A stretch of 64,000 nucleotides of DNA from a virus. Positions 1-64,000 of the stretch are shown here, in pieces. The position numbers and the translations under genes are program-made. Where the stretch lies: IMG/VR virus record IMGVR_UViG_3300042904_000196, positions 1-64,000 of that record; one strand, 5' to 3'. Position 1 is the stretch's first letter; every line of letters begins with the position of its first letter. The notes beneath the pieces are model-generated. The model saw only the letters and a program-made list of their open reading frames with translations. It was not told the origin of the DNA and ran no database searches.

Positions 1-2
1 CT

Positions 3-1097
3 GAAGCACGTATCCGTCAACGATTACCTGATGGTACGCTAACGTCGAACACGACATTTACCTTTACGAATGCTATAGACCATACTGTTCAACTCCAGTG
101 GAAAGAAAATCATGACTCTGTTCTAAGTGTCGATGGAACAGCTATCGCAACGAATGCGGCAGCTACATCTGACATGAGCAGAATCATCACGCAGAAATTC
201 CAGTTGTACCTTGACCAATATGGCGATGTTGATACCAGAATCTTTCGTGACATTCTCATTGTTCAGGCTGACCAGCCAGTTCTTACGGCTCCCACGATAG
301 CCTCAAACGGAACAACCCTAACGGCTACATTGTCGGAATCGGGTTGTACGGTCTACAACGAGGCCGGTGTCACGATCTACTCAGGTAGCTCTGGTACGAT
401 AAATGATGCCTCAATCTCTGGCACAACGCTCACGGCAACTACGGGCACGCAATGGTATCAGGGCGAAACCATCTATATTTCGTTTTCTGCTGGTGCCTTG
501 AAAGACAGTGACGGGAATGACTTCCCGGCAATGATCTTTTTGGTTACGAATAATTCGACTCAAACGAATTCCGTCACTTTAGCAAATGGTACATTTGCTC
601 TGACCGGTAATGCTGTACTACAGCAAAGGTCTGTACCGCTGAGTGATGGCTCCTATGCTTTGACAGGTAACACTGTCATACGTCAAAGGTCTAACACACT
701 TGGTAATGGTTCCTTTGCTCTAACCGGCAACGCTGTTCTGAAGTCGCGAGTCATATCATTGAGTGCAGGCTCTTATGTCCTAACAGGTAACACTGTTTTA
801 AGGTCAATCAGAAAGCCTCTAGCAACTGGCTCCTACACATTAACCGGTAACACGGTTAATGTGCCTTATGGTAGTACCGTTGCTTTGAATACCGAATCAT
901 TTGTCTTATCAGGATTGCCTGTTAAGTTGCGGCGTAAAAGTGTTTGTGCTTCAGGATCGTTTGCCTTAACCGGTAACGCTATCCTACGGCAAAGGAACGC
1001 TGTTGCTGCAAGCGGAACGTTTGCCTTAACCGGCAATGCTTTAACGTATGCTGGCGAATTAACTCGTGGTGGTGGCATGTGTCTTTTCTTGGAGTGA
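3..1097 (+). CDS. 5'-truncated virion/fibre-like protein with ~19-aa GS(Y/F)xLTGN repeats
   Basis: The frame of ORF 174..1097 is open back to position 3 with no stop, so the gene starts outside the window. The C-terminal half carries ~9 xG(S/T)(F/Y)ALTGN repeats like those in 2469..5807. Confidence 0.7.
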   Translation, partial: EARIRQRLPDGTLTSNTTFTFTNAIDHTVQLQWKENHDSVLSVDGTAIATNAAATSDMSRIITQKFQLYLDQYGDVDTRIFRDILIVQADQPVLTAPTIASNGTTLTATLSESGCTVYNEAGVTIYSGSSGTINDASISGTTLTATTGTQWYQGETIYISFSAGALKDSDGNDFPAMIFLVTNNSTQTNSVTLANGTFALTGNAVLQQRSVPLSDGSYALTGNTVIRQRSNTLGNGSFALTGNAVLKSRVISLSAGSYVLTGNTVLRSIRKPLATGSYTLTGNTVNVPYGSTVALNTESFVLSGLPVKLRRKSVCASGSFALTGNAILRQRNAVAASGTFALTGNALTYAGELTRGGGMCLFLE

Positions 1098-1099
1098 AA

Positions 1100-1606
1100 A
1101 TGCTAATAACGCTTGATCTGGTAGCAATGACCGCTCTAAGAAAAGAACTCACCCGTCTTTCAACGGCTGGTGGTGTTCTGCTCAAGGAGCAGGCGTCTGT
1201 TGACTATCAAAAGACTCAGGACTTCATGGCTATCTTGCTTAAAGTCAACGATATGGCACGAACCCTGATTCCGCAACCAGCAATGGAAGGGGTAGCTTTT
1301 AAGGTTACACTTACTGCTAATGCTACGGATGGCTTGCCTACGGCCATCAAAATGAGAACCGAGTTTTCGGGACGACCTGACTTTTTGCTCGAAGCAAGCC
1401 TACCGGAGGGAGCACCAAGTAGAGGTCTGTGTGAAGACTTTGTTTTGCGTGGCATCGCTGCTGCTTACCCGGCATTCAATATTGCTGACGTTAATCAGGA
1501 CGGTATTGTAGACGCACTCGATTTGAATATTGTGGTGTCACATTGGCAAGAAGGCACTGTGGACCCCGCCAACACTCTGGTTCTGATTCCGGAATCAACG
1601 TCATGA
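1100..1606 (+). CDS. hypothetical virion-module protein with a C-terminal dockerin/EF-hand-like loop
   Basis: ATG at 1100 follows GGAG just after the upstream stop. DVNQDGIVDALDLNIVVSHW matches the DxNxDGxVDxxD Ca-binding dockerin-type loop. Confidence 0.6.
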   Translation: MLITLDLVAMTALRKELTRLSTAGGVLLKEQASVDYQKTQDFMAILLKVNDMARTLIPQPAMEGVAFKVTLTANATDGLPTAIKMRTEFSGRPDFLLEASLPEGAPSRGLCEDFVLRGIAAAYPAFNIADVNQDGIVDALDLNIVVSHWQEGTVDPANTLVLIPESTS

Positions 1607-1693
1607 TTATTGTCGTGTCTGTCGGTGTCCCTCTGTCCTATGCACTTTCTATTGCAAGGATTGGTGACACCCTGCGTCTTTTGGAAGGTGTCT

Positions 1694-1996
1694 ATGAATG
1701 CTAAGCAATATGGCACGATTTCTGATGCCTACAGAATCGTAGCCATCACGGTAACAACGACCGCCACCACGCTAATCAGTTTGCTGAGAACTGCCTCGGC
1801 ACAATTTGCGTTGGGACGTATCGTTAAGGTTAGGCTGAACCCTGCGGCCGGTGTCAGCATCGGCGATGGTCACAATAGTGCTTTCATGCTTTTTAGCACA
1901 GCACTTACCATCGAGTCGCTTGGTGTCGAAGAAGTTTTGCTGAAGTGTGCTGCGGGTACTGTTGTCGTTAATGTCGAAATCTTCACTCAGGAGTAA
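1694..1996 (+). CDS. hypothetical virion-module protein
   Basis: ATG at 1694 preceded by GGAAGG, in frame with ORF 1610..1996. Confidence 0.6.
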   Translation: MNAKQYGTISDAYRIVAITVTTTATTLISLLRTASAQFALGRIVKVRLNPAAGVSIGDGHNSAFMLFSTALTIESLGVEEVLLKCAAGTVVVNVEIFTQE

Positions 1997-2001
1997 TTTG
2001 A

Positions 2002-2418
2002 ATGGCTGCTTTTACGAAATTCCAGAAGTTTGTGGAAGACCTTGCTGAAAAGGTCCACAACCTTGGCTCCGATACGTTGACGGTTGCTCTTTGTGCTGCC
2101 GCCAACGCTCCCGTTGCCACGAACAGCGTGCTGACTGACCTGACTCAGATCAGCTACACGAATCTTTCGTCCCGTGCTTTGACGATTGCAAGCTCGGCCC
2201 ACACTACGGGCACCTATAAGCTGACGGTCAACGATCTGACCCTTACGGCTTCGGGTGGTGCGGTTGCTACGTTCAGGTATGTGGTCATTTATAATGACAC
2301 GGCTGCCAGTGACCAGTTGATCTGTTTCTTCGATCTTGGCCAAGACATCACGTTGGCGAACGGCGAAAGCATTACACTTGACTTTGACGGCTCGGCAGGC
2401 TTACTTACTCTGGCTTAA
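2002..2418 (+). CDS. small virion structural protein (beta-rich)
   Basis: AGGAG RBS; Ala/Thr-rich beta-type sequence (KVHNLGSDTLTVAL...RYVVIYNDT...ITLANGESITLDF); sits before a fibre-like gene. Confidence 0.65.
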   Translation: MAAFTKFQKFVEDLAEKVHNLGSDTLTVALCAAANAPVATNSVLTDLTQISYTNLSSRALTIASSAHTTGTYKLTVNDLTLTASGGAVATFRYVVIYNDTAASDQLICFFDLGQDITLANGESITLDFDGSAGLLTLA

Positions 2419-2468
2419 TCAGAGGGGCCGCCCTAGGCCCCTTTTGATTCTAGAATCAGGAGTAAGCT

Positions 2469-5400
2469 ATGAGTGCAACAACCGTAACCTATAACTCTAG
2501 TGGCTCAGTCCAGTCTGGCACAGTGCCTGCGTGGGCCACAGAGTTATTCGTTGAGATTCTTGGCCCCGGCTGTGCTGGCGGTAGCGGTAGCTCTGGTGGT
2601 GGTAGCCGTGGCGGTGGCGGTGGTGCTGCTGGTACGTACCTTGCTCGTCTTTTGACACTCACGGCAAGTAGCACATACTATTGTAATGTTCCGGCTGGTG
2701 GTGCTGCTGGTGCCGTGAATACCAATGGTGGTATCCCTGCTAGTCCAGCATGGTTCAATACGTCGAACACGGCACCCGGCTATAATACCGATCCAACGAA
2801 CAATTTGGCCTGCCACGCCGATACAAATGGTGGTGGCCGCTCCGGAACAAACAGCGGTACAGGTGGAACTGGTCCTATATCGTCTGCTGTTACAACCATT
2901 ATTAACGACGGTAACGGAATCGTTCGGCACGGCGTGAATGGACAAACCCGACCGGCAAACACTCAAGGTGGTGCTGGTGGTTCAGGTGCTGGTCACGGTG
3001 GAGATGGCCTAACTGGAACATCAGGCACGGGCGTCGGTCCTGCCGGTGGTTTCATTGGTGCTGGAACCTTACAGGGTGGTGCAGGTGGTAGCGGTGGGGC
3101 CTCTGGTGTCGGTGGTAGTGCAGGCAACTTACCTTGTGCTGGTGGTGGTGCTGGTGGTGCTGCTGGCGGTCTTGGTGCGGCCGGTGCTAACGGTCGAATC
3201 TACGTCCACTACGAAAATGAACTTGCGTCCAATCGTGTCAGTTACCTTGCAAGTGGGACAGGTGCTAATGGAGCAGGTACATCGACAAGTGCATCTCTTG
3301 CTGTAACAGCAGGTAAATTCATTCTTGTTACGGTTTTTGCTAGGTTGTACAACTCAACAGGGACTCCTGTTGTCGGGACAATAAGCTGTTCCGATGGCGT
3401 GAATTCGTATACCGCTGAAACTCAAGTTGCGATTGTTTCAGGAACGACTCCATCATATAGTGTACGTACTTTTTGGGCTTTTGCTGCATCCACAACCACG
3501 TTGACGATTAGCGTTGACCATAATGGCTCCACATACAATCAAACTGCCCACACAACGGTTAGTGCCTACACATTCGATAATGTCCATGCCACGACACCGA
3601 TTCGCAACTCAGACCACACATTCGGTTCGGAAAGTACCCCAACAGATAATGCCGCCATTGATGGCGACATGTTGGTTCTGAACATTTTGAATCAAACTGC
3701 TACTGATGGTGCACGTTTCAAATTCCCGGCCAAGAAAACGAGCCTACGTTCTGCCTACCAAAATGTTACAGAAGATGGCACAGAACAAATCCGTTATGTA
3801 GACGGTAACACTGCTCCGAACGCATATGCCGGTGTATATGTTCTGACCCTTCAACCCGCAACGGCTGGTGCGTCCAATGAACCTATGGACCCCGGATCGT
3901 ACACCCTGACCGGCAACGCCATGATTCGGCAACGGTCTGTGGTGCTATCTGCAGGTTCCTTTGCTCTCACTGGTAACGCTGTATCAGCCATTCGCTCGTA
4001 CGCTTTGAGTGCTGGCTCCTTTGCTCTAACTGGTAATGCTCTACTCCTGCAACGGAGTGTTGTAGCCGTAAGCGGAGCCTATACACTTAGTGGCAACACG
4101 CTGCTTAGGGCGTACAGTACGCCGCACACAGCCGGTAGCTACACGCTAACCGGCAACAGTTTGCTAATCAGTCGCTCATCGACGCTGGCTGTTGGTACGT
4201 ATGCCTTAACAGGTAACGCATTATTAACTAGTCGCTCAGTTTTGCTTAGTGCTGGCTCCTTTACCTTAACAGGTAACGATGTCAGTGCCGTGCAAACCAT
4301 TCCAATGGTCGCTGGCAGTTACACTCTAACAGGTAACAGTCTGCTGGTCAGCCGATCTAGCAAGATTGATTCCGGAATCTTTACCCTAACCGGTAGTGAT
4401 TTGTCCCGAAGCTTGAGTAGGGTTTTCGCTGCAGGCTCCTATGTTCTGACAGGCAACACACTTGCAACGATCCGTGGACTACCGCTTAGTGCCGGTTCGT
4501 TTGCTCTTAGTGGCGGTGCATTAAGCCTTAAGATTCCACTCAGTGCCGGTTCCTACGTTCTCACGGGTAACGATTTAAGCGTCGGACAGACTGCCCCGAT
4601 GGACGCTGGAAGCTATACCCTGAGTGGTAGTACCTTACTGGTCAGCCGAAGCAGCAAAATTGATTCCGGAATCTTTACCCTAACCGGTAACGATTTGCAT
4701 AGGAATCTTAGTAGAGTATTTGCCTCGGGCTCCTATAGCCTTACAGGTAATACTCTGCTGGCTGCTCGCAGTGTGCCACAAGGCAGTGGCAGCTATGCTC
4801 TTACCGGCAACACGCTGCTTAGTCAGCGAAGTGTCGTACTAAGTGCTGGCTCCTTTGTCTTGACGGGTAACACGCTCAATGCCATCCGAAGCTATCCTCT
4901 TGAAAGTGGCTCTTATGCTTTGAGTGGCATAGCCTTAACGTTGCAACGTAGTGTGGTGCTTGCCTCCGGGTCATTTGTTCTTGCCGGTGGCGACCTTGAA
5001 CTTCTTGAAAGTGGCGTCCATGCCCTCGACGGTGGTTCCTTTGTTTTAAGTGGCAACAATCTAAGCCTCCAACGCACCAAGCTAATTGGTGCTGGCTCAT
5101 ATTCCCTAACCGGGAATCCTGTTTTGTTGCTACGCTCCGTTGCTCTGACATCTGGTAGTTTTGCTGTATCCGGTAATGCCCTCAATGTGACCACCTCAAA
5201 GGTGTGTAACACAGGCTCATACATCATGAGCGGTAACGCTCTGGTGTCGCAACGTGTGGTGGTCTTGGGCACCGGTAGTTACACGCTTACCGGCAACGCT
5301 ATGGACTTCCAAGCTGCCGGTAACGAAACTTTGGCCGCTGGCACGTTTGCTCTCACGGGCAATCCGCTGCTAAGCCAACGGACCGTGCTACTTAGTGCAG

Positions 5401-5807
5401 GCTCCTTTGCACTCACTGGTAACGCTGTATCGGCCATTCGCTCGTATACAATGAGTGCTGGCTCCTACACCTTAACCGGTAACGATCTGCTTAGGTCGTT
5501 CACTAAGGCCATCAGTGTTGGCAGTTACAGTCTAAACGGCAATGCTGTCGTTAAGCAATTGATCCTGCCGCTGAACGTCGGCAGTTATCTGTTGACAGGT
5601 TTCGACATGGTTGGTCAAACCACCCTTAGGTTTGATCTTGATTCCGGAATCTTTTCATTTACTGGTAGTCCCCTGCTAGTTCAACAGCAAAAGATTCTAA
5701 GTGCTGGCTCCTATGTTCTTAATGGGACCGGTGCGGATTTGATTGTATCTTCTAGTGTGTTGATTAGAATGCAATACTACAAGCGAAGACGGAGTGTAAA
5801 TGCTTGA
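2469..5807 (+). CDS. large fibre/adhesin-like virion protein: Gly-rich N-terminus plus ~30 tandem ~19-aa repeats
   Basis: Gly-rich aa 30-245, a beta-rich middle domain, then repeated xGS(Y/F)xL(T/S)GNxL from aa ~470 to the end. Confidence 0.75.
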   Translation: MSATTVTYNSSGSVQSGTVPAWATELFVEILGPGCAGGSGSSGGGSRGGGGGAAGTYLARLLTLTASSTYYCNVPAGGAAGAVNTNGGIPASPAWFNTSNTAPGYNTDPTNNLACHADTNGGGRSGTNSGTGGTGPISSAVTTIINDGNGIVRHGVNGQTRPANTQGGAGGSGAGHGGDGLTGTSGTGVGPAGGFIGAGTLQGGAGGSGGASGVGGSAGNLPCAGGGAGGAAGGLGAAGANGRIYVHYENELASNRVSYLASGTGANGAGTSTSASLAVTAGKFILVTVFARLYNSTGTPVVGTISCSDGVNSYTAETQVAIVSGTTPSYSVRTFWAFAASTTTLTISVDHNGSTYNQTAHTTVSAYTFDNVHATTPIRNSDHTFGSESTPTDNAAIDGDMLVLNILNQTATDGARFKFPAKKTSLRSAYQNVTEDGTEQIRYVDGNTAPNAYAGVYVLTLQPATAGASNEPMDPGSYTLTGNAMIRQRSVVLSAGSFALTGNAVSAIRSYALSAGSFALTGNALLLQRSVVAVSGAYTLSGNTLLRAYSTPHTAGSYTLTGNSLLISRSSTLAVGTYALTGNALLTSRSVLLSAGSFTLTGNDVSAVQTIPMVAGSYTLTGNSLLVSRSSKIDSGIFTLTGSDLSRSLSRVFAAGSYVLTGNTLATIRGLPLSAGSFALSGGALSLKIPLSAGSYVLTGNDLSVGQTAPMDAGSYTLSGSTLLVSRSSKIDSGIFTLTGNDLHRNLSRVFASGSYSLTGNTLLAARSVPQGSGSYALTGNTLLSQRSVVLSAGSFVLTGNTLNAIRSYPLESGSYALSGIALTLQRSVVLASGSFVLAGGDLELLESGVHALDGGSFVLSGNNLSLQRTKLIGAGSYSLTGNPVLLLRSVALTSGSFAVSGNALNVTTSKVCNTGSYIMSGNALVSQRVVVLGTGSYTLTGNAMDFQAAGNETLAAGTFALTGNPLLSQRTVLLSAGSFALTGNAVSAIRSYTMSAGSYTLTGNDLLRSFTKAISVGSYSLNGNAVVKQLILPLNVGSYLLTGFDMVGQTTLRFDLDSGIFSFTGSPLLVQQQKILSAGSYVLNGTGADLIVSSSVLIRMQYYKRRRSVNA

Positions 5808-6612
5808 CCTAAAAATCTCCGTTGAGGCACAAGTTGTTGTCGGACCATTTATCTCTTCGACAGATGGTAAGACTCTTCTATGTACTGAAAACGGAAGCGC
5901 TTTGACCTCTCAAAGCGGGACGCTAATTAAGAATGGCAGTTATGCAGCTTTCACTCCTACGTCGTGGGTAGAAATCGGTACAAGTACCGGTATGTACAAT
6001 GTAGGATTGGCAGCTACCGACACTGATACGCTTGGCACGCTACAGTTGGAATTCAGCGAATCTGGCTACCTGTCAGTGTGGCAGAACTTCAACGTTGTGA
6101 CCCTTGCGTACTACAATCTGAAGTATACAACGATCCTTGCTCAACAGTCCGTTGGCAATATCTATGAATCGACGACATATGCTGATGTCGTCTTTGCTTC
6201 GCTTTACTTTGAGAGTAGACTGCATACTACAGCTTGGGACGAAGCCTCCCCGGAGGATAGGTCAAAAGCCTTGTCGATGGCAACTCGTCACATTGACAGA
6301 CTTTCCTTCACAGGTTGCAAAACCGATGAAGACCAAGCAAATGAATTTCCACGCGATGATGAGGTTACACCCGAAGATATCCGCATTGCTTGTTGCGAAG
6401 AGGCGTTAGCCATCCTCGATGGCGTTGACGTTGATCGTGAACTCGAAAATGCTGGAGTTATATCGGAGGGGTTTTCAGGAGTGCGGACTACCTACGACCG
6501 CACTTCGGTTCCGGAACATATTGGAAACGGTATTGCATCTGCCTCCGCTTGGAGGTACTTGAAACCGTATCTGAGAGATTCCAAGAGCTTAACAATCAGT
6601 AGGGTTTCCTAA
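5800..6612 (+). CDS. head-tail adaptor-like protein (C-terminal 'DnaT-like' phage domain)
   Basis: YADVVFASLYF...W...KALSMATRHID.L.F.G...Q..EFPR...PEDIRIACCEEAL pattern is typical of this head-module family. Confidence 0.6.
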   Translation: MLDLKISVEAQVVVGPFISSTDGKTLLCTENGSALTSQSGTLIKNGSYAAFTPTSWVEIGTSTGMYNVGLAATDTDTLGTLQLEFSESGYLSVWQNFNVVTLAYYNLKYTTILAQQSVGNIYESTTYADVVFASLYFESRLHTTAWDEASPEDRSKALSMATRHIDRLSFTGCKTDEDQANEFPRDDEVTPEDIRIACCEEALAILDGVDVDRELENAGVISEGFSGVRTTYDRTSVPEHIGNGIASASAWRYLKPYLRDSKSLTISRVS

Positions 6613-6621
6613 GAGGTTCTA

Positions 6622-7386
6622 ATGAACACTTTGATTCCGGCATCAGACTACCATATGTTTGTCGCTTCCTACTTTGAAGATCCCCCTGTCGATCCGCCCG
6701 TCGATCCGCCCGTTACGAAGACATTCACACAGGACGATGTAAATAAGTTCCTTGCCGCCGAGAAACGCAAGTTTCAGTCGCAAGTGGACACTTTGCAGAA
6801 AGCTGTGACGGATGCCAAAGCAAAGGGTGAGAGTGCTGCGGCCCTCGAAGCGGAGCTTGAAACGATTCGTTCTACGCTTCGGACGAAGGAAGAACAGGCA
6901 GAGCATGATCGCACACACCTTGTTAATGAACACAAACAGAAGTTGGCTGATACCGAGAAGGAACGCGATACATGGAAGGCCATGTATACTGAATCGACCA
7001 TCGAACGGTCGCTACTCGACGCAGGCGTAGCGACTAAGGCACATTCTCCCACACAGATTGTGAAGATGCTGCGGAGTCAAACCGAGCTTAGTGAAGAGAT
7101 CGGCTCTGACGGGAAAAAGACTGGCAAGCTAGTGCCTATTGTCAAGATCGAACTTCCCGACAAAGAAGGTAAGGTTCAAGAACTTCGTCTCGATCCGAAA
7201 GCCGCTGTCAAGCGGATGTCTGAGCTTGAAGATTTTGCAAACCTGTTCACATCCCCCGCAACCGGCGGCGTGGGCGGCAGACCAAATAAGCCGGGGACCA
7301 AAACTGACCTCGCGGAGATTGCAAAAGACCCGAAGAAGTATCGGGAACTCCGTGCGGCCGGCAAACTCCCTTTCCAAGGAAAGTAA
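6622..7386 (+). CDS. capsid scaffolding protein
   Basis: DPPVDPPVDPPV then KTFTQDDVNK, a long coiled coil and a Gly-rich tail; directly upstream of the capsid gene. Confidence 0.75.
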   Translation: MNTLIPASDYHMFVASYFEDPPVDPPVDPPVTKTFTQDDVNKFLAAEKRKFQSQVDTLQKAVTDAKAKGESAAALEAELETIRSTLRTKEEQAEHDRTHLVNEHKQKLADTEKERDTWKAMYTESTIERSLLDAGVATKAHSPTQIVKMLRSQTELSEEIGSDGKKTGKLVPIVKIELPDKEGKVQELRLDPKAAVKRMSELEDFANLFTSPATGGVGGRPNKPGTKTDLAEIAKDPKKYRELRAAGKLPFQGK

Positions 7387-7387
7387 A

Positions 7388-8818
7388 ATGAAGGTTTTTC
7401 TTACCCCTGTTTCGCAGTATTTCTATGACGCCACCGAGAACACCAACACTGACGAGCCCCTGATTCCGGAACTTTGGAGTCAGGAAACTCTCGCGTTGCT
7501 GGAAGAGAACATGGTTCTCGGCAACCTCGTCCACCGTGATTTCGAGAACGAGTTCGCTCGTTTCGGCGAAATCGTGAACACGCGGCGTGTGAATGATTTT
7601 GACATCAAGCGTAAGATCGACGGTGAAAGCACCGCGAATCAGGACGCTGGCGTTGAGAACATTCCGGTTGCTCTGAATCAGCACGTGTACATCAAGTTCA
7701 CCATCCACGATGAAGAGTTGACCAAGAGCATGACGGACCTGATCCGTCTGCACCTCGCTCCGGCGGCTCTCGGTATGGCTCGCGGTATTGACCGTATCAT
7801 CGGTGGCCGCTTGGCCCAGTTCGCGATTAGCGAACAGATCGCTGGCAAGCTCGGTACGGCTCCCGATAAGAGCACCCTCTTGGCGGCACGTAACGTACTG
7901 AATAAGCGTGCGGTGCCGAGCAATGACCGTGCCATGCTGCTCACGCCTGATTCTGAAACCGATCTGCTTGAGCTTGAAGCCTTTACCAAGGTGAATGAGG
8001 CCGGTACGAATACCGCTCTCATTGAAGCCCTGCTTGGTCGCAAGTTCCAGTGGAACACTTACATGGGTCAGAACACCCCGTATGTGACCATCGGAACCGA
8101 TATTGCTTCCACGACCCTGACTGCGGCTGATGCGGCTGGTGCAACGGTCATTTCGGTGACCGCGGCTACGAGCATGACGGTTGGTGCGTTCCTCACTGTG
8201 GCGGGCGATATGACGCCGCAGATGATTACCGCTATCAGCACCCTTGACATCACCATCTACCCCGGCCTGAAGTCTGCCGTGTCGAATGGTGCGGCTGTCA
8301 CGACCTATGTGGCATACGCTGTCAATCAGGCTACGACCTCCACGGCGGCTGGTGGCACGGCCTCGGTTGCTGGTTACCGTGCTGGCTGGCACAAGGAAAT
8401 CATCTTCGATGGCGGCACCAAGGTGCCCGAAGTCGGTACCATTGTGACGTTCGGCATTGCTGCCAATACGGCTGATTTGGCTGCCGCTCTCGCGAAGTAC
8501 ATCGTGATTCAGGCTACCTCCACCACGATTCTTCTGGATCGTCCGCTGGAAGTCGCCATCGCCAATGATGCCAAGGTCAACTTCGGCCCCATTGGTCAGT
8601 ACAACTTCGGCTTCCGCCGCAATGCCCTTGCGTTGGTGTGCCGCCCTCTGCTGCTCCCCCGTACCCGAGTGATTTCGGGTTCGGCTTCGTACAACGGGCT
8701 CTCCCTGCGTACGATGATCGATTACGACTCCGATGTGCAGGCACACAAGGTCACCATTGACTGCTTGCTCGGTACGGCGGTTCTTGAAGAGAACGCCGGT
8801 ATCGTAATGCTTGGATAA
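7388..8818 (+). CDS. major capsid protein (HK97 fold, P22-coat-like, with inserted beta domain)
   Basis: ATG at 7388 follows AAGGA. Motifs IPELWSQETLALLEENMVLGNLVHRDFE, VPSNDR, FRRNALALVCRPL, IDCLLG; followed by a terminator. Confidence 0.85.
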   Translation: MKVFLTPVSQYFYDATENTNTDEPLIPELWSQETLALLEENMVLGNLVHRDFENEFARFGEIVNTRRVNDFDIKRKIDGESTANQDAGVENIPVALNQHVYIKFTIHDEELTKSMTDLIRLHLAPAALGMARGIDRIIGGRLAQFAISEQIAGKLGTAPDKSTLLAARNVLNKRAVPSNDRAMLLTPDSETDLLELEAFTKVNEAGTNTALIEALLGRKFQWNTYMGQNTPYVTIGTDIASTTLTAADAAGATVISVTAATSMTVGAFLTVAGDMTPQMITAISTLDITIYPGLKSAVSNGAAVTTYVAYAVNQATTSTAAGGTASVAGYRAGWHKEIIFDGGTKVPEVGTIVTFGIAANTADLAAALAKYIVIQATSTTILLDRPLEVAIANDAKVNFGPIGQYNFGFRRNALALVCRPLLLPRTRVISGSASYNGLSLRTMIDYDSDVQAHKVTIDCLLGTAVLEENAGIVMLG

Positions 8819-8830
8819 TCACTCCCTTGG

Positions 8831-8873
8831 CCGGGAGATTGGTTTTGATTTTGGAATCAATCTCCCGGTTTTT
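8831..8873 (+). terminator. intrinsic terminator after the capsid gene, with a palindrome variant in the loop
   Basis: CCGGGAGATT...AATCTCCCGG followed by TTTTT; the loop contains TGATTTTGGAATCA. Confidence 0.75.
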
Positions 8874-8884
8874 AGGAGGGCCTT

Positions 8885-9220
8885 ATGTTCAAAATCATCC
8901 GAGGTAAAATCGTTTTCACCCTTACTGTTGGTATGATAGCATCTGGTTTGACTGCTGGTGCGGGTTATGTTGGTACCCGAGGCTGGAACTGGCATAACGA
9001 AAAAGATGCCGCGGATGTTGAGACGAAGCAGTGGCAAGTGATTCGCGACCAACATATCATCGGTGTTAAGGACGAATTGACTGCTTTCAAAACAGGTGTC
9101 AAAAGCGATCTCAGCGAAATCAAAGCAGGTGTTAATCAGACTAATAGCCGTTTGGACCAGTTGATGATGCAGCTTATTGTGCCGCATCGTTTGGCTGACC
9201 ATCCGACTAGAGGAGACTAA
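8885..9220 (+). CDS. single-TM coiled-coil membrane protein (holin-like position/topology)
   Basis: AGGAGG RBS; N-terminal hydrophobic segment followed by a coiled coil. Confidence 0.55.
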   Translation: MFKIIRGKIVFTLTVGMIASGLTAGAGYVGTRGWNWHNEKDAADVETKQWQVIRDQHIIGVKDELTAFKTGVKSDLSEIKAGVNQTNSRLDQLMMQLIVPHRLADHPTRGD

Positions 9221-9221
9221 C

Positions 9222-9695
9222 GTGAACGGCCTTCGCTTTGTGCAGAACGTTCTCTACAAGCTGAAACAGAGATACGGTCTTGCGATTGATGTCTACAATG
9301 TTACTGCTACAACGGCAGAGACAGGGATAACGACGCGAACACTAGCGAAGGTGGCTGTAAAACGTGCCCTCGTCCTAGAGTCCGCAAACAATCAGAAAGT
9401 CGCCCACGACTTGGCTTTCAGCTTGGCAAAAGTTATGGGTGGTCTGTTAGACATCTCTGATCGACGATTCATCGTAGATCGCAAGGATCTTGGTGCCTTT
9501 ATTATAGTGCCTGCTACCACGTATATTGTTTTTAAGCAACGAAAGTTTGAAGTCAAAGAAATCTCTGAGATTGAAAACTCTTCGTGCTTCAGTGTTGTGG
9601 CTCGCGAAACCAAGAATGAACCCTTCGGGCAGATTTTTGATTTCAGAATCACTCATGTCATTAGCTTGAATCAGGAGGTAGCAAATGAGTCCTGA
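9222..9695 (+). CDS. probable head-closure/neck protein
   Basis: GTG at 9222 after AGGAG; size, beta-rich sequence and position between capsid and tail tube. Confidence 0.55.
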   Translation: MNGLRFVQNVLYKLKQRYGLAIDVYNVTATTAETGITTRTLAKVAVKRALVLESANNQKVAHDLAFSLAKVMGGLLDISDRRFIVDRKDLGAFIIVPATTYIVFKQRKFEVKEISEIENSSCFSVVARETKNEPFGQIFDFRITHVISLNQEVANES

Positions 9696-10149
9696 TTGGG
9701 CACGTTGGGTGTATGCTTCCATAGTTAAGTATTACAAAGCTGTTTCGCAAGAGATTGGTGTTCCCCTCTATGTTGAGGGTAACGATCAATTCACTTCGAC
9801 GCTTCAGGAATACTTTGAACTGCGGATATCGGGTCCTAATGTGAAAGCACAGAGCAAAGGCGATTATCTACTTCACGTAGACATCAACCTGCTTGTTAGT
9901 GTTTCAAAATCAATTCCAAACTCGTTCAGGGTTCATGAAATTGGTGGCCTGCTACAATCCAAAGTGGTTGACATCCCGGTCTACATGATCGGCTCTGATG
10001 AAGACGACGATGGTGAAACGCTTGTTTTCTGTTTGAAATTACGGCAAGAGTATCCTATCAAATGGGTATACCTAGGACGCACAGAGTCTGCCACGGGTGT
10101 CTTGCAAGGTGTTGTTGATAGTCGTTATAAGTCCGAGGTTTCAACGTAA
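9685..10149 (+). CDS. probable tail terminator/completion protein
   Basis: AGGAGG RBS; 154 aa; directly before the tail tube gene. Confidence 0.55.
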   Translation: MSPDWARWVYASIVKYYKAVSQEIGVPLYVEGNDQFTSTLQEYFELRISGPNVKAQSKGDYLLHVDINLLVSVSKSIPNSFRVHEIGGLLQSKVVDIPVYMIGSDEDDDGETLVFCLKLRQEYPIKWVYLGRTESATGVLQGVVDSRYKSEVST

Positions 10150-10160
10150 AGGGGCCTTAA

Positions 10161-10667
10161 ATGGCTGTTATTGACCTCAAAAACACAACCCTCAATATCA
10201 ACGATGGAACGTCTCCCACCCCGGAGACGATTGAAGTCAAGATTGGTGAGGGCAATATGACGTATTCCGAAAAGCGGAATATGGAATATATCCGTGATCG
10301 TGGCGTCCTTGACACCGTTCGTGAAGGCGATGAGGAACCCGTCGAAGTCAAGTTTGACTTCACGTGGGAATACATCACTTCCGATACTGGTGCGACCGTT
10401 CCGACGGTCGAGGAAGCGCTCAAGAAAACGGGTGAAGCGGCTGCATGGGTTTCGTCTGCAACGGATGATGCCTGTGCACCGTATGCTGTTGATATTGTGG
10501 TTCTCTATGAACCCACGTGTGCTGGTGCTGGAATCACCAACGAAATCGAAACCATTACACTGGTTGAGTTCCGTTGGGAAAGCATCGAACACGATCTTCG
10601 CGGTGGTCAGATTTCCGTCACTGGAAACTGCAATACGACGCTTGCACAGGTTGTTCGGTCTACGTAA
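10161..10667 (+). CDS. major tail (tube) protein
   Basis: Acidic, beta-rich 168 aa; followed by a terminator and the chaperone gene. Confidence 0.7.
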   Translation: MAVIDLKNTTLNINDGTSPTPETIEVKIGEGNMTYSEKRNMEYIRDRGVLDTVREGDEEPVEVKFDFTWEYITSDTGATVPTVEEALKKTGEAAAWVSSATDDACAPYAVDIVVLYEPTCAGAGITNEIETITLVEFRWESIEHDLRGGQISVTGNCNTTLAQVVRST

Positions 10668-10673
10668 TCAGAT

Positions 10674-10700
10674 GGGGCGATCCTTCGGGGTCGCCCCTTT
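10674..10700 (+). terminator. intrinsic terminator (cUUCGg hairpin)
   Basis: GGGGCGATCC-TTCG-GGGTCGCCCC followed by TTTCTT. Confidence 0.75.
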
Positions 10701-10718
10701 CTTCTCAAAGGGTAAGTG

Positions 10719-11252
10719 ATGAAAATTAAAGGTAAAGAAATCAAGTCGTCCAATATCGAGTTTGTTGTCCTACCGCGAAACGACGGCGACATTGTGTTCG
10801 AGTGCCATGCGGTCTTGGACTACAAGCCTTTCGATCTTATGTGTCCCGAGCCGAAGCCTCCCTTTAAGATGCTTCCCGGTGGTCAGAAGCTTATTAACGT
10901 TGAGGATGCCAAGTACAAGGAAAAGCTTTCGGCCATCAATCTTAGGAAGATCAGTTGGATGGTTCTGAAATCTTTGGAACCCACTGGTATCGAGTGGGAC
11001 ACGGTCAAAATGGATGACCCCGAAACGTGGGGCAACTACATTGCTGACCTACAGAAATCAGGTTTCTCTGAGGTTGAAATCAATCGCATTGTCATGGGTG
11101 TCATGGCTGCGTGTTCTCTGGACGAGGCCAAGATTGAAGAGGCTCGTCAGCGTTTTTTGACTTCTCGCCGGGATACGGCAGAAAATTCGTCTATCCAAAT
11201 GGACGCACAGCAGAATACTCCGTCTGGCGAGTCTGCGAACGTTTCGGCCTAA
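10719..11252 (+). CDS. tail assembly chaperone (gpG-like)
   Basis: Follows the tail tube gene and contains slippery T TTT TTG at 11153-11159. Confidence 0.7.
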   Translation: MKIKGKEIKSSNIEFVVLPRNDGDIVFECHAVLDYKPFDLMCPEPKPPFKMLPGGQKLINVEDAKYKEKLSAINLRKISWMVLKSLEPTGIEWDTVKMDDPETWGNYIADLQKSGFSEVEINRIVMGVMAACSLDEAKIEEARQRFLTSRRDTAENSSIQMDAQQNTPSGESANVSA

Positions 11253-11386
11253 GACCGCCAAACGTTAAAGAAACGTTCGATGAGTGCGATGTTATGACAC
11301 GGGCTGCCCTCTTAGCTTATGAGGTAATCCGTGAGCATGAAGAATATACAGAAACTGCTCTTGTAGCAGGTGCTAAGATGGCCTGA
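11153..11386 (+). CDS. -1 frameshift extension of the tail assembly chaperone (gpGT-like)
   Basis: The -1 frame is open from 11153 to TGA 11384-11386 (DFSPGYGRKFVYPNGRTAEYSVWRVCERFGLRPP...AYEVIREHEE...KMA*) and has no own early start. Confidence 0.7.
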   Translation, partial: FFDFSPGYGRKFVYPNGRTAEYSVWRVCERFGLRPPNVKETFDECDVMTRAALLAYEVIREHEEYTETALVAGAKMA

Positions 11387-11415
11387 TTGATTCCCGAATC
11401 AATCAGGCCATTTTT
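11378..11415 (+). terminator. hairpin/terminator built around the palindrome
   Basis: ATGGCCTGATTGATTC-CC-GAATCAATCAGGCCAT followed by TTTT. Confidence 0.7.
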
Positions 11416-11426
11416 GGAGGTAGCTA

Positions 11427-12011
11427 ATGGATGATTTCAAAGTTGTATTTGAAATCCCTGACCTGCGAGGGCTTGAAGAGGAACTGCGGCGTGAAGCCAA
11501 AGAAGTATGGCTTTGGGCCATTGAGCAGGTGATACGTAATATTGTGCAGGATGCCCCGGACGGTATTCCTGTATTCACTGGACGCACAAAACAGACTCTC
11601 CAAGCGGCTATCGATGAACTGGTTGCTTTGGGTGGTGATGATATTCCTCTGACGTATATGTATAATCCGAACTACACCTTCACGTTTCTTATGAATCGTA
11701 AGGCGTATAAGGATTCTGTATATGGTCCGCCAGAGGATGCTGAGCTTAGATTTGATAACGATATCTTTTTGACATCGTTCACGTTGAACATACCTGATGA
11801 AGTCTTCGATGTTCAAAACATCGTAGGTGATTCCGGGCACAAAAACCCGCAACGATATGAGCCTTGGGACTTGTTGACGCAAGCCCGGCTAGATATTATT
11901 GACGAGCTTAAAGATCGTCTTGTTGCTTTGTATAAAAAGAGGGTACGTTCGCGGCTCAAGATACGTGTACGTGACACTCGTTCACCACTTCGCAGGTCTT
12001 ATGAGGAATAA
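11427..12011 (+). CDS. possible HK97 gp10-like tail completion protein
   Basis: GGAGG RBS; IPVFTGRTKQTL resembles the PVdTGxL motif of that family. Confidence 0.45.
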   Translation: MDDFKVVFEIPDLRGLEEELRREAKEVWLWAIEQVIRNIVQDAPDGIPVFTGRTKQTLQAAIDELVALGGDDIPLTYMYNPNYTFTFLMNRKAYKDSVYGPPEDAELRFDNDIFLTSFTLNIPDEVFDVQNIVGDSGHKNPQRYEPWDLLTQARLDIIDELKDRLVALYKKRVRSRLKIRVRDTRSPLRRSYEE

Positions 12012-12013
12012 CG

Positions 12014-15000
12014 ATGGCTGACCTAACACTTACAGGAGACAGTCGAAGTGCTGTCAGAGCTATAGCGGAAATCCGTCTTGCTATCTCACGTGCAACGGCA
12101 GGTAGCCTGACCATGGCGAAGGCTATGCGGGACGCTACAGCAGACATCAGGCGAATGAGCCGAAGCGGTGCCGTGCTAAATACGCTCGGTGCCTCAGCCG
12201 ACAGATTGGCTGAAAAGATTCGGAAATCAACTGCCGAGTACAAGCTTCAGGCTAAGGAGATTGCAAACACCGCTCGAAGTATTCGCACGACACTTAATCG
12301 TTCGAGTGCAAAAGTCAGTTTCCTACCTGATGCGGGACAAAAAGGCCAAATCACGACTCTGATTGATAATGTCCGCGTCAAGATGGATGAACTGGGACTA
12401 AAAGCTGCTCCGGTTAAGCGGCTGTTCAGTGAACTGTTCGCAGGTCAAACGCCTACGAAAATGACCGATGAAATGAGGAAGATTGAGCCACTCCTCAGCA
12501 GAATCGTGAATCTGCAAACTGGCTACATTAACAAACAGAAACAATCCATTGAAGTTGGCAAAAAGCTTGTGCAGACGACCAAGGATCGTTTGGATGCCGA
12601 AGCCAAAGCGTCCCTCGGTGAACGCCGCGGTAGAATCTTTGCTGAAGCATCCAGCCCGAACCAGTCGAAGATTTTCGCTGCAAGAGCAACTGATACTGAA
12701 GTCGGCAAGCTTAATCGTGCTAACTTGGCAATTGCTGAAGCAAACAGGAAAGCACAGTTAAGTACACGGCAACTAACGCAGCTTCAGAATGATTATGTAA
12801 GTGGTGTGAAACGTTCCTTCAGTGCTGCTGAAGCTATCATGCTGCCGCATATCGAGCGACGTATAAATGCTATTCGAAGATTGGGTAACGAGCATGTTAA
12901 GGCTGAAGCCAAAGCCGCTGCCGCTGCCGCCGCTGCTGCCCGAAAAATTGCCACCAGTTATGAAGCCGCCAATAATCACTTGAATAATCTTGTGCTTAGC
13001 TGGCGATCCATTATTAGGTTAGCGTCTATTCAGACATTGCACCTTGCCTTCGGTCGTTTGGTTAGTACGGCATTTGAAGCCTCAAGAGCTTTGGCCCAGT
13101 TACAGACTCAAATTGCCCTCATTCAATCGATTTCGCAAGATGCCCAGCTATCGCAGGAACAGTGGTCTGACTCCATTTTGGCTCTTTCAAGCAATAAGGG
13201 TTTTGACGCTGTTGAAGTTGCTGCTGCCACCTATGAAGCAATCTCGAATCAGGTGACCCGTGGTGCTGAAGCTGTGACCTTCATGGGTCAGGCACTTGAC
13301 TTTGCACGTGCTACAGGCTCGTCTACGACGGACGCTGTCAACTTGCTGTCTTCGGCTATTAACTCGTTCGGTAAATCGTCTGCTGACGCTGAACAGTTGG
13401 CCTCCGAGTTGTTTGCTGTTATTGACTTGGGCCGTGTCAAGGCTGAAGACTTGGCAAATACTTATGGCCGTGTGGCTCCTGCTGCAAAGCAATTAGGTCT
13501 TTCCACGGCGGAGTTTGGTGCATCCATTGCTGTCTTGACCCGAATCGGTGTCAAGCCGCGTGAAGTGCTTACACAGATTTCTGGTATCGTCACTAAGTTG
13601 ATTGCCCCTACCGAAGAAATGACTGAACTTTTCGGTGAGTGGGGTGTTGCTTCCGGTGAAGCTGCTGTCAGAACGTTTGGATTCTTGGGTGTGTTGCAGA
13701 AATTGCAAATCGCTGCGGAATCCGGCGATAGCCGTTTGACGGAATTGGCACAACTCTTTAACGAAGTGCGTGGCTTGCGTGGTGCAGCGTTCCTTTCTTC
13801 CGATCAGGGTATTAAGGAATTTAGTGATACCCTTAGTCAGATTACGGGACGCATTGAAAATTATAAGGAAGCTGTTCGCGTTACCTCGGAGTCAAACGCT
13901 GCTGTTCTGAAAAAGTCAACAGAAGAATTCAAGAACTATGTCTTGAAGAATATTGTTGAACCGATTCAGAATTTCATTGTCGGTATGATCCGTAACGGTA
14001 CAACGTTAACGAGTCTTTTCGTTTCGTTGCGTGCTGCTATACTTCCTTTGCTCACATCATATGCTGCTTGGCGTATTGCTATCATATTGGCTAATGGTGG
14101 TTTGGCTAGAGCTATTCAGTTAGTTCGGACGCGGACACAATTGGCTTTGCTTGAAACCCAAGTATTGTCCAAGAATATTGTTGTCCAGAAAAAAGCAGAA
14201 CAGGCTTTAGCAGATTATGCTAGAGCCGGTGCCGTTTTCAAAAGTCTTGGTATCGGTGTTGCAATATCCGTTATTACGGCGGCTTGGGTTACGTATGCCC
14301 AAGTGCAAGCAGAGATTGCCGAATCTGAAAGAGCCCGTGCCGAAGTTATTAAGCGTTTAACGGCTGTCGAAAACCAGCAGGCAATTCGCCAGCAACAGAT
14401 TCTTGAGAAATTGTCTGGTGCGTTCAGGAAAGCGCTAGATGCTCGCTATCAGGCTTTGCGTCAATATGCTGCTGCGGTTTCTCGTTTGGCTGGCACCATA
14501 GAATCTAATCTTGCTGAGGCACTCGAAGACGCCATTGATCGCTCAAAAGACAGCATGAAAGATTTTGTGAGTGATCTGGACAAGAGTATCACTGATATTG
14601 GTTCCAGAATCAAAGAGCTGAATTCGGAAATTGATAAGGCCACCAAGAACCGTGCTAAGAGCGGTGAGACATTCCAGAAGCGTATCTTTGACCAGCTTCT
14701 GAAAAATGTTGAGAAGGAAGATGATCCGGCTAAAACGATTAAGCTTATCGAAGAACGCAAGAAACAACTTGAGGCAGCCGCCAAGCTTGCACAAGCTAAC
14801 ATTGTACAACCTAATGGCACTATCAATGAAGATGCCCATGAGGTTGTTGTTAAGAATCTTGAAGAGGCAGCAAATCTCCAAGAGCGTATCGCTGATATTA
14901 TGCGTGAGACTGGTGATGATACCGGTTTGAGGAAATTACTTTCCCCGGCAGGTGAATTTGCTCGCATACAGAAACTCTTGAACCAGTATCAAGATGACTA

Positions 15001-16297
15001 CATTGCTAAGTTGAAACGTGCTGAACAGCTTGAGCAAGCTAAGCTTGACAGGCAGAAACAGGCTGTCGAGGCTGTCAAGGAACAGTTCAAAGTTCTTGAG
15101 AAAATCAATTCCAAGACGCCTGAAACCTCGGAAGATCGTCGGCAACAAATTAATGCCACGATGGATCAAGTCGGTACCATATTGCGGACTTTGGTTGGTG
15201 CAGGTATTGATCTAAATACTGCAACAAAGCTATTTTCTACGTTTGAAGATCAGCTTAGGACGCAAGGTCAAGCTCTTGTTACTGCTCGTCAATCTGAGAA
15301 GTTGTCTGGTACGCAGAAAGATATCGATGCTCTGGAAGCAGACAAACAGGCAGAAGCTAAAAAGCTTCTAGACATACAGTCTAACACTGTGGCCGAATCG
15401 AAAAAAGCATTCGGTGAGATTTCATCGTTTGCTGATGCTTTCTCGGTTTCGAGTCTTTTGAATGTAAGTGTGTCTGCGGCTAAAGAGGCTTTTGGCCGTG
15501 CAGAAGCTAAGGGTCTCCCGAAAAGATTCTTTGAAGGCGGGGACGTTGACGTAGATCAGCTTTTACAGAATCTGCGAACGGCTACAGCCACGGCTGCCAT
15601 AGAGCCCTCGGCCGGTAACCTGTCGGCTGTCGATGCTTCGTTAAAGAATTTTGCTATACTGGTTGATAGCTTCACTGAAGCATCGCCTCAAAATGCTGAT
15701 TTTGTAACCATGATGCAACAAGTTAGCACGTTACAAAATCAATTGAATAAGGTTTTTGCAGGGACAGCGGCAGCAAAAACAGCCGAAACTGCTTTGCAAA
15801 ATATAACTACAAACTTGGCTGCTCAACAGCAATCTTTCACAGCACAAATTGCTACTTTGGATAAGCTGTCTCAAGCTGAAATCAAACATGCTCAAGATCG
15901 CCAAAGAATGATTCAAGCTTTGGATCAGGCAAATAATTATCTACGTAGCATCGCTGGGCTTCCCAAGAAAGCTGCTGGCGGCTGGATATCTGGTGGCATC
16001 CCCGGTCGCGATAGCGTACCTATCCTTGCTCAGCAAGGTGAGTTTGTTGTCAATGCACGGGCTGCTCAACGTAATGCTGCTTTGCTCACGGCCCTGAACA
16101 GTGGTCGTGGATTCCGGGGATATGCTCAGGGTGGATTTGTTTCACCTAAGGGCGGTAGCTCGTCGTCTTCTGTGTCGTTTGATTTTAGTGGTATGGCGAT
16201 ATCCGTTCAGGGCGGTTCTAGTGACCGCGAAACGGCTATGAACATCGGTCGTATCCTTGAGCGTGAAGTACGCCGTGGCACGATTAAGTTAAATTAA
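12014..16297 (+). CDS. tail tape measure protein
   Basis: 1427 aa, Ala/Leu-rich and helical; TP901-type core (YEAISNQV...AINSFG...DLGRVKAEDLA..YGRVAPAA); C-terminal AAGGWISGG..GRDSVP....GEFVVNA. Confidence 0.92.
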   Translation: MADLTLTGDSRSAVRAIAEIRLAISRATAGSLTMAKAMRDATADIRRMSRSGAVLNTLGASADRLAEKIRKSTAEYKLQAKEIANTARSIRTTLNRSSAKVSFLPDAGQKGQITTLIDNVRVKMDELGLKAAPVKRLFSELFAGQTPTKMTDEMRKIEPLLSRIVNLQTGYINKQKQSIEVGKKLVQTTKDRLDAEAKASLGERRGRIFAEASSPNQSKIFAARATDTEVGKLNRANLAIAEANRKAQLSTRQLTQLQNDYVSGVKRSFSAAEAIMLPHIERRINAIRRLGNEHVKAEAKAAAAAAAAARKIATSYEAANNHLNNLVLSWRSIIRLASIQTLHLAFGRLVSTAFEASRALAQLQTQIALIQSISQDAQLSQEQWSDSILALSSNKGFDAVEVAAATYEAISNQVTRGAEAVTFMGQALDFARATGSSTTDAVNLLSSAINSFGKSSADAEQLASELFAVIDLGRVKAEDLANTYGRVAPAAKQLGLSTAEFGASIAVLTRIGVKPREVLTQISGIVTKLIAPTEEMTELFGEWGVASGEAAVRTFGFLGVLQKLQIAAESGDSRLTELAQLFNEVRGLRGAAFLSSDQGIKEFSDTLSQITGRIENYKEAVRVTSESNAAVLKKSTEEFKNYVLKNIVEPIQNFIVGMIRNGTTLTSLFVSLRAAILPLLTSYAAWRIAIILANGGLARAIQLVRTRTQLALLETQVLSKNIVVQKKAEQALADYARAGAVFKSLGIGVAISVITAAWVTYAQVQAEIAESERARAEVIKRLTAVENQQAIRQQQILEKLSGAFRKALDARYQALRQYAAAVSRLAGTIESNLAEALEDAIDRSKDSMKDFVSDLDKSITDIGSRIKELNSEIDKATKNRAKSGETFQKRIFDQLLKNVEKEDDPAKTIKLIEERKKQLEAAAKLAQANIVQPNGTINEDAHEVVVKNLEEAANLQERIADIMRETGDDTGLRKLLSPAGEFARIQKLLNQYQDDYIAKLKRAEQLEQAKLDRQKQAVEAVKEQFKVLEKINSKTPETSEDRRQQINATMDQVGTILRTLVGAGIDLNTATKLFSTFEDQLRTQGQALVTARQSEKLSGTQKDIDALEADKQAEAKKLLDIQSNTVAESKKAFGEISSFADAFSVSSLLNVSVSAAKEAFGRAEAKGLPKRFFEGGDVDVDQLLQNLRTATATAAIEPSAGNLSAVDASLKNFAILVDSFTEASPQNADFVTMMQQVSTLQNQLNKVFAGTAAAKTAETALQNITTNLAAQQQSFTAQIATLDKLSQAEIKHAQDRQRMIQALDQANNYLRSIAGLPKKAAGGWISGGIPGRDSVPILAQQGEFVVNARAAQRNAALLTALNSGRGFRGYAQGGFVSPKGGSSSSSVSFDFSGMAISVQGGSSDRETAMNIGRILEREVRRGTIKLN

Positions 16298-16307
16298 GGA
16301 GATTCCC

Positions 16308-16802
16308 TTGAAACGTTTCAAAGTCATGCATAATGTCGAAGTCACCAATGTCGGTTCCGATGGTAAGGTGAAGTGGAAGGAAACTGTCCACAACGAAATC
16401 ACCACGGTCGGATTTAACAAGCTTCTGGATGTTATGTTCGGTGCCGTTACAGCCATCAGTGCATGGTTCTGTGGCCTTGTGAACAACAGCGGTTTTGTTG
16501 GTTTCGCCGTAGGCGATACTATGGCGTCCCATGCAGGGTGGACGGAGTTCACTGACTATACCGGTGAACGCCAAGAATGGACGGTCGGAACAGCGGCTGC
16601 TGCAAGCATTACGAATGCAGCGGCTATGGCGTTCCCGATCACCGGAACGGGAACCCTGAAAGGTATTATGATTACCAGTGAGGAAGACAACTCTCTTTCC
16701 ACGGGTACGCTTTGGTCTACGGCAGCCTTTAGTTCGGCTCAAGCTGTAGGCAGCGGCGATACTGTGAATGTGACGTACACTGTTACGGCGTCTGAAGTCT
16801 AA
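16308..16802 (+). CDS. virion structural protein
   Basis: AAGGAG RBS with TTG start; HNEITTVG...GDTMASHAGWTEFTDYTG...GTLWS...GDTVNVTYT, Ala/Thr/Gly-rich beta protein. Confidence 0.65.
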   Translation: MKRFKVMHNVEVTNVGSDGKVKWKETVHNEITTVGFNKLLDVMFGAVTAISAWFCGLVNNSGFVGFAVGDTMASHAGWTEFTDYTGERQEWTVGTAAAASITNAAAMAFPITGTGTLKGIMITSEEDNSLSTGTLWSTAAFSSAQAVGSGDTVNVTYTVTASEV

Positions 16803-17233
16803 TGGCTATTTACGACCTCAGCGTATCTCATACGCTGGGCTTGGAGGGAACACCCTCTCGGGTGTTCTCCTTCAATATTACTCACGGGCTCGGAATGTCG
16901 GGACCTCTCATTAAAGGGGTCCCGACTTCCGCGGCTAGTAACCTAGGTCTTTCCGGTGTTGCCCTCATGGTTAATGCCGGTCTGATTCTGGAATCATTTT
17001 TGGGCATAGCACACTCTGTCACAAGAACTGTGACAGCCGCCCGAGCCCTTGTAAGTCTTTTAGGGCTGGGTCACACGGTGTCTGTGTACAAATTACCGTA
17101 TGTTGAAACAGACTTCATTGATGCCTCAGCTACGTTCGAGATTGATGTAATTTCTCAAACGTGGGTTACGCTGCACTTTGGCGAGTGGTCGCTGCTTACG
17201 ATGGCTGAATGGCAAGCCCTAGAAATGGAGTAA
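16802..17233 (+). CDS. hypothetical tail-module protein
   Basis: Translationally coupled to the previous gene (TAATG). Confidence 0.55.
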   Translation: MAIYDLSVSHTLGLEGTPSRVFSFNITHGLGMSGPLIKGVPTSAASNLGLSGVALMVNAGLILESFLGIAHSVTRTVTAARALVSLLGLGHTVSVYKLPYVETDFIDASATFEIDVISQTWVTLHFGEWSLLTMAEWQALEME

Positions 17234-17236
17234 GCT

Positions 17237-17575
17237 ATGGCTTTCGTTTTGAAGAATCCAGATTTCGGCAGTAGCCTTTCCCTTGTGACAAATACTATCA
17301 CAAGGAACACTGCCGGAGGAAAGCTTAACCAAGCTCGCGGTGTCGCATGGTTCAAGGCTCGCGTGTATGAGTGGCAGTTCACTCTCCAGAAGACACCCCT
17401 CGATGCTTTCCTTGCATTTGCTATAGAGAATGCCGGGAAGCTTGTTCAGATAACCGACGAGTACGGCATTAACCGTAATGGTGTTATTCACTCTTTGATA
17501 CGTTATCAGCAGATCAGTCGCGGACCCTGCCCCATGTACAAGCTGTCTTTTACGTTTGAGGGGGTAGCCGAATGA
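17237..17575 (+). CDS. small tail-tip/distal tail-like protein
   Basis: GGAG RBS, size and position; architecture similar to 17572..17922. Confidence 0.5.
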   Translation: MAFVLKNPDFGSSLSLVTNTITRNTAGGKLNQARGVAWFKARVYEWQFTLQKTPLDAFLAFAIENAGKLVQITDEYGINRNGVIHSLIRYQQISRGPCPMYKLSFTFEGVAE

Positions 17576-17922
17576 TCGTTCTTGAATTTGCTAATGAATC
17601 GGTCGTCCTTCGGGAGGTCGGTTTTCCCGCCCGTACCCTAGATATTAAGGTGGACATAAAGCGTTCAATGGATGGTCAAATTAGAACCACCAAACAAACG
17701 CCCGTGACAACCTCCCATGAGCAAGAAATTGTTTTCCTCTCCAAGGTGAACATGGACGCTTTTATCGAGTTCATCTTCGATAGTATGGGAGGGACGATCA
17801 AATATACCGACGGTGATAGTGTTGTGTGGTATGTAAAAATTACGAGCGAGCCAGCACAGATTGTTGATGCTGCCCGTAGCCGTAGAACGTGCACCTTACA
17901 GATGGTGAGTGTCGATGGTTAG
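17572..17922 (+). CDS. small tail-tip/distal tail-like protein
   Basis: ATGA overlap; KRSMDGQIRT pattern; directly before the large tail-tip gene. Confidence 0.5.
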   Translation: MIVLEFANESVVLREVGFPARTLDIKVDIKRSMDGQIRTTKQTPVTTSHEQEIVFLSKVNMDAFIEFIFDSMGGTIKYTDGDSVVWYVKITSEPAQIVDAARSRRTCTLQMVSVDG

Positions 17923-20900
17923 ATTCAATTTGCCGGGTGAAGCCATAGCACTCCGTGCACAGGAACCCATGATCCTTGTGCAGGTCAACTGGCCGGGTGC
18001 CGGTCAACGTTTCTACGCTGACCGAGATTATGGTGTTTGGAAAGGTCGTGTAATCAATTTCAGCGGCATTGTTTCCGAGAAGACTCGGGACAGTTCCGGT
18101 AACGTTTCGCAGTGCAACATCATTTTGGATGATTTTGATTCCGAAATCAAAGTGATCGTTGATCTGGTTTCGACGGAAGGTGCTGAAGCTTACATCTACC
18201 ACCAGTACAAAGATGGTTCGCAGAATGAGCTTTTCCGTGGTAGAGTCACAAACCTAACGTGGGACGAGGGCCAGCGTCAAGCTTCCTTTGAGGTTGTTTC
18301 GGTTATCGAAAGTCTTCAGGTTGGCTTCATGGCAACCGAAGACGATACCCTTGACCCGAACAACGAAGTGGCTATCGGTAAGCAGTGGCCGCTTGTCTTT
18401 GGAAAAGTGGCTCATGTCCCTGCTGTCCTAGCTCAGACATGCCCGCGTGGTAAGCTTCAGGATGCCATTCATCTAACGCCGACACTGTCTAAAATCTATC
18501 AGATGGTTGGCGGTGGAACGTCCACGACGGATTATCCGAAAGGGGTTGAGCTTCTCAAGGAAACGGATGTTGCTCGTATCGTCGATGCTCCCATGGTTGA
18601 AGGAAGTGTCGAGGTCACCGAGTTAAAGAAATTCCGCGTCAAAGAGAGTAAGCGGTTCCGCCACAACACCGACATTATTTTGTCCATTGGTGGTGTGCTG
18701 TTCGGTGGCAAGTTTCTAATCTCTGATAATACTCATGCGGACTACGATGTCTTCACAGTTGCTATGCCCAACCTGCCGAAGTTCTACGATGTGCTTTTTG
18801 CTGCTCGCCAAGTTGGGAAAGACTACGATAATCCCAAGGTAGCTTGGCTCAAAGATTCCAATATCGATTTGAGCGGTTGCTATGTGTACGTGAAGTACAC
18901 GCAGACATACCGCGATCCCGAAACCCACACCGTTAAAAGTCGGGAAATGATCGATGAAAATATCTGTGTCCGGCAAGAGGGGCTCAAGTGCTGGTTCAAG
19001 TATCCCTTCAAGATGAAGACATGTCCCGGTGCTCTTGAATCTGAAATCAATCCTGAGTGGGGATTGCCTACGCAGAACAGTTCACTGGTGGCTGTCTACA
19101 ACATCGCTCGCAATGGCATGGTCATTGAGATTGAAGCTTTCGTTAACGAAATGAAAGAACGCCTCGAAGGGCTCCGCAAGGATATCCGCACAAATGAGGC
19201 CGGAATCAAATCGCCCTATTCCCCGCTGCTCAGACAGCTTGACATGATGCAGTTTGTGAAGAATGCTTTCTGGTCTGCTCACGCGGGCTCGCTGGTTATC
19301 GAATGGGTTCCCGTAACAGGTGACATTTACGTTGCTAACGCTACGGAGTCCGACGAGGTTCACGCCGTGCACGCTTTGCGAACCATGCCCAATGGCGAGC
19401 AAGTCCTTACGGCTGTGCCTAAGTCGTTCTACACCGTGAACACCAGCCGTAACGTGAACGTTGAAGAACCCTTCACATGCACAACGATAGAGTTCAATCG
19501 TCCGCTTGACAGTTATGACTTGAACTTCGATGCCAGTGAAATCTTCGTTACGCTTACATCGTCCGTTGGAAGTAACACGGCCAACATCATCCGTTGGCTT
19601 ATTGAAACCTATACAGGCTATGATGTCGATGAAATCTCCTTTGATGCTGTCGAAGCTATGGTGGAACAGTATCCATCGAACTTTGCATACTTCAATAACG
19701 TTGACGCTCTGTCACTCATTAAGGAGATTGCTTGGCAGGCTCGCTGTGCCATTATAACGGATAATGAGTTTGTCAAAATTCGTTACCTTAGTGCTGTCCC
19801 GGTAACACAAGGTTTGATTACGGAATCAAATGTGGAGTTTGGCAACCTTGAGTTGTCTACGACACCGGTTGATTTTATCTATACCCAGTTGAAGGCGAAT
19901 TACCAGACATCCTACGATCCGACCGTGGTGTTTCCGCTTAGACTGATTTACAGTAACAACATCGATTTGTATGGGCTCCGAGAGCAAGAGGTCGATTTCT
20001 ACATCTACAATCACCCCGCTTTGATTCGGAAATCAATGCAGTTTTGGGGTGTAAGGCTATCGAATTCGTGGCGGTTCCTGAGGTTGAAGAGTTTCACGAA
20101 CCTAATGAACCTCGAAGTCTTTGATGCTGTTACGGCCACATTCTTCACAGGCATCGTGCCGGGTTCCAACACGCTGGGCACTATTGAAGCTACACGCTTT
20201 GACCCTGTGAATACGAGCGTCGATTTGACGGTATGGCTGTCCGCTATCGCTGGAACAACAAACCAGCACGCATACGCTTGGCTCGATGAAGGTCTTGACG
20301 AAGAGTATGTGAATGAAGCGGATAAGTACACTGAAACAGATGTATGTCTCTTTTATACGATTGACAAGTTGGACATCAACGAAACTATGCGTGAGTTTCG
20401 TAAGATGGAAATGGGCTCCTACTCACTTGGTAAAATTGTCGGAGTCGATTCTGTCCGTCCAACTCGAAAGCGTGTTCTGGTGTATAACCGCGGGCCATTC
20501 CGCCCACCGCAACCCGTGAAGTATGTATGGATGTGGGATACTACCCCACACCATGACCTGAAGATTGGTGATTGGGTACAGTGTCAATCAGGCCAAGACG
20601 GTATTGATTACACAACCAAATACGAACTGCCCGTTCACCTTGCTAAGGTGGTTTCGTATGGTGCCGGTAAGTATACCCTTGAACTGGTACGCCCCTACGA
20701 TGGGCCTAACAATGTTTGGCCGTGGCGTGTCGAAGAGAATGCACGCGGCTCTGAGGCTTCGGCTCCTGCTGAAACCATCGAAGCATATAACCTTGCTGAA
20801 ATCGGTAAGGAAAATGCTGGTGAACTTGAACCGGACACATTGGTTGCTGTCCACCACGCTGCGAACGATACGCAGACGGACAACGATCCGGGTTTCTGGT

Positions 20901-21295
20901 GGTTCAGTAGCGGTGGCTCGGGTGGAGGTACAACGCATTTTTACGGGCGTGTGGTAAGTGCCACACTCGTACCCGGCCACAACGCTAAGTGGAAATACAC
21001 CCTCACTAAAATTGATAAAGATGGGTGGCTTGAAGATGGGGCATCCGTTGATCTTGTAGGTGAACACGCTCAAACGTTCACTAACTGTTACAATATTTGG
21101 GAAGCCAATAACCCGTCCGTAGGTTACGGGGCTATGGGCTGTGGAATGTACATTAGCTCGGCACAGTTTGCTGCCGATGAAAAGATGTTACCGGTTGTTG
21201 TTAATACCATTGTTGAAGTGCGTATAACAACCGACTGTAATGATGTTGTGCGTTGGAATTTCACTGGCATGAATCGGCCTCCGGAGTGTTCATAA
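17909..21295 (+). CDS. large tail tip/hub (central tail) protein
   Basis: 1128 aa; GKQWPLVFGKVAHVPAV and NTANIIRWLI...WQARC hub-like motifs; downstream of the tape measure. Confidence 0.7.
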   Translation: MSMVRFNLPGEAIALRAQEPMILVQVNWPGAGQRFYADRDYGVWKGRVINFSGIVSEKTRDSSGNVSQCNIILDDFDSEIKVIVDLVSTEGAEAYIYHQYKDGSQNELFRGRVTNLTWDEGQRQASFEVVSVIESLQVGFMATEDDTLDPNNEVAIGKQWPLVFGKVAHVPAVLAQTCPRGKLQDAIHLTPTLSKIYQMVGGGTSTTDYPKGVELLKETDVARIVDAPMVEGSVEVTELKKFRVKESKRFRHNTDIILSIGGVLFGGKFLISDNTHADYDVFTVAMPNLPKFYDVLFAARQVGKDYDNPKVAWLKDSNIDLSGCYVYVKYTQTYRDPETHTVKSREMIDENICVRQEGLKCWFKYPFKMKTCPGALESEINPEWGLPTQNSSLVAVYNIARNGMVIEIEAFVNEMKERLEGLRKDIRTNEAGIKSPYSPLLRQLDMMQFVKNAFWSAHAGSLVIEWVPVTGDIYVANATESDEVHAVHALRTMPNGEQVLTAVPKSFYTVNTSRNVNVEEPFTCTTIEFNRPLDSYDLNFDASEIFVTLTSSVGSNTANIIRWLIETYTGYDVDEISFDAVEAMVEQYPSNFAYFNNVDALSLIKEIAWQARCAIITDNEFVKIRYLSAVPVTQGLITESNVEFGNLELSTTPVDFIYTQLKANYQTSYDPTVVFPLRLIYSNNIDLYGLREQEVDFYIYNHPALIRKSMQFWGVRLSNSWRFLRLKSFTNLMNLEVFDAVTATFFTGIVPGSNTLGTIEATRFDPVNTSVDLTVWLSAIAGTTNQHAYAWLDEGLDEEYVNEADKYTETDVCLFYTIDKLDINETMREFRKMEMGSYSLGKIVGVDSVRPTRKRVLVYNRGPFRPPQPVKYVWMWDTTPHHDLKIGDWVQCQSGQDGIDYTTKYELPVHLAKVVSYGAGKYTLELVRPYDGPNNVWPWRVEENARGSEASAPAETIEAYNLAEIGKENAGELEPDTLVAVHHAANDTQTDNDPGFWWFSSGGSGGGTTHFYGRVVSATLVPGHNAKWKYTLTKIDKDGWLEDGASVDLVGEHAQTFTNCYNIWEANNPSVGYGAMGCGMYISSAQFAADEKMLPVVVNTIVEVRITTDCNDVVRWNFTGMNRPPECS

Positions 21296-23841
21296 TGCGT
21301 TGCCTATGCAGGTACATTTTGGCTACAAACTGTGATGGACCCGGTAGTCCGCCAACAGTCTATGTAACACTCAAAGCCCTTGAGGGTATTGTTACGGAGA
21401 AGTGGTTCGGCCTTCAAACGAAGGATGGATTCTGGTGCTACAGCATCGATCCTTCCGATCCTTCGGTATGCGAAACACCGGCCAATGCTGTAATCATTCG
21501 GACCTTAGGAAGTGTTACGCTGTATGACGACTGTGACTGTGCTCTCGGTGATCCCCATGCTTACCCTCGCGGGTATGTGATACCGGGACAGAAAACAGGC
21601 GATCCGATTTTAGGTGGTACGGGCGGTACCCCGGTTCCGGGAAACACTGGAAACGATGGAACCGGGGTGCCTGCACTGGGTATTGAAGGTACACCTTGCG
21701 ATGATACCTTGGACAATCCCCCGGAAGTGTGGGGTGTCATCCTTGGAACGACCACAGGATCGGTGGTCTACAGGGTTGGTCGTTGGTGTTACTCGTTTGA
21801 CTTAACCGATACGCCGACGACGATCCCCGGAACGGCCATGAAAATCTGGCTCACCAACAACGATCAGACATGTGAAGAATGTGTTTTCGGTATCCCGGTC
21901 GAGTATTGCGGACGTGGCGGAGCAAGCAATGTCCCGCTCTTTGTTCACATTCCCGACGCACCTGCAACGGAAATGTTCTTTGTCTATAACGGGGCCTGTG
22001 TCCGGTTTGATCCGGACCGGGCTCCCGAGGTTGTACCCGCTACGGGTCGCTTTGTGACTCCGAGGGACGAGTACACCGATTGTGAGGATTGTGATTCCGG
22101 AATCATTTCGACTCCTTGCTCAGGCCAAGATAGTAACTATCCTAAGCTATGGGTACGGGAGCCGTATATTCCTTTGGAAGATTGTGTTGACCGGGTTAGT
22201 GGTTACTTAATGCATTTTAATGCCGAGGGTACACGGGTTGCAAAACCCGCTAACTATGTCGATTACATTCCCCGAAGAGACTTTGAGACATGCGACGATG
22301 CTCGTTGCGGTGTAAAACGCAAAGGCAAAGGGAAGCAGTGGTACATCTGTCCGACGTTTGCAGGTAAGGAATACGTTAAGAATTTTTGGTCCATCGAGGA
22401 AGATATTCCTGATTTGGATACAGCGTATTTCAGGGTCATTAACAACGTCCCTTACTACATGCCTGCCGGACCCTTGCACGAGTTGCCGAATGATGCCAGA
22501 ATCATTGCGGTGATTGCAGAGTACGAAGATTGTATTGAAGCCATCGACGACGGGAGTAACTTTCCAACCGATCCTGATGACGATGATGATAATGATAGAC
22601 CTGACGACGATCAGGACGGTGATCCTGATGCCGATGAAGACGAGGATGAAGATGGTACACCGGATGGGCCTCCCGGTGGTCCGGGTACCGGCGGTGAAAA
22701 CAACGGCGGTGAAGACGATTCTGATGATGGCAATGAAACGCCTAATTCGTATTGTCAAGAACATAAGATAGCGTGCTACAATAAAACACGCGATTGTTTC
22801 GATGGAAGTATCCTCAATTGCAGGATGCCAAACATCAAACGTGGTTCCGTTGCACACCTGAACAACGATGAATGTTTTGAATCCATTGCCCATAACGGTG
22901 ATCTGTTGCCGAGTTGCTTCGATGCCGGGCAACCACTTGAGGGCCTCGCGGTTGCTTATACGGCTTCGTCGTGTACATCGTGCAAGCCACCCAAGAGGTG
23001 CTATACGTCGTGGAGGTTCCAGTGTGACCCGCCCACCATGACGTACCTTGCAACATACTGTAGCGATAGTGACCTTAGCACAGACTGGGTTCCAGATGGC
23101 GACGATTTCATTAAGTTCGTTCAGGGTGGAGTATGTAACTTAACGTCGCATTGTCAGACACCTTCGTCTGATCCGCCTTTGGCTCCGCCTGCGAACCCGA
23201 CACATCTGTGCCCGAAAGATTGCTATGTGCAGTGGAAGTACGATTGCCAAACTGAGGCCATAACGGTTGTCAGCAAAACGTGCACGGCAACAGATTTGAC
23301 TAGTGACTGGACCCTCGTAGGTGAACACTTCTACAAGACCGTAAAGGGTGCAACGTGCAGCGTTGACGGAGACTGTGTCGATGGCACGACTCCGAGTCCG
23401 CCTGTTTCGGTTGTCGGGTGTGCAAACTGTGCATGTCCGGGTGCGGTGTTCATGGAAGACATTACGATCAGCCCGGATGGATCGGTTGAATACTTCAATG
23501 GTGGTGCCCCGCTACCTGCGGGCAATTATCGATTGTGTTATTTGAGCGGTGGTTACTTTCATACGCCCTCAGGTGAATATACCCTTGGCGATGAAACTGA
23601 TTTTGAAACAACCTCAGCGTTCTTCCCTGCGGCTGGTACGCGAAGCTGGGGCGGTAGTTTCGGCAGTAACCACGCATCGATGGCTGCTCTTGAAGCCTAT
23701 CACCGTGACCCGGCTAACATACCGTGTGAATGTTTCGTTGGAGATGATTCCGGAATCGGTTATATGCAGTTTGTTTTGGCCAATGGCGATTATGCAGACT
23801 ACTCAGGTACCTGCGTGTTCAGATTGTGGAGTTGCGACTAA
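21295..23841 (+). CDS. large Cys-rich repeat protein with an acidic linker (possible receptor-binding/virion protein)
   Basis: TAATG coupling at 21293-21297; repeated CxxC-ending modules; DPDDDDDNDRPDDDQDGDPDADEDEDEDG linker. Confidence 0.7.
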   Translation: MRCLCRYILATNCDGPGSPPTVYVTLKALEGIVTEKWFGLQTKDGFWCYSIDPSDPSVCETPANAVIIRTLGSVTLYDDCDCALGDPHAYPRGYVIPGQKTGDPILGGTGGTPVPGNTGNDGTGVPALGIEGTPCDDTLDNPPEVWGVILGTTTGSVVYRVGRWCYSFDLTDTPTTIPGTAMKIWLTNNDQTCEECVFGIPVEYCGRGGASNVPLFVHIPDAPATEMFFVYNGACVRFDPDRAPEVVPATGRFVTPRDEYTDCEDCDSGIISTPCSGQDSNYPKLWVREPYIPLEDCVDRVSGYLMHFNAEGTRVAKPANYVDYIPRRDFETCDDARCGVKRKGKGKQWYICPTFAGKEYVKNFWSIEEDIPDLDTAYFRVINNVPYYMPAGPLHELPNDARIIAVIAEYEDCIEAIDDGSNFPTDPDDDDDNDRPDDDQDGDPDADEDEDEDGTPDGPPGGPGTGGENNGGEDDSDDGNETPNSYCQEHKIACYNKTRDCFDGSILNCRMPNIKRGSVAHLNNDECFESIAHNGDLLPSCFDAGQPLEGLAVAYTASSCTSCKPPKRCYTSWRFQCDPPTMTYLATYCSDSDLSTDWVPDGDDFIKFVQGGVCNLTSHCQTPSSDPPLAPPANPTHLCPKDCYVQWKYDCQTEAITVVSKTCTATDLTSDWTLVGEHFYKTVKGATCSVDGDCVDGTTPSPPVSVVGCANCACPGAVFMEDITISPDGSVEYFNGGAPLPAGNYRLCYLSGGYFHTPSGEYTLGDETDFETTSAFFPAAGTRSWGGSFGSNHASMAALEAYHRDPANIPCECFVGDDSGIGYMQFVLANGDYADYSGTCVFRLWSCD

Positions 23842-24443
23842 TGCTTATCAAAGAGGATTATCTAAAGGACATGTGGGGTAAGCTTTGGCGTGCCAAACAT
23901 ACTCCACTATCTGAGCGTGATGGCTTTGTTGAGTTCTCCGATAGCTACGAGCCAGCGGCGAAGCTGGTTGGTCTAAAGGTTGATCCGCTGCCTGCGGACG
24001 CCTTGCAGGTGCCCCTAGACAAACTGCAAGAAACGGCTAAGGTAAGTAGGAAAGGCTACCTTAATACCATCATCAAAAAGGCCATCAAAGTAACCGATAC
24101 GTATGTTATACTCCGTGAAAAGGATTACCACGAACTGAGCAAACAGTTCGGTATACCCGTGGGTACACGACCCAAGATCGGCGTAGGTGGAGCCATGAAA
24201 GCTGCCTATGCCATAGCGACCTCGAAGGTTGTACCTCTTGAAGTCTACGATGAGCGGCAAGCGGTTTGTCGCGAATGTTCCTATGCACGGAAAGATGATT
24301 CCGGAATCTTTTGCGGTGTTTGTGGCTGTGCTGTTTTGCGTGAGAAGAAAGCCATTGTTAATCTGGCTAAGTACGAAGAAAACTTACCCCACTGGGGGTG
24401 CAAGCACCCTGAACGAAGTAAGGGTAAAGGCTGGCTACGATGA
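23841..24443 (+). CDS. hypothetical protein with a C-terminal Cys cluster (CxxC...CxxCGC...C)
   Basis: TAATG coupling; RQAVCREC...CGVCGC...WGCKHP. Confidence 0.6.
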   Translation: MLIKEDYLKDMWGKLWRAKHTPLSERDGFVEFSDSYEPAAKLVGLKVDPLPADALQVPLDKLQETAKVSRKGYLNTIIKKAIKVTDTYVILREKDYHELSKQFGIPVGTRPKIGVGGAMKAAYAIATSKVVPLEVYDERQAVCRECSYARKDDSGIFCGVCGCAVLREKKAIVNLAKYEENLPHWGCKHPERSKGKGWLR

Positions 24444-25225
24444 AAGCTATACTGCTCATTGTGTGTCTGTTACTGGGCGGTTGTTCACAGGCGGCCAAGA
24501 AAGAATTCTTGGCAACCATGAATCAACTGACTATTGCTAAGCGTGAAGTGCCCAAGGTTGTGGAATCTATCAAAACAGGTCAGAAAGCTGTTAATGAAAT
24601 TCCTAACCTGATAAAATCTATTGATCCGGTTATCCGCTCCAGTGTTGAGTCCAAGATCAATGAGGCGAATGTCTCATTTGATGCGGGAATCAAAGCCAGT
24701 GAGGATCTGCGGTTAGCCATTGACGAGGCTATTGTTTCTTCAGGTAACGATGCTAAGGTCATTGAGGGGCATGTAGCTACCATTGTGAAGCAGAAAGAAG
24801 CCTTACAAAATGATACGTTAAAACGTAACATCGAGAAAGGCTCCTACGTTGCCCTCTTTGCCGGGATTGTTTTGATTATTGCGGGGTTCGTACTCATTAC
24901 GCGACTAGGACCCATTGCAGGCTGGCTTAGAGACATCGGGTTTGTGCTATTCGGTGCCGGGCTCTTTGGAGCTATGCTTGCCTACTACTTCGTTGAGATA
25001 CGTTTGCTGTTACTCGGCATAACACTATGCGTCGTGGTAATAGCTTTGATTCTGGTATCAATTAAGGTGTTTCATTATAAGAGGGCCGGATATTCGATTG
25101 TTGGTTCCGTAGAAAAGCTTTTCAATGAGGGCTTTCTACAGAAGACACCTGATGTGCTTGCTACGCTTAAAAAGTCGCAGAACAAAGCTGCGGCCAAGTT
25201 AGTCGACCGCTTTCAAGGCAAATAA
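24440..25225 (+). CDS. lipoprotein with a coiled coil and C-terminal TM helices (possible lysis/spanin-like)
   Basis: MKAILLIVCLLLGGC lipobox-like signal, helical middle, three hydrophobic segments; last gene of the late operon. Confidence 0.6.
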   Translation: MKAILLIVCLLLGGCSQAAKKEFLATMNQLTIAKREVPKVVESIKTGQKAVNEIPNLIKSIDPVIRSSVESKINEANVSFDAGIKASEDLRLAIDEAIVSSGNDAKVIEGHVATIVKQKEALQNDTLKRNIEKGSYVALFAGIVLIIAGFVLITRLGPIAGWLRDIGFVLFGAGLFGAMLAYYFVEIRLLLLGITLCVVVIALILVSIKVFHYKRAGYSIVGSVEKLFNEGFLQKTPDVLATLKKSQNKAAAKLVDRFQGK

Positions 25226-25263
25226 AAAAGGCCCCGGATACCGTAAGGTGTCCGGGGCCTTTT
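25226..25263. terminator. bidirectional intrinsic terminator between convergent operons
   Basis: AAAAGGCCCCGGATACC-GTAA-GGTGTCCGGGGCCTTTT. Confidence 0.85.
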
Positions 25264-25385
25264 GCGTTATAGGAAGATCGTTAGGAAGTAGGCGACACCG
25301 CCTATGCACGTGAAAAGCAACACAAGATAAATCAGCGTCAATATCCACTCAAAGAACGAGGATTCATTGTCGTCGTCATAGTCGA

Positions 25386-25616
25386 TCATTCAAAATCCTT
25401 ATGCACGATACGCGGGAAGATAGCTTGCTCCTGCAAGATAGCAATAGATATCCCAAGCCACTGCTTCGGGATAAGTTGTTCCTGCGGAAAAAACGAGCGA
25501 ATCTTACCGTAGAGACTTTGCGTCCAAACCTCAAGAATCATAATAAATAGTGGTGCACGGTATTCACCCTGCTCTGATTCCGCAATCATTCGAGCTTGTG
25601 CCCACGTAATCATCAA
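25386..25616 (-). CDS. hypothetical protein
   Basis: Overlaps the exonuclease stop; operon-like arrangement. Confidence 0.5.
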   Translation of the reverse strand: MMITWAQARMIAESEQGEYRAPLFIMILEVWTQSLYGKIRSFFPQEQLIPKQWLGISIAILQEQAIFPRIVHKDFE

Positions 25617-26251
25617 TTACCCATATACATGGTTAGCATTTTCTTATACACAGCAATAGTCGTCAAACAGTCACCCAAGGCATCGTGCGATTTGGGATTA
25701 TCGATGGAAAGCTGCGAAGCAAGGTATTTCAAATTCACCTTGGGGAAGGGGGGTGCAACTTCCAAAAAGGATGCACGATCATTTAGATACAGAGCAGCAC
25801 ACATGGTATCGCGGTAGTGGTAATCGATGCGATGGCTGTACGACTCTTCACCAAGCCAGTCAACCAAGAAATTCTTGTCGAACTGGTAGTTCTGTCCGAG
25901 CGGAGTAATTTTCTTATTGTGGGCCAACTGCAAAGAATCACACCACTCATCGAACATGTCCGCCAGCTTATACGGCTCGACACCATGCTGCATGATGTCA
26001 GCCAAGGTGCGATTGTTCACTCCCAAGGCTTTCGGATCGGCGTTCTCAGGTCGCTTCGGTTTGATGTCGTAGACAAACGGCATAATAAGCTTATCACCGA
26101 TCATCTTTAAGACGTTCAGGTTGCTATCCAAAGGAACGATAGCCACCTGAATAATGTCGTGGTACCCGGCAACGAGGCCAGTCGTTTCAGTATCAATGGC
26201 ACACAGGAGATTGCCATTGAGATGTTTCATCCTATCCATGATAGTGTCCAA
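25613..26251 (-). CDS. DEDDh 3'-5' exonuclease (DnaQ/RNase T-like)
   Basis: AIDTETTGL, QNYQFDKNFL, HDALGDC motifs. Confidence 0.85.
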   Translation of the reverse strand: MDTIMDRMKHLNGNLLCAIDTETTGLVAGYHDIIQVAIVPLDSNLNVLKMIGDKLIMPFVYDIKPKRPENADPKALGVNNRTLADIMQHGVEPYKLADMFDEWCDSLQLAHNKKITPLGQNYQFDKNFLVDWLGEESYSHRIDYHYRDTMCAALYLNDRASFLEVAPPFPKVNLKYLASQLSIDNPKSHDALGDCLTTIAVYKKMLTMYMGN

Positions 26252-26795
26252 TCTGCTTCAAAATTTCCATAAGGTTGTTGTAAAGATCACGCAGCGTACC
26301 ATTATTCTTGACAATGAAATCCCAAGGTGCATCCTCAGGAATTTCATGGTCCACACTTAGTCCTGTTCTTAGGGGAGCGGAATCCCTGTCAATGCGTATC
26401 AAAACGCCCTTGCGTTGCTTGACAGTGTTGAACTCTTCCATGAAACGGGTGTCACTGAACAGGATGATTCCGGAATCATTTAGCCCATGGAGAGCAGACC
26501 GGGCAAATGTCTCCGTATGAATTTGTCTACAGTGGTGCGTACCGAAGACGATCCAGAGTTCAACGACATTCATGTTGAGTGCTGGGATAATCTTTTTCCG
26601 TTCCTCGGGGTTCTTCTCATAGTAGTCAGCACTCTGAACACCGGCCCAACCATACAGCTTGTGGCAAGCATCCTTCAAAGGTGATGCCCATGCTGTCTTG
26701 ATACTGGGGATGTTCTTGGAACGGAAGTACGTGAGAAGCAATTCACACGCGGCGTCTTTGCCGGTGCGACTTCGTTGTCCGAAAGCAATAATCAT
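26232..26795 (-). CDS. deoxynucleoside monophosphate kinase
   Basis: GQRSRTGKD P-loop, WASPLKDA, SDTRFMEE motifs. Confidence 0.8.
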   Translation of the reverse strand: MIIAFGQRSRTGKDAACELLLTYFRSKNIPSIKTAWASPLKDACHKLYGWAGVQSADYYEKNPEERKKIIPALNMNVVELWIVFGTHHCRQIHTETFARSALHGLNDSGIILFSDTRFMEEFNTVKQRKGVLIRIDRDSAPLRTGLSVDHEIPEDAPWDFIVKNNGTLRDLYNNLMEILKQIGHYHG

Positions 26796-26803
26796 GTTAT
26801 CCT

Positions 26804-27241
26804 TTACTTGCCTGTGCTACCGAAACCGCCTTCGCCGCGTCCGGTTACAGTCAGTGTTTCCAATTCCGAAACATCACCAACACAATGCGGGATAAGCACC
26901 ATTTGTGCCACCCGATCACCGGGTATTAGGTAAGCCGTTTGGATGCCGCAATGCCACAAAGCAAGTTTCACCTCGCCACGGTAATCACTATCAACGATAT
27001 TGCTACTGCGTAGCATGATGCCTTGCTTGGTAGCCATACCACTCCGGGGAGCGATTAGGCCAAAATAACCTTTAGGGATTGCAACAGCGATCCCGGTGGA
27101 GGCCATTTTGAATTCGCCCGGATTCATAGTAACGTCTTCGTCCAAGTAAAGATCGTACCCGGCGGCTTCCGGGGTTCCTCTCGTGGGTAGCTTAGCCGTT
27201 TCCGTTAGTCGCTTCACGTAGAGTACCAATTGACCAACCAT
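26804..27241 (-). CDS. dut: trimeric dUTPase
   Basis: AAGYDL, PRSGMA, VDSDYRGE, GDRVAQ, RGEGGFGSTG; probable start at MVGQ (27241) after GAGG. Confidence 0.93.
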   Translation of the reverse strand: MVGQLVLYVKRLTETAKLPTRGTPEAAGYDLYLDEDVTMNPGEFKMASTGIAVAIPKGYFGLIAPRSGMATKQGIMLRSSNIVDSDYRGEVKLALWHCGIQTAYLIPGDRVAQMVLIPHCVGDVSELETLTVTGRGEGGFGSTGK

Positions 27242-27404
27242 TTTGTTCCTCTTTGATTCTGAAATCATTATTGAGTTTTGGAATGTTGACCCCGATGAAC
27301 TTACCGGGCTCGTATTCAATATAACGCATATTACCAAGCTCAAGGGCGTACATAAGAATTTTCTTGTCGCCGTCTTTCAGAGATTTGAGAATTTCTCTTA
27401 ACAT
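27192..27404 (-). CDS. hypothetical protein
   Basis: TAATG-coupled to the primase stop (MLREILK...). Confidence 0.5.
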   Translation of the reverse strand: MLREILKSLKDGDKKILMYALELGNMRYIEYEPGKFIGVNIPKLNNDFRIKEEQNGWSIGTLREATNGNG

Positions 27405-30100
27405 TATTCTGCACCCGGACGCAGCCAACCCAACTTATCGACAACCCAAGGCTTGCCAGCAGGAGTCTCTGCTTTGAAGCTTATGTTGCCGATGTAGTTT
27501 TGGCCTCCATCGAAGGTCGCCTTACCGTAGGGGTATTGTGGCGGTAAGGATTCCTTAATCTTTTTGCGGGTCCATGCCGGTACGTCTTCCGGTTCAAGGG
27601 TAAGCACAAAGCGTTCTGAAAATTCCAAGAACGAGATACTAGCTCCCTTGATTGGGAAACAGTTTTCATCAATAAAGCGTTCAAGCTCTGTCCTGTTGCC
27701 TGCTTGAACCTGAAACTTCATATCGGACATGATAACAGGCAAATTCAATCTATCATTGCTCTTGGGCAACTCTAATCGTAACAAGTCGGCCAAAAGGTCC
27801 GGGGCTTCCTTTTCAAGGAGAGGAAAAAGGTCTTTCTTAGGAATCAAATTGAGCATATCCAGTGGAGGCACATGCAACATCGTTATCCGGGTGTCGCCGG
27901 GGAAGATTGGACAGTACCGGTGGTCATTCGCACATTGCACCCAGTGGGTACAATTGGGAACATGAAAGGGGGCCTGATACATGTGTCTAACGTTGAGATG
28001 CTTACTGGTGACCCAGTCTTTGATTCGGTTGTAAGCAACCTTATTTCCCTGAAGGTCGGTTTCTTCAACAACACATAGGACCGCATGTTGCAACTCTCCG
28101 TTGAAGCCGCTTGAATTCGTAAGAGCCAAGTCCGCACGCTGATATCCACTTGTGACGAGAAGTGCAATAGCTTCGTGAAAAGATGACTTTCCAGTATTTT
28201 GCTCGCCATAGAAAAAGAGATATGGGAGCGGTTCAAGAGGTTCTTTGAGAAGTGAAGCGAGCCAACATTTAAGATAATCCGCTCCGGTGGCAAGTCCGTT
28301 AGCTTGGCACCAAGGGTGAGATTTGATTGCGGAATCAATTGACTGTCCGCAATGCTGAAAGATACGGGACCATGTGGGGTAGGAGTAACTGTCTTTACCC
28401 ACAGAAGGGAGGAAGCGTAACTGAGCTGCGTTTCGATTCCATTTTCTATCTCCGGGGTACTCGGGTTGAAAAGGCCGATTAACGAGTTGCCAGCAACGCA
28501 TAACGGAAGCACCGAGAATATCCTTAATTTGCCCGGCGTCTTTTCCCATGTAGTTGAGGGCATCCTTAACATTGTCTTTAGACTCGTTATGCCATTCTCC
28601 GGTTTTATTGAGATACCATCCAAAGTCTTCTCCTTTTTCGGTAACCACGTGACGGAGCAAGTCGTCGGTATTTTCTACCTCGGACTCGGTACTCGGGGTG
28701 ACACTCATACGTTCTATACGTGACCAAAAACCTTTCTTCTCAAGGTAGCCTTCCATCTCTGATGGGGCATCCTTGTCGGAGGCTTCGATCTTAAAAATCA
28801 AACGGCCATCTTTGTGCTGGCTCAACATAGCGGATCGGTGTTCCAACTTTTTGGGATAGGGAATCTTGACGCCTAGGGCTTTAGCGGCTTGCTCGGCTTT
28901 GGTGACGGAGGGGAACACAAAATTGCCCTTTTCATCCTCGACGCCTGAAAACGATCTGCAAGCGGTTCGGAAGTCGGGGTCAACATTATAAAGACACCGG
29001 GTCCATCCAGAAGTGTCCTGATCCCATGTGGTAGCTTCGGCCACACCACGAGTATGACGCCGGATTGACCATCCGCCCTTACGCAACGGGAAAGCGAAAC
29101 AGTTCTGGTCTGATCCTCGCTCGGTTCCTTGGGCAAGGGTGTCAAAGATTCCTCGCAAGCCGAGTTCACTGTGTGCCCGCTTGAGGTCGGCTGTATGACA
29201 GACGAGCATGTTCCGGTCACTGTCCCACCAGAAAAGGCAGTTTTCTTTTTGAAGCCAGACAATAAGAGCCTTATGTTCTTCATCGCGTTGGAGAATCGTT
29301 TGCTGACCACAGACAAGATCAAAGTCAGTCACCTCTTTATCATTTGATTCCGGCATCAAAGATGTCGTTGCACGCTTACGCTTATTGGTAACAACGCCAA
29401 TATGGTCTTTCCAGTTAAGCGGAACCTGCGTCAAAGGGACGCCTTCCTTAATAACTTTCAGACCTTCGGGGTTGTTCAGCATCTTGCGATGCCACACCCA
29501 CATATTGCCGCCGCACGTATCCACCTTAGCGAGGAAGTCGTAGCCCGTTAAAGCGCTCAGGTGCCCCAAAATTGATCGGGCAAGGGCTGCGTGCTCAGTG
29601 TGATTACTCGTTGGTACAGGAGGATCGAGGGTGACATATAGATGTAGCCCTTTACCACCTGTAGATCGTCTGACCGTGATCCATGGAATTGATGTGACGG
29701 CAGACTGAACGGCACCCAATTCTTCCGTGGTGAGCTTTTTCTCGTGTTTGTCAGAATGGCCTGTAATAGCGTCGAAGTCGTAAGCCACCCAACGGGAAGC
29801 GCGTTCTCGCCAATTCCAGCCAGTGAGTCCGATACCTTCAACATGCTTCTCCAAATCGAATTTGATTTCGGAATCAGTATACTCAGGTTCGCTGGCCGCG
29901 TTCCAAGGGATTCTGAAAGCCTTCCACGTGGTGAGCCCGTCAGAGTATCCCCGCCACACGCGGCCATTAAATTCACCTGTGACCATTTCTCCGTTATCTT
30001 GTGCGACATTCACCTGACATTCCATACCTAGATTGTATGCGTCTGCCAACGGTGAATAGTGTTTCAGGAAGCGTTGTACAGCTTCACTACGTGTAGGCAT
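27404..30100 (-). CDS. primase-helicase (AEP/Prim-Pol N-terminus plus SF3-type NTPase)
   Basis: YDFDA and RSTGGKGLHLY (AEP motifs); GEQNTGKS Walker A; CVVEE Walker B; QCAN motif C. Confidence 0.85.
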   Translation of the reverse strand: MPTRSEAVQRFLKHYSPLADAYNLGMECQVNVAQDNGEMVTGEFNGRVWRGYSDGLTTWKAFRIPWNAASEPEYTDSEIKFDLEKHVEGIGLTGWNWRERASRWVAYDFDAITGHSDKHEKKLTTEELGAVQSAVTSIPWITVRRSTGGKGLHLYVTLDPPVPTSNHTEHAALARSILGHLSALTGYDFLAKVDTCGGNMWVWHRKMLNNPEGLKVIKEGVPLTQVPLNWKDHIGVVTNKRKRATTSLMPESNDKEVTDFDLVCGQQTILQRDEEHKALIVWLQKENCLFWWDSDRNMLVCHTADLKRAHSELGLRGIFDTLAQGTERGSDQNCFAFPLRKGGWSIRRHTRGVAEATTWDQDTSGWTRCLYNVDPDFRTACRSFSGVEDEKGNFVFPSVTKAEQAAKALGVKIPYPKKLEHRSAMLSQHKDGRLIFKIEASDKDAPSEMEGYLEKKGFWSRIERMSVTPSTESEVENTDDLLRHVVTEKGEDFGWYLNKTGEWHNESKDNVKDALNYMGKDAGQIKDILGASVMRCWQLVNRPFQPEYPGDRKWNRNAAQLRFLPSVGKDSYSYPTWSRIFQHCGQSIDSAIKSHPWCQANGLATGADYLKCWLASLLKEPLEPLPYLFFYGEQNTGKSSFHEAIALLVTSGYQRADLALTNSSGFNGELQHAVLCVVEETDLQGNKVAYNRIKDWVTSKHLNVRHMYQAPFHVPNCTHWVQCANDHRYCPIFPGDTRITMLHVPPLDMLNLIPKKDLFPLLEKEAPDLLADLLRLELPKSNDRLNLPVIMSDMKFQVQAGNRTELERFIDENCFPIKGASISFLEFSERFVLTLEPEDVPAWTRKKIKESLPPQYPYGKATFDGGQNYIGNISFKAETPAGKPWVVDKLGWLRPGAE

Positions 30101-30441
30101 TAATTTTTCACCTTAAAAGTGTGTCCGTTCCTCAAATAGATATCACAAATGCGGGCAGCCCATGCACCCGCTATCGCGGCACGCTCAAAAGCCGAGTGCC
30201 CATGGTAAATCGAGATGAGCCATTCGGGTAATGTGATTCTGGAATCAATATGCCCGGAAATCATATAGCCAGCGTAGGCTTCCAAGGTACGCAGACTGTA
30301 GGTGTTACGGTCGTGGTCCAGCGTATAACCCTGCATAATCTGCTTAAAGTGCTCATATGTGATGAGCGTGATGCCCGATAGCCCATCTGTTGACGATAAT
30401 TGGTTGAAAACAGCTCTCTTCTCAGTCATTCGTTTTGCCAT
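30100..30441 (-). CDS. hypothetical protein, first gene of the leftward operon
   Basis: TAATG coupling to the primase gene; palindrome variant 4 bp upstream of the start. Confidence 0.55.
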   Translation of the reverse strand: MAKRMTEKRAVFNQLSSTDGLSGITLITYEHFKQIMQGYTLDHDRNTYSLRTLEAYAGYMISGHIDSRITLPEWLISIYHGHSAFERAAIAGAWAARICDIYLRNGHTFKVKN

Positions 30442-30945
30442 AAGTGATTCCCGGAATCAAAAGTAACCTTTGAAACGCATAAAATTCGCATTTGTCAATC
30501 TTCGGTTGACGGAATCAAATCAAATTCGCATTTGTCAATTGCGAAATTGCGGAATCGAATCAAACAGTTCAGTACAGCTTGGCCCTTCACCTATACTACG
30601 CTCAAAAGGTGCCTTTTTGCCGCGAAAATCCATAATTCGTAATTATAAAATTAAATTCCCCTTACTCTAACCATATTTTCTTTTTTTTTTTTTTTTTCTA
30701 AAAACATAATATAGGTATAATGTCGAGATTCACAATTGGGGAGATTGACACGTGCGAATTTGGCCCTCGCGCGCGTGTTCCTTATAGGTGGCGGTTTTCC
30801 GGAAAATTCTTTTGACCCTATTGGCACGTCAGAGGCTTTTGAGCGTACTATATAATGCTAGGGGACTATACTGATTGTACTATTTGATTCGATTCCTTCA
30901 CTTCTCCGGATTGATTCCGGAATCAGCCCAACGGAGTTACTTTTC
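30442..30945. promoter_or_regulatory. divergent control region, possible replication origin
   Basis: Strand switch; direct repeats AAATTCGCATTTGTCAAT (30482, 30522); inverted CTTTTGAGCGTA(G/C)TATA boxes (30592-30608, 30836-30852); T17 tract 30681-30697; palindromes at 30445 and 30912. Confidence 0.75.
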
Positions 30946-31908
30946 ATGTCCGAAACCACCAACCTCATTAATGTTCCTGTTGACAGCATCATTGAAAGCG
31001 AATCTTCCTTGCGTCCCGTGCAACGCGACACCGAAGCCTATCAGGGGCTTGTGGCGTCGATGCGTGAGAAGGGTTTCATCGGGTCCATCAGCGTGCGTCC
31101 CGTGAAGACCATCGTTGACGGTGTCACCGTTGACCGTTACGAAATCCTTGACGGTCTGCACCGCTGGAATGCCGCTCGTGATACTGGAATCAAAACGATC
31201 CCTTGCTTCGTCAAGCAGATGGACAAGGCAGACGTTCTTGAGTGGCAGATGATGGCGAACTATCACAAGGTTGATACGAAGCCCGCCGCGTATGCCCAGC
31301 AGCTTCAGAAGCTCATTGTTCTGAATCCCGCCCTGACCCTGAACGAAATCGCCACGAAGCTCGGTATGAGCACGGCGACCATCATGCAGCGTCTTGACCT
31401 GCTCAAGCTTTCTGATTCGATTCAGAAGCTTGTCGATGATGGCAAGATCACCCTGACCAATGCCCACACCCTGAGCAAGCTTCCCGAAGAGGAACAGGCT
31501 GGCTTTGTTGATTTTGCGGTCGGCAAGTCCCCGAAGGAATTCGCGGAGCTTGTCAACAATCGCAAGAAGGAAATCAACGAGGCTCGCAAGGCGGGCAAGG
31601 TTGCCGGTCCCCCGGTGTTTGCTCCCATCTCGATCCTGCGTAAGAAGGATGAACTCGAAACCGAGTTGAACAATCCCATCGTGGTTATGTCCCTCATTGA
31701 AGAGAGCGGCGTCAACACGATCAAGGGTGCGGTTCAGATGGCGATTTCGTATGCCCTTAGCCTCGATCCCCGTACCATTGCCACGAAAAAGGCGGAGTGG
31801 GAGCAGCGTGAGAAGGATAAGGCAGCCGACGCCGAGAAGCGGAAGACTGAACGTGAGGCCAAGAAAATCAAGGATGCACAGGAATTCCTTGCCAAGGCCG
31901 GTGTCTAA
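30946..31908 (+). CDS. parB: ParB/Spo0J-family protein 1 (ParB N-domain, HTH, basic coiled-coil tail)
   Basis: LVASMREKGFIGSISVRP...YEILDGLHRWNAA...IPC; HTH LTLNEIATKLGMSTATIMQRLDLLKL; GKITLTNAHTLSKL. Confidence 0.85.
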   Translation: MSETTNLINVPVDSIIESESSLRPVQRDTEAYQGLVASMREKGFIGSISVRPVKTIVDGVTVDRYEILDGLHRWNAARDTGIKTIPCFVKQMDKADVLEWQMMANYHKVDTKPAAYAQQLQKLIVLNPALTLNEIATKLGMSTATIMQRLDLLKLSDSIQKLVDDGKITLTNAHTLSKLPEEEQAGFVDFAVGKSPKEFAELVNNRKKEINEARKAGKVAGPPVFAPISILRKKDELETELNNPIVVMSLIEESGVNTIKGAVQMAISYALSLDPRTIATKKAEWEQREKDKAADAEKRKTEREAKKIKDAQEFLAKAGV

Positions 31909-31913
31909 TCTGC

Positions 31914-31945
31914 GGCCCCGGACAGCGATGTCCGGGGCCTATTTT
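31914..31945 (+). terminator. intrinsic terminator after parB1
   Basis: GGCCCCGGACA-GCGA-TGTCCGGGGCC followed by TATTTT; palindrome variant at 31954. Confidence 0.7.
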
Positions 31946-31988
31946 ACCTATTTTGATTCTGGAATCATTTCATCTCTAAGGAAATCAC

Positions 31989-32633
31989 ATGACTGACATT
32001 GCTCTCGTTGACCTCGGTGCCCTCGGTTTGCCTAACTCTGAAGAATTTGCTCTTGTTTCGACTGCTGGTGGAGCCTATCTGCCACGCCTCCAACTCGGTG
32101 GCTCGACATCGGACGCCGTGAAGCAACGCAAAGTGCAGATGGGCAACCACTATCTCGTTGAGAACGATACGCCTACCGATTTGGGGAGTTCCGTTGATGT
32201 TATCGTGTTGGGCTGGATGTCCAAAGCTTTGGACGTTTCTGGTGCCAAGCCGATTTCAAATTTCGATGTCCACAGCGAAGGGTTCAAGAAAATTCAGGCT
32301 AAGTCTGCTGTCAAGGATAGCAACTGCATGTATGGCCCGAGCTATCTGGTGTACATTCCTTCGGTCGGCAAGTTCGCGGAGTATTTCATGTCGTCCAAGA
32401 CGGCACGGAAAGAATCCAAGAATATGCAAGCCCGACTGGGGATGGCCGCTACCCTTAGCTCTGAACTGATTGAAACCACGGAATATTCATGGTTTGGTCC
32501 GATTATTCGGCCGTGTTCGACGCCCATTACTCCCCCGAGCAGTGCGGACATCGTATCGGCCAATGAGAAGTTCCAAGCACAGAAGCAACAGGTTGTGGAA
32601 ACCGTTGCACCTGCCTCTGACCGCAAACGCTAA
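31989..32633 (+). CDS. possible single-stranded DNA-binding protein
   Basis: YLPRLQL...beta-rich...YSWFGP pattern, size and position in the replication module (inference). Confidence 0.45.
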   Translation: MTDIALVDLGALGLPNSEEFALVSTAGGAYLPRLQLGGSTSDAVKQRKVQMGNHYLVENDTPTDLGSSVDVIVLGWMSKALDVSGAKPISNFDVHSEGFKKIQAKSAVKDSNCMYGPSYLVYIPSVGKFAEYFMSSKTARKESKNMQARLGMAATLSSELIETTEYSWFGPIIRPCSTPITPPSSADIVSANEKFQAQKQQVVETVAPASDRKR

Positions 32634-32686
32634 TCACCTTGTCGGTAGCCGCTTAACCAGCGGCTACCGGCATTTTAGGAGAAATC

Positions 32687-33037
32687 ATGCTTTCTGACCT
32701 TATCGGCAAGACATTCACTAAGATTGAGAATTTGGGTGATCGCCTTATCTTCCATACTGATTCCGGAATCAAGTACGAAATGTACCATGAGCAAGACTGT
32801 TGTGAGCAAGTCTCCCTAGAAGATATCGCGGGCGATTTGGACGACCTGATCGGTGTGCCCATTGTGAGGGCCGAAGAATCGTGTAAGGAAGACCCGGCTG
32901 GCCCGGATAGCTGTAGCATGTGGACGTTTTACCTGTTTGCTACGTCCAAAGGTTACGTAACCTTGAGGTGGTACGGCCACTCTAACGGTTACTATGGCGT
33001 GGGTGTTAGTCTTAAAAGGATGGAGTATGGAACCTGA
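32687..33037 (+). CDS. phage hypothetical protein
   Basis: AGGAG RBS; HEQDCCEQV...WTFY...KGYVTLRWYGHSNGYY. Confidence 0.7.
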   Translation: MLSDLIGKTFTKIENLGDRLIFHTDSGIKYEMYHEQDCCEQVSLEDIAGDLDDLIGVPIVRAEESCKEDPAGPDSCSMWTFYLFATSKGYVTLRWYGHSNGYYGVGVSLKRMEYGT

Positions 33038-33551
33038 TGTCGTTTTACTAAGCGTGCCTAATGTGGACTGGCCTGCCCTGATACGATTGACAAATCTAGC
33101 GGTCAACCCACCTATACGCCGCTTAGACGCCATGCAGGTTGCCCCCGGTAACGTAAAAAGCTTCCTTTTGATTCTGGCATCAATCGCCCATCCAAGGGTA
33201 CAGAATCCCGTGGAGCTACTTAGGAAGAGTGAGATGCTCCGGGGACACGTAGGTTTTACCTTTGGAGTAAGCTGTTCACTTGAAACATACGAAGGGTTAC
33301 TCAACATAAGCCACCCACCGTTGACCAGCACCGATTCTGTTAATGGTGGTAAGCTTTGTATTATGACCGGTTCCTTACAGGACTGGTACCACTTCTCGCT
33401 ATCAGCATGTACCCACGATAATTGTTACGAAATCCGCAAGATAGGTTCCAAGGTAGTGTTCTTCCTAGAGAGTGCGGGTTTCGGTGTCATATGGAACGGC
33501 TTACGTAAAACAGGGCTACCGGATACATCATTCATTTTGGAGTCGGCATGA
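33027..33551 (+). CDS. degenerate ThyX-like fold protein
   Basis: HVGFTF, TGSLQDWYHF and YEIR resemble ThyX segments; the RHR motif is absent. Confidence 0.45.
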   Translation: MEPDVVLLSVPNVDWPALIRLTNLAVNPPIRRLDAMQVAPGNVKSFLLILASIAHPRVQNPVELLRKSEMLRGHVGFTFGVSCSLETYEGLLNISHPPLTSTDSVNGGKLCIMTGSLQDWYHFSLSACTHDNCYEIRKIGSKVVFFLESAGFGVIWNGLRKTGLPDTSFILESA

Positions 33552-35605
33552 TTAAGGTTGTCAAGCTAACAGTTGGAAATCAACGCAAGGAGGGCAAGCT
33601 CCACTTTATCGACGGTCGCATTTATATGGACTTCGGTTATTGGCCTGCCCTGAACGACGAAATCAAATCGGGGTTCGAGGGGAGGAAGTACCATGGCTAC
33701 GATGAGAACAACCCCAAGAAATGGTGGTCATTCCCAATTTCTCAGCGGAACCTTTTTGCACTTTCGTACCTGCTCGGGCAGAATCCTTACAAAGTGTATG
33801 AAATGCCATTTGTTCCTTTTGAGCCTACACGCAAGGTGTACAAGCATCAGAAGGAAATGTCACAACACTGGCTGACCGTCAAAAAGGCTATATGGGCCGT
33901 GGAGATGGGTGCCGGTAAAACTCTTGCAGCCCTCGAAGCTTCGGAACACATTTTTGATTCCGAAATCAAATCGAAGACCTATCACAAAGGTATGTTCTTT
34001 TGGGTCGCTCCGCGTTCAGCTTTGATGAGCGTTGAGATTGAGTTCGAGAAGTGGAAGTCACCGATACGTCCAACATTCTTAACCTACGAAGGCTTGGTGA
34101 AGCTTACCAAGAATTGGATATCTGGTGAACCCGCTCCTAGGGTTGTTGTGTTCGATGAATCATCCTACCTTAAAACTCATTCCGCACAACGTTCCAGTGC
34201 CGCACAGTTTCTCGCTGATGCTGTCCGCAGTGAACACAAGGAGAACGGTCATATTCTCCTGATGTCAGGCACACCAGCACCCAAGAGCCCGAAAGACTGG
34301 TGGAACCAGTGCGAGGTCGCTTGTCCCGGTTATCTGAAAGAGCCGGACATCTTTAAGTTCGAGAAACGGCTTGCCATCATCGATGAAAAGGAAAACCCCG
34401 TCACAGGTGGCAAGTATCCGCACCTTGTAGCATGGAGAGATTCCACGGAACGTTGCAACATCTGCGGCGAGATGAATACCCATCCTGTGCACACCCCGCC
34501 CAAGGATGATTATGCTGCTCTTGTGGAGAACAAAAACTATCATGTTTTTGAAGCTTGCAAGAATGAAGTGGCCGACCTGTACGAGCGTATGCGTGGCCTT
34601 GTCATGGTGAAGTTCAAGAAAGATTGTCTTGACCTGCCTGACAAGCGTTACGAGCTTATCCGGGTTACACCTACACCCTCTACACTGCGTGCCGCGAAGC
34701 TTATCGCTAAGACGCAACCAACGGCTATCCGTGTTCTCACAATGCTTAGGGAGTTATCCGATGGGTTCCAGTACGCGGACACCGTTAGCGGAAGCCACGA
34801 TTGTCCTACATGTAACGGTACCGGGCAAGCAACACTTTATGTCGATAGTGAAGGCAATCCCATCACTAACGAGACAGCAAACGAAGATGTTGCTACGTGC
34901 ATTGACAAAATTACCTGCGGCTGGTCTGGTCTCCTTTCTGATTCTGGAATCAATCAAGGAGAACGATGCTGCCCTAACTGCGGGTCTCCTGTCCATCTTA
35001 CGACAGTCTCACAAGTTAGAAATGTCCAAGGCACATGCCCGGAGTGCAATGGCGAAAAGACTGTCCCAACAATTGTCCGCTCCACGAAGGAAGTCGAGTC
35101 GCCAAAAGACGCGGTCTTCAAAGACCTCTTAGACCGGCACAGTGACGTTGGACGTTTCGTTACATTCGGTGGCTTTACAGGCACCATTGATCGCCTTGTA
35201 CGCATCGCCCTTAGTGAACAGTGGAACGTGATCCGTGTGGATGGTCGCGGCTGGCACACGTTCGCAGTGGGCGGAGGCTGTATGACGGGTAAGCCTTTGG
35301 ATATATTCCAGAATCAACTGGAGAAATATCCTAGGGTAGTCTTCATCGCTCACCCCAAGACTGCTTCAACAGGCCTGACGCTCACCGCTTCGCCCGGAAT
35401 CTTGTATTACAGTAATGACTTCAATGCCCAAGACCGGATTCAGTCTGAAGATCGTATCCACAGACCGGGCATGGACCTGAATCGTGGTGCTACGATTTAC
35501 GATATTGTGCATCTGCCAACAGATGAGTTAATTTTGAATAATCTGAAGAAGAAACGTGAACTCCAATCGATATCCCTTGGAGAGTTCCAAGCTGTTTTAG
35601 GTTAG
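33548..35605 (+). CDS. SNF2-like SF2 helicase with Zn-finger insertions
   Basis: EMGAGKT, FDESS, MSGTP, GLTLTA, QSEDRIHRPG; CPTCNGTG and CPECNGEK inserts. Confidence 0.88.
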   Translation: MIKVVKLTVGNQRKEGKLHFIDGRIYMDFGYWPALNDEIKSGFEGRKYHGYDENNPKKWWSFPISQRNLFALSYLLGQNPYKVYEMPFVPFEPTRKVYKHQKEMSQHWLTVKKAIWAVEMGAGKTLAALEASEHIFDSEIKSKTYHKGMFFWVAPRSALMSVEIEFEKWKSPIRPTFLTYEGLVKLTKNWISGEPAPRVVVFDESSYLKTHSAQRSSAAQFLADAVRSEHKENGHILLMSGTPAPKSPKDWWNQCEVACPGYLKEPDIFKFEKRLAIIDEKENPVTGGKYPHLVAWRDSTERCNICGEMNTHPVHTPPKDDYAALVENKNYHVFEACKNEVADLYERMRGLVMVKFKKDCLDLPDKRYELIRVTPTPSTLRAAKLIAKTQPTAIRVLTMLRELSDGFQYADTVSGSHDCPTCNGTGQATLYVDSEGNPITNETANEDVATCIDKITCGWSGLLSDSGINQGERCCPNCGSPVHLTTVSQVRNVQGTCPECNGEKTVPTIVRSTKEVESPKDAVFKDLLDRHSDVGRFVTFGGFTGTIDRLVRIALSEQWNVIRVDGRGWHTFAVGGGCMTGKPLDIFQNQLEKYPRVVFIAHPKTASTGLTLTASPGILYYSNDFNAQDRIQSEDRIHRPGMDLNRGATIYDIVHLPTDELILNNLKKKRELQSISLGEFQAVLG

Positions 35606-35614
35606 GGTGAATAC

Positions 35615-36133
35615 ATGCGAAACAACGTGACCTACTTCGCCTACAAAATGACCAAAAGATACCGTGGAACGGTTATCGAGCGTGAAGACTTCGAGCAGGA
35701 AGGCCAGATGGCCCTCCTTAAATCGAAAGAAAAATTTGATCCTGAGCGTGAAGCTACGCTTGAGACGTTTGCACAGCGGCGTGTGAAGGGTGCCATGTTG
35801 GACCTGTTACGTCGCTGGGACCATATCAAACGGCATCAGCGAGCCAAGTCCAAGCTTTCGGGTGAAACACTTCCTACCGTGAGTGTTCTACGGGAGGACG
35901 ATGAAGTCCCCGGTGACGAGGATATTATTGTTAATGATTTTGATATCATGTTACGCGGCCTCAAACGGGACGAGAAACTTGCTGTCAAATTACACTTCAT
36001 AGAAAACATGAACCACGCTGAGGTAGCCAAAGTTATTGGCTGTTCACCGTGCGGAGCATTTTTCATTTTCAAGCAGGCTATGCGATTTTTGAAGGAACGT
36101 TATGCACCTAGCACCGATAGACAGCCTCAATAA
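35615..36133 (+). CDS. sigma-70 family factor (FliA/WhiG-like regions 2 and 4)
   Basis: EDFEQEGQMALLKSKEKFDPER...ETFAQRRVKGAMLDLLR; region 4 NHAEVAKVIGCS. Confidence 0.85.
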   Translation: MRNNVTYFAYKMTKRYRGTVIEREDFEQEGQMALLKSKEKFDPEREATLETFAQRRVKGAMLDLLRRWDHIKRHQRAKSKLSGETLPTVSVLREDDEVPGDEDIIVNDFDIMLRGLKRDEKLAVKLHFIENMNHAEVAKVIGCSPCGAFFIFKQAMRFLKERYAPSTDRQPQ

Positions 36134-37427
36134 TGGAGTTAATGCCACCCAAGCTATTGTAGCCGATTCTTCAGGCAAAGGCAGAGGGGTGACGTTTCAA
36201 CGCTACTCTACACGGATTATGAAAACCCTCGTAGAAACCCTTTATGTTGTTGAAGACATCTACGTAACCATTAAGGCGTACAGCAATGGTAACATGATCT
36301 TCAACATACAGAATGGATTCCGGAATCATTTGAGGCAAATTGACTTCAGACTCCAAGAGGTCTACATTCAAGGTGAAACTAACATCCACCATCCTGTGAA
36401 CGGTGGAGCCACCTATCAGTTGCCCTCAGATGTTTGGGAACCCGGTAACGCGGCCCTGTGGCCGATAACAGCTTTCAGTCCTATACTGACGGTCTGGAAT
36501 AGTATGGGCACCTATGCTCTTACGTACTTCAATGATGCCTTGGTGCCTGTTGGTGCTTACTGGTTTTCGGGTCCCGGTGCTTTTAATCCCTTCCTACGTT
36601 ACAAGGTGGACCTGCTACCGGGGGAATCCATCACGTTAACTGCCACCGCCAAGGTGACCACAGGCGGGCGTGAGGCCCACTGGCAAGCCTACCGTAAGAC
36701 CTTAGCAGCTTTCATGGAAAAGCTTGGTGTGCCCGAGGCCGTAGGCAAGATCAAAGGAACCACAATCAGTGATGATTGGTCCCCTTACCTTGCTACGAAG
36801 CTTCAAAGAGTCGTTGATTCCGGAATCAAATCCTTCATAATGTGGGCTCCGGGTGACGACTACAGCGAGCTATATAATCCTTACCCTCCATCGCTTCCTT
36901 GGTATAAGACATTCTATAAGCCAGAGGGTTTGGATGTTTTCGGTGTGCTGCTTAATCCGAACATAACACCCTTCATACTTTGTGATGAACTTTTCATAAA
37001 GGGTGGTTACACTGAGATGGGTTCTGTAAGACCCTATACCAATTTCTATGTTAATCCCATGCATCCCAAGAACATTGCATTTGTTGACAGTCTACTAAGT
37101 GACCTTGAGAGTCGCGGTGTTAATCTGGCATTTTGGGATATGGGTAATGGGCCTGACCATTACAAAGGTATGGTGTGGGTTTCAATACTCTTACATGCCC
37201 GATCCAAGGGCATAGCGTTCATGTGTGAAACATCCAACGATATTGCAGCTTGGATAACCGGATACTATCTTGAGTGGCCGCCTGACGAGCTAAGTAACAC
37301 CATGATCCGGGCGATATGTCCCAAGGCAAGTATCTGTACTATCGTAAAGGGTACGTGGCCTCCGTTCAGTTACCTATACGATGCGGACCCCATTATTGAT
37401 TACGAGGATTACTTTGGACAAGGTTAA
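36102..37427 (+). CDS. hypothetical protein (possible glycoside hydrolase-like barrel)
   Basis: 441 aa; beta-sandwich-like N-terminus, then LESRGVNLAFWDMG...FMCE; aromatic-rich. Confidence 0.5.
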   Translation: MHLAPIDSLNNGVNATQAIVADSSGKGRGVTFQRYSTRIMKTLVETLYVVEDIYVTIKAYSNGNMIFNIQNGFRNHLRQIDFRLQEVYIQGETNIHHPVNGGATYQLPSDVWEPGNAALWPITAFSPILTVWNSMGTYALTYFNDALVPVGAYWFSGPGAFNPFLRYKVDLLPGESITLTATAKVTTGGREAHWQAYRKTLAAFMEKLGVPEAVGKIKGTTISDDWSPYLATKLQRVVDSGIKSFIMWAPGDDYSELYNPYPPSLPWYKTFYKPEGLDVFGVLLNPNITPFILCDELFIKGGYTEMGSVRPYTNFYVNPMHPKNIAFVDSLLSDLESRGVNLAFWDMGNGPDHYKGMVWVSILLHARSKGIAFMCETSNDIAAWITGYYLEWPPDELSNTMIRAICPKASICTIVKGTWPPFSYLYDADPIIDYEDYFGQG

Positions 37428-37680
37428 GGCTGCTCAGGTAGCCAAATGCATCGAGAAAGTGTTTCCTGAATTGCGGGTAGTGATTATGGTCCAACCCCAA
37501 GGGGTAGGCGGACCGATGGTTATTATCCATGGTGGTGGCAAAGGTTATTCCTTTGCAATACGAGTTAAGTTGAATGATTTTGAACGATTACCGCCAAAGG
37601 CGGTTGCTGAAGCGTTCATAGAAAAGTTGACCCAAGTGCAAAGGGAAAAGAAACATGGGACCGTTCTTCGAAGAAGATGA
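37381..37680 (+). CDS. hypothetical protein
   Basis: Fills the gap on the coding strand. Confidence 0.45.
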   Translation: MRTPLLITRITLDKVKAAQVAKCIEKVFPELRVVIMVQPQGVGGPMVIIHGGGKGYSFAIRVKLNDFERLPPKAVAEAFIEKLTQVQREKKHGTVLRRR

Positions 37681-37801
37681 CGAGCTTTTCGACACTGGCG
37701 AATTCACCGATCCTGCTTTAGGTGAAGATTTTGAGGATGATGAAGAGGATTTTGATGAATTTGATGAAGATGATATTGATGATGAAGAGTTCGAGTTCTA
37801 A
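37655..37801 (+). CDS. 48-aa hyperacidic micro-protein (DNA-mimic candidate)
   Basis: MGPFFEEDDELFDTGEFTDPALGEDFEDDEEDFDEFDEDDIDDEEFEF*: 27 D/E, 9 F, no K/R; below the ORF track cutoff. Confidence 0.65.
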   Translation: MGPFFEEDDELFDTGEFTDPALGEDFEDDEEDFDEFDEDDIDDEEFEF

Positions 37802-37815
37802 CCCAAGGGAAACCA

Positions 37816-38655
37816 ATGAGCAACGCTACTATCGCCACCATGAACATTCCTATCGCCGATATTGACATCGACGATAATTTCAATTGCCGCGGTAAGCTGC
37901 TTCCGATTGATGTCGAGGAGCTTGCGAAAGACATTCAGGCGAATGGGCAACATCAGCCTGTTGTCGTGATGCCTTACAATGAGTCCGAGAAGCTTATCAA
38001 AGGCAAGAGTTACAAACTCCTTGCGGGCTTCCGGCGTACCTACGCTCATATCATTCTGAAGTTGCCGACCGTGTTGGCAGTTGTCAAGAATCACATGAGT
38101 GATATCGAAGCACGCCTATTGAATTTGTCTGAAAATCTGAAGCGTGAAGACCTGAACATTCTCCAAGAGGCCAAAGCTCTTGAAGCGCTTATGTATGCTG
38201 GCGTACCCCGTGAAGAGGTCGCCCGTAGGGTAGGTAAATCGGGCGGCTGGGTTCAGGCACGCTGGGCATTGCTCACGCTTCCCAAGGATATTCAGGATGT
38301 TGCGGCTGCCGGTCTGCTTAATCAGTATCAACTGAAGCGGTTAGCAGGTATCCGCAAGCCCGAGGAACTGTATGCTACGGTGAAGCAGATTAAGACACGG
38401 CTTGCCAATGCACAGAGCTTGAACATCATCCAACGTAAGCCGCCCAAGAAACACGAGAAAAAGAAACGCACGACGACCGAGATTGCGAACATGCGTAACT
38501 ATATCTTGGACAACATCGGTTCTAATCCTTATTCTCGTGCTTTGGCGTGGGCTGCCGGTGGCACCTCCGACAAGGAACTGGAAGACGCTATCCGTGAAAC
38601 GCATCCGGCATTTGTGATTCCGGAACCAAAAGAGGTCGAACTAACCCACGAGTAA
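37816..38655 (+). CDS. parB: ParB/Spo0J-family protein 2
   Basis: ELAKDIQANGQHQPVVV...LLAGFRR...NLSENLKREDLNILQEAKAL; HTH REEVARRVGKSGGWVQARWALLTL. Confidence 0.88.
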   Translation: MSNATIATMNIPIADIDIDDNFNCRGKLLPIDVEELAKDIQANGQHQPVVVMPYNESEKLIKGKSYKLLAGFRRTYAHIILKLPTVLAVVKNHMSDIEARLLNLSENLKREDLNILQEAKALEALMYAGVPREEVARRVGKSGGWVQARWALLTLPKDIQDVAAAGLLNQYQLKRLAGIRKPEELYATVKQIKTRLANAQSLNIIQRKPPKKHEKKKRTTTEIANMRNYILDNIGSNPYSRALAWAAGGTSDKELEDAIRETHPAFVIPEPKEVELTHE

Positions 38656-38663
38656 GGGTAAGA

Positions 38664-41018
38664 ATGTTCTATATCGACACTGAGACATGTGGCTTGACTG
38701 GTCCATTAACTCTTTTACAATATGCTGAGAATGATTCCGAAATCAAATTGCATGATGCTTGGAAACAGCCTGTAGGCGATACCGTTGACCTCTTGGATGC
38801 TATTGCTAAGGAAGATGTTTGCGGGTTCAATCTAGCCTTCGATTGGTTCCAAATTAGTAAGCTTCGCAATATCTTCGATATGGTTCCAAGGGACTGGATA
38901 CCTGAAGACCATATCGAGGAAATCGCTTTGCTTGAGCCCGAGGCCCGGACACGCTTATGTATAAAGCCTAAGCGTGCCCTAGATTTGATGCTTGTTGCTC
39001 GTAAGGGCAAGTATCAATCGCTCATGGATCGCAAAGACATCCGTATCCGCAAAGTGCCAACTGTTTTAGCGTATAAGCTGGCCGAGGAACTTGAGAACCG
39101 TATTGAAATTGACGATGTCTACTTTTCACGTAGGAAGGATAAGTTCGCACCTAAGTGGAAAGTCTATGATATCGTTCGCAAGGGAATCATTGATCCTAAT
39201 TTCAAAGACGTTGTTCTCAAATTCGCTGCCTCGGGCTCATTGAAGAATCTAGCTGTTCATGCTGGCATTGCTGATCCTAACTCGCTCTTGCGTTGGGGCG
39301 ATGTTGGCTGTAAAGAATACCCTGTTGAATGTGGCTGGGCACCCTTTGCTTTGGCTATAGGAAAACCCGGCAACTGGAAAGGAGCATGGCCTGATGTTAT
39401 CCGTAAGCATATTAGCTACTGGGCCTACAATCCCATCGGCCGCCGCTACGCCGAAGATGACGTTAAGAATACCCGCGGGCTCTACTATCACCTCGATAAG
39501 CCTGAGCCGGGGGATAATGATTCGGAACTCGCCTGCATGGTCGGTGCTGTGCGGTGGCGAGGGTTCAAGATTAATCTTGAAGGCATCAAAGAGCTTCGAG
39601 CCAACGCCTTCAAGAAATCCCGAACGGCCCCCAAAGATCCCCGACGTGTTTTAGACTACCTTACAGCCGTCATGGATGATACGGAACAGCTTGCCCTCTT
39701 AGGCAGGGATGGTAAAACGTCCACCAAAAAGCCTATGCTTGAGGCTATCTCAAGATGGGAAGATGATTCCGGAATCATTCACCCTGCCGCTGTAAGGGCC
39801 AAGGAGGTTTTGAATGCTCGCGGTGGTAAGAAAGAAGTTGAACTGTACGACAAGCTCTTACAAGCTGGTCGATTCCATGCCAGCTTCGTGGTGATTGGTG
39901 CATTGTCTGGTCGTATGTCCGGCTCCGATGGACTTAATCCTCAAGGAATTAACCATTCCAAAGAGGTTAGACGGATGTTCGACTTAGCCGACGATGATAT
40001 GCAACTCAGTGGTGGTGACTTCGATTCGTTCGAGGTTGTTCTTGCGGAAGCCGTCTACCACGACGAAAATCTGCGTAAGGATCTTACTGAGTGGCACGTA
40101 TGCGAAATGTGTAATGGCAACGGACATGTTGCACCCTACAAGAATAAAAAAGGTAAAGAGTCTACACTTTGCCCTGTTTGTTCCGAGGAAGGAAAACCCA
40201 ATGAATATCTTGGTAAGTACCAGAAAAAGATTCACGCCCTTTTTGCTATGGAGCTATTCCCCGGCAAGACGTATCAGGATATCATGCTTTCCAAGGGCTC
40301 AGATTTCGATATGTACACCAAGGGAAAACAAGGCGTGTTTTCCCAAATCTATGGCGGTGATGAAAACACCATCGAGCAAAAGCTTGGCGTGGACATTGAA
40401 GTCGCGAGGGGTGCTTGTCAACGTTTCCAAGCGAAGTACGAGGGTGTGCGAGTTGCCCGCCTTAGGATTTTCGATATGTTCTGTTCGATGCGACAGCCCA
40501 AGGGTTTGGGAACAGAAATCACTTGGCGTGAACCTTCAGACTATATCGAGTCGATAACCGGTTTCAAGAGGTACTTTACGCTTGAAAACAAAATCTGTCG
40601 GGCACTGTTTGATCTTAGTCAGAAACCTCCTAAGGAGTGGCGAAGCATTCCCTTGAAGGTGGTTCGCCGCGAAAAGATGCAAACAGTTTCCGGTGCTTTG
40701 CAGAGTGCCCTTTATGGTGCTGCGTTCCAGATTCAGGCCGCGAACATGCGTGCAGGTGCCAACCATGAAATCCAAGCTTCAGGGGCTGCCATCACAAAGC
40801 ATGTTCAACGCCGAGTCTGGGACCACCAGCCATATGGCACAGGTAAATGGCTTGTTGTGCCGTTCAATGTCCACGATGAAGTATTGGCTCCTTGCCTTTC
40901 AAGCATCGCTGAAGACATTAAGCGGACTGTTAATGAAACTGTTGAATCTTATCGGGAAAAGGTTCCGCTCATCAAAATGGAGTGGAATACATCACTCCGA
41001 AATTGGGCGGACAAATAA
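38664..41018 (+). CDS. polA: family A DNA polymerase with 3'-5' exonuclease domain
   Basis: IDTETCG, FNLAFD, YAEDD, SGRMSG..LNPQ, GDFDSFEV (motif A), KQGVFSQIYGG (motif B), NVHDEV (motif C). Confidence 0.92.
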   Translation: MFYIDTETCGLTGPLTLLQYAENDSEIKLHDAWKQPVGDTVDLLDAIAKEDVCGFNLAFDWFQISKLRNIFDMVPRDWIPEDHIEEIALLEPEARTRLCIKPKRALDLMLVARKGKYQSLMDRKDIRIRKVPTVLAYKLAEELENRIEIDDVYFSRRKDKFAPKWKVYDIVRKGIIDPNFKDVVLKFAASGSLKNLAVHAGIADPNSLLRWGDVGCKEYPVECGWAPFALAIGKPGNWKGAWPDVIRKHISYWAYNPIGRRYAEDDVKNTRGLYYHLDKPEPGDNDSELACMVGAVRWRGFKINLEGIKELRANAFKKSRTAPKDPRRVLDYLTAVMDDTEQLALLGRDGKTSTKKPMLEAISRWEDDSGIIHPAAVRAKEVLNARGGKKEVELYDKLLQAGRFHASFVVIGALSGRMSGSDGLNPQGINHSKEVRRMFDLADDDMQLSGGDFDSFEVVLAEAVYHDENLRKDLTEWHVCEMCNGNGHVAPYKNKKGKESTLCPVCSEEGKPNEYLGKYQKKIHALFAMELFPGKTYQDIMLSKGSDFDMYTKGKQGVFSQIYGGDENTIEQKLGVDIEVARGACQRFQAKYEGVRVARLRIFDMFCSMRQPKGLGTEITWREPSDYIESITGFKRYFTLENKICRALFDLSQKPPKEWRSIPLKVVRREKMQTVSGALQSALYGAAFQIQAANMRAGANHEIQASGAAITKHVQRRVWDHQPYGTGKWLVVPFNVHDEVLAPCLSSIAEDIKRTVNETVESYREKVPLIKMEWNTSLRNWADK

Positions 41019-41242
41019 TGGACCCGAACCAACTCAATATGCAAATGCTGACTGAACTGGTAAATACACTCTGTGTAGTGTCGTTAAATAGGTCTTTAAC
41101 AACAAGAGAAGTAACGTTACGTAACCAAGCCAATGTGACGTTACAGAAATACTTCCGCGTGCTGGAGCTACATCTTGATGCAGCCCTTGAGCAGCTTACA
41201 AAAGACCCTCCACCAGAAAATCCTCAACCTCCGAAAGATTGA
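41018..41242 (+). CDS. hypothetical protein
   Basis: TAATG-coupled to the polymerase stop. Confidence 0.5.
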   Translation: MDPNQLNMQMLTELVNTLCVVSLNRSLTTREVTLRNQANVTLQKYFRVLELHLDAALEQLTKDPPPENPQPPKD

Positions 41243-41498
41243 GTGGTTTGTGAAGGGTGAGATGTTTTCACGGGCTTATGTTGTTTCACCGGAAACGTTA
41301 ACAAGCCTTGTGGAACAAGGTGACTTTAGGGCCTTGGAAAAGCTGTGCCGCGAGATTCTGAAAGACGACCTAGGTACAAAATCTAGGGATCATCTTTTGT
41401 TTCTCGCGGCACGTGCGTCGGTGCCCAACTATACTCGCTTGACGAAAGAAAAACTTATCGAAGCCATAAGGAGGTCGCGTGATAAAAGTAGCGGATAA
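41175..41498 (+). CDS. hypothetical protein with a Rho-N-like C-terminal motif
   Basis: VPNYTRLTKEKLIEAI; start uncertain. Confidence 0.45.
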   Translation: MMQPLSSLQKTLHQKILNLRKIEWFVKGEMFSRAYVVSPETLTSLVEQGDFRALEKLCREILKDDLGTKSRDHLLFLAARASVPNYTRLTKEKLIEAIRRSRDKSSG

Positions 41499-41880
41499 CA
41501 GGAAAGTATTACGGAGTCAAATCACTGAAATCATGGCTGAGTACAAGCCGATCCTCATGGTTGCAGGCGTCGTTGAAAGTGCCGCTACAATCTTAGAGAA
41601 GAAATACGAAGAAAAGATTCCGGAATCATTTTTCTTGGATGCCTTGAAATATTTGACCAAGATACGCCCTACCATTCTTGAAATGAAGCGTATCTATGAA
41701 CTGTGTCCACCAAGGTTTTGGACAGGTATGAAAGTTCTCGGAATCACTAATCACCGAGAACAGATTCTTTACCGTAAGCAAGCCTCGCTCTTACAGAGAA
41801 CGTGGTCGCTTAGGCCGATTCTTTTGAAACGCAAACAGGTACCACTACCCAAACCTAAAAAGGATGAAGATGTCGAGTAA
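41479..41880 (+). CDS. hypothetical protein
   Basis: AGGAGG RBS, GTG start. Confidence 0.55.
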   Translation: MIKVADNRKVLRSQITEIMAEYKPILMVAGVVESAATILEKKYEEKIPESFFLDALKYLTKIRPTILEMKRIYELCPPRFWTGMKVLGITNHREQILYRKQASLLQRTWSLRPILLKRKQVPLPKPKKDEDVE

Positions 41881-42193
41881 AGAGGTTCTTAACCGTCAGA
41901 TTCAGGAAACGCAAGGTGTTATGGCCCGCCTGCTGGCGGATACCACAAACATTGGGCGAGCACACAATCAGCTTGTAACGGTTGTGCAACAGATGGTGCA
42001 CATGGTTAACACGATGAATGATGCTGTAATCATTCTGAAGAAAAAGGGTCTTATCAATGACGACGACATCCGTGAAATCCGTTCTCCCAAACCAGAAAGC
42101 CCTGAACCAAATGTTCAACCGGCACAAGCTCAGCCTGAGGGAGTGGAAGCACAAAGTGCTGATCGAGGTGCAAAACAAATCGTACTATCGTGA
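41864..42193 (+). CDS. hypothetical coiled-coil protein
   Basis: Operon-like overlap with the previous gene. Confidence 0.5.
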   Translation: MKMSSKEVLNRQIQETQGVMARLLADTTNIGRAHNQLVTVVQQMVHMVNTMNDAVIILKKKGLINDDDIREIRSPKPESPEPNVQPAQAQPEGVEAQSADRGAKQIVLS

Positions 42194-42276
42194 AGCAGCC
42201 ATCCTTGCCATTAAGGAAGGTGATATTGAGTATGCCATTAGATGCCTCGGGCTTCTCACGTTAATGGAGGATCAGA

Positions 42277-42645
42277 ATGGAACCATTTAAGCCTCGCCAT
42301 GGTGGAGGTAATGGTCCCGAGAGCATCATAGAGGCTCAGATACGGGACATGCTCCATCGCCGGGGTTGGCACACCGAGAAGCTGCACGGTAATAAGTACC
42401 AGCACGGGTTGCCTGATTTGCTCTGTGGTGCCAAAGGCCACGGATTACGTTTGATTGAAGTGAAAGACCCGAGACGTAAGGGTGAACCGTTTACGAAAGC
42501 ACAGTTAGCTAAGTTCCCTAAGCTAAGTGCCCACGGTTTGCCAATACACGTTTTGACGGGTGCTTCAGATGATGATTATGCAAAATTGATGTCGCCAGAA
42601 AACTGGTACCACTTCCTAGCCGTTATGCGAGGTAGGTTTCTTTGA
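42277..42645 (+). CDS. VRR-NUC / PD-(D/E)xK nuclease
   Basis: ESIIE...GLPDLL...LIEVK...TKAQ; GGAGG RBS. Confidence 0.8.
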   Translation: MEPFKPRHGGGNGPESIIEAQIRDMLHRRGWHTEKLHGNKYQHGLPDLLCGAKGHGLRLIEVKDPRRKGEPFTKAQLAKFPKLSAHGLPIHVLTGASDDDYAKLMSPENWYHFLAVMRGRFL

Positions 42646-44594
42646 GTATAAATTGGTCGTTTGTTGAAGATTATCGTAATCGCAGCGTACCGTTCGGGGC
42701 TGTAGGTTATATCACATATAAGCGAACTTACGCTCGTATGACTGATTCCGGAATCACTGAAGAGTGGTGGCAGACCATCTACAGGTGCTTGAGAGGGCTT
42801 GTGGATGATCTGGACATGTACGTCACACAGGAAGACGTTGAGGAAATGTTCTACTACGTTTTCAACCTGAAGCTTTGCTTCTCAGGTAGAGCATTGTGGC
42901 AACTTGGAACAGAAACCGTTCGCAAGGTTGGTGCCGATAGCCTCCAGAATTGTTGGCTGGTGCCGATCAATGAACCCATCAGGCCATTTACGTTCACCAT
43001 GAATCAGCTTATGCTGGGTGGTGGTGTCGGTTTCAATATGACACCTGAGATGGTGTACAGCTTGCCTGTTATACGTTTTGATCCTGAAATCAAACGTGTC
43101 GATGAGGCTGACGTTGATTTCATTGTTCCCGATAACCGCGAAGGCTGGGTTAAGCTTTTGCATATGACGCTTGATGCTCACTATAACACGGGCAAAGGCT
43201 TCACGTACAGTACGATATGTGTCCGCCCCAAAGGGCAACGTATAAGCGGCTTTGGAGGTGTTGCGAGTGGCCCGGAAGAACTTGTCAAAGGTATCCATAA
43301 CATCTCTGCGATCCTTTCTAATCGCCAGAATGAGAAGCTACGACCCATCGATGCGTTGGACATCCAGAACATCATCGGTGGAATCGTCGTCGCAGGAAAT
43401 GTCCGGCGATCAGCCGAAATCGCCATCGGATCACCGCAGGATACTGCGTTCCTGAACTCGAAGGCATGGGGCCGGAAAGGTATGCGAGTACCTAACTGGC
43501 GAGCCATGAGCAATAATACAGTTTCGACCGACGACCTCCGGGAGCTACCTCCAATATTCTGGGAAAATTACACCGAACGTGATGCCAAAGGTGACAGTGT
43601 TTCGGAGTGCTTCGGGTTATTCAATCAATACAACGCTCGACGCTACGGGCGGATCATAGACGGGGAGGATTATCGCCCCGATCCTAGGGTCATTGGTATG
43701 AACCCCTGCGGTGAAATTACTCTTGAGGCATATGAGGCTTGTAATCTTGCAGAGATTTTCTTGCCCAACATTGCCAACGAGGAAGAATTCACCGCGGCTG
43801 CCCGGTTGTGCCTTATGTTCACGAAGACCATCAGCAAATATCCCTTTTCTGATTCCAGAGTCAATGAGGTCGTTTCCAATAACCATCGGCTCGGTATCAG
43901 TGTTACAGGCTTTTTGCAGGCCATGCACCTGAAGAATGAAACCATCTTCAATAATGTGTATCGTTCTCTCGAAGAGTTCGACGAAACATATAGCCGACAG
44001 ATCGGTGTTAAGCGTTCCATCAAAATGACCACCGTTAAGCCTTCAGGCACGCTTAGCCTGTTGCCGGGTGTAACGCCCGGAGTGCATCCCGCATTCGCTA
44101 AGCACTACATTCGGCGTATCCGGTTTGCTTCGGATGATCCTTTGGTAGCCATGTGCGAGTCGCACGGGTTCCCGGCTGAACCAGCCATTAACTACGATGG
44201 TTCTAAGGATTGGACCACCATGGTTGTTTCGTTCGTGGATAAGTCGCCCGCACTAACGGCCCATGAAATTAGTGCCGTGAAACAGCTTGAGTACCAGAAG
44301 TGGCTACAGACGTATTGGGCCGATAACAGTGTTTCCTGTACGGTCTACTTCAAGGATGAGGAATTGCCGGCAATTAGACACTGGCTGGGCAAGAACTATA
44401 ACGAGAACATGAAATCCACCTCCATGCTTCGGCACACAGGCCATGGATTCGTTCAAGCACCGTATGAAGAAATCACCGAAGACACTTACAACGGTATTAA
44501 GGCGGCCACGAAGCCGATCACACGGATCATCGATACGAAACTCCGTGACCTGAATATGGTTGAGTGTGCTGGCGGTGCGTGTCCTATCAAGTAA
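42642..44594 (+). CDS. nrdJ: class II (adenosylcobalamin-dependent) ribonucleotide reductase
   Basis: KRTYAR, SGRALWQLG, QNCW, LMLGGGVG, VAGNVRRSA, NPCGE, TTVKPSGT, C-terminal CAGGACPIK. Confidence 0.92.
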   Translation: MSINWSFVEDYRNRSVPFGAVGYITYKRTYARMTDSGITEEWWQTIYRCLRGLVDDLDMYVTQEDVEEMFYYVFNLKLCFSGRALWQLGTETVRKVGADSLQNCWLVPINEPIRPFTFTMNQLMLGGGVGFNMTPEMVYSLPVIRFDPEIKRVDEADVDFIVPDNREGWVKLLHMTLDAHYNTGKGFTYSTICVRPKGQRISGFGGVASGPEELVKGIHNISAILSNRQNEKLRPIDALDIQNIIGGIVVAGNVRRSAEIAIGSPQDTAFLNSKAWGRKGMRVPNWRAMSNNTVSTDDLRELPPIFWENYTERDAKGDSVSECFGLFNQYNARRYGRIIDGEDYRPDPRVIGMNPCGEITLEAYEACNLAEIFLPNIANEEEFTAAARLCLMFTKTISKYPFSDSRVNEVVSNNHRLGISVTGFLQAMHLKNETIFNNVYRSLEEFDETYSRQIGVKRSIKMTTVKPSGTLSLLPGVTPGVHPAFAKHYIRRIRFASDDPLVAMCESHGFPAEPAINYDGSKDWTTMVVSFVDKSPALTAHEISAVKQLEYQKWLQTYWADNSVSCTVYFKDEELPAIRHWLGKNYNENMKSTSMLRHTGHGFVQAPYEEITEDTYNGIKAATKPITRIIDTKLRDLNMVECAGGACPIK

Positions 44595-44600
44595 CCCTGC

Positions 44601-44636
44601 GGGCCATCTGATTCCGGAATCAGGTGGCCCTTTTTT
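44601..44636 (+). terminator. intrinsic terminator whose stem-loop core is the exact palindrome
   Basis: GGGCCATC-TGATTCCGGAATCA-GGTGGCCC followed by TTTTTT. Confidence 0.8.
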
Positions 44637-44648
44637 CTGGAGAAATAC

Positions 44649-45290
44649 ATGCGTGTAGTAACGGGATGCAACCACAAGCTTGAATGGCTGCTCGATCCAT
44701 GGATATTCTTTTTTAGGAAGTTCAACCCAACCATGCCTTTTACATTTGCTGACTTTGGCCTCACCATTGAAGGAAAGGAAAAGGTCGAGGCAGCGGGTGG
44801 CGTTATCGTGAATCCCGGTGCCCCTAAGGGTACCCACGTGTATGACCTGCTTATGCTGAAGCCTGTAGCCATGCTTATGATACCGGGTGATAGTGGCCTG
44901 TGGCTGGACATTGATGCACAGGTCCATGGGGACGTTAGTGCTTATGACAAGTTCAAGTTTGCTGCACAACTCAACACAGGCACGTGGAACAGCGGCATAT
45001 TCAAGTACGTTAAGCATCCCGTGATGGATCTGTGGGCAAACCTTAACCGTAAGGATGGTGAGCACGATGAGCATGTCTTCCTCCGAGCAACCAAGCAGCA
45101 CCCCGTGTACGTGCACAGACTTAACTGGCGATGGGCGGGTAATTGGAAGAACATCCACCGAAATGGATCGCTTTGCACGCATTGGCTCGGCAAATCAGGG
45201 AAGCTGTACTTCCGAAAGCTATATGATTCAGCCAAACAGGTGGTCGTGTATGCCGACAGCCCTAGCGATCCTACTGGGTTCAACATTTGA
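44649..45290 (+). CDS. GT-A-like glycosyltransferase/nucleotide-diphospho-sugar transferase
   Basis: ADFGL, LKP, LWLDID (DxD), WNSGI, DEHV, HW motifs. Confidence 0.55.
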   Translation: MRVVTGCNHKLEWLLDPWIFFFRKFNPTMPFTFADFGLTIEGKEKVEAAGGVIVNPGAPKGTHVYDLLMLKPVAMLMIPGDSGLWLDIDAQVHGDVSAYDKFKFAAQLNTGTWNSGIFKYVKHPVMDLWANLNRKDGEHDEHVFLRATKQHPVYVHRLNWRWAGNWKNIHRNGSLCTHWLGKSGKLYFRKLYDSAKQVVVYADSPSDPTGFNI

Positions 45291-45663
45291 TTCCGTAATC
45301 AAAGCTATCGGGCATGATGGTTCCGATATCGTCCAACCTGAACTGCCTGAGCCTGATGGCAGGCGTGGCTTCCACCCCCAAGAGCTGATTAAGGCTGCCT
45401 ACGATCATGGGTTCCACATGGTATGGGTTGAAGCCCAGCCAATATTCTTTCATGGTGGAAAGCTGATGCCGGTTAAGGTAGACCACCTGCATAGAGTGTT
45501 TGATAAGACCCGCGGAATCGTGCTCGCTATCCGTGACGGTAAGCGTCACGCCTTTGCCAAGATTGATTCTCGAATCATTAACCCCACATTTGGGAAGGTC
45601 TGGTCGCTTCACGACTGGACCATCGAACACTATCTGTATATGATTCCCGGCATCAAAACGTGA
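45223..45663 (+). CDS. C39-like cysteine peptidase fold protein
   Basis: ATG at 45223: MIQPNRWSCMPTALAILLG...HAFA...IINP (Q-C-H-D/N arrangement). Confidence 0.5.
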   Translation: MIQPNRWSCMPTALAILLGSTFDSVIKAIGHDGSDIVQPELPEPDGRRGFHPQELIKAAYDHGFHMVWVEAQPIFFHGGKLMPVKVDHLHRVFDKTRGIVLAIRDGKRHAFAKIDSRIINPTFGKVWSLHDWTIEHYLYMIPGIKT

Positions 45664-45836
45664 TTTTGCGGAATCGAATCAAATTCGACCATCAAAATAT
45701 TTTGGAAAGTGACTTGCGAAACCATATAGAAGGTGGTAACCTACTGGTGGGGAACGGAGCGGTGATTCGGGAATCAAATTTGATTCGATTCCTGAGTTAT
45801 TCGTTTTGATTCCCGGCATCAATGTTCTTTGACAAT
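45641..45836. promoter_or_regulatory. second control region, bracketed by inverted and direct repeats, with a boxA-like site
   Basis: TGATTCCCGGCATCAA direct repeats (45641, 45807); 16-bp perfect inverted repeat 45670-45685/45777-45792; TGTTCTTTGACAA at 45823-45835. Confidence 0.65.
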
Positions 45837-45859
45837 TGAGAGTAAGATTGGAACCGAAA

Positions 45860-46345
45860 CCTAGCCTAGGCTAGGATAGGGAAGTCCCCCATACCTGTGA
45901 TATGGTGGTAGAATGAGAATGAAAATCGCCGTGACCCGCAAGGTTGATTCCGGAATCATACCGTCGTGATGACGTTAATGAAGTCTGGAAAAGATACGGT
46001 TTGAAGTCATAAGTGCACCATGCAGTGATTGCTGGGAAGCACGCCAGATGGATAACACGTGGTAGCGAAAAGTAAAATGCTTCTATCGAGCCCTTGCACA
46101 GGATTGGAACAGGGATGCAACCTGATTCCGGAATCAACGTTAGTAACAGGTTTCAATCGAGTAACTAATCAAACGTGAAGTAAAGCGGTGTGACATGGCT
46201 TAACGAGCCCCCGGCAAACGCTGCACCCCGAAGGGTGGCACATTGTGATACACGTTTGGCTACCAAGGTAATGAGTAGCCTGAAGATGATGTTACGTTGT
46301 GAGCAACCCGTTGGGTTGTGTGTGGTTTGCAACCACAGATCGCAG
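45860..46345 (+). ncRNA. candidate long structured non-coding RNA (~500 nt)
   Basis: No convincing ORF; nested helices with G-U pairs (46102-46110/46150-46158, 46170-46177/46251-46258, 46185-46191/46218-46224, 46258-46263/46275-46280, 46304-46318, 46321-46337). Confidence 0.5.
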
Positions 46346-46366
46346 AATTTGATTCGCAGAATCAAA

Positions 46367-46434
46367 GAGCACGTAGTTCTCGGAGATAACTCCCCTAACG
46401 GGGAACGGTGCGGGTTCGACTCCCGCCGTGTTCT
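46367..46434 (+). tRNA. tRNA-like element with a non-canonical 4-nt anticodon loop
   Basis: Acceptor GAGCACG/CGTGTTC; canonical T-arm GCGGG-TTCGACT-CCCGC; short D-arm; anticodon arm TCCCC-TAAC-GGGGA; no encoded CCA. Confidence 0.6.
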
Positions 46435-46460
46435 TTTCCCTCTTTTTAATGGAGATTATT

Positions 46461-46658
46461 ATGCTTAAGCAATGTCCGGTATGTAAGGAACTAGTGTCCT
46501 ACCTCCAGCCGATCCATGATGCTCGTGGCATCTACGTTGACTGCACATGCGGTAGTGAGGCGTGTGAGAAGGCGATCATGTCCAAATACCGTTCAGATAT
46601 TTTCATTGATGCCAACTATGAAACAGACGAACAGATAGACGAAGACCGACCCTTTTAA
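46461..46658 (+). CDS. small Zn-binding hypothetical protein
   Basis: GGAG RBS; CPVC...HDARGIY..CTC...C. Confidence 0.55.
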   Translation: MLKQCPVCKELVSYLQPIHDARGIYVDCTCGSEACEKAIMSKYRSDIFIDANYETDEQIDEDRPF

Positions 46659-46667
46659 GGAGTCCAC

Positions 46668-47537
46668 ATGTATTTGATGGAACCGTATGATGATGCCCTT
46701 GCTAAGATTCTTACTGAAGGAGTAATAACACCCACCAGAGCCGGACCGACACTTATGATTCCGGGAATCAGTTGCACCTATGACCTAAGCACGGGTCACC
46801 TGCCGTTGCTAACGGGCCGGAAGATGTTTCCCAAGTCAGTGTTCGCGGAACTGCTTTGGTTCCTCTCGGGCAGCACCATGAATCAGGCCCTTGAAGCCTT
46901 GGGCTGCAAGTTTTGGGGCCGGTGGTGCAACGAAGAGGACCCACGGTACATTGCCTTATGTAAGAGGTACGGGTATCCCAACGGCGACTTTGGCCCCATC
47001 TACGGGTTTCAGTTGCGTCACTTCGGTGCCACGTATGTCAACGGTTTGAGCAACTACCACGGGCAAGGCTTCGACCAGTTGATCTACATGCTGGACCTCC
47101 TTGAACATGATCCGCATAGTAGGCGGAACCTGTTCAGCTTGTGGAATCCCGCACAGTTACCCATGATGGCGTTGCCGCCGTGCCACTACACCTATCAGGT
47201 GTTGGTGGACGGGAACAAGACCTTGCATGGTGTGCTGACGCAACGCAGTTGTGACTTCCCGGTGGGTGTGCCTGCTAATGTGCAGTTCTATAGCACCTTG
47301 ACACGCCTCTTTGCCCGCCATGTTGGGTACAAGGTTGGCACCTTCACCCACAACACCGTGGATGCTCACATTTACGTGAATCAGGTGGACGCCGTGGAAG
47401 AGTACCTTGCAAGGCCCAAGCCCGGTTCGCCGTTCTTTGACCTTGGCAATGATAAGTTCTTCGGTACGACCATGGACAATTTTCAGGTGTTTGACTACAA
47501 CCCCGAACCCGTCATTGTGATGCCGGTATCAATTTGA
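46668..47537 (+). CDS. thyA: thymidylate synthase
   Basis: ELLWFLSG, GPIYGFQLRHFG, SRR, LPPCH, QRSCD, GVPAN, DAHIYVNQ. Confidence 0.95.
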   Translation: MYLMEPYDDALAKILTEGVITPTRAGPTLMIPGISCTYDLSTGHLPLLTGRKMFPKSVFAELLWFLSGSTMNQALEALGCKFWGRWCNEEDPRYIALCKRYGYPNGDFGPIYGFQLRHFGATYVNGLSNYHGQGFDQLIYMLDLLEHDPHSRRNLFSLWNPAQLPMMALPPCHYTYQVLVDGNKTLHGVLTQRSCDFPVGVPANVQFYSTLTRLFARHVGYKVGTFTHNTVDAHIYVNQVDAVEEYLARPKPGSPFFDLGNDKFFGTTMDNFQVFDYNPEPVIVMPVSI

Positions 47538-47654
47538 ACCAGTCAGAGGGAACGACGCGCCCCCGTTAGGGCCGGGTAGAAAACGTCCCGGGTAATAGAG
47601 AGATGCGGGCCCTCTGACCTTTTTTACTGTCTTTTTACTGTTTCTTTTTAAGGA

Positions 47655-47900
47655 GTGACCATGAGGAACATCTACTACAGGGGCGAACTGTACCAGTGCC
47701 CCAACCACCTCGTCAAGGTGCTTATTTGGGATCTTGAGAAAGGTACCGAGGTAGGCACGGCCATCCGGCGACACTGCAAATGCGTCGGATCGTGCATGAA
47801 CTTCACTGACGCTGACCGTCAGGCTGCCGTTGAAGATTTGATGGCAGAATCAGATGACACCGTTTCGTTGGACGACGACCGTACCCAACACCCCTCGTAA
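47655..47900 (+). CDS. hypothetical protein
   Basis: AAGGAG RBS. Confidence 0.5.
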   Translation: MTMRNIYYRGELYQCPNHLVKVLIWDLEKGTEVGTAIRRHCKCVGSCMNFTDADRQAAVEDLMAESDDTVSLDDDRTQHPS

Positions 47901-47909
47901 GGTAGTACC

Positions 47910-48221
47910 ATGGCAGCCAAATTTGTAACGTTTCAGTATGCTTGCATCAACCCTAAGTGTCCCGAGAGGGTATTTTATGGAGCCTATGCCCTCGAAGCGG
48001 ACTACTGGGAAGCTTTCACCAAGCTATGCAACGGTGAGCCCGAGGTTGTTCTTCCGGGCGGTGCCAAGGTAACCTTGGTAGAGCACCACAACTGTTTCCC
48101 TGATGTCGTTGGTGTGGGACATTTCTGTGGTTTCAGGACATCCTTCGTAGCACCCTACAAGAACACTTACACGCCCGACGACATCAAACCCTACAAAACG
48201 GACCCAAGCAAGGAGAGCTAA
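47910..48221 (+). CDS. hypothetical protein
   Basis: Operon-like spacing. Confidence 0.5.
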   Translation: MAAKFVTFQYACINPKCPERVFYGAYALEADYWEAFTKLCNGEPEVVLPGGAKVTLVEHHNCFPDVVGVGHFCGFRTSFVAPYKNTYTPDDIKPYKTDPSKES

Positions 48222-48222
48222 G

Positions 48223-48750
48223 ATGGTTAGTGTTGGTGACCCCGTAATCGTTCGTGGTTTCAAAGGTATCGTCAAGCGTATCCGCGATGAGCGTGTGACG
48301 ATCCAGCCTGACGGACGCAAGAAACCAGAGTTTGTCAACATTCACGAGGTCAAGCTTGACTACAGCAAAAAGCTTGACACCGAGCTTGACAAGATTTGGG
48401 TTCTGAGGCGTTTTGATTCCGGTATCAAAACGTACTACGACGGCTCGGTCTTTAGGTCGTCGATTGGGGACGCCAAGCACTACAGTCACCGGGGTGCGTT
48501 ACAGGTTGCCAAACGCCTTGAGGCGAAGACAGTCAAGCTGACGCACGCATTGAATCCCTTGTCCGACACGGAGGTAAGCAAGCTCGCGGAAGAGATTCAA
48601 AAGGTCCATGCTTCGTTAGCCGAGAACATGGCCTTAGAAGAATTGGCTAACCAAGAACATCGAACCCTTATCGCGTCGTTGATGAAAGAGCGGGCAGAGA
48701 TTAAGGAAGCTCTGCAAAACCTTAACTTGCGAATGGAGACCATTACCTAG
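48223..48750 (+). CDS. hypothetical protein with an N-terminal KOW/SH3-like domain
   Basis: VGDPVIVRGFKGIVKRI; AAGGAG RBS. Confidence 0.55.
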   Translation: MVSVGDPVIVRGFKGIVKRIRDERVTIQPDGRKKPEFVNIHEVKLDYSKKLDTELDKIWVLRRFDSGIKTYYDGSVFRSSIGDAKHYSHRGALQVAKRLEAKTVKLTHALNPLSDTEVSKLAEEIQKVHASLAENMALEELANQEHRTLIASLMKERAEIKEALQNLNLRMETIT

Positions 48751-48761
48751 TAGGTAGCCAA

Positions 48762-48983
48762 ATGAACGTACATACTGCATGTGACCAATCGCGTGATGAG
48801 CTTCAGAAGCTGGAGCGAGACGCCAAGGGCCGCTTAGTTGTCGCCGTAAGGGTAGGCAACAAGTGGCAAGACTCCCCAACAAAGGTAGACACCGCCGACG
48901 AAGCCGTGGCACTAGGTGCCCGGATCTTCTCTAACTGGCCCGACGTTAATGCGTTTCGTGTGAAACGGCGTCGTGGCACATAA
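48762..48983 (+). CDS. hypothetical protein
   Basis: Operon-like spacing. Confidence 0.45.
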   Translation: MNVHTACDQSRDELQKLERDAKGRLVVAVRVGNKWQDSPTKVDTADEAVALGARIFSNWPDVNAFRVKRRRGT

Positions 48984-49095
48984 TAATGGCACATAATAAT
49001 GAGCCATGGGGCGTGCTTCCACAGATTCGTTTGAATCCTGATCTGAGAGCACTAACGGGCACCTTCGCGGTGCCCGTCCCCATTATTTTTGGAGC

Positions 49096-49653
49096 ATGAA
49101 AATGATTCCAGTATCAGATTACCGTACAGACAAGCTGATGAGCGACTACGAACGCCGCCGCGACACCGTGAAGAAAACGAGCTTCGCGATACCTTGCATG
49201 GAAGCCTTGAACCTCCTAGGTAGGTACGGGCCTCTGCTTGAAGTCGGAGCAGGTACGGGTTACTGGGCCAACCTGCTGCGGCTCAGGGGCGTGGACATCT
49301 ATCCCACGGAGCCTGTTCAGGTGGGTAACAAGTACGGCTTCGAAAAAGCGTACCTGCCCATGGAACAGTTGACTGGCGTTGAAGCCGTTAACAGGTACCG
49401 AGACAGAAATCTGTTCATGTGCTGGCCCTCGTATCTGGCAACGTGGCCGTATCATACGCTGAAGTGGTTCAAGCGATTGTCCACCATGAACCATGTCATT
49501 TACATTGGCGAGGGCCGGGGTGGGTGTTGTGCGGACTACAATTTCTTCCACATGCTCGAATACGACTTTACAGTTAAGGAAGAATTGGACATTCCTACGT
49601 GGGACTATATTCACGACTCCCTTACGGTCTATGAGAGGAAGGTGCTTCGGTGA
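49096..49653 (+). CDS. class I SAM-dependent methyltransferase-like protein
   Basis: LLEVGAGTGYWA motif I; LFMCWP; IYIGEGRGGC. Confidence 0.7.
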   Translation: MKMIPVSDYRTDKLMSDYERRRDTVKKTSFAIPCMEALNLLGRYGPLLEVGAGTGYWANLLRLRGVDIYPTEPVQVGNKYGFEKAYLPMEQLTGVEAVNRYRDRNLFMCWPSYLATWPYHTLKWFKRLSTMNHVIYIGEGRGGCCADYNFFHMLEYDFTVKEELDIPTWDYIHDSLTVYERKVLR

Positions 49654-50042
49654 AGATTACCTATCAACAGCTAGATCAGTTCGGTGCCTGCTCCGACGCC
49701 TTGGATACTTTTCAAGAGATTTTCGGTAGTGAGGCCGAGATTACCCTTGAAAATTGTCGCAAGGCATATGATGCTGGCCTAAGCCTGACTTGGCTTATTC
49801 AAAAATTCCAAGAGCCTTTGACGACATATTGGTCAGTGTCTCACAGTGCCTATGTAGCGTACAACGAGGCCATTACGGGGCATATTAACGACTACTACAA
49901 GGCAATCGGCAATCACGAGAACGCAAACAAAGCATCGGAGAAATACTACGCGGCTACGGCTCCTTTTAGGGCCGCTTTGCATGAGGCCAAGACTCAGGCT
50001 GCTTATGCTACTTTGATTCGGGTATCAAAGGAGCTACCATGA
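49650..50042 (+). CDS. tandem paralog 1 (MKIT...GAC family)
   Basis: Shares an N-terminal ~50-aa motif with the next two ORFs. Confidence 0.7.
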   Translation: MKITYQQLDQFGACSDALDTFQEIFGSEAEITLENCRKAYDAGLSLTWLIQKFQEPLTTYWSVSHSAYVAYNEAITGHINDYYKAIGNHENANKASEKYYAATAPFRAALHEAKTQAAYATLIRVSKELP

Positions 50043-50392
50043 AGGTGACGTTGCGAATGCTGCTTGACATGGATGCCTGTCTCAACGCCTTGGGAAACTT
50101 CGAGCGTATCTTCGGCGACGAGGTCGAAGTTACACCCGAAAGTTGCCTAATAGCTGTTCAGGAAGGCTTAGACGTTGTGTGGTTCATGAAAAGTATTAAT
50201 CGTTTGCGGGCAAGACGCTATTTGCACCAAATTAACCGAGCCTTAATAGCCTGCGACGATATTATCGACAAGCACCACAGACGTTGGGCCGTTGGCGACA
50301 TAGACGCCACCACGTACTATATGGCGTCAACCAAGGCACATGAAACGTACCAAGAGGCTAAGGCACAGTTTCTTTACGAGGCTCTACAATGA
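50039..50392 (+). CDS. tandem paralog 2
   Basis: MKVTLRMLLDMDAC..F..IFGDEVEVTPESC. Confidence 0.7.
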   Translation: MKVTLRMLLDMDACLNALGNFERIFGDEVEVTPESCLIAVQEGLDVVWFMKSINRLRARRYLHQINRALIACDDIIDKHHRRWAVGDIDATTYYMASTKAHETYQEAKAQFLYEALQ

Positions 50393-50763
50393 AGATTACC
50401 TATGACCAGTTGAGGGCACTTGGGGCGTGTGCTTCGGCCCTGTACATCTTCCGCAACATCTTTGGTGAGGAAGTCGAGGTCACCCCTGAAAATTGTCTCA
50501 AGGCATTTGAAGCTGAACTAGCCCTAGGGTGGATCGTTACAAAGCTTTCACCACGTAAAGATCAATACTATGAAGATGTCGATAAGGCTAAAAAGGTGTA
50601 TGATCTTGCCACGGAAAAACCCCTAGAGGATTACATGGATACGATGCGGGTAACCGGTAATGCACGTAAGGCCGTGGATGAATACTACGTAACCATGACA
50701 CCTGCTAGGCTTACATATAAAGAGGCTTTGATTCTGGCCGCTTACAATGCTTTGAAGGATTAA
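50389..50763 (+). CDS. tandem paralog 3
   Basis: MKITYDQLRALGAC..F..IFGEEVEVTPENC. Confidence 0.7.
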   Translation: MKITYDQLRALGACASALYIFRNIFGEEVEVTPENCLKAFEAELALGWIVTKLSPRKDQYYEDVDKAKKVYDLATEKPLEDYMDTMRVTGNARKAVDEYYVTMTPARLTYKEALILAAYNALKD

Positions 50764-50959
50764 CCATGATGTTTGCTGCACTTATGTTGGGTATAGATGG
50801 TTATGCTGTTTTCTTATTCACGTGTGAGGGTAAAAAGTTCGACCTGAAACTGATCGAAAAAACCTTAGCCAAGGAACCCTACACACGGCTCGTCGGTCTT
50901 TTACATGTTGAAAATTGCCCGCCCGGAACGGATGCCCTCCCACGGATACCGGAGATACC

Positions 50960-51784
50960 ATGAAATTCGACGCACTATGCAAGGTCGTAGAGAGCAACCA
51001 CCTAGAAAATCAGGAGGGTCTTTTAAGACACACCAAGCTCTTCCTGTTTCCACTGAACAGTAAGCAACTCCCCCAGTCCTACACCCCGGACCAAGTGTCG
51101 CTCTTCGAGGAACAGTTCTTCCTGCCATTCAGGAACGTGACCATCGAAGATGAAACCGGCTGTACAATGCTGATCGATTCCACCGAAAACCAGAGTGGCA
51201 TCGATGGACTACGTTACTTTGTGGATTTTGTTCTCCTAGACAGCAAGACTGATTCCGGAATCAATGACTACGGAATCTGGTCCCTGTGCTTTGGCCGGGT
51301 GAAGGGCTTCAGGATCAGTGATGTGTCCCTCTGGACGCACATCGAAATCGATAGGTGCCTAGGCGGTAGCTTGCGAACGGGTGAAGTGGCCAACATCGAC
51401 AAACATGACGAGGTCATGCAGCAAGCGGCTGTGCGTAACGTGCAAACGGCTTATCAGGAGATTATGTACTTCAACACCCCTGATAGGTTCATCGTACAGT
51501 CAACCCCTCGCAGGGTGCGTGACCCTTTAACAAGCGCCAAGATTCCTCGGGCACAGGACAGGCCCAACTATATTTTGCTTTATCCAAAGCAAATTCGTGA
51601 GCGCTTCGGTATACAGGGGGATGGGGTTAATGCACCGCATCCTGTACGGAGGCACTTTCGTACCCTGAGAAGTGACTATTACACCAACAAACAAGGGCAG
51701 CGTGTCGCTGTCAAAGGATACTGGACCGGAGACACTGAAAAGGTCGTTGACGGTAGGCACTACAAAATTCTTTTAGATAGGTGA
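50960..51784 (+). CDS. hypothetical protein with a C-terminal PHxxRRHxR basic motif
   Basis: ATG at 50960 after GGAG; PHPVRRHFRTL...VKGYWTG. Confidence 0.65.
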   Translation: MKFDALCKVVESNHLENQEGLLRHTKLFLFPLNSKQLPQSYTPDQVSLFEEQFFLPFRNVTIEDETGCTMLIDSTENQSGIDGLRYFVDFVLLDSKTDSGINDYGIWSLCFGRVKGFRISDVSLWTHIEIDRCLGGSLRTGEVANIDKHDEVMQQAAVRNVQTAYQEIMYFNTPDRFIVQSTPRRVRDPLTSAKIPRAQDRPNYILLYPKQIRERFGIQGDGVNAPHPVRRHFRTLRSDYYTNKQGQRVAVKGYWTGDTEKVVDGRHYKILLDR

Positions 51785-51787
51785 GTT

Positions 51788-52432
51788 ATGATTCCGGAAT
51801 CACTTTGGAGAAAACGGGCTGAGGAAGCTGAAGCGGCACTCGCGACGCTGCGGGCGCTGATGCCGGAGGTGCGGAATTTCGTACAGATGGTTTTTGAGTG
51901 GGAAGAGCCTGTCCCGTCAGGTCTTCATGGCTCAGTTTGGAAAAAGAAGTACGGGTGTCATGCGAATGAGCTTGCCGCAAATCTTATAGGCAAAGCCGCC
52001 ACTACACTCCTCGCCAAGCTGCCTGCAGAGGACAAATCGGAGTATGCGACGACTGCGGCTAAATGCCACTCGCACGAACACCCGGCGGGGTGCGGATGCC
52101 ACGATGGGCCGCCAGAGGTCAAGCCCGCGACTGCCGAGCCGAAGCGGGTGCGGGAGTGGCGGTTTGACCATAAAGACTTTTGGGCGGAATACCGATTCGA
52201 TGGCACGCAGGTGTGGTATCAGGAAAGCATAAATCCGATCTGGAAAAAAGTCTTTACAACGATTGAACAAATTGAACAAACGAAATGCTACCGCGAAACC
52301 ACCGTCGCGGGCAACGTGCCGGAGCGGCAGCAATTCGTGGTTGAAGTGTGCGATTCATATGAGCTAGGTGCCTTCCATGTGAAGACATCCATCGGTCCTA
52401 AATGGCTTCGTTTTGTTGCGAGGAAACCATGA
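51788..52432 (+). CDS. hypothetical protein, paralog of 54628..55521
   Basis: Shared FVQMV...GLHGS.WK.KYGC, WAEYR and CYRETT blocks. Confidence 0.65.
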   Translation: MIPESLWRKRAEEAEAALATLRALMPEVRNFVQMVFEWEEPVPSGLHGSVWKKKYGCHANELAANLIGKAATTLLAKLPAEDKSEYATTAAKCHSHEHPAGCGCHDGPPEVKPATAEPKRVREWRFDHKDFWAEYRFDGTQVWYQESINPIWKKVFTTIEQIEQTKCYRETTVAGNVPERQQFVVEVCDSYELGAFHVKTSIGPKWLRFVARKP

Positions 52433-52861
52433 AGATGTACTGCAAACTCGTTCTCAGTGTCGAGGTCCATATTCCTGAAGATATGGACCACGAGGAAATT
52501 GAACATTACATTCAGGATGTTCTTAGTTCAGAAAAGAAGGCTGTTGCCAATTATGCGAAGGCTGTACTTCCAGCCGGGCTCCCCGGCGAGTGTTCTATTC
52601 AGAATCCCAGATGGGACATCGAGTAGGTGAAACCATGATACTTGTTCTCTATGAAACAACGGACGATGATAACGATGAAATTTTTGTAAGGAGTGATATA
52701 ACCGATCTTGTTAGTAGTTTCACCCGTGAGGCAGCCATCAACGCTGTCCAGAATCATCTCAAGGAAAAGGATATCGAAGGCGAATTTTTGATCGTTGAAA
52801 CTGTTGCCACCATTCACGCGGCACGTGTTACATTGCTCAAGGTTACTGTAAAGGATTCAGA

Positions 52862-54148
52862 ATGATCGTCGTTTCTAACAAAGGTGAAATCCCCCTACAT
52901 GGTGTTCGCTTGCTTGGTCAGAGCCGCAAGCGGGCTGACCAGATCGGCCAGTTCGGTACCGGGCTCAAGGAAACCATTGCCTTGTGTTTGAGGAAGAACT
53001 ACACCATCGAAATCCTTTCGGGTTCTGATACCAGAATCAAATTCAGTATTCAGGACATCGATGGACAGAACGAAGTCTGCTTCATGCTTGTCGGTAAGGG
53101 AACCAAGAGTTTCCCGTCGGATACGTGGCACGGCATGGGCTTCAGCCCGGACCTAGGTAAGAGGGACTGGAACAGCGACTGGCAAATCCTGAGGGAAATC
53201 ATCTGCAACGCCTACGACGAAGGCGAACTTTTCTTCGGGGATGATTCCCCCTGCGAAGGAAAAACCAAGGTTATCTTGCGTGGCCCTGAAGCGGAAATGA
53301 AAACCATTGATCGTAAGCTGCGGTTCATGCAAGGCGGCTGGAACCCAAGGGAAACCATCATTAAGAAAATGTTCTCGGACAGAATGAACATTTTCTGCAA
53401 GGGAGTCTTCGTTCAGGAAGTGTCGATGGCTTCCATGTTTGATTACAGCATCAAAGACCTCAAAATGACGGAGTCACGCAGCGTTGACCCGTACACCGCT
53501 TATTGTGGTATGTCGCACATCCTTTCCAAGTGCGACGACGAAATCATCCAACGGCAAATCTTGAAGGCTGTTGCCGACCATGACAAGGTTGCCGAGGTTA
53601 GTCGTCTTACGTCATACATGGACTTTGACGTATCGTGGAAGCGTACCTTCGATCTTATGCATGGACCCAAGGGTGTCATATGCAACGTTGCCCAAGAGGT
53701 CAGTCGCCTCTCAGAGCGTGGGTATACCCCGGTGTACATTAAGGCTTACGAGTGGTTCGATGCACTGGTCAAGCTCGGTGTTAAGCGTGCCAATGATGTC
53801 TTAGTAACTTCGCAGGAAGACGGGCTCGACTTCATTGATCCGCCCACGGAAACCAAAGACACCTTCGAGAAGCTCTACCACAGGCTAGTTATCAATCGTC
53901 TCGTGAACAACAAGAGCCGCCCCAAGCTCAAGGTGTTCACGCAAACCGGCTCTGAAGAAAGCGTCACGATAAACGGGTTCTATAAGGATGGAACTGTTCA
54001 CGTGAACCAACGCATTTTGGGGAGTCGCGAGGAACGTGTGACCATCCTTGAGGAAATCTGCCACCATGTGACGGGTGCCAATGATTGTACCCGAGACTTT
54101 CAGAACTGGACCCTCGACGCCTTGGAAACCTTTTTAGGTGTAAAATGA
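52862..54148 (+). CDS. GHKL-type ATPase-like protein with a C-terminal metallopeptidase-like motif
   Basis: IGQFGTGLK, LREIICNAYDE; C-terminal TILEEICHH. Confidence 0.65.
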   Translation: MIVVSNKGEIPLHGVRLLGQSRKRADQIGQFGTGLKETIALCLRKNYTIEILSGSDTRIKFSIQDIDGQNEVCFMLVGKGTKSFPSDTWHGMGFSPDLGKRDWNSDWQILREIICNAYDEGELFFGDDSPCEGKTKVILRGPEAEMKTIDRKLRFMQGGWNPRETIIKKMFSDRMNIFCKGVFVQEVSMASMFDYSIKDLKMTESRSVDPYTAYCGMSHILSKCDDEIIQRQILKAVADHDKVAEVSRLTSYMDFDVSWKRTFDLMHGPKGVICNVAQEVSRLSERGYTPVYIKAYEWFDALVKLGVKRANDVLVTSQEDGLDFIDPPTETKDTFEKLYHRLVINRLVNNKSRPKLKVFTQTGSEESVTINGFYKDGTVHVNQRILGSREERVTILEEICHHVTGANDCTRDFQNWTLDALETFLGVK

Positions 54149-54540
54149 CTTACTCAGAACGTGTGAGCAACTTACTGGCAACGGACCCGGAAGTGCTTCG
54201 GTCAGCCATGTTGAACGCGGAGTACAACACATTCATCAGTGGCTGTGCCGATAAGGACGATAGCAAGCGGGTGCCCTACATCGGGTGGTACTGGCGGGAC
54301 GTTGACTGGTCCGACCTTGAACATATCCCCGTGGCGAGTTGCGGGGAGTTCATCGGTTTCATTATGAACAATAAGTGGGGCTACGAGCAGCGTTACCTCA
54401 CTAAGGATGAAGCCGTTAAAGTGGTGGAAATCATCGACAAAGCCATGGAAAACAAGGGCGGGTTACTTAGCAATATTATTGCTGAACGTGACAAGCACCT
54501 GAAGGAACTTTGGGATTACATGCAAACGCTTGTAATCTAA
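54145..54540 (+). CDS. hypothetical protein
   Basis: ATGA overlap with the upstream gene. Confidence 0.55.
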   Translation: MTYSERVSNLLATDPEVLRSAMLNAEYNTFISGCADKDDSKRVPYIGWYWRDVDWSDLEHIPVASCGEFIGFIMNNKWGYEQRYLTKDEAVKVVEIIDKAMENKGGLLSNIIAERDKHLKELWDYMQTLVI

Positions 54541-54627
54541 CTTGGACCGGAGCTGGCACCGGTGCTCACGGGGCTCTAGGTGAAGGAGCCCCACTTGCTT
54601 TTGATTCTGGAATCTTTTACTAAGGAA

Positions 54628-55521
54628 ATGACAATGTTCAAGAAAGACGACGCTGTTCTGGTTCGTGGTACCGTTATTGAGTACGATGGAAACGATAAGA
54701 CGGTCCGTGTTCGCTTCTCACCTAACACGTTCTGGTTTCCTGAGGTGGACGTTTTTAGCCGGGATGCTACGACCTTCTTCAATGAAGTCGATGACCTTAG
54801 AGTCAAGCTGAAGGCCGAAACCAAGGAGGTTGCCGACCTGCGGGCAAGATTGGCCGAGGCAATTGCTGAACGTGACGAGGCACGTGAGATCGTGCGACAC
54901 GCCAACAATTCCCTGTTCGGGTCCGACGGTTACTTTGTTCTCGCCAACAATATGCGTGCCGTGTCCAATGCCATTGAGGATTTGAAGCAACGCAGCAATG
55001 CGACGTATCGGGAACAGATGGCCGAGATGCGGCGGTTCGTACAGATGGTGTGGGATTGGGAAGCCCCTATCGCACAAGGCGGACTTCACGGCTCCACATG
55101 GAAAGCGAAGTACGGTTGCGGCGAAAATGATCTTGCCGCAGACCGTATAAGCAAAATCGCCAAGGCATACCTTGACCGGTTGCCCCCTGCGGAGCAGGTA
55201 CCTGCGGAGCAGGTACCTGCGGAGCAGGAGCGGTCATGGCGGTACAAGGAGGATAACGGATACTGGGCCGAGTACCGCACGAAAGACAAACGCATACAGC
55301 GGCGTAGCGAAAACCTGTCTGAGTGGTACTTCGATGATTCCTTAACGGTGGAGAGGCTGGAGCAACTTGTTCGTCTTAACCCGTGTTACCGCGAAACCAC
55401 CTTGAAGGCCAACCCGCTTCCCGAAAACGTGCCGCTGACGCTGCACGGTCCTGCTTCCCTCAAAGGGAAGAGGGTGCGGCTGTGGTGTGATGGTGCGGCT
55501 TTTGAAGCCGAGGTGGGTTGA
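54628..55521 (+). CDS. hypothetical protein, paralog of 51788..52432
   Basis: AAGGA RBS; shared blocks; PAEQV x3. Confidence 0.65.
   Translation: MTMFKKDDAVLVRGTVIEYDGNDKTVRVRFSPNTFWFPEVDVFSRDATTFFNEVDDLRVKLKAETKEVADLRARLAEAIAERDEAREIVRHANNSLFGSDGYFVLANNMRAVSNAIEDLKQRSNATYREQMAEMRRFVQMVWDWEAPIAQGGLHGSTWKAKYGCGENDLAADRISKIAKAYLDRLPPAEQVPAEQVPAEQERSWRYKEDNGYWAEYRTKDKRIQRRSENLSEWYFDDSLTVERLEQLVRLNPCYRETTLKANPLPENVPLTLHGPASLKGKRVRLWCDGAAFEAEVG
55186..55229 (+). repeat. 15-bp tandem repeat x3 (CCTGCGGAGCAGGTA), in frame
   Basis: Encodes PAEQV-PAEQV-PAEQE. Confidence 0.9.
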
Positions 55522-55916
55522 TTCTGGAATCTAAGGAGATGAAGATGCACTGGCCGTAGCGAATAGACATTTCCTCCGCATAGTCAATGTGCCCGTAGGA
55601 GACATTTCTGAGGTGTACCATGACTTGAAACAACTTTACTGCTTGTACTGAGGCCCTTGGGGGTTCCAAGGGCCTACCCCTTTTAAGAAGGAAACAAGGA
55701 TGTTAACTCTTATAGCCCCCGAACATATCAAAGGCTTCACAGCCCTAAAGACTCACTTTCACATGAATCGCCCTTTCCGCATACAAGGCGACACGAAGCT
55801 GGTGCGTAAAATCTCGCTCAAGAGAGGGACGCACGTTACACTCGTTGCGAAGCTTGGAATGACCTCTTACCCGATTTCTAAAAAGAGGAACCACATGTCC
55901 ACCACGGAACAACGGA

Positions 55917-56336
55917 GTGTCGAGCTTGTCGTCTGACTACCTTACCAAGGCTTTGATTAATCCCCGCGGCATCGTCAATAGCATCACAAAAGCAATGAAA
56001 GTGAGGCCATCGTACATTGCATGTACGGGAATCAGCGGACTGCTTATAGCATCTAACGTATCATACAAAACGGGCATACCACTGGTCATAGTGCGTAATG
56101 GCACTACGTCAAAGCACGCACAAACAAAGGTTGAAACCGTCGTTCCCTTGGACGGTGATTACGCCATCATTGATGATCTGGTATGCTCTGGTGAAACCGT
56201 GGCAGGCATTGTGGATGCTTTGCCCGGAACATGTAAGTGGCTTTACCTCTGGAACGCTAGTCACATTGACGGAGGCAATGTACCGGATGAAAGATTCCGG
56301 AATCAGTTCAGCACAATAAGCATCATCGAATTATAA
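55917..56336 (+). CDS. type I phosphoribosyltransferase-like protein
   Basis: GISGL...GIPLVIVR...IIDDLVCSGET (PRPP-binding loop). Confidence 0.75.
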   Translation: MSSLSSDYLTKALINPRGIVNSITKAMKVRPSYIACTGISGLLIASNVSYKTGIPLVIVRNGTTSKHAQTKVETVVPLDGDYAIIDDLVCSGETVAGIVDALPGTCKWLYLWNASHIDGGNVPDERFRNQFSTISIIEL

Positions 56337-56535
56337 TTAAAAGGAGGAAGTATGCTGGTAAAACGCATGGAACAACTCATTCAAGATGTCCGGCGATTGC
56401 GAGCCCAATACCATTCTCCGCAAGAGATTGTGAAGATTGTTATTGGTGAACACAATCTCCGGCGTCCGGATGGGACAGTACCGTCATGGGTAGCCGCGGT
56501 GGTTATACACGCCATCGAAGAAAACGAAGGAATCA

Positions 56536-57162
56536 GTGAATCTTAAAGGCCGTAGGATACGTGCCACAAGCTACAAACACTGCTTAAAGGTGGCACCTCC
56601 CCGTGAAAAAGATATCCTTAACCTGACGAAGCGTCTTCGTAACGGAGACTGTTCCGTTATTCATCGTATCGTGGTAGGTCACATGGCGATTGCGATGCAG
56701 ATTGTTGGCAGATATGTGACTGTTAAAGGGAGATTTGACGACGAATGGGTGTCAGTAGCATTTCTGGCAGTCGTTCAGGCTGTTAAGCGTGCCCAACATA
56801 CGCTTATTAACGACAACATTACACCGTATATAATTTCAGCAGTACACTCGGCTCTCAGTGAGTTCATGGCGGAGGATAGGGTTATACCTATTCCTTATAG
56901 CACCCTGAGACGCAATAAGCTTCAACCTCCAACCATAACCAACAAAGGTGATGCTGAAATCTTTTCCCACGAAAAACAGATCGTTGCTCGCGAATTGCTG
57001 GAGAGTGCTTGCATAACTCCCGTGGATCGCAAGATCATCGATATGCGTGTTCGTGGATATACTGATAGTGACATTGCTAAAGCGATTGGAATTTCTAGAC
57101 AGTACGTCCAAACGATACGTGCAAAGCTAGAGAAACGAATCAAGGAACTGTATGAACTGTAA
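56536..57162 (+). CDS. second sigma-70-like factor
   Basis: NGDCSVIHRIVVGHMAIAMQIVGRY...DEWVSVAFLAVVQAV (region 2-like); GYTDSDIAKAIGISRQYVQTI (region 4 HTH). Confidence 0.7.
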   Translation: MNLKGRRIRATSYKHCLKVAPPREKDILNLTKRLRNGDCSVIHRIVVGHMAIAMQIVGRYVTVKGRFDDEWVSVAFLAVVQAVKRAQHTLINDNITPYIISAVHSALSEFMAEDRVIPIPYSTLRRNKLQPPTITNKGDAEIFSHEKQIVARELLESACITPVDRKIIDMRVRGYTDSDIAKAIGISRQYVQTIRAKLEKRIKELYEL

Positions 57163-57183
57163 CACCACCATCAAGAGGATAAT

Positions 57184-57642
57184 ATGTCGTCTACCGATTG
57201 GAAACGGGATTTTAACAAAGCAATCAACACGCCCCCGAACGAGGGGGTTCACCTTAAAACCCTCGATGGATCGCCTGCCAAGATCATCATTGAGTTGCAC
57301 GACGGCAAGGAGCCTTTCATGTATGGGCTTATCTATGTGCCATCGTTGGTTGGTACGCCTGTTGGCTGGTACGCCCGAGGCATTGCGGACAAAAGCACCT
57401 ATGGCTGGAAAGCCATTCTGCTACCCAAGGCCCGCCATGCCATTCTTAGGAAGCATGGCTTGAACAGTGTGCAGGTGCCTGTGTACGGGCTCAAGGTGGT
57501 CAGACCTTCCCGCGAGGGTAAGAGCCTGCTGGTAGAACTTTTGAAGGAGCCGGTTAAGGTCATTGTACCGCTGAAAGATTCCGGAATCAAAGTGGAGGGA
57601 ACAGCTACAGGCCCATTGGAGCCCATCAAGGAGGTCGTGTGA
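57184..57642 (+). CDS. hypothetical protein
   Basis: GAGGA RBS. Confidence 0.55.
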   Translation: MSSTDWKRDFNKAINTPPNEGVHLKTLDGSPAKIIIELHDGKEPFMYGLIYVPSLVGTPVGWYARGIADKSTYGWKAILLPKARHAILRKHGLNSVQVPVYGLKVVRPSREGKSLLVELLKEPVKVIVPLKDSGIKVEGTATGPLEPIKEVV

Positions 57643-58198
57643 AAACAATGATAGTTGCGGCGATTTGGATAGCGTATCTCCTTATACTGCACAAGTATTG
57701 GGGAATGCCTGATATACTGATGTTTGGTGGCGTCTTTATGGGGATCATGTTCATCATTTACAGGGCTATAAATGACAATTCGTGAACGGTTCAAACAAGA
57801 GGCAGAACTTCGTGCTTGGAAGGCTTTCCGTAGGCATGGAGAAAAATCGTACCAGTTTCGGAAAGCCATGAAATCGAGGTGGATTAAGTGAGTAAGCCAC
57901 GGACACACAAACAGAAAGCCAAGCACGAGAAATCCCGGGGACCCCGCCCCAAGGAAATCGGCAAGGCCAGTCAGAACGGCGTAACCAAGGGTGTTCTTTA
58001 CTTCGGTAGGTAACATGTTGGACTACAGTGTCAAACTAAGTGACTGCCCCTTGGGGGTTCCGCTGGTCACCGAGGATCAGCGACTGTCCCAAGAGGTGAT
58101 TAACAAGATCAGCGAACTTATACATAAGGAGGTTAGAAAGGATTCCGGCGTTTGGTTCTACACTGTTGAATTGAAAATCTCTACTACGAGGGCTCTCA

Positions 58199-58714
58199 AT
58201 GCGAAAGATCACTAATGCAACCGCGGCAAGGCTTCTGAAAGAGTACGACAACAGCAAAATCTTCCACGTTACGTTCATCAAGCGTACCAACGGAGAGATT
58301 CGCGAAATGACCTGCCGGAAAGGGGTGAGCAAGTACGTCAAGGGTACGGCTGCCTTTGATCCCAAGCAGGTGGAAGAGGACCACCATATTTTGCATGTCT
58401 TTGATGTTGAGTTGTTCAACCAGAAGTGTGCCGAGGCCCCCGGCAAGCTTACCGAGGATGCCAAGATCGACATTGGCGTCACCTGCTACAGGTCCATCAA
58501 TCTGGATTGCATCATCGCTCTCCGGATGGATGGCAAGGAGTATATTACGAACAACCTGCCGGTGAAGGATTTCACCTGCCAGTGGCCCGATGGCAAGCTG
58601 GTTATCCAGAGGTACATCAAGGGCCGCACGGAGCAGGAGGTCCGGGCGAACTTCAAACGTGTCAGTGGTCTGGACCGCATCCCAAGAGGTCTTGTGATTC
58701 GGGAATCAAAATGA
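58199..58714 (+). CDS. phage SH3-fold-like protein
   Basis: FHVTFIKRTNGEIREMTCR...VFDV...YRSINLD. Confidence 0.6.
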   Translation: MRKITNATAARLLKEYDNSKIFHVTFIKRTNGEIREMTCRKGVSKYVKGTAAFDPKQVEEDHHILHVFDVELFNQKCAEAPGKLTEDAKIDIGVTCYRSINLDCIIALRMDGKEYITNNLPVKDFTCQWPDGKLVIQRYIKGRTEQEVRANFKRVSGLDRIPRGLVIRESK

Positions 58715-58932
58715 CCGAATCCTTTGAGAACTACCGCCTCAAAGACAAGGAGACGCTCCAATGGGTAACCGTTGGAGCGTCTCTTGAGGCCCAGACGACC
58801 ATAGGTAAGTACAGGATACGTAACGGGTGCTTGTACTTCACCTCAAAAGAAACTCCCGTTGAAGTCCGTATTGGCAGATTCAAAGACCCTAAAGCAAAGG
58901 CACGGTCGCATTTCCTAAATGATGCCGTGTAA
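58711..58932 (+). CDS. hypothetical protein
   Basis: ATGA overlap (MTESFENY...). Confidence 0.45.
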   Translation: MTESFENYRLKDKETLQWVTVGASLEAQTTIGKYRIRNGCLYFTSKETPVEVRIGRFKDPKAKARSHFLNDAV

Positions 58933-58936
58933 CTCT

Positions 58937-60373
58937 ATGGAACCTAGTGTGTATCAGAAAGCGATTCTTGACTGGCCCACAAAGCGGACCGGTAACCTTA
59001 TCGTTAACGCCTTAGCGGGCAGCGGAAAGACGAAGACCCTAGAGCTTCTTACGCAGAGTGAGGGGCTCGTTGGCAAGCCGACACGTGCCATGTCATTCAA
59101 CAAATCCATCGCAGAGGAACTGGCCCGCAGGCTGCCGTCATGGGTGGAATCGACCACGATGCACAGCTTTGGTTTCGGCATCATTCGGAAGCATGGCTGG
59201 GTGAAGGTGAACGCACAGAAGCTTGAGAACATCTTGAAGTTCGATGTGTACGACTTCAAGAATGACTCTCAAATGACCAAGAGGGAGTGCTACAGTATCC
59301 AGCACTTCGTGCTTAGGATGTGTTCCCTTTTGAAGAGTCATCTTCACACCAAAGACAAGCTTCCAAAGAACGTGGTTGAGATGGCCCTCAACTACGGTAT
59401 CGATTTGCCTAAGGACGTGGAGCTGGCACAGGAGAAGCTCCAAGCTGTCTGGCAAATCGGCAGATCGCGTTTGAAGGTTATTGATTACGACGACATGATA
59501 TATGTCCCCCTAGCAATGGACATGTTGATTCCGAAATCAATGTGGGCTTTAGTGGATGAAGTCCAAGACCTTAACCCCGCACAGATTGCCCTTGCCACCA
59601 AGATGGGTGAAAGGGCGATATGTGTAGGCGACGTGCATCAGGCCATCTATGGCTTCCGTGGGGCAGATGCCCGAGCCATGGAAACGCTTCAGGCGGAGCT
59701 AAAGGCTGACTCGCTGCCACTGAACATCTGTTACAGATGCTCGAAGGCAGTGATTCATGCGGCACAAGGGATCGTGCCAGAGATTGAGGCTTCGCCTACA
59801 GCGAATGAGGGTTCAGTCACATCCATCCGATCCGAGGAACTCATTAGGGTGACTAAGGATGGTGATTTCGTGCTGTGCCGCACGGCAGCACCATTGATTC
59901 AGCACTGTTTGCGGTTCATTGCCAAGGGCAAGAAAGCAACGGTGCTGGGCAAGGAAATCGGTGAGGGACTGATTGGGCTCATAGAGACATTAGACTGTAA
60001 CAATGTGGAGGAACTCTTGATGGAGCTTGCCGACTACGAGCAAGCTGAAACCGAGCGTCTCAAGAAACGTGAAGACAGGATTGTTGAGCTTAACGACACT
60101 TGCGAGGTGATACGTGCCTTGTGTGAAGACGCTCTGAGCATCAGGCATGTCGTTGAGAAAATCAATTCACTTTTTTCTAAGGAGCGAGGTCCGGGCGTAA
60201 CGTTCTCTACCATACACAAGAGCAAGGGCTTGGAGTCAGACAATGTGTACATACTTTGTCCTGAACTTCTGCCGCATCCACGGGTTAAGGTCGAGTGGAT
60301 GGTTGCTCAGGAAATGAACTTGAAGTATGTTGCGATTACACGTGCAAAGAGAAACCTTTTTTGGGTGGAATAA
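58937..60373 (+). CDS. UvrD/Rep-like SF1 helicase
   Basis: ALAGSGKT, VDEVQD, VGDVHQAIYGFRGA, CYRC, STIHKSKGLE, YVAITRAK. Confidence 0.92.
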   Translation: MEPSVYQKAILDWPTKRTGNLIVNALAGSGKTKTLELLTQSEGLVGKPTRAMSFNKSIAEELARRLPSWVESTTMHSFGFGIIRKHGWVKVNAQKLENILKFDVYDFKNDSQMTKRECYSIQHFVLRMCSLLKSHLHTKDKLPKNVVEMALNYGIDLPKDVELAQEKLQAVWQIGRSRLKVIDYDDMIYVPLAMDMLIPKSMWALVDEVQDLNPAQIALATKMGERAICVGDVHQAIYGFRGADARAMETLQAELKADSLPLNICYRCSKAVIHAAQGIVPEIEASPTANEGSVTSIRSEELIRVTKDGDFVLCRTAAPLIQHCLRFIAKGKKATVLGKEIGEGLIGLIETLDCNNVEELLMELADYEQAETERLKKREDRIVELNDTCEVIRALCEDALSIRHVVEKINSLFSKERGPGVTFSTIHKSKGLESDNVYILCPELLPHPRVKVEWMVAQEMNLKYVAITRAKRNLFWVE

Positions 60374-60375
60374 CC

Positions 60376-60720
60376 ATGAAAAATTTGCTTGAGGCCATGC
60401 TCGGACAGACCGCTAACTTCGATCAGGTGCTGTTCGACATCATGCATCTCCTGCCGAAGATGACTGATTCCAGAATCAATTTAATCCGTGAGATATACGC
60501 CAAGGCCGTTACCCCCGAGGAAAGTAAGGGGGACATTGAATCGTTCAATAGGTTGCTGGAATTGACGCTGGACTACATGAAGGCGGCTAGGGTCATTTAC
60601 ATGATCCCCTTGAAGGCGTCCGAGGTCGTGGGGACCGTGGAAGACGAGCCCGGACACTTCGTGTACACCATGAAGGATGGCAGCACCAAGTGTTCCTGCG
60701 GACACCGCCTTGAAACTTAA
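60376..60720 (+). CDS. hypothetical protein
   Basis: ATG directly after the helicase stop. Confidence 0.5.
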   Translation: MKNLLEAMLGQTANFDQVLFDIMHLLPKMTDSRINLIREIYAKAVTPEESKGDIESFNRLLELTLDYMKAARVIYMIPLKASEVVGTVEDEPGHFVYTMKDGSTKCSCGHRLET

Positions 60721-61361
60721 ATACGTCCGGTTGGCCAGCGGTGAGGTTAGATTCTGCTACATCGAGGAGGATCACTCATCGCTGGTCAACGCCGGGGAGC
60801 GTGCTGTTTCTGCTGGTATAGTGATTCGGGAATCAAATGGATGGATATTGTGGTGTCAGGGTTCTGTCACCTGTAAGCTTTTACCGCATGAATGTTTGAA
60901 TGATGATGAAGCGATCAGTAACTACCTTGGACCGAGGAAGAACAAATGAAATGGCTTAAAGTCAGTGCTATACTGACTGTAATCTTTGTGGTTGGTGCAT
61001 TGATTGTGCCTGCAGGACACGCGAAACAGTGGGACACCGTTGTCGTAGTTACTGGGTTGTTGTACTTTGGGTTTTTGCTTATTGATGCTCTTTTCGGGGA
61101 TGACGACGATGGTAACTTTTGAAGAAAGAAAGCCACAGTGCTGGGTCGTTCTCGGCACGGTCAGGCATGGACGGGTCAAGTGGAACCCCGACATTGAGCG
61201 GTACATATTCTTGCCTGACAGCAGGTATTTGCGTGCCAGTGAGTTGCGTGAGATTATCGAATTCATGGACAAGCAACAGGCCCTCGCAGAGTGTGGCAAG
61301 GTTCGGTGTTCAGAGTGTGACAAGCTTTTTGACTATTCTCTAACTGTAGGAGGAGGTTTCG

Positions 61362-61721
61362 ATGGACCCATCACGTGCAAGCCGTGCTTCGGACTATAAG
61401 TGTCTTGAACTCTGGTGCAAGTTTTTGGGCTCACAGGGCTACTACATTCAACAGGAGCAGGAGCGGGCAGCCCGCGACGGGGCTCCCTTGAATGCCATTT
61501 ACAAGCAGGGTGAGGCTTGGGTAACAACGTTTGACTGTATCAATTTTGATTTGGCCCGTCGTATCGAAGACAAGGCTAAGATCGTTGTGCCCCCTAAGCT
61601 TAAAATACTTAGGGATGAGTATACCTATCGCGAGAAGCTTCTCGCTAAGGAACATGCTGATAGTATAAGGGCCTTGGGCCAGTTCTTTGAAAATTACCTG
61701 AAGGAGGCGTTAAGTGAGTAA
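61362..61721 (+). CDS. hypothetical protein
   Basis: AGGAGG RBS. Confidence 0.5.
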   Translation: MDPSRASRASDYKCLELWCKFLGSQGYYIQQEQERAARDGAPLNAIYKQGEAWVTTFDCINFDLARRIEDKAKIVVPPKLKILRDEYTYREKLLAKEHADSIRALGQFFENYLKEALSE

Positions 61722-62754
61722 GCGTGATTTTGTGATGCTTGCAAAGGCATACAGCGAAGATAAGCACAACGTGTTCAAGTGGCTCATGTCCGAGAAACTG
61801 GATGGGTTACGTGCCATATGGGACGGGGGAATATCGGCAGGGAAGAGCCTACTTGAGGTGCCTTACAGCAACAAGAGCATGATCCATCGCTTCGCTCAAA
61901 CACCTATTTGTACGGGGCTCTGGTCGAGGTACGGTAACGTTATCCATGCTCCCAAGGATTGGGTAGCTACGCTGCCCAAGGGGATATTCTTGGACGGTGA
62001 GCTTTACATGGGTCCGGGCAAGTTTCAGGAAACCAGTTCGATAACACGATCCTTCGAGGCTGACTGGACTAAGGTAGAGTATCGGGTCTTTGACAGTCCA
62101 CCACCTGAATTGATTCTGGAATCAGGTGTCATTCGGAGCAATGGTGGCGGAGCCTTTACGGTGCCACCTGCGGCCTTGCCTTGGGCTTTAGAAAGGGGCG
62201 TGAAACGTCTGTTTGCAATAGGTGCTCCGTTTCTGGAAAGGCTTAGTGTGCTCAAAGGCTTGGTCAAGGTGCATGAGCAGACCATCGTGGATAACAACGT
62301 GGATGCCTTCATGGAGCAGGTTTTGCTCAGTGGGGGTGAAGGTGTCATTTTTAAATCGAACAGCCCCTACGTCTGTAAGCGTTCCGATAGGATGCTGAAG
62401 TACAAGCCCTTCTCTGACGACGAGGGAACGGTCAGCGGGTACACGACCGGGCGTGAAACCGAGAGGGGCAGTAAGCTGCTCGGTATGATGGGTTCCTTGG
62501 AGGTACTCTGGAAAGGTAAGGTGTTTGAAATCAGTGGCTTTACGGAGGCTGAACGCTCGTTGCGGACGGTGGGCGACAAAGATGGTGTTAAGGCCCTTTC
62601 GTGGGCTATGGAGAATCCCGAGAGCAAGGTGCCTGACTGGATCGAGGCAAGCGAATTCCCTAGGGGATCGCGGGTGACATTTACCTATCGGGAACTGTCC
62701 GATGATGGTATACCCAAGGAGGCAAGGTATCTGCGTAAGCGTGATAGCGAGTAA
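61714..62754 (+). CDS. ATP-dependent DNA ligase
   Basis: SEKLDGLRA (motif I), LDGELY, VFD, GEGVIFK, LKYKP, TFTYRELS...P...RY. Confidence 0.9.
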   Translation: MSKRDFVMLAKAYSEDKHNVFKWLMSEKLDGLRAIWDGGISAGKSLLEVPYSNKSMIHRFAQTPICTGLWSRYGNVIHAPKDWVATLPKGIFLDGELYMGPGKFQETSSITRSFEADWTKVEYRVFDSPPPELILESGVIRSNGGGAFTVPPAALPWALERGVKRLFAIGAPFLERLSVLKGLVKVHEQTIVDNNVDAFMEQVLLSGGEGVIFKSNSPYVCKRSDRMLKYKPFSDDEGTVSGYTTGRETERGSKLLGMMGSLEVLWKGKVFEISGFTEAERSLRTVGDKDGVKALSWAMENPESKVPDWIEASEFPRGSRVTFTYRELSDDGIPKEARYLRKRDSE

Positions 62755-62948
62755 CTTATTTATTTTGGAGATAGCATGAAACCTATTTCGATGTTTTTCA
62801 GTGTGCTGGCTGCACTTTGTGTGTTCGGGCTCCTGTGTGTCGGTATCTGGACCTACATGGAAGAGAAGCGCTCTATCCGTGAGGCTCAGAAACAGCAACA
62901 GGAGGCTGTCGATAGACTCTTTTGGTACAACAGAGAGAATCGTAACAG

Positions 62949-63512
62949 ATGAAGAATATGCCATGGTTAGTAATGATAGTGTTAATAGGTATTTTCACTT
63001 CGTGTAAACGGGAACCGGTACCGGTGCCTCAGGACGAGACACCGGTACTTTGTTTGTATGTTAGCGGTTTGGGTGCGGACCACCTTGGGAAGGTGTACGA
63101 CCATCTGGTTCAACGCGAGCCTCTTTGGGGGCACGTTCGGTTCGCTGGTAGGGATAATTATCAGACGGATGTTAGAGACTATGTGCTTAAAAGTAGGCAC
63201 AAGAGGCTGGTAGTGATTTGCCACTCTTGGGGTTCGGCTCGGAGTGTGGAGGATTTGAAAGGGGTACCTGTGGACCTGTTGGTCCTCTACGATCCTGTTG
63301 GCTTCGACCAAGGAGCCTTGGTGGTTCCGGAATCAATCAAGCGAACAATTGTCTTTCCTAGGGAGAGAAACAGGTGGTTGGTTCCTTTTACGGCCCCTAT
63401 ACGGAGCAGCAAGCTGGGTCAAGAGATTGTCACCATAATGCTTCCGGGTGGGCACAGTGATGGTACGCTGAATGAAATGAGCTTTGGTTACATTCAATTG
63501 GAGAATAAATGA
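62949..63512 (+). CDS. lipoprotein-like alpha/beta hydrolase
   Basis: Hydrophobic signal with FTSC; CHSWG nucleophile elbow; LYDPV; GGH. Confidence 0.6.
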   Translation: MKNMPWLVMIVLIGIFTSCKREPVPVPQDETPVLCLYVSGLGADHLGKVYDHLVQREPLWGHVRFAGRDNYQTDVRDYVLKSRHKRLVVICHSWGSARSVEDLKGVPVDLLVLYDPVGFDQGALVVPESIKRTIVFPRERNRWLVPFTAPIRSSKLGQEIVTIMLPGGHSDGTLNEMSFGYIQLENK

Positions 63513-64000
63513 GTTATCTAAGAAAACTGCAAAGAGTCTGTAACGTTACCTACAGGGGTGAGTGGCTCATCAACGGTAAGCCCTTAGCGCATGGGGATAA
63601 TGCTAAGGTGTTTGATGTTGCTGGTATATTGGTGAGTAACCGGGGAGCGGCTCTGGAGTTTTTGAAACAGAAACTCTGCGAGGAAGGGTTAGCCGTCATG
63701 ATACGCTCCGCGGTGCCGTTGGTTTGGGAGGGTGAATGGATCATTGATGGCAAGAAGCTTGAGGATTATAACTTCTGGAACAGGCTCTTTGCTGTAACCG
63801 GTATTCCGGTGCCTCCCTTTCAAACGAGAGACACGATGCTTGCGTGGGTGAAGAGTAGACTGGGCGACTATTATGATACACTCCCCTATGACGAAGTTAC
63901 CATTAAGGTGTTGAGGGAGTTCAAGGTCCCGCAAAGCCTGATTGAAATGAACAATATGTGGAAGACCAAGGAGGGTCAACTGATTCCGGTATCAAAACTG
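63509..64000 (+). CDS. 3'-truncated hypothetical protein
   Basis: ATGA overlap after GGAG (MSYLRKLQRVCNVTYRGEW...); appears to run off the window end. Confidence 0.45.
   Translation, partial: MSYLRKLQRVCNVTYRGEWLINGKPLAHGDNAKVFDVAGILVSNRGAALEFLKQKLCEEGLAVMIRSAVPLVWEGEWIIDGKKLEDYNFWNRLFAVTGIPVPPFQTRDTMLAWVKSRLGDYYDTLPYDEVTIKVLREFKVPQSLIEMNNMWKTKEGQLIPVSKL

Follow-up and report, generated by a model that had tools for sequence, protein, structure and literature searches.

A 14-bp palindrome, TGATTCCGGAATCA, is dispersed at about one site per kb through the genome of a virulent-looking phage that also encodes two or three ParB-family paralogues. The uncultured relatives of this soil phage have words that differ from its own but occur next to ParB genes of the same kind. 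The whole genome is therefore probably marked for the phage's own ParBs, and we give roughly even odds (about 0.5) to the reading, drawn from sequence comparison, in which the word (14 or 15 bp, or a half-site in some relatives) is a genome-wide cis-acting loading or binding site for one or more of these orphan paralogues.

The dispersed word

The window, the whole stretch of 64,000 nucleotides that was analysed, holds 13 exact copies of the palindrome, compared with none in 100 dinucleotide shuffles, and 68 copies with at most two mismatches (exact ones included), compared with a shuffle mean of 0.18. An earlier reading made from the letters of this DNA (the sequence-only reading) had placed the same 13 exact copies and estimated the near ones by eye. 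Exact copies lie at 1584..1597, 22092..22105, 26465..26478, 32758..32771, 36815..36828, 44609..44622, 51250..51263 and 51789..51802, within the genes for DNA polymerase (39764..39777) and class II ribonucleotide reductase (42743..42756), 21 bp ahead of the parB1 start codon (30912..30925), and twice in a second non-coding control region (45945..45958 and 46123..46136); 55 further copies with one or two mismatches are spread over 1266..63994. The full record of 74,484 bp holds 16 exact and 78 near copies (two mismatches or fewer). Codon-preserving synonymous shuffling, a check that the sequence-only reading had proposed, leaves only about 20 near copies (maximum 26) where 78 are observed, so the excess is not a by-product of protein sequence or codon usage, and the enrichment supports the earlier view that selection acts on the DNA itself and not on the protein. 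The copies are also placed more evenly than chance (CV 0.64), equally even placement being seen in 0 of 5000 random sets.

The majority of copies are intragenic. Among the genes that had been named as carrying them, domain identities confirm the family A DNA polymerase, the primase-helicase, the class II ribonucleotide reductase and the ligase, whereas the supposed "tail tip" protein has no family match. The claim that the word is read in all three frames needs correction: a perfect copy is unreadable in frame 0, because its TGA is a stop codon there, and the 66 intragenic copies fall into 28 and 36 in the two open frames and two in the third, both with an altered first base. Positions G2, A3 and T4 of each half are near-invariant and the centre is the most variable part, in agreement with the earlier description of conserved outer arms. 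Changes are compensatory in 1 of 23 double-mismatch sites, so the half-sites decay independently, and the pattern of conservation looks like the target of a dimeric protein, as had been suggested; the sites are palindromic or orientation-free. At position 7, in the central CpG, C-to-T makes up 28 of 36 changes. Neither this phage nor the family as a whole yielded a second conserved palindrome that might have been a separate ParB2 site. Other repeated 10-12-mers are protein repeats.

Two non-coding regions are rich in sites. The divergent primase/parB1 control region (30442..30945) is origin-like. Besides the exact copy ahead of parB1, it contains a site in a 15-bp variant form (30445-30459) and half-sites arranged in tandem (30511-30524, 30551-30564 and, inverted, about 30883-30896); a T17 tract (30681-30697) and two direct repeats are also present. 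The second region (45564..46136) combines four sites, at 45564, 45763, 45945 and 46123, with half-sites in tandem (45670 and 45781).

Orphan ParB proteins in the phage and its relatives

Both ParB genes lie on the plus strand, parB1 at 30946..31908 and parB2 at 37816..38655, directly 5' of the DNA polymerase gene. Each product carries ParB_N and HTH_ParB domains above the Pfam cut-offs (PF02195 and PF17762) and has sequence matches in the PDB to Spo0J, ParB, Noc and KorB; the predicted model of ParB1 also matches structures of these four (E 1e-11 to 1e-8). Pfam detects a C-terminal ParB domain in neither protein, and the long C-terminal helix of ParB1, 45 residues in the model, could be a candidate for dimerisation. 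The nucleotide-binding boxes of ParB2 are canonical (GFRRTYA and ENLKREDL), while those of ParB1 diverge (GLHRWNA, with ANYHKVDT in place of the ENLxRExL box), and the loss of canonical CTP-motif residues from ParB1 counts against a ParB as reader of the word. No ParA (AAA_31, CbiA) is detected in the 74.5-kb record, itself estimated to be 80% complete, nor is a tyrosine integrase. The sequence-only reading had reported two ParB-family genes and no ParA, and the domain evidence supports their assignment as true ParB/Noc/KorB-type proteins that lack this partner. A third ParB_N protein (ParB3), below threshold, adjoins the terminase outside the window.

Divergent from parB1 on the minus strand is a DUF5906/VapE-like primase-helicase (27404..30100) with a C-terminal winged-helix-like segment, and 3' of parB1 is a conserved 214-aa gene (31989..32633, plus strand) with a weak gp32-like OB fold, whose product probably binds single-stranded DNA. 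Apart from the ParBs, no conserved protein found in this module has a Pfam-recognised sequence-specific duplex-DNA-binding domain. A sigma factor (35615-36133) was rejected as reader because it is absent from the set conserved in relatives.

Relatives were found through ParB1 or the neighbouring primase, and co-occurrence of the word with ParB1 is therefore partly by construction. ParB1 is present in 56 of 56 primase relatives with enough flanking DNA, none of these 56 being ParB-less, and is thus a core gene of the family. In 45 of the 46 loci extending 6 kb or more beyond parB1, ParB2 follows 4–9 kb downstream; both relatives examined as whole records (G002 and G003) have a ParB3 homologue, and the primase is always divergent from parB1. 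The expectation that word and ParB genes would travel together in related phages is in this way supported through a large family. The relatives' words keep the TGAT...ATCA build with different sequences and lengths of 14 or 15 bp, some being half-sites only, and in relatives whose ParB1 is 38–45% identical the words are dense, with the architecture kept and the sequence varying. At least six copies per locus are found in 37% of relatives versus 4% of control phage loci, the control maximum is exceeded by 19 of 57 relatives, and a complete 85-kb relative has 57 copies of TGAT-N6-ATCA genome-wide versus three for the reversed control. Judged by these comparisons, the dispersed word is a lineage trait. 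The clustering of sites by parB1, first noticed in this one genome, is seen across the family: 26 of 33 phages have a site within 200 bp upstream of parB1 (9.2 expected), and at two mismatches or fewer this holds for 17 of 33, compared with 34 of the 179 intergenic gaps elsewhere. The DNA upstream of parB2 shows no comparable excess.

The closest ParB homologues share 62–66% identity. Single-protein scans of viral contigs returned no relative, a metagenome scan none closer than 45%, and the cultured phages of INPHARED gave no DNA match, no polymerase match and only generic ParB matches (below 36% identity).

Candidate readers of the word

If a ParB is the reader, its dimer would contact the TGAT..ATCA arms through the HTH domains. 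Autoregulation, and perhaps origin marking, would fall to the sites in the primase/parB1 control region, and the remaining sites, at about one per kb, would load or hold ParB along the whole DNA during lytic growth; instead of partition driven by ParA, the purpose may be compaction, localisation, shielding or timing of the phage genome. We infer ParB binding itself, the choice of paralogue, CTP dependence, spreading and this biological purpose. More tentatively, and in our judgement with the odds against it, the phage may belong to a large, uncultured family of virulent soil and sediment siphoviruses in which two or three orphan ParBs and loading words about 1 kb apart, placed within the genes, form a nucleotide-switched coat or condensate on the replicating genome. 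Such a virus-made "chromatin" would organise or shield the phage DNA, and its word and reader would co-evolve so fast as to become lineage-specific.

Several observations sit uneasily with ParB as the reader. About half of the relatives have weak palindromes or single half-sites only, which fits poorly with classical dimeric parS loading. Motif distance follows overall divergence, and no signal from the HTH segment of either ParB is seen beyond phylogeny (partial rho about 0; Mantel p 0.17 and 0.07). The three phages that share the half-site GATTCC (this phage, L295 and L318) show no convergent HTH residues, which was also counted against it.

The foremost alternative, which we consider unlikely, is that another phage protein reads the word, either an unrecognised small regulator or, as leading candidate, the primase-helicase through its C-terminal winged-helix-like segment; dispersed copies would then load the helicase or replisome, or act as operators, and some other role would fall to the ParBs. 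The alpha protein of phage P4 binds origin iterons, and here the densest cluster of sites lies in the origin-like primase/parB1 region, with its iteron-like tandem half-sites, direct repeats and T17 tract. Throughout the family the primase is found as universally as ParB1, its C-terminal segment differs between phages, and the single half-sites of some relatives would suit a monomeric reader. Yet that segment has not converged among phages that share a half-site, Pfam detects no DNA-binding domain in it, and three conserved orphan ParB paralogues would be left without a target.

Less probable still is that the word belongs to the host, as the target of one of its proteins or as a host-type signal (global regulator box, uptake-type signal or nucleoid-protein site), and accumulates in the phages of that host. 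Such a signal would explain why a complete, unrelated 144-kb phage of nearly the same G+C content (49.3% versus 49.5% here) has 33 exact copies of the 14-mer and five with one mismatch. It lacks ParB_N and shares no protein with ours, and its 413-aa open reading frame with a faint HTH_ParB match is not a ParB. A relative that kept the motif and lacked the ParB genes had been named as an observation against ParB; the 144-kb phage touches on this point as a ParB-less genome rich in the 14-mer, but it is unrelated. Its copies, nearly all of them exact, are intergenic and operator-like (20–28-bp, AT-flanked), a setting that differs from the one described here, and it encodes its own winged-helix regulator. 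We regard the shared word as a probable coincidence, because just 16,384 palindromes of 14 bp exist. A shared host finds no support in tetranucleotide usage, the correlation of the two phages (0.44) being the mean for random phages of similar G+C, and in the two soil runs that hold this phage there was no cover of a 20-kb stretch of the 144-kb phage, which favours neither side.

The sequence-only reading had also asked whether the word might be abundant in a host genome. A 16-mer scan over one genome each of 185,579 species gave no clustered copies and no word-rich prokaryote genome among the matches listed, which were about 120 scattered single matches at chance level; the host may be unsequenced. 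Some relatives have 15-bp versions (TGATAnn-N-nnTATCA) that are reminiscent of the 7-1-7 Fur box. The boxes of IHF, FNR/CRP, ArgR and Fur do not seem to fit the word of this phage in spacing or half-site and were rejected. Between fairly close relatives, spacing and half-site change at a pace not expected of conserved host regulators, which would leave these lineage-to-lineage differences unexplained.

It is very improbable that the word serves the DNA itself and has no stable binder of its own (as a nicking, modification or recombination target, or as a cruciform or RNA hairpin): C-to-T dominance at the central CpG could reflect methyl-cytosine decay at CCGG and ParB-fold proteins can activate phage thymine dioxygenases (PMC13229309), but enrichment and even spacing are not usual for the targets of enzymes, the AT-rich versions of relatives would form very weak stems, hairpin or cruciform selection is excluded because compensatory changes are nearly absent, and no Tet/JBP dioxygenase (PF12851) matched in this phage, in a complete relative or in one further relative, although control genomes were likewise without a match above cut-off and the search may be insensitive.

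Known systems and significance

The known CTP switches of the ParB family act on chromosomes and plasmids, with few to some dozens of sites, where ParB serves segregation, Noc division control, KorB silencing and VirB anti-silencing. Noc, itself a ParB-family CTP switch, has NBS sites, about 70 in number, across the chromosome of Bacillus subtilis. As with Noc, the phage has an orphan ParB-family protein without ParA and a 14-16-bp palindrome dispersed over the replicon, often within genes, and the family profile and model of ParB1 match Noc structures; unlike Noc, the replicon is a virulent-looking phage genome, the sites are about 50 times denser, the paralogues number two or three, and the reading of the sites by a ParB is a proposal from sequence. 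KorB acts from 12 OB operators on plasmid RK2 (PMC11790492) and likewise combines a ParB-family protein, matched by the profile and model of ParB1, with dispersed palindromic sites, which serve global regulation besides partition, with autoregulation. It differs in having the partner IncC (a ParA) and the clamp-locking KorA, neither of which was found in this phage, whose sites lie mostly within genes and not at promoters. The phage has dispersed palindromic sites on a replicon that encodes ParB-family proteins, as in Noc and KorB, and no ParA partner of the classical ParABS kind was detected in it.

Chromosomal ParB-parS (TGTTTCAC-GTGAAACA) shares the protein fold, the CTP motifs that ParB2 retains and a half-site outline TG.TTC, the half-site TGATTCC resembling the parS half TGTTTCAC (parS from PMC7383237). 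It differs in having ParA and few sites near the origin, compared with dozens here, and the half-site of the phage is one base shorter; the Arg by which Caulobacter ParB contacts the parS guanine (PMC7383237) is absent from both phage ParBs, which was counted against their reading the word.

Among phages, Cluster O mycobacteriophages have an unexplained 17-bp palindrome, TGTTCGG-N3-CCGAACA, in more than 30 copies (PMC4351075). They are also non-temperate-looking siphoviruses of about 70 kb with a dyad-symmetric word dispersed in many copies within and between genes, and they encode a protein with a ParB-like domain. Their copies are invariant and lie more between genes or near gene starts (24 of 34 in Corndog), Corndog gp90 has ParB_N only and no HTH_ParB, and there is no homology to the present family. 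The stoperators of Cluster A mycobacteriophages, in so far as they are treated in that source (as cited in PMC4351075), are likewise dozens of sites spread through the phage genome, some intragenic; they are asymmetric, oriented with transcription and bound by a temperate-phage immunity repressor, whereas the sites described here are palindromic or orientation-free and the phage has no integrase.

In the literature, we found no description of genome-wide ParB sites in a lytic phage, and the 14-mer in no relevant context. On the ParB reading, the arrangement would be a variant of the Noc/KorB kind not described before. Within the replication module of this phage family, which has no ParA or integrase, ParB-type genes are a conserved core, and 50–100 sites per genome are pushed into coding sequence at visible protein cost. 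If the ParBs do not read them, the sites would be a puzzle akin to the Cluster O repeats. If a ParB does, this would be the first lytic virus with a genome-wide ParB switch, and a small, tractable system with proteins of 279–320 residues and a defined 14-mer, in which the natural specificity variants of hundreds of metagenomic relatives would open the evolution of ParB specificity and site spacing to study.

A dispersed palindrome and its decay

The viral record analyzed here comprises 74,484 bp with a completeness estimate of 80%, of which the window covers bases 1–64000. It belongs to a long-tailed virus with P22-type coat protein, tape measure protein and a lambda gpA-type terminase, and the phage is present in two soil metagenome runs. 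Its large replication module includes a primase-helicase, family A polymerase, SNF2 helicase, class II ribonucleotide reductase, thymidylate synthase, ligase and UvrD-type helicase. No tyrosine integrase was found in the record at its estimated 80% completeness. A further gene of the window (2469–5807) specifies an internally repetitive protein of 1112 aa that has a glycine-rich domain; copies of the 10-mer GAGCCAGCAC are spaced about 240 bases apart in it.

The 14-bp palindrome TGATTCCGGAATCA (half-site TGATTCC) is found in 13 exact copies in the window, a recount that reproduces the number and positions in the sequence-only reading, and in none of the dinucleotide shuffles. Near copies with up to two mismatches number 68 against a shuffle mean of 0.18; for the whole record the totals are 16 exact and 78 near. 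A weak flanking T...A extends the palindrome to 16 bp. The copies are spaced evenly (CV 0.64, equaled in 0 of 5000 random placements), with no gap longer than 3.2 kb. Two exact palindromes lie in a non-coding stretch adjoining a tRNA-like gene (46366–46435), to which ARAGORN assigned no anticodon. Wholly intragenic copies make up 66 of 78, with 28 and 36 in the two open reading frames; the earlier claim that all three frames are used has to be corrected to two, since the palindrome's TGA would be a stop codon if read in the third. The abundance stood up to codon-preserving shuffling, as exchange of synonymous codons within genes left approximately 20 copies (maximum 26) versus the 78 observed.

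The proposed pattern of conserved arms and a variable centre was also borne out: among imperfect copies G2 is never lost and A3 or T4 rarely, and the most variable part is the centre, chiefly by C-to-T at CpG. Most substitutions in the central CCGG replace C by T (28 of 36 at position 7 and 10 of 15 at position 6), a bias of the kind expected if methylated cytosines decayed there. The palindrome is restored in just one of 23 double mismatches, and therefore its halves decay independently, as in the site of a dimeric protein. This independent decay rules out a selected hairpin at the copies.

ParB-family genes and the palindromes of related phages

The two ParB-family genes noticed from the sequence were both confirmed at the domain level, each encoding a ParB N-terminal domain and a ParB HTH, and no ParA-type ATPase was found in the record, which is 80% complete by estimate. 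ParB1 (30946–31908) has divergent nucleotide boxes (GLHRWNA, with the ENLxRE box absent), and its AlphaFold2 model (pLDDT 83), which closes with a long helix, has structural matches among ParB, Noc and KorB. In ParB2 (37816–38655) both boxes are canonical (GFRRTYA and ENLKREDL), and 186 residues align with Thermus Spo0J. A third protein of 453 aa, ParB3, is encoded outside the window (66692–68053 of the record; L421:3692–5053) and is known from a sub-threshold Pfam match to ParB_N and a ParB-like PHROG. Because about 1.3 kb separates its gene from the downstream gene of the gpA-type large terminase, and homologues occur in both relatives whose whole records were fetched, ParB3 may have a role in packaging.

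Relatives were collected as 80 viral loci fetched by a ParB1 profile (identity 38–45%, G+C 34% to 59%). Homologues of ParB1 and ParB2 share contigs, and ParB2 is located 4–9 kb downstream of parB1 on the same strand in 45 of the 46 loci with 6 kb or more of sequence beyond parB1. In every case the primase gene and parB1 are divergently oriented. Primase relatives number about 340 in all, and ParB1 occurs in 56/56 with enough flank. Many relatives possess their own dispersed palindrome of the same build at 0.3–1.6 per kb, including TGATTTT/AAAATCA, TGATATT-N-AATATCA, TGATATC-N-GATATCA, TTGTTAA-NN-TTAACAA, AGTTTAATTAAACT, GGATGGCGCCATCC and AGATTCA-N-TGAATCT. The expected co-occurrence of an iterated palindrome with ParB homologues was recovered in these loci: at least six copies were found in 37% of family loci versus 4% of 57 control loci from unrelated phages, analyzed with the identical pipeline, and the highest control score is surpassed by 19 of 57 family loci. 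A complete 85-kb relative carries TGAT-N6-ATCA 57 times over its whole length, against three for the reversed control pattern. The enriched element in some relatives is a half-site alone (TTGATTAA, TGATTCC, CGGAATC or GATCTTG), in both orientations and free of strand bias. Five loci (L283, L295, L296, L318, L327) show a single unpaired half-site of 7–8 bases, 4–25 times over expectation and in both orientations; the half-site of our phage is also used by L295 and L318/L327. The pattern noticed in our phage is confirmed, and its range now takes in a large uncultured family of phages.

In a set of 33 phages, 78% of sites lie within genes, yet intergenic density is three times higher. The 200 bp upstream of parB1 include a site in 26 of the 33 (9.2 expected from density), and at up to two mismatches in 17/33, versus 34/179 of other intergenic gaps; the same comparison gave no excess upstream of parB2. 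In our phage the primase/parB1 intergenic region (30442–30945), origin-like and placed between the primase operon and parB1, contains an exact copy that precedes the parB1 start codon by 21 bp, a variant site of 15 bp (30445–30459), three tandem half-site pairs, a T17 tract and two 18-bp direct repeats (AAATTCGCATTTGTCAAT). Its sequence suggests that an origin and divergent promoters are combined there.

Candidate readers of the palindrome

The most economical reading, to which we give about even odds (roughly 0.5), is that the palindrome is written for one or more of the phage's own ParB paralogues, because of the co-occurrence, the site architecture and the promoter-proximal clustering; the binding itself is predicted. 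The half-site TGATTCC is similar to that of parS, TGTTTCAC (PMC7383237), and has the invariant G in common with it. In the ParB1 tree, long branches (our phage, L338, L331/L332 and L291/L322) coincide with novel palindromes, which is suggestive only. Motif distance tracks overall divergence among the relatives compared, a specific correlation with the HTH segment was seen for neither ParB1 nor ParB2, and the three phages sharing GATTCC show no convergent helix residues.

A factor of a shared host is an improbable alternative, and the best argument for it comes from an IMG/VR scan. The complete phage IMGVR_UViG_3300031950_000001 (L122–L129; 144,055 bp with terminal repeats) carries 33 exact copies of the same 14-mer and no ParB_N, and shares no detectable protein or DNA with our phage. 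There the 14-mer is the core of an AT-flanked 20–28-bp palindrome, nearly always exact (33 copies, plus five with one mismatch), and essentially all copies are intergenic, 5–100 bp before gene starts, several of them paired 55–61 bp apart around small hairpins. This setting is operator- or promoter-like and probably represents an element of that phage's own; the phage also encodes its own small winged-helix protein. The common 14-mer is most probably a coincidence, since only 4^7 = 16,384 perfect 14-bp palindromes exist, an iterated palindrome of some kind turns up in approximately one in eight random phage loci, and the two phages resemble each other in tetranucleotide usage no more than random phages of the same G+C do. 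A 16-mer scan of one genome per species in 185,579 prokaryote species gave, among the matches listed, scattered single hits in about the number expected by chance and no genome with clustered copies, and the host may be unsequenced.

Another putative reader is the P4-alpha-like, winged-helix-like C-terminal segment of the primase, but this segment varies among phages without clear correlation to the palindrome. The sigma factor (35615–36133) is a poor candidate, its counterpart being absent in relatives. So is the 214-aa protein encoded directly after parB1 (31989–32633; in 73/80 relatives, with no family match), whose confident model (pLDDT 89) has T4/RB69 gp32-type single-strand DNA-binding proteins as nearest folds with weak scores.

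Relation to known ParB systems

ParB-activated thymine dioxygenases are known in phages (PMC13229309), and this system does not apply here because no Tet/JBP gene was found in our phage or two relatives; control genomes likewise gave no match above the cut-off. The ParB-like protein of Cluster O mycobacteriophages has the N-terminal domain only, unlike ParB1 and ParB2 with their HTH. A 2025 survey of the ParB fold includes many orphan phage ParBs, a genome-wide site system not being among them, and none in a phage is described in the literature that could be searched. Among working systems the nearest are Noc, which has dispersed NBS sites, and KorB, which has OB operators; both are ParB-family proteins that work at many palindromes for non-partition purposes (PMC7383237, PMC11790492). 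If the ParB reading is true, the phage family would add a novel variant to the Noc/KorB kind, one carried by a lytic virus.
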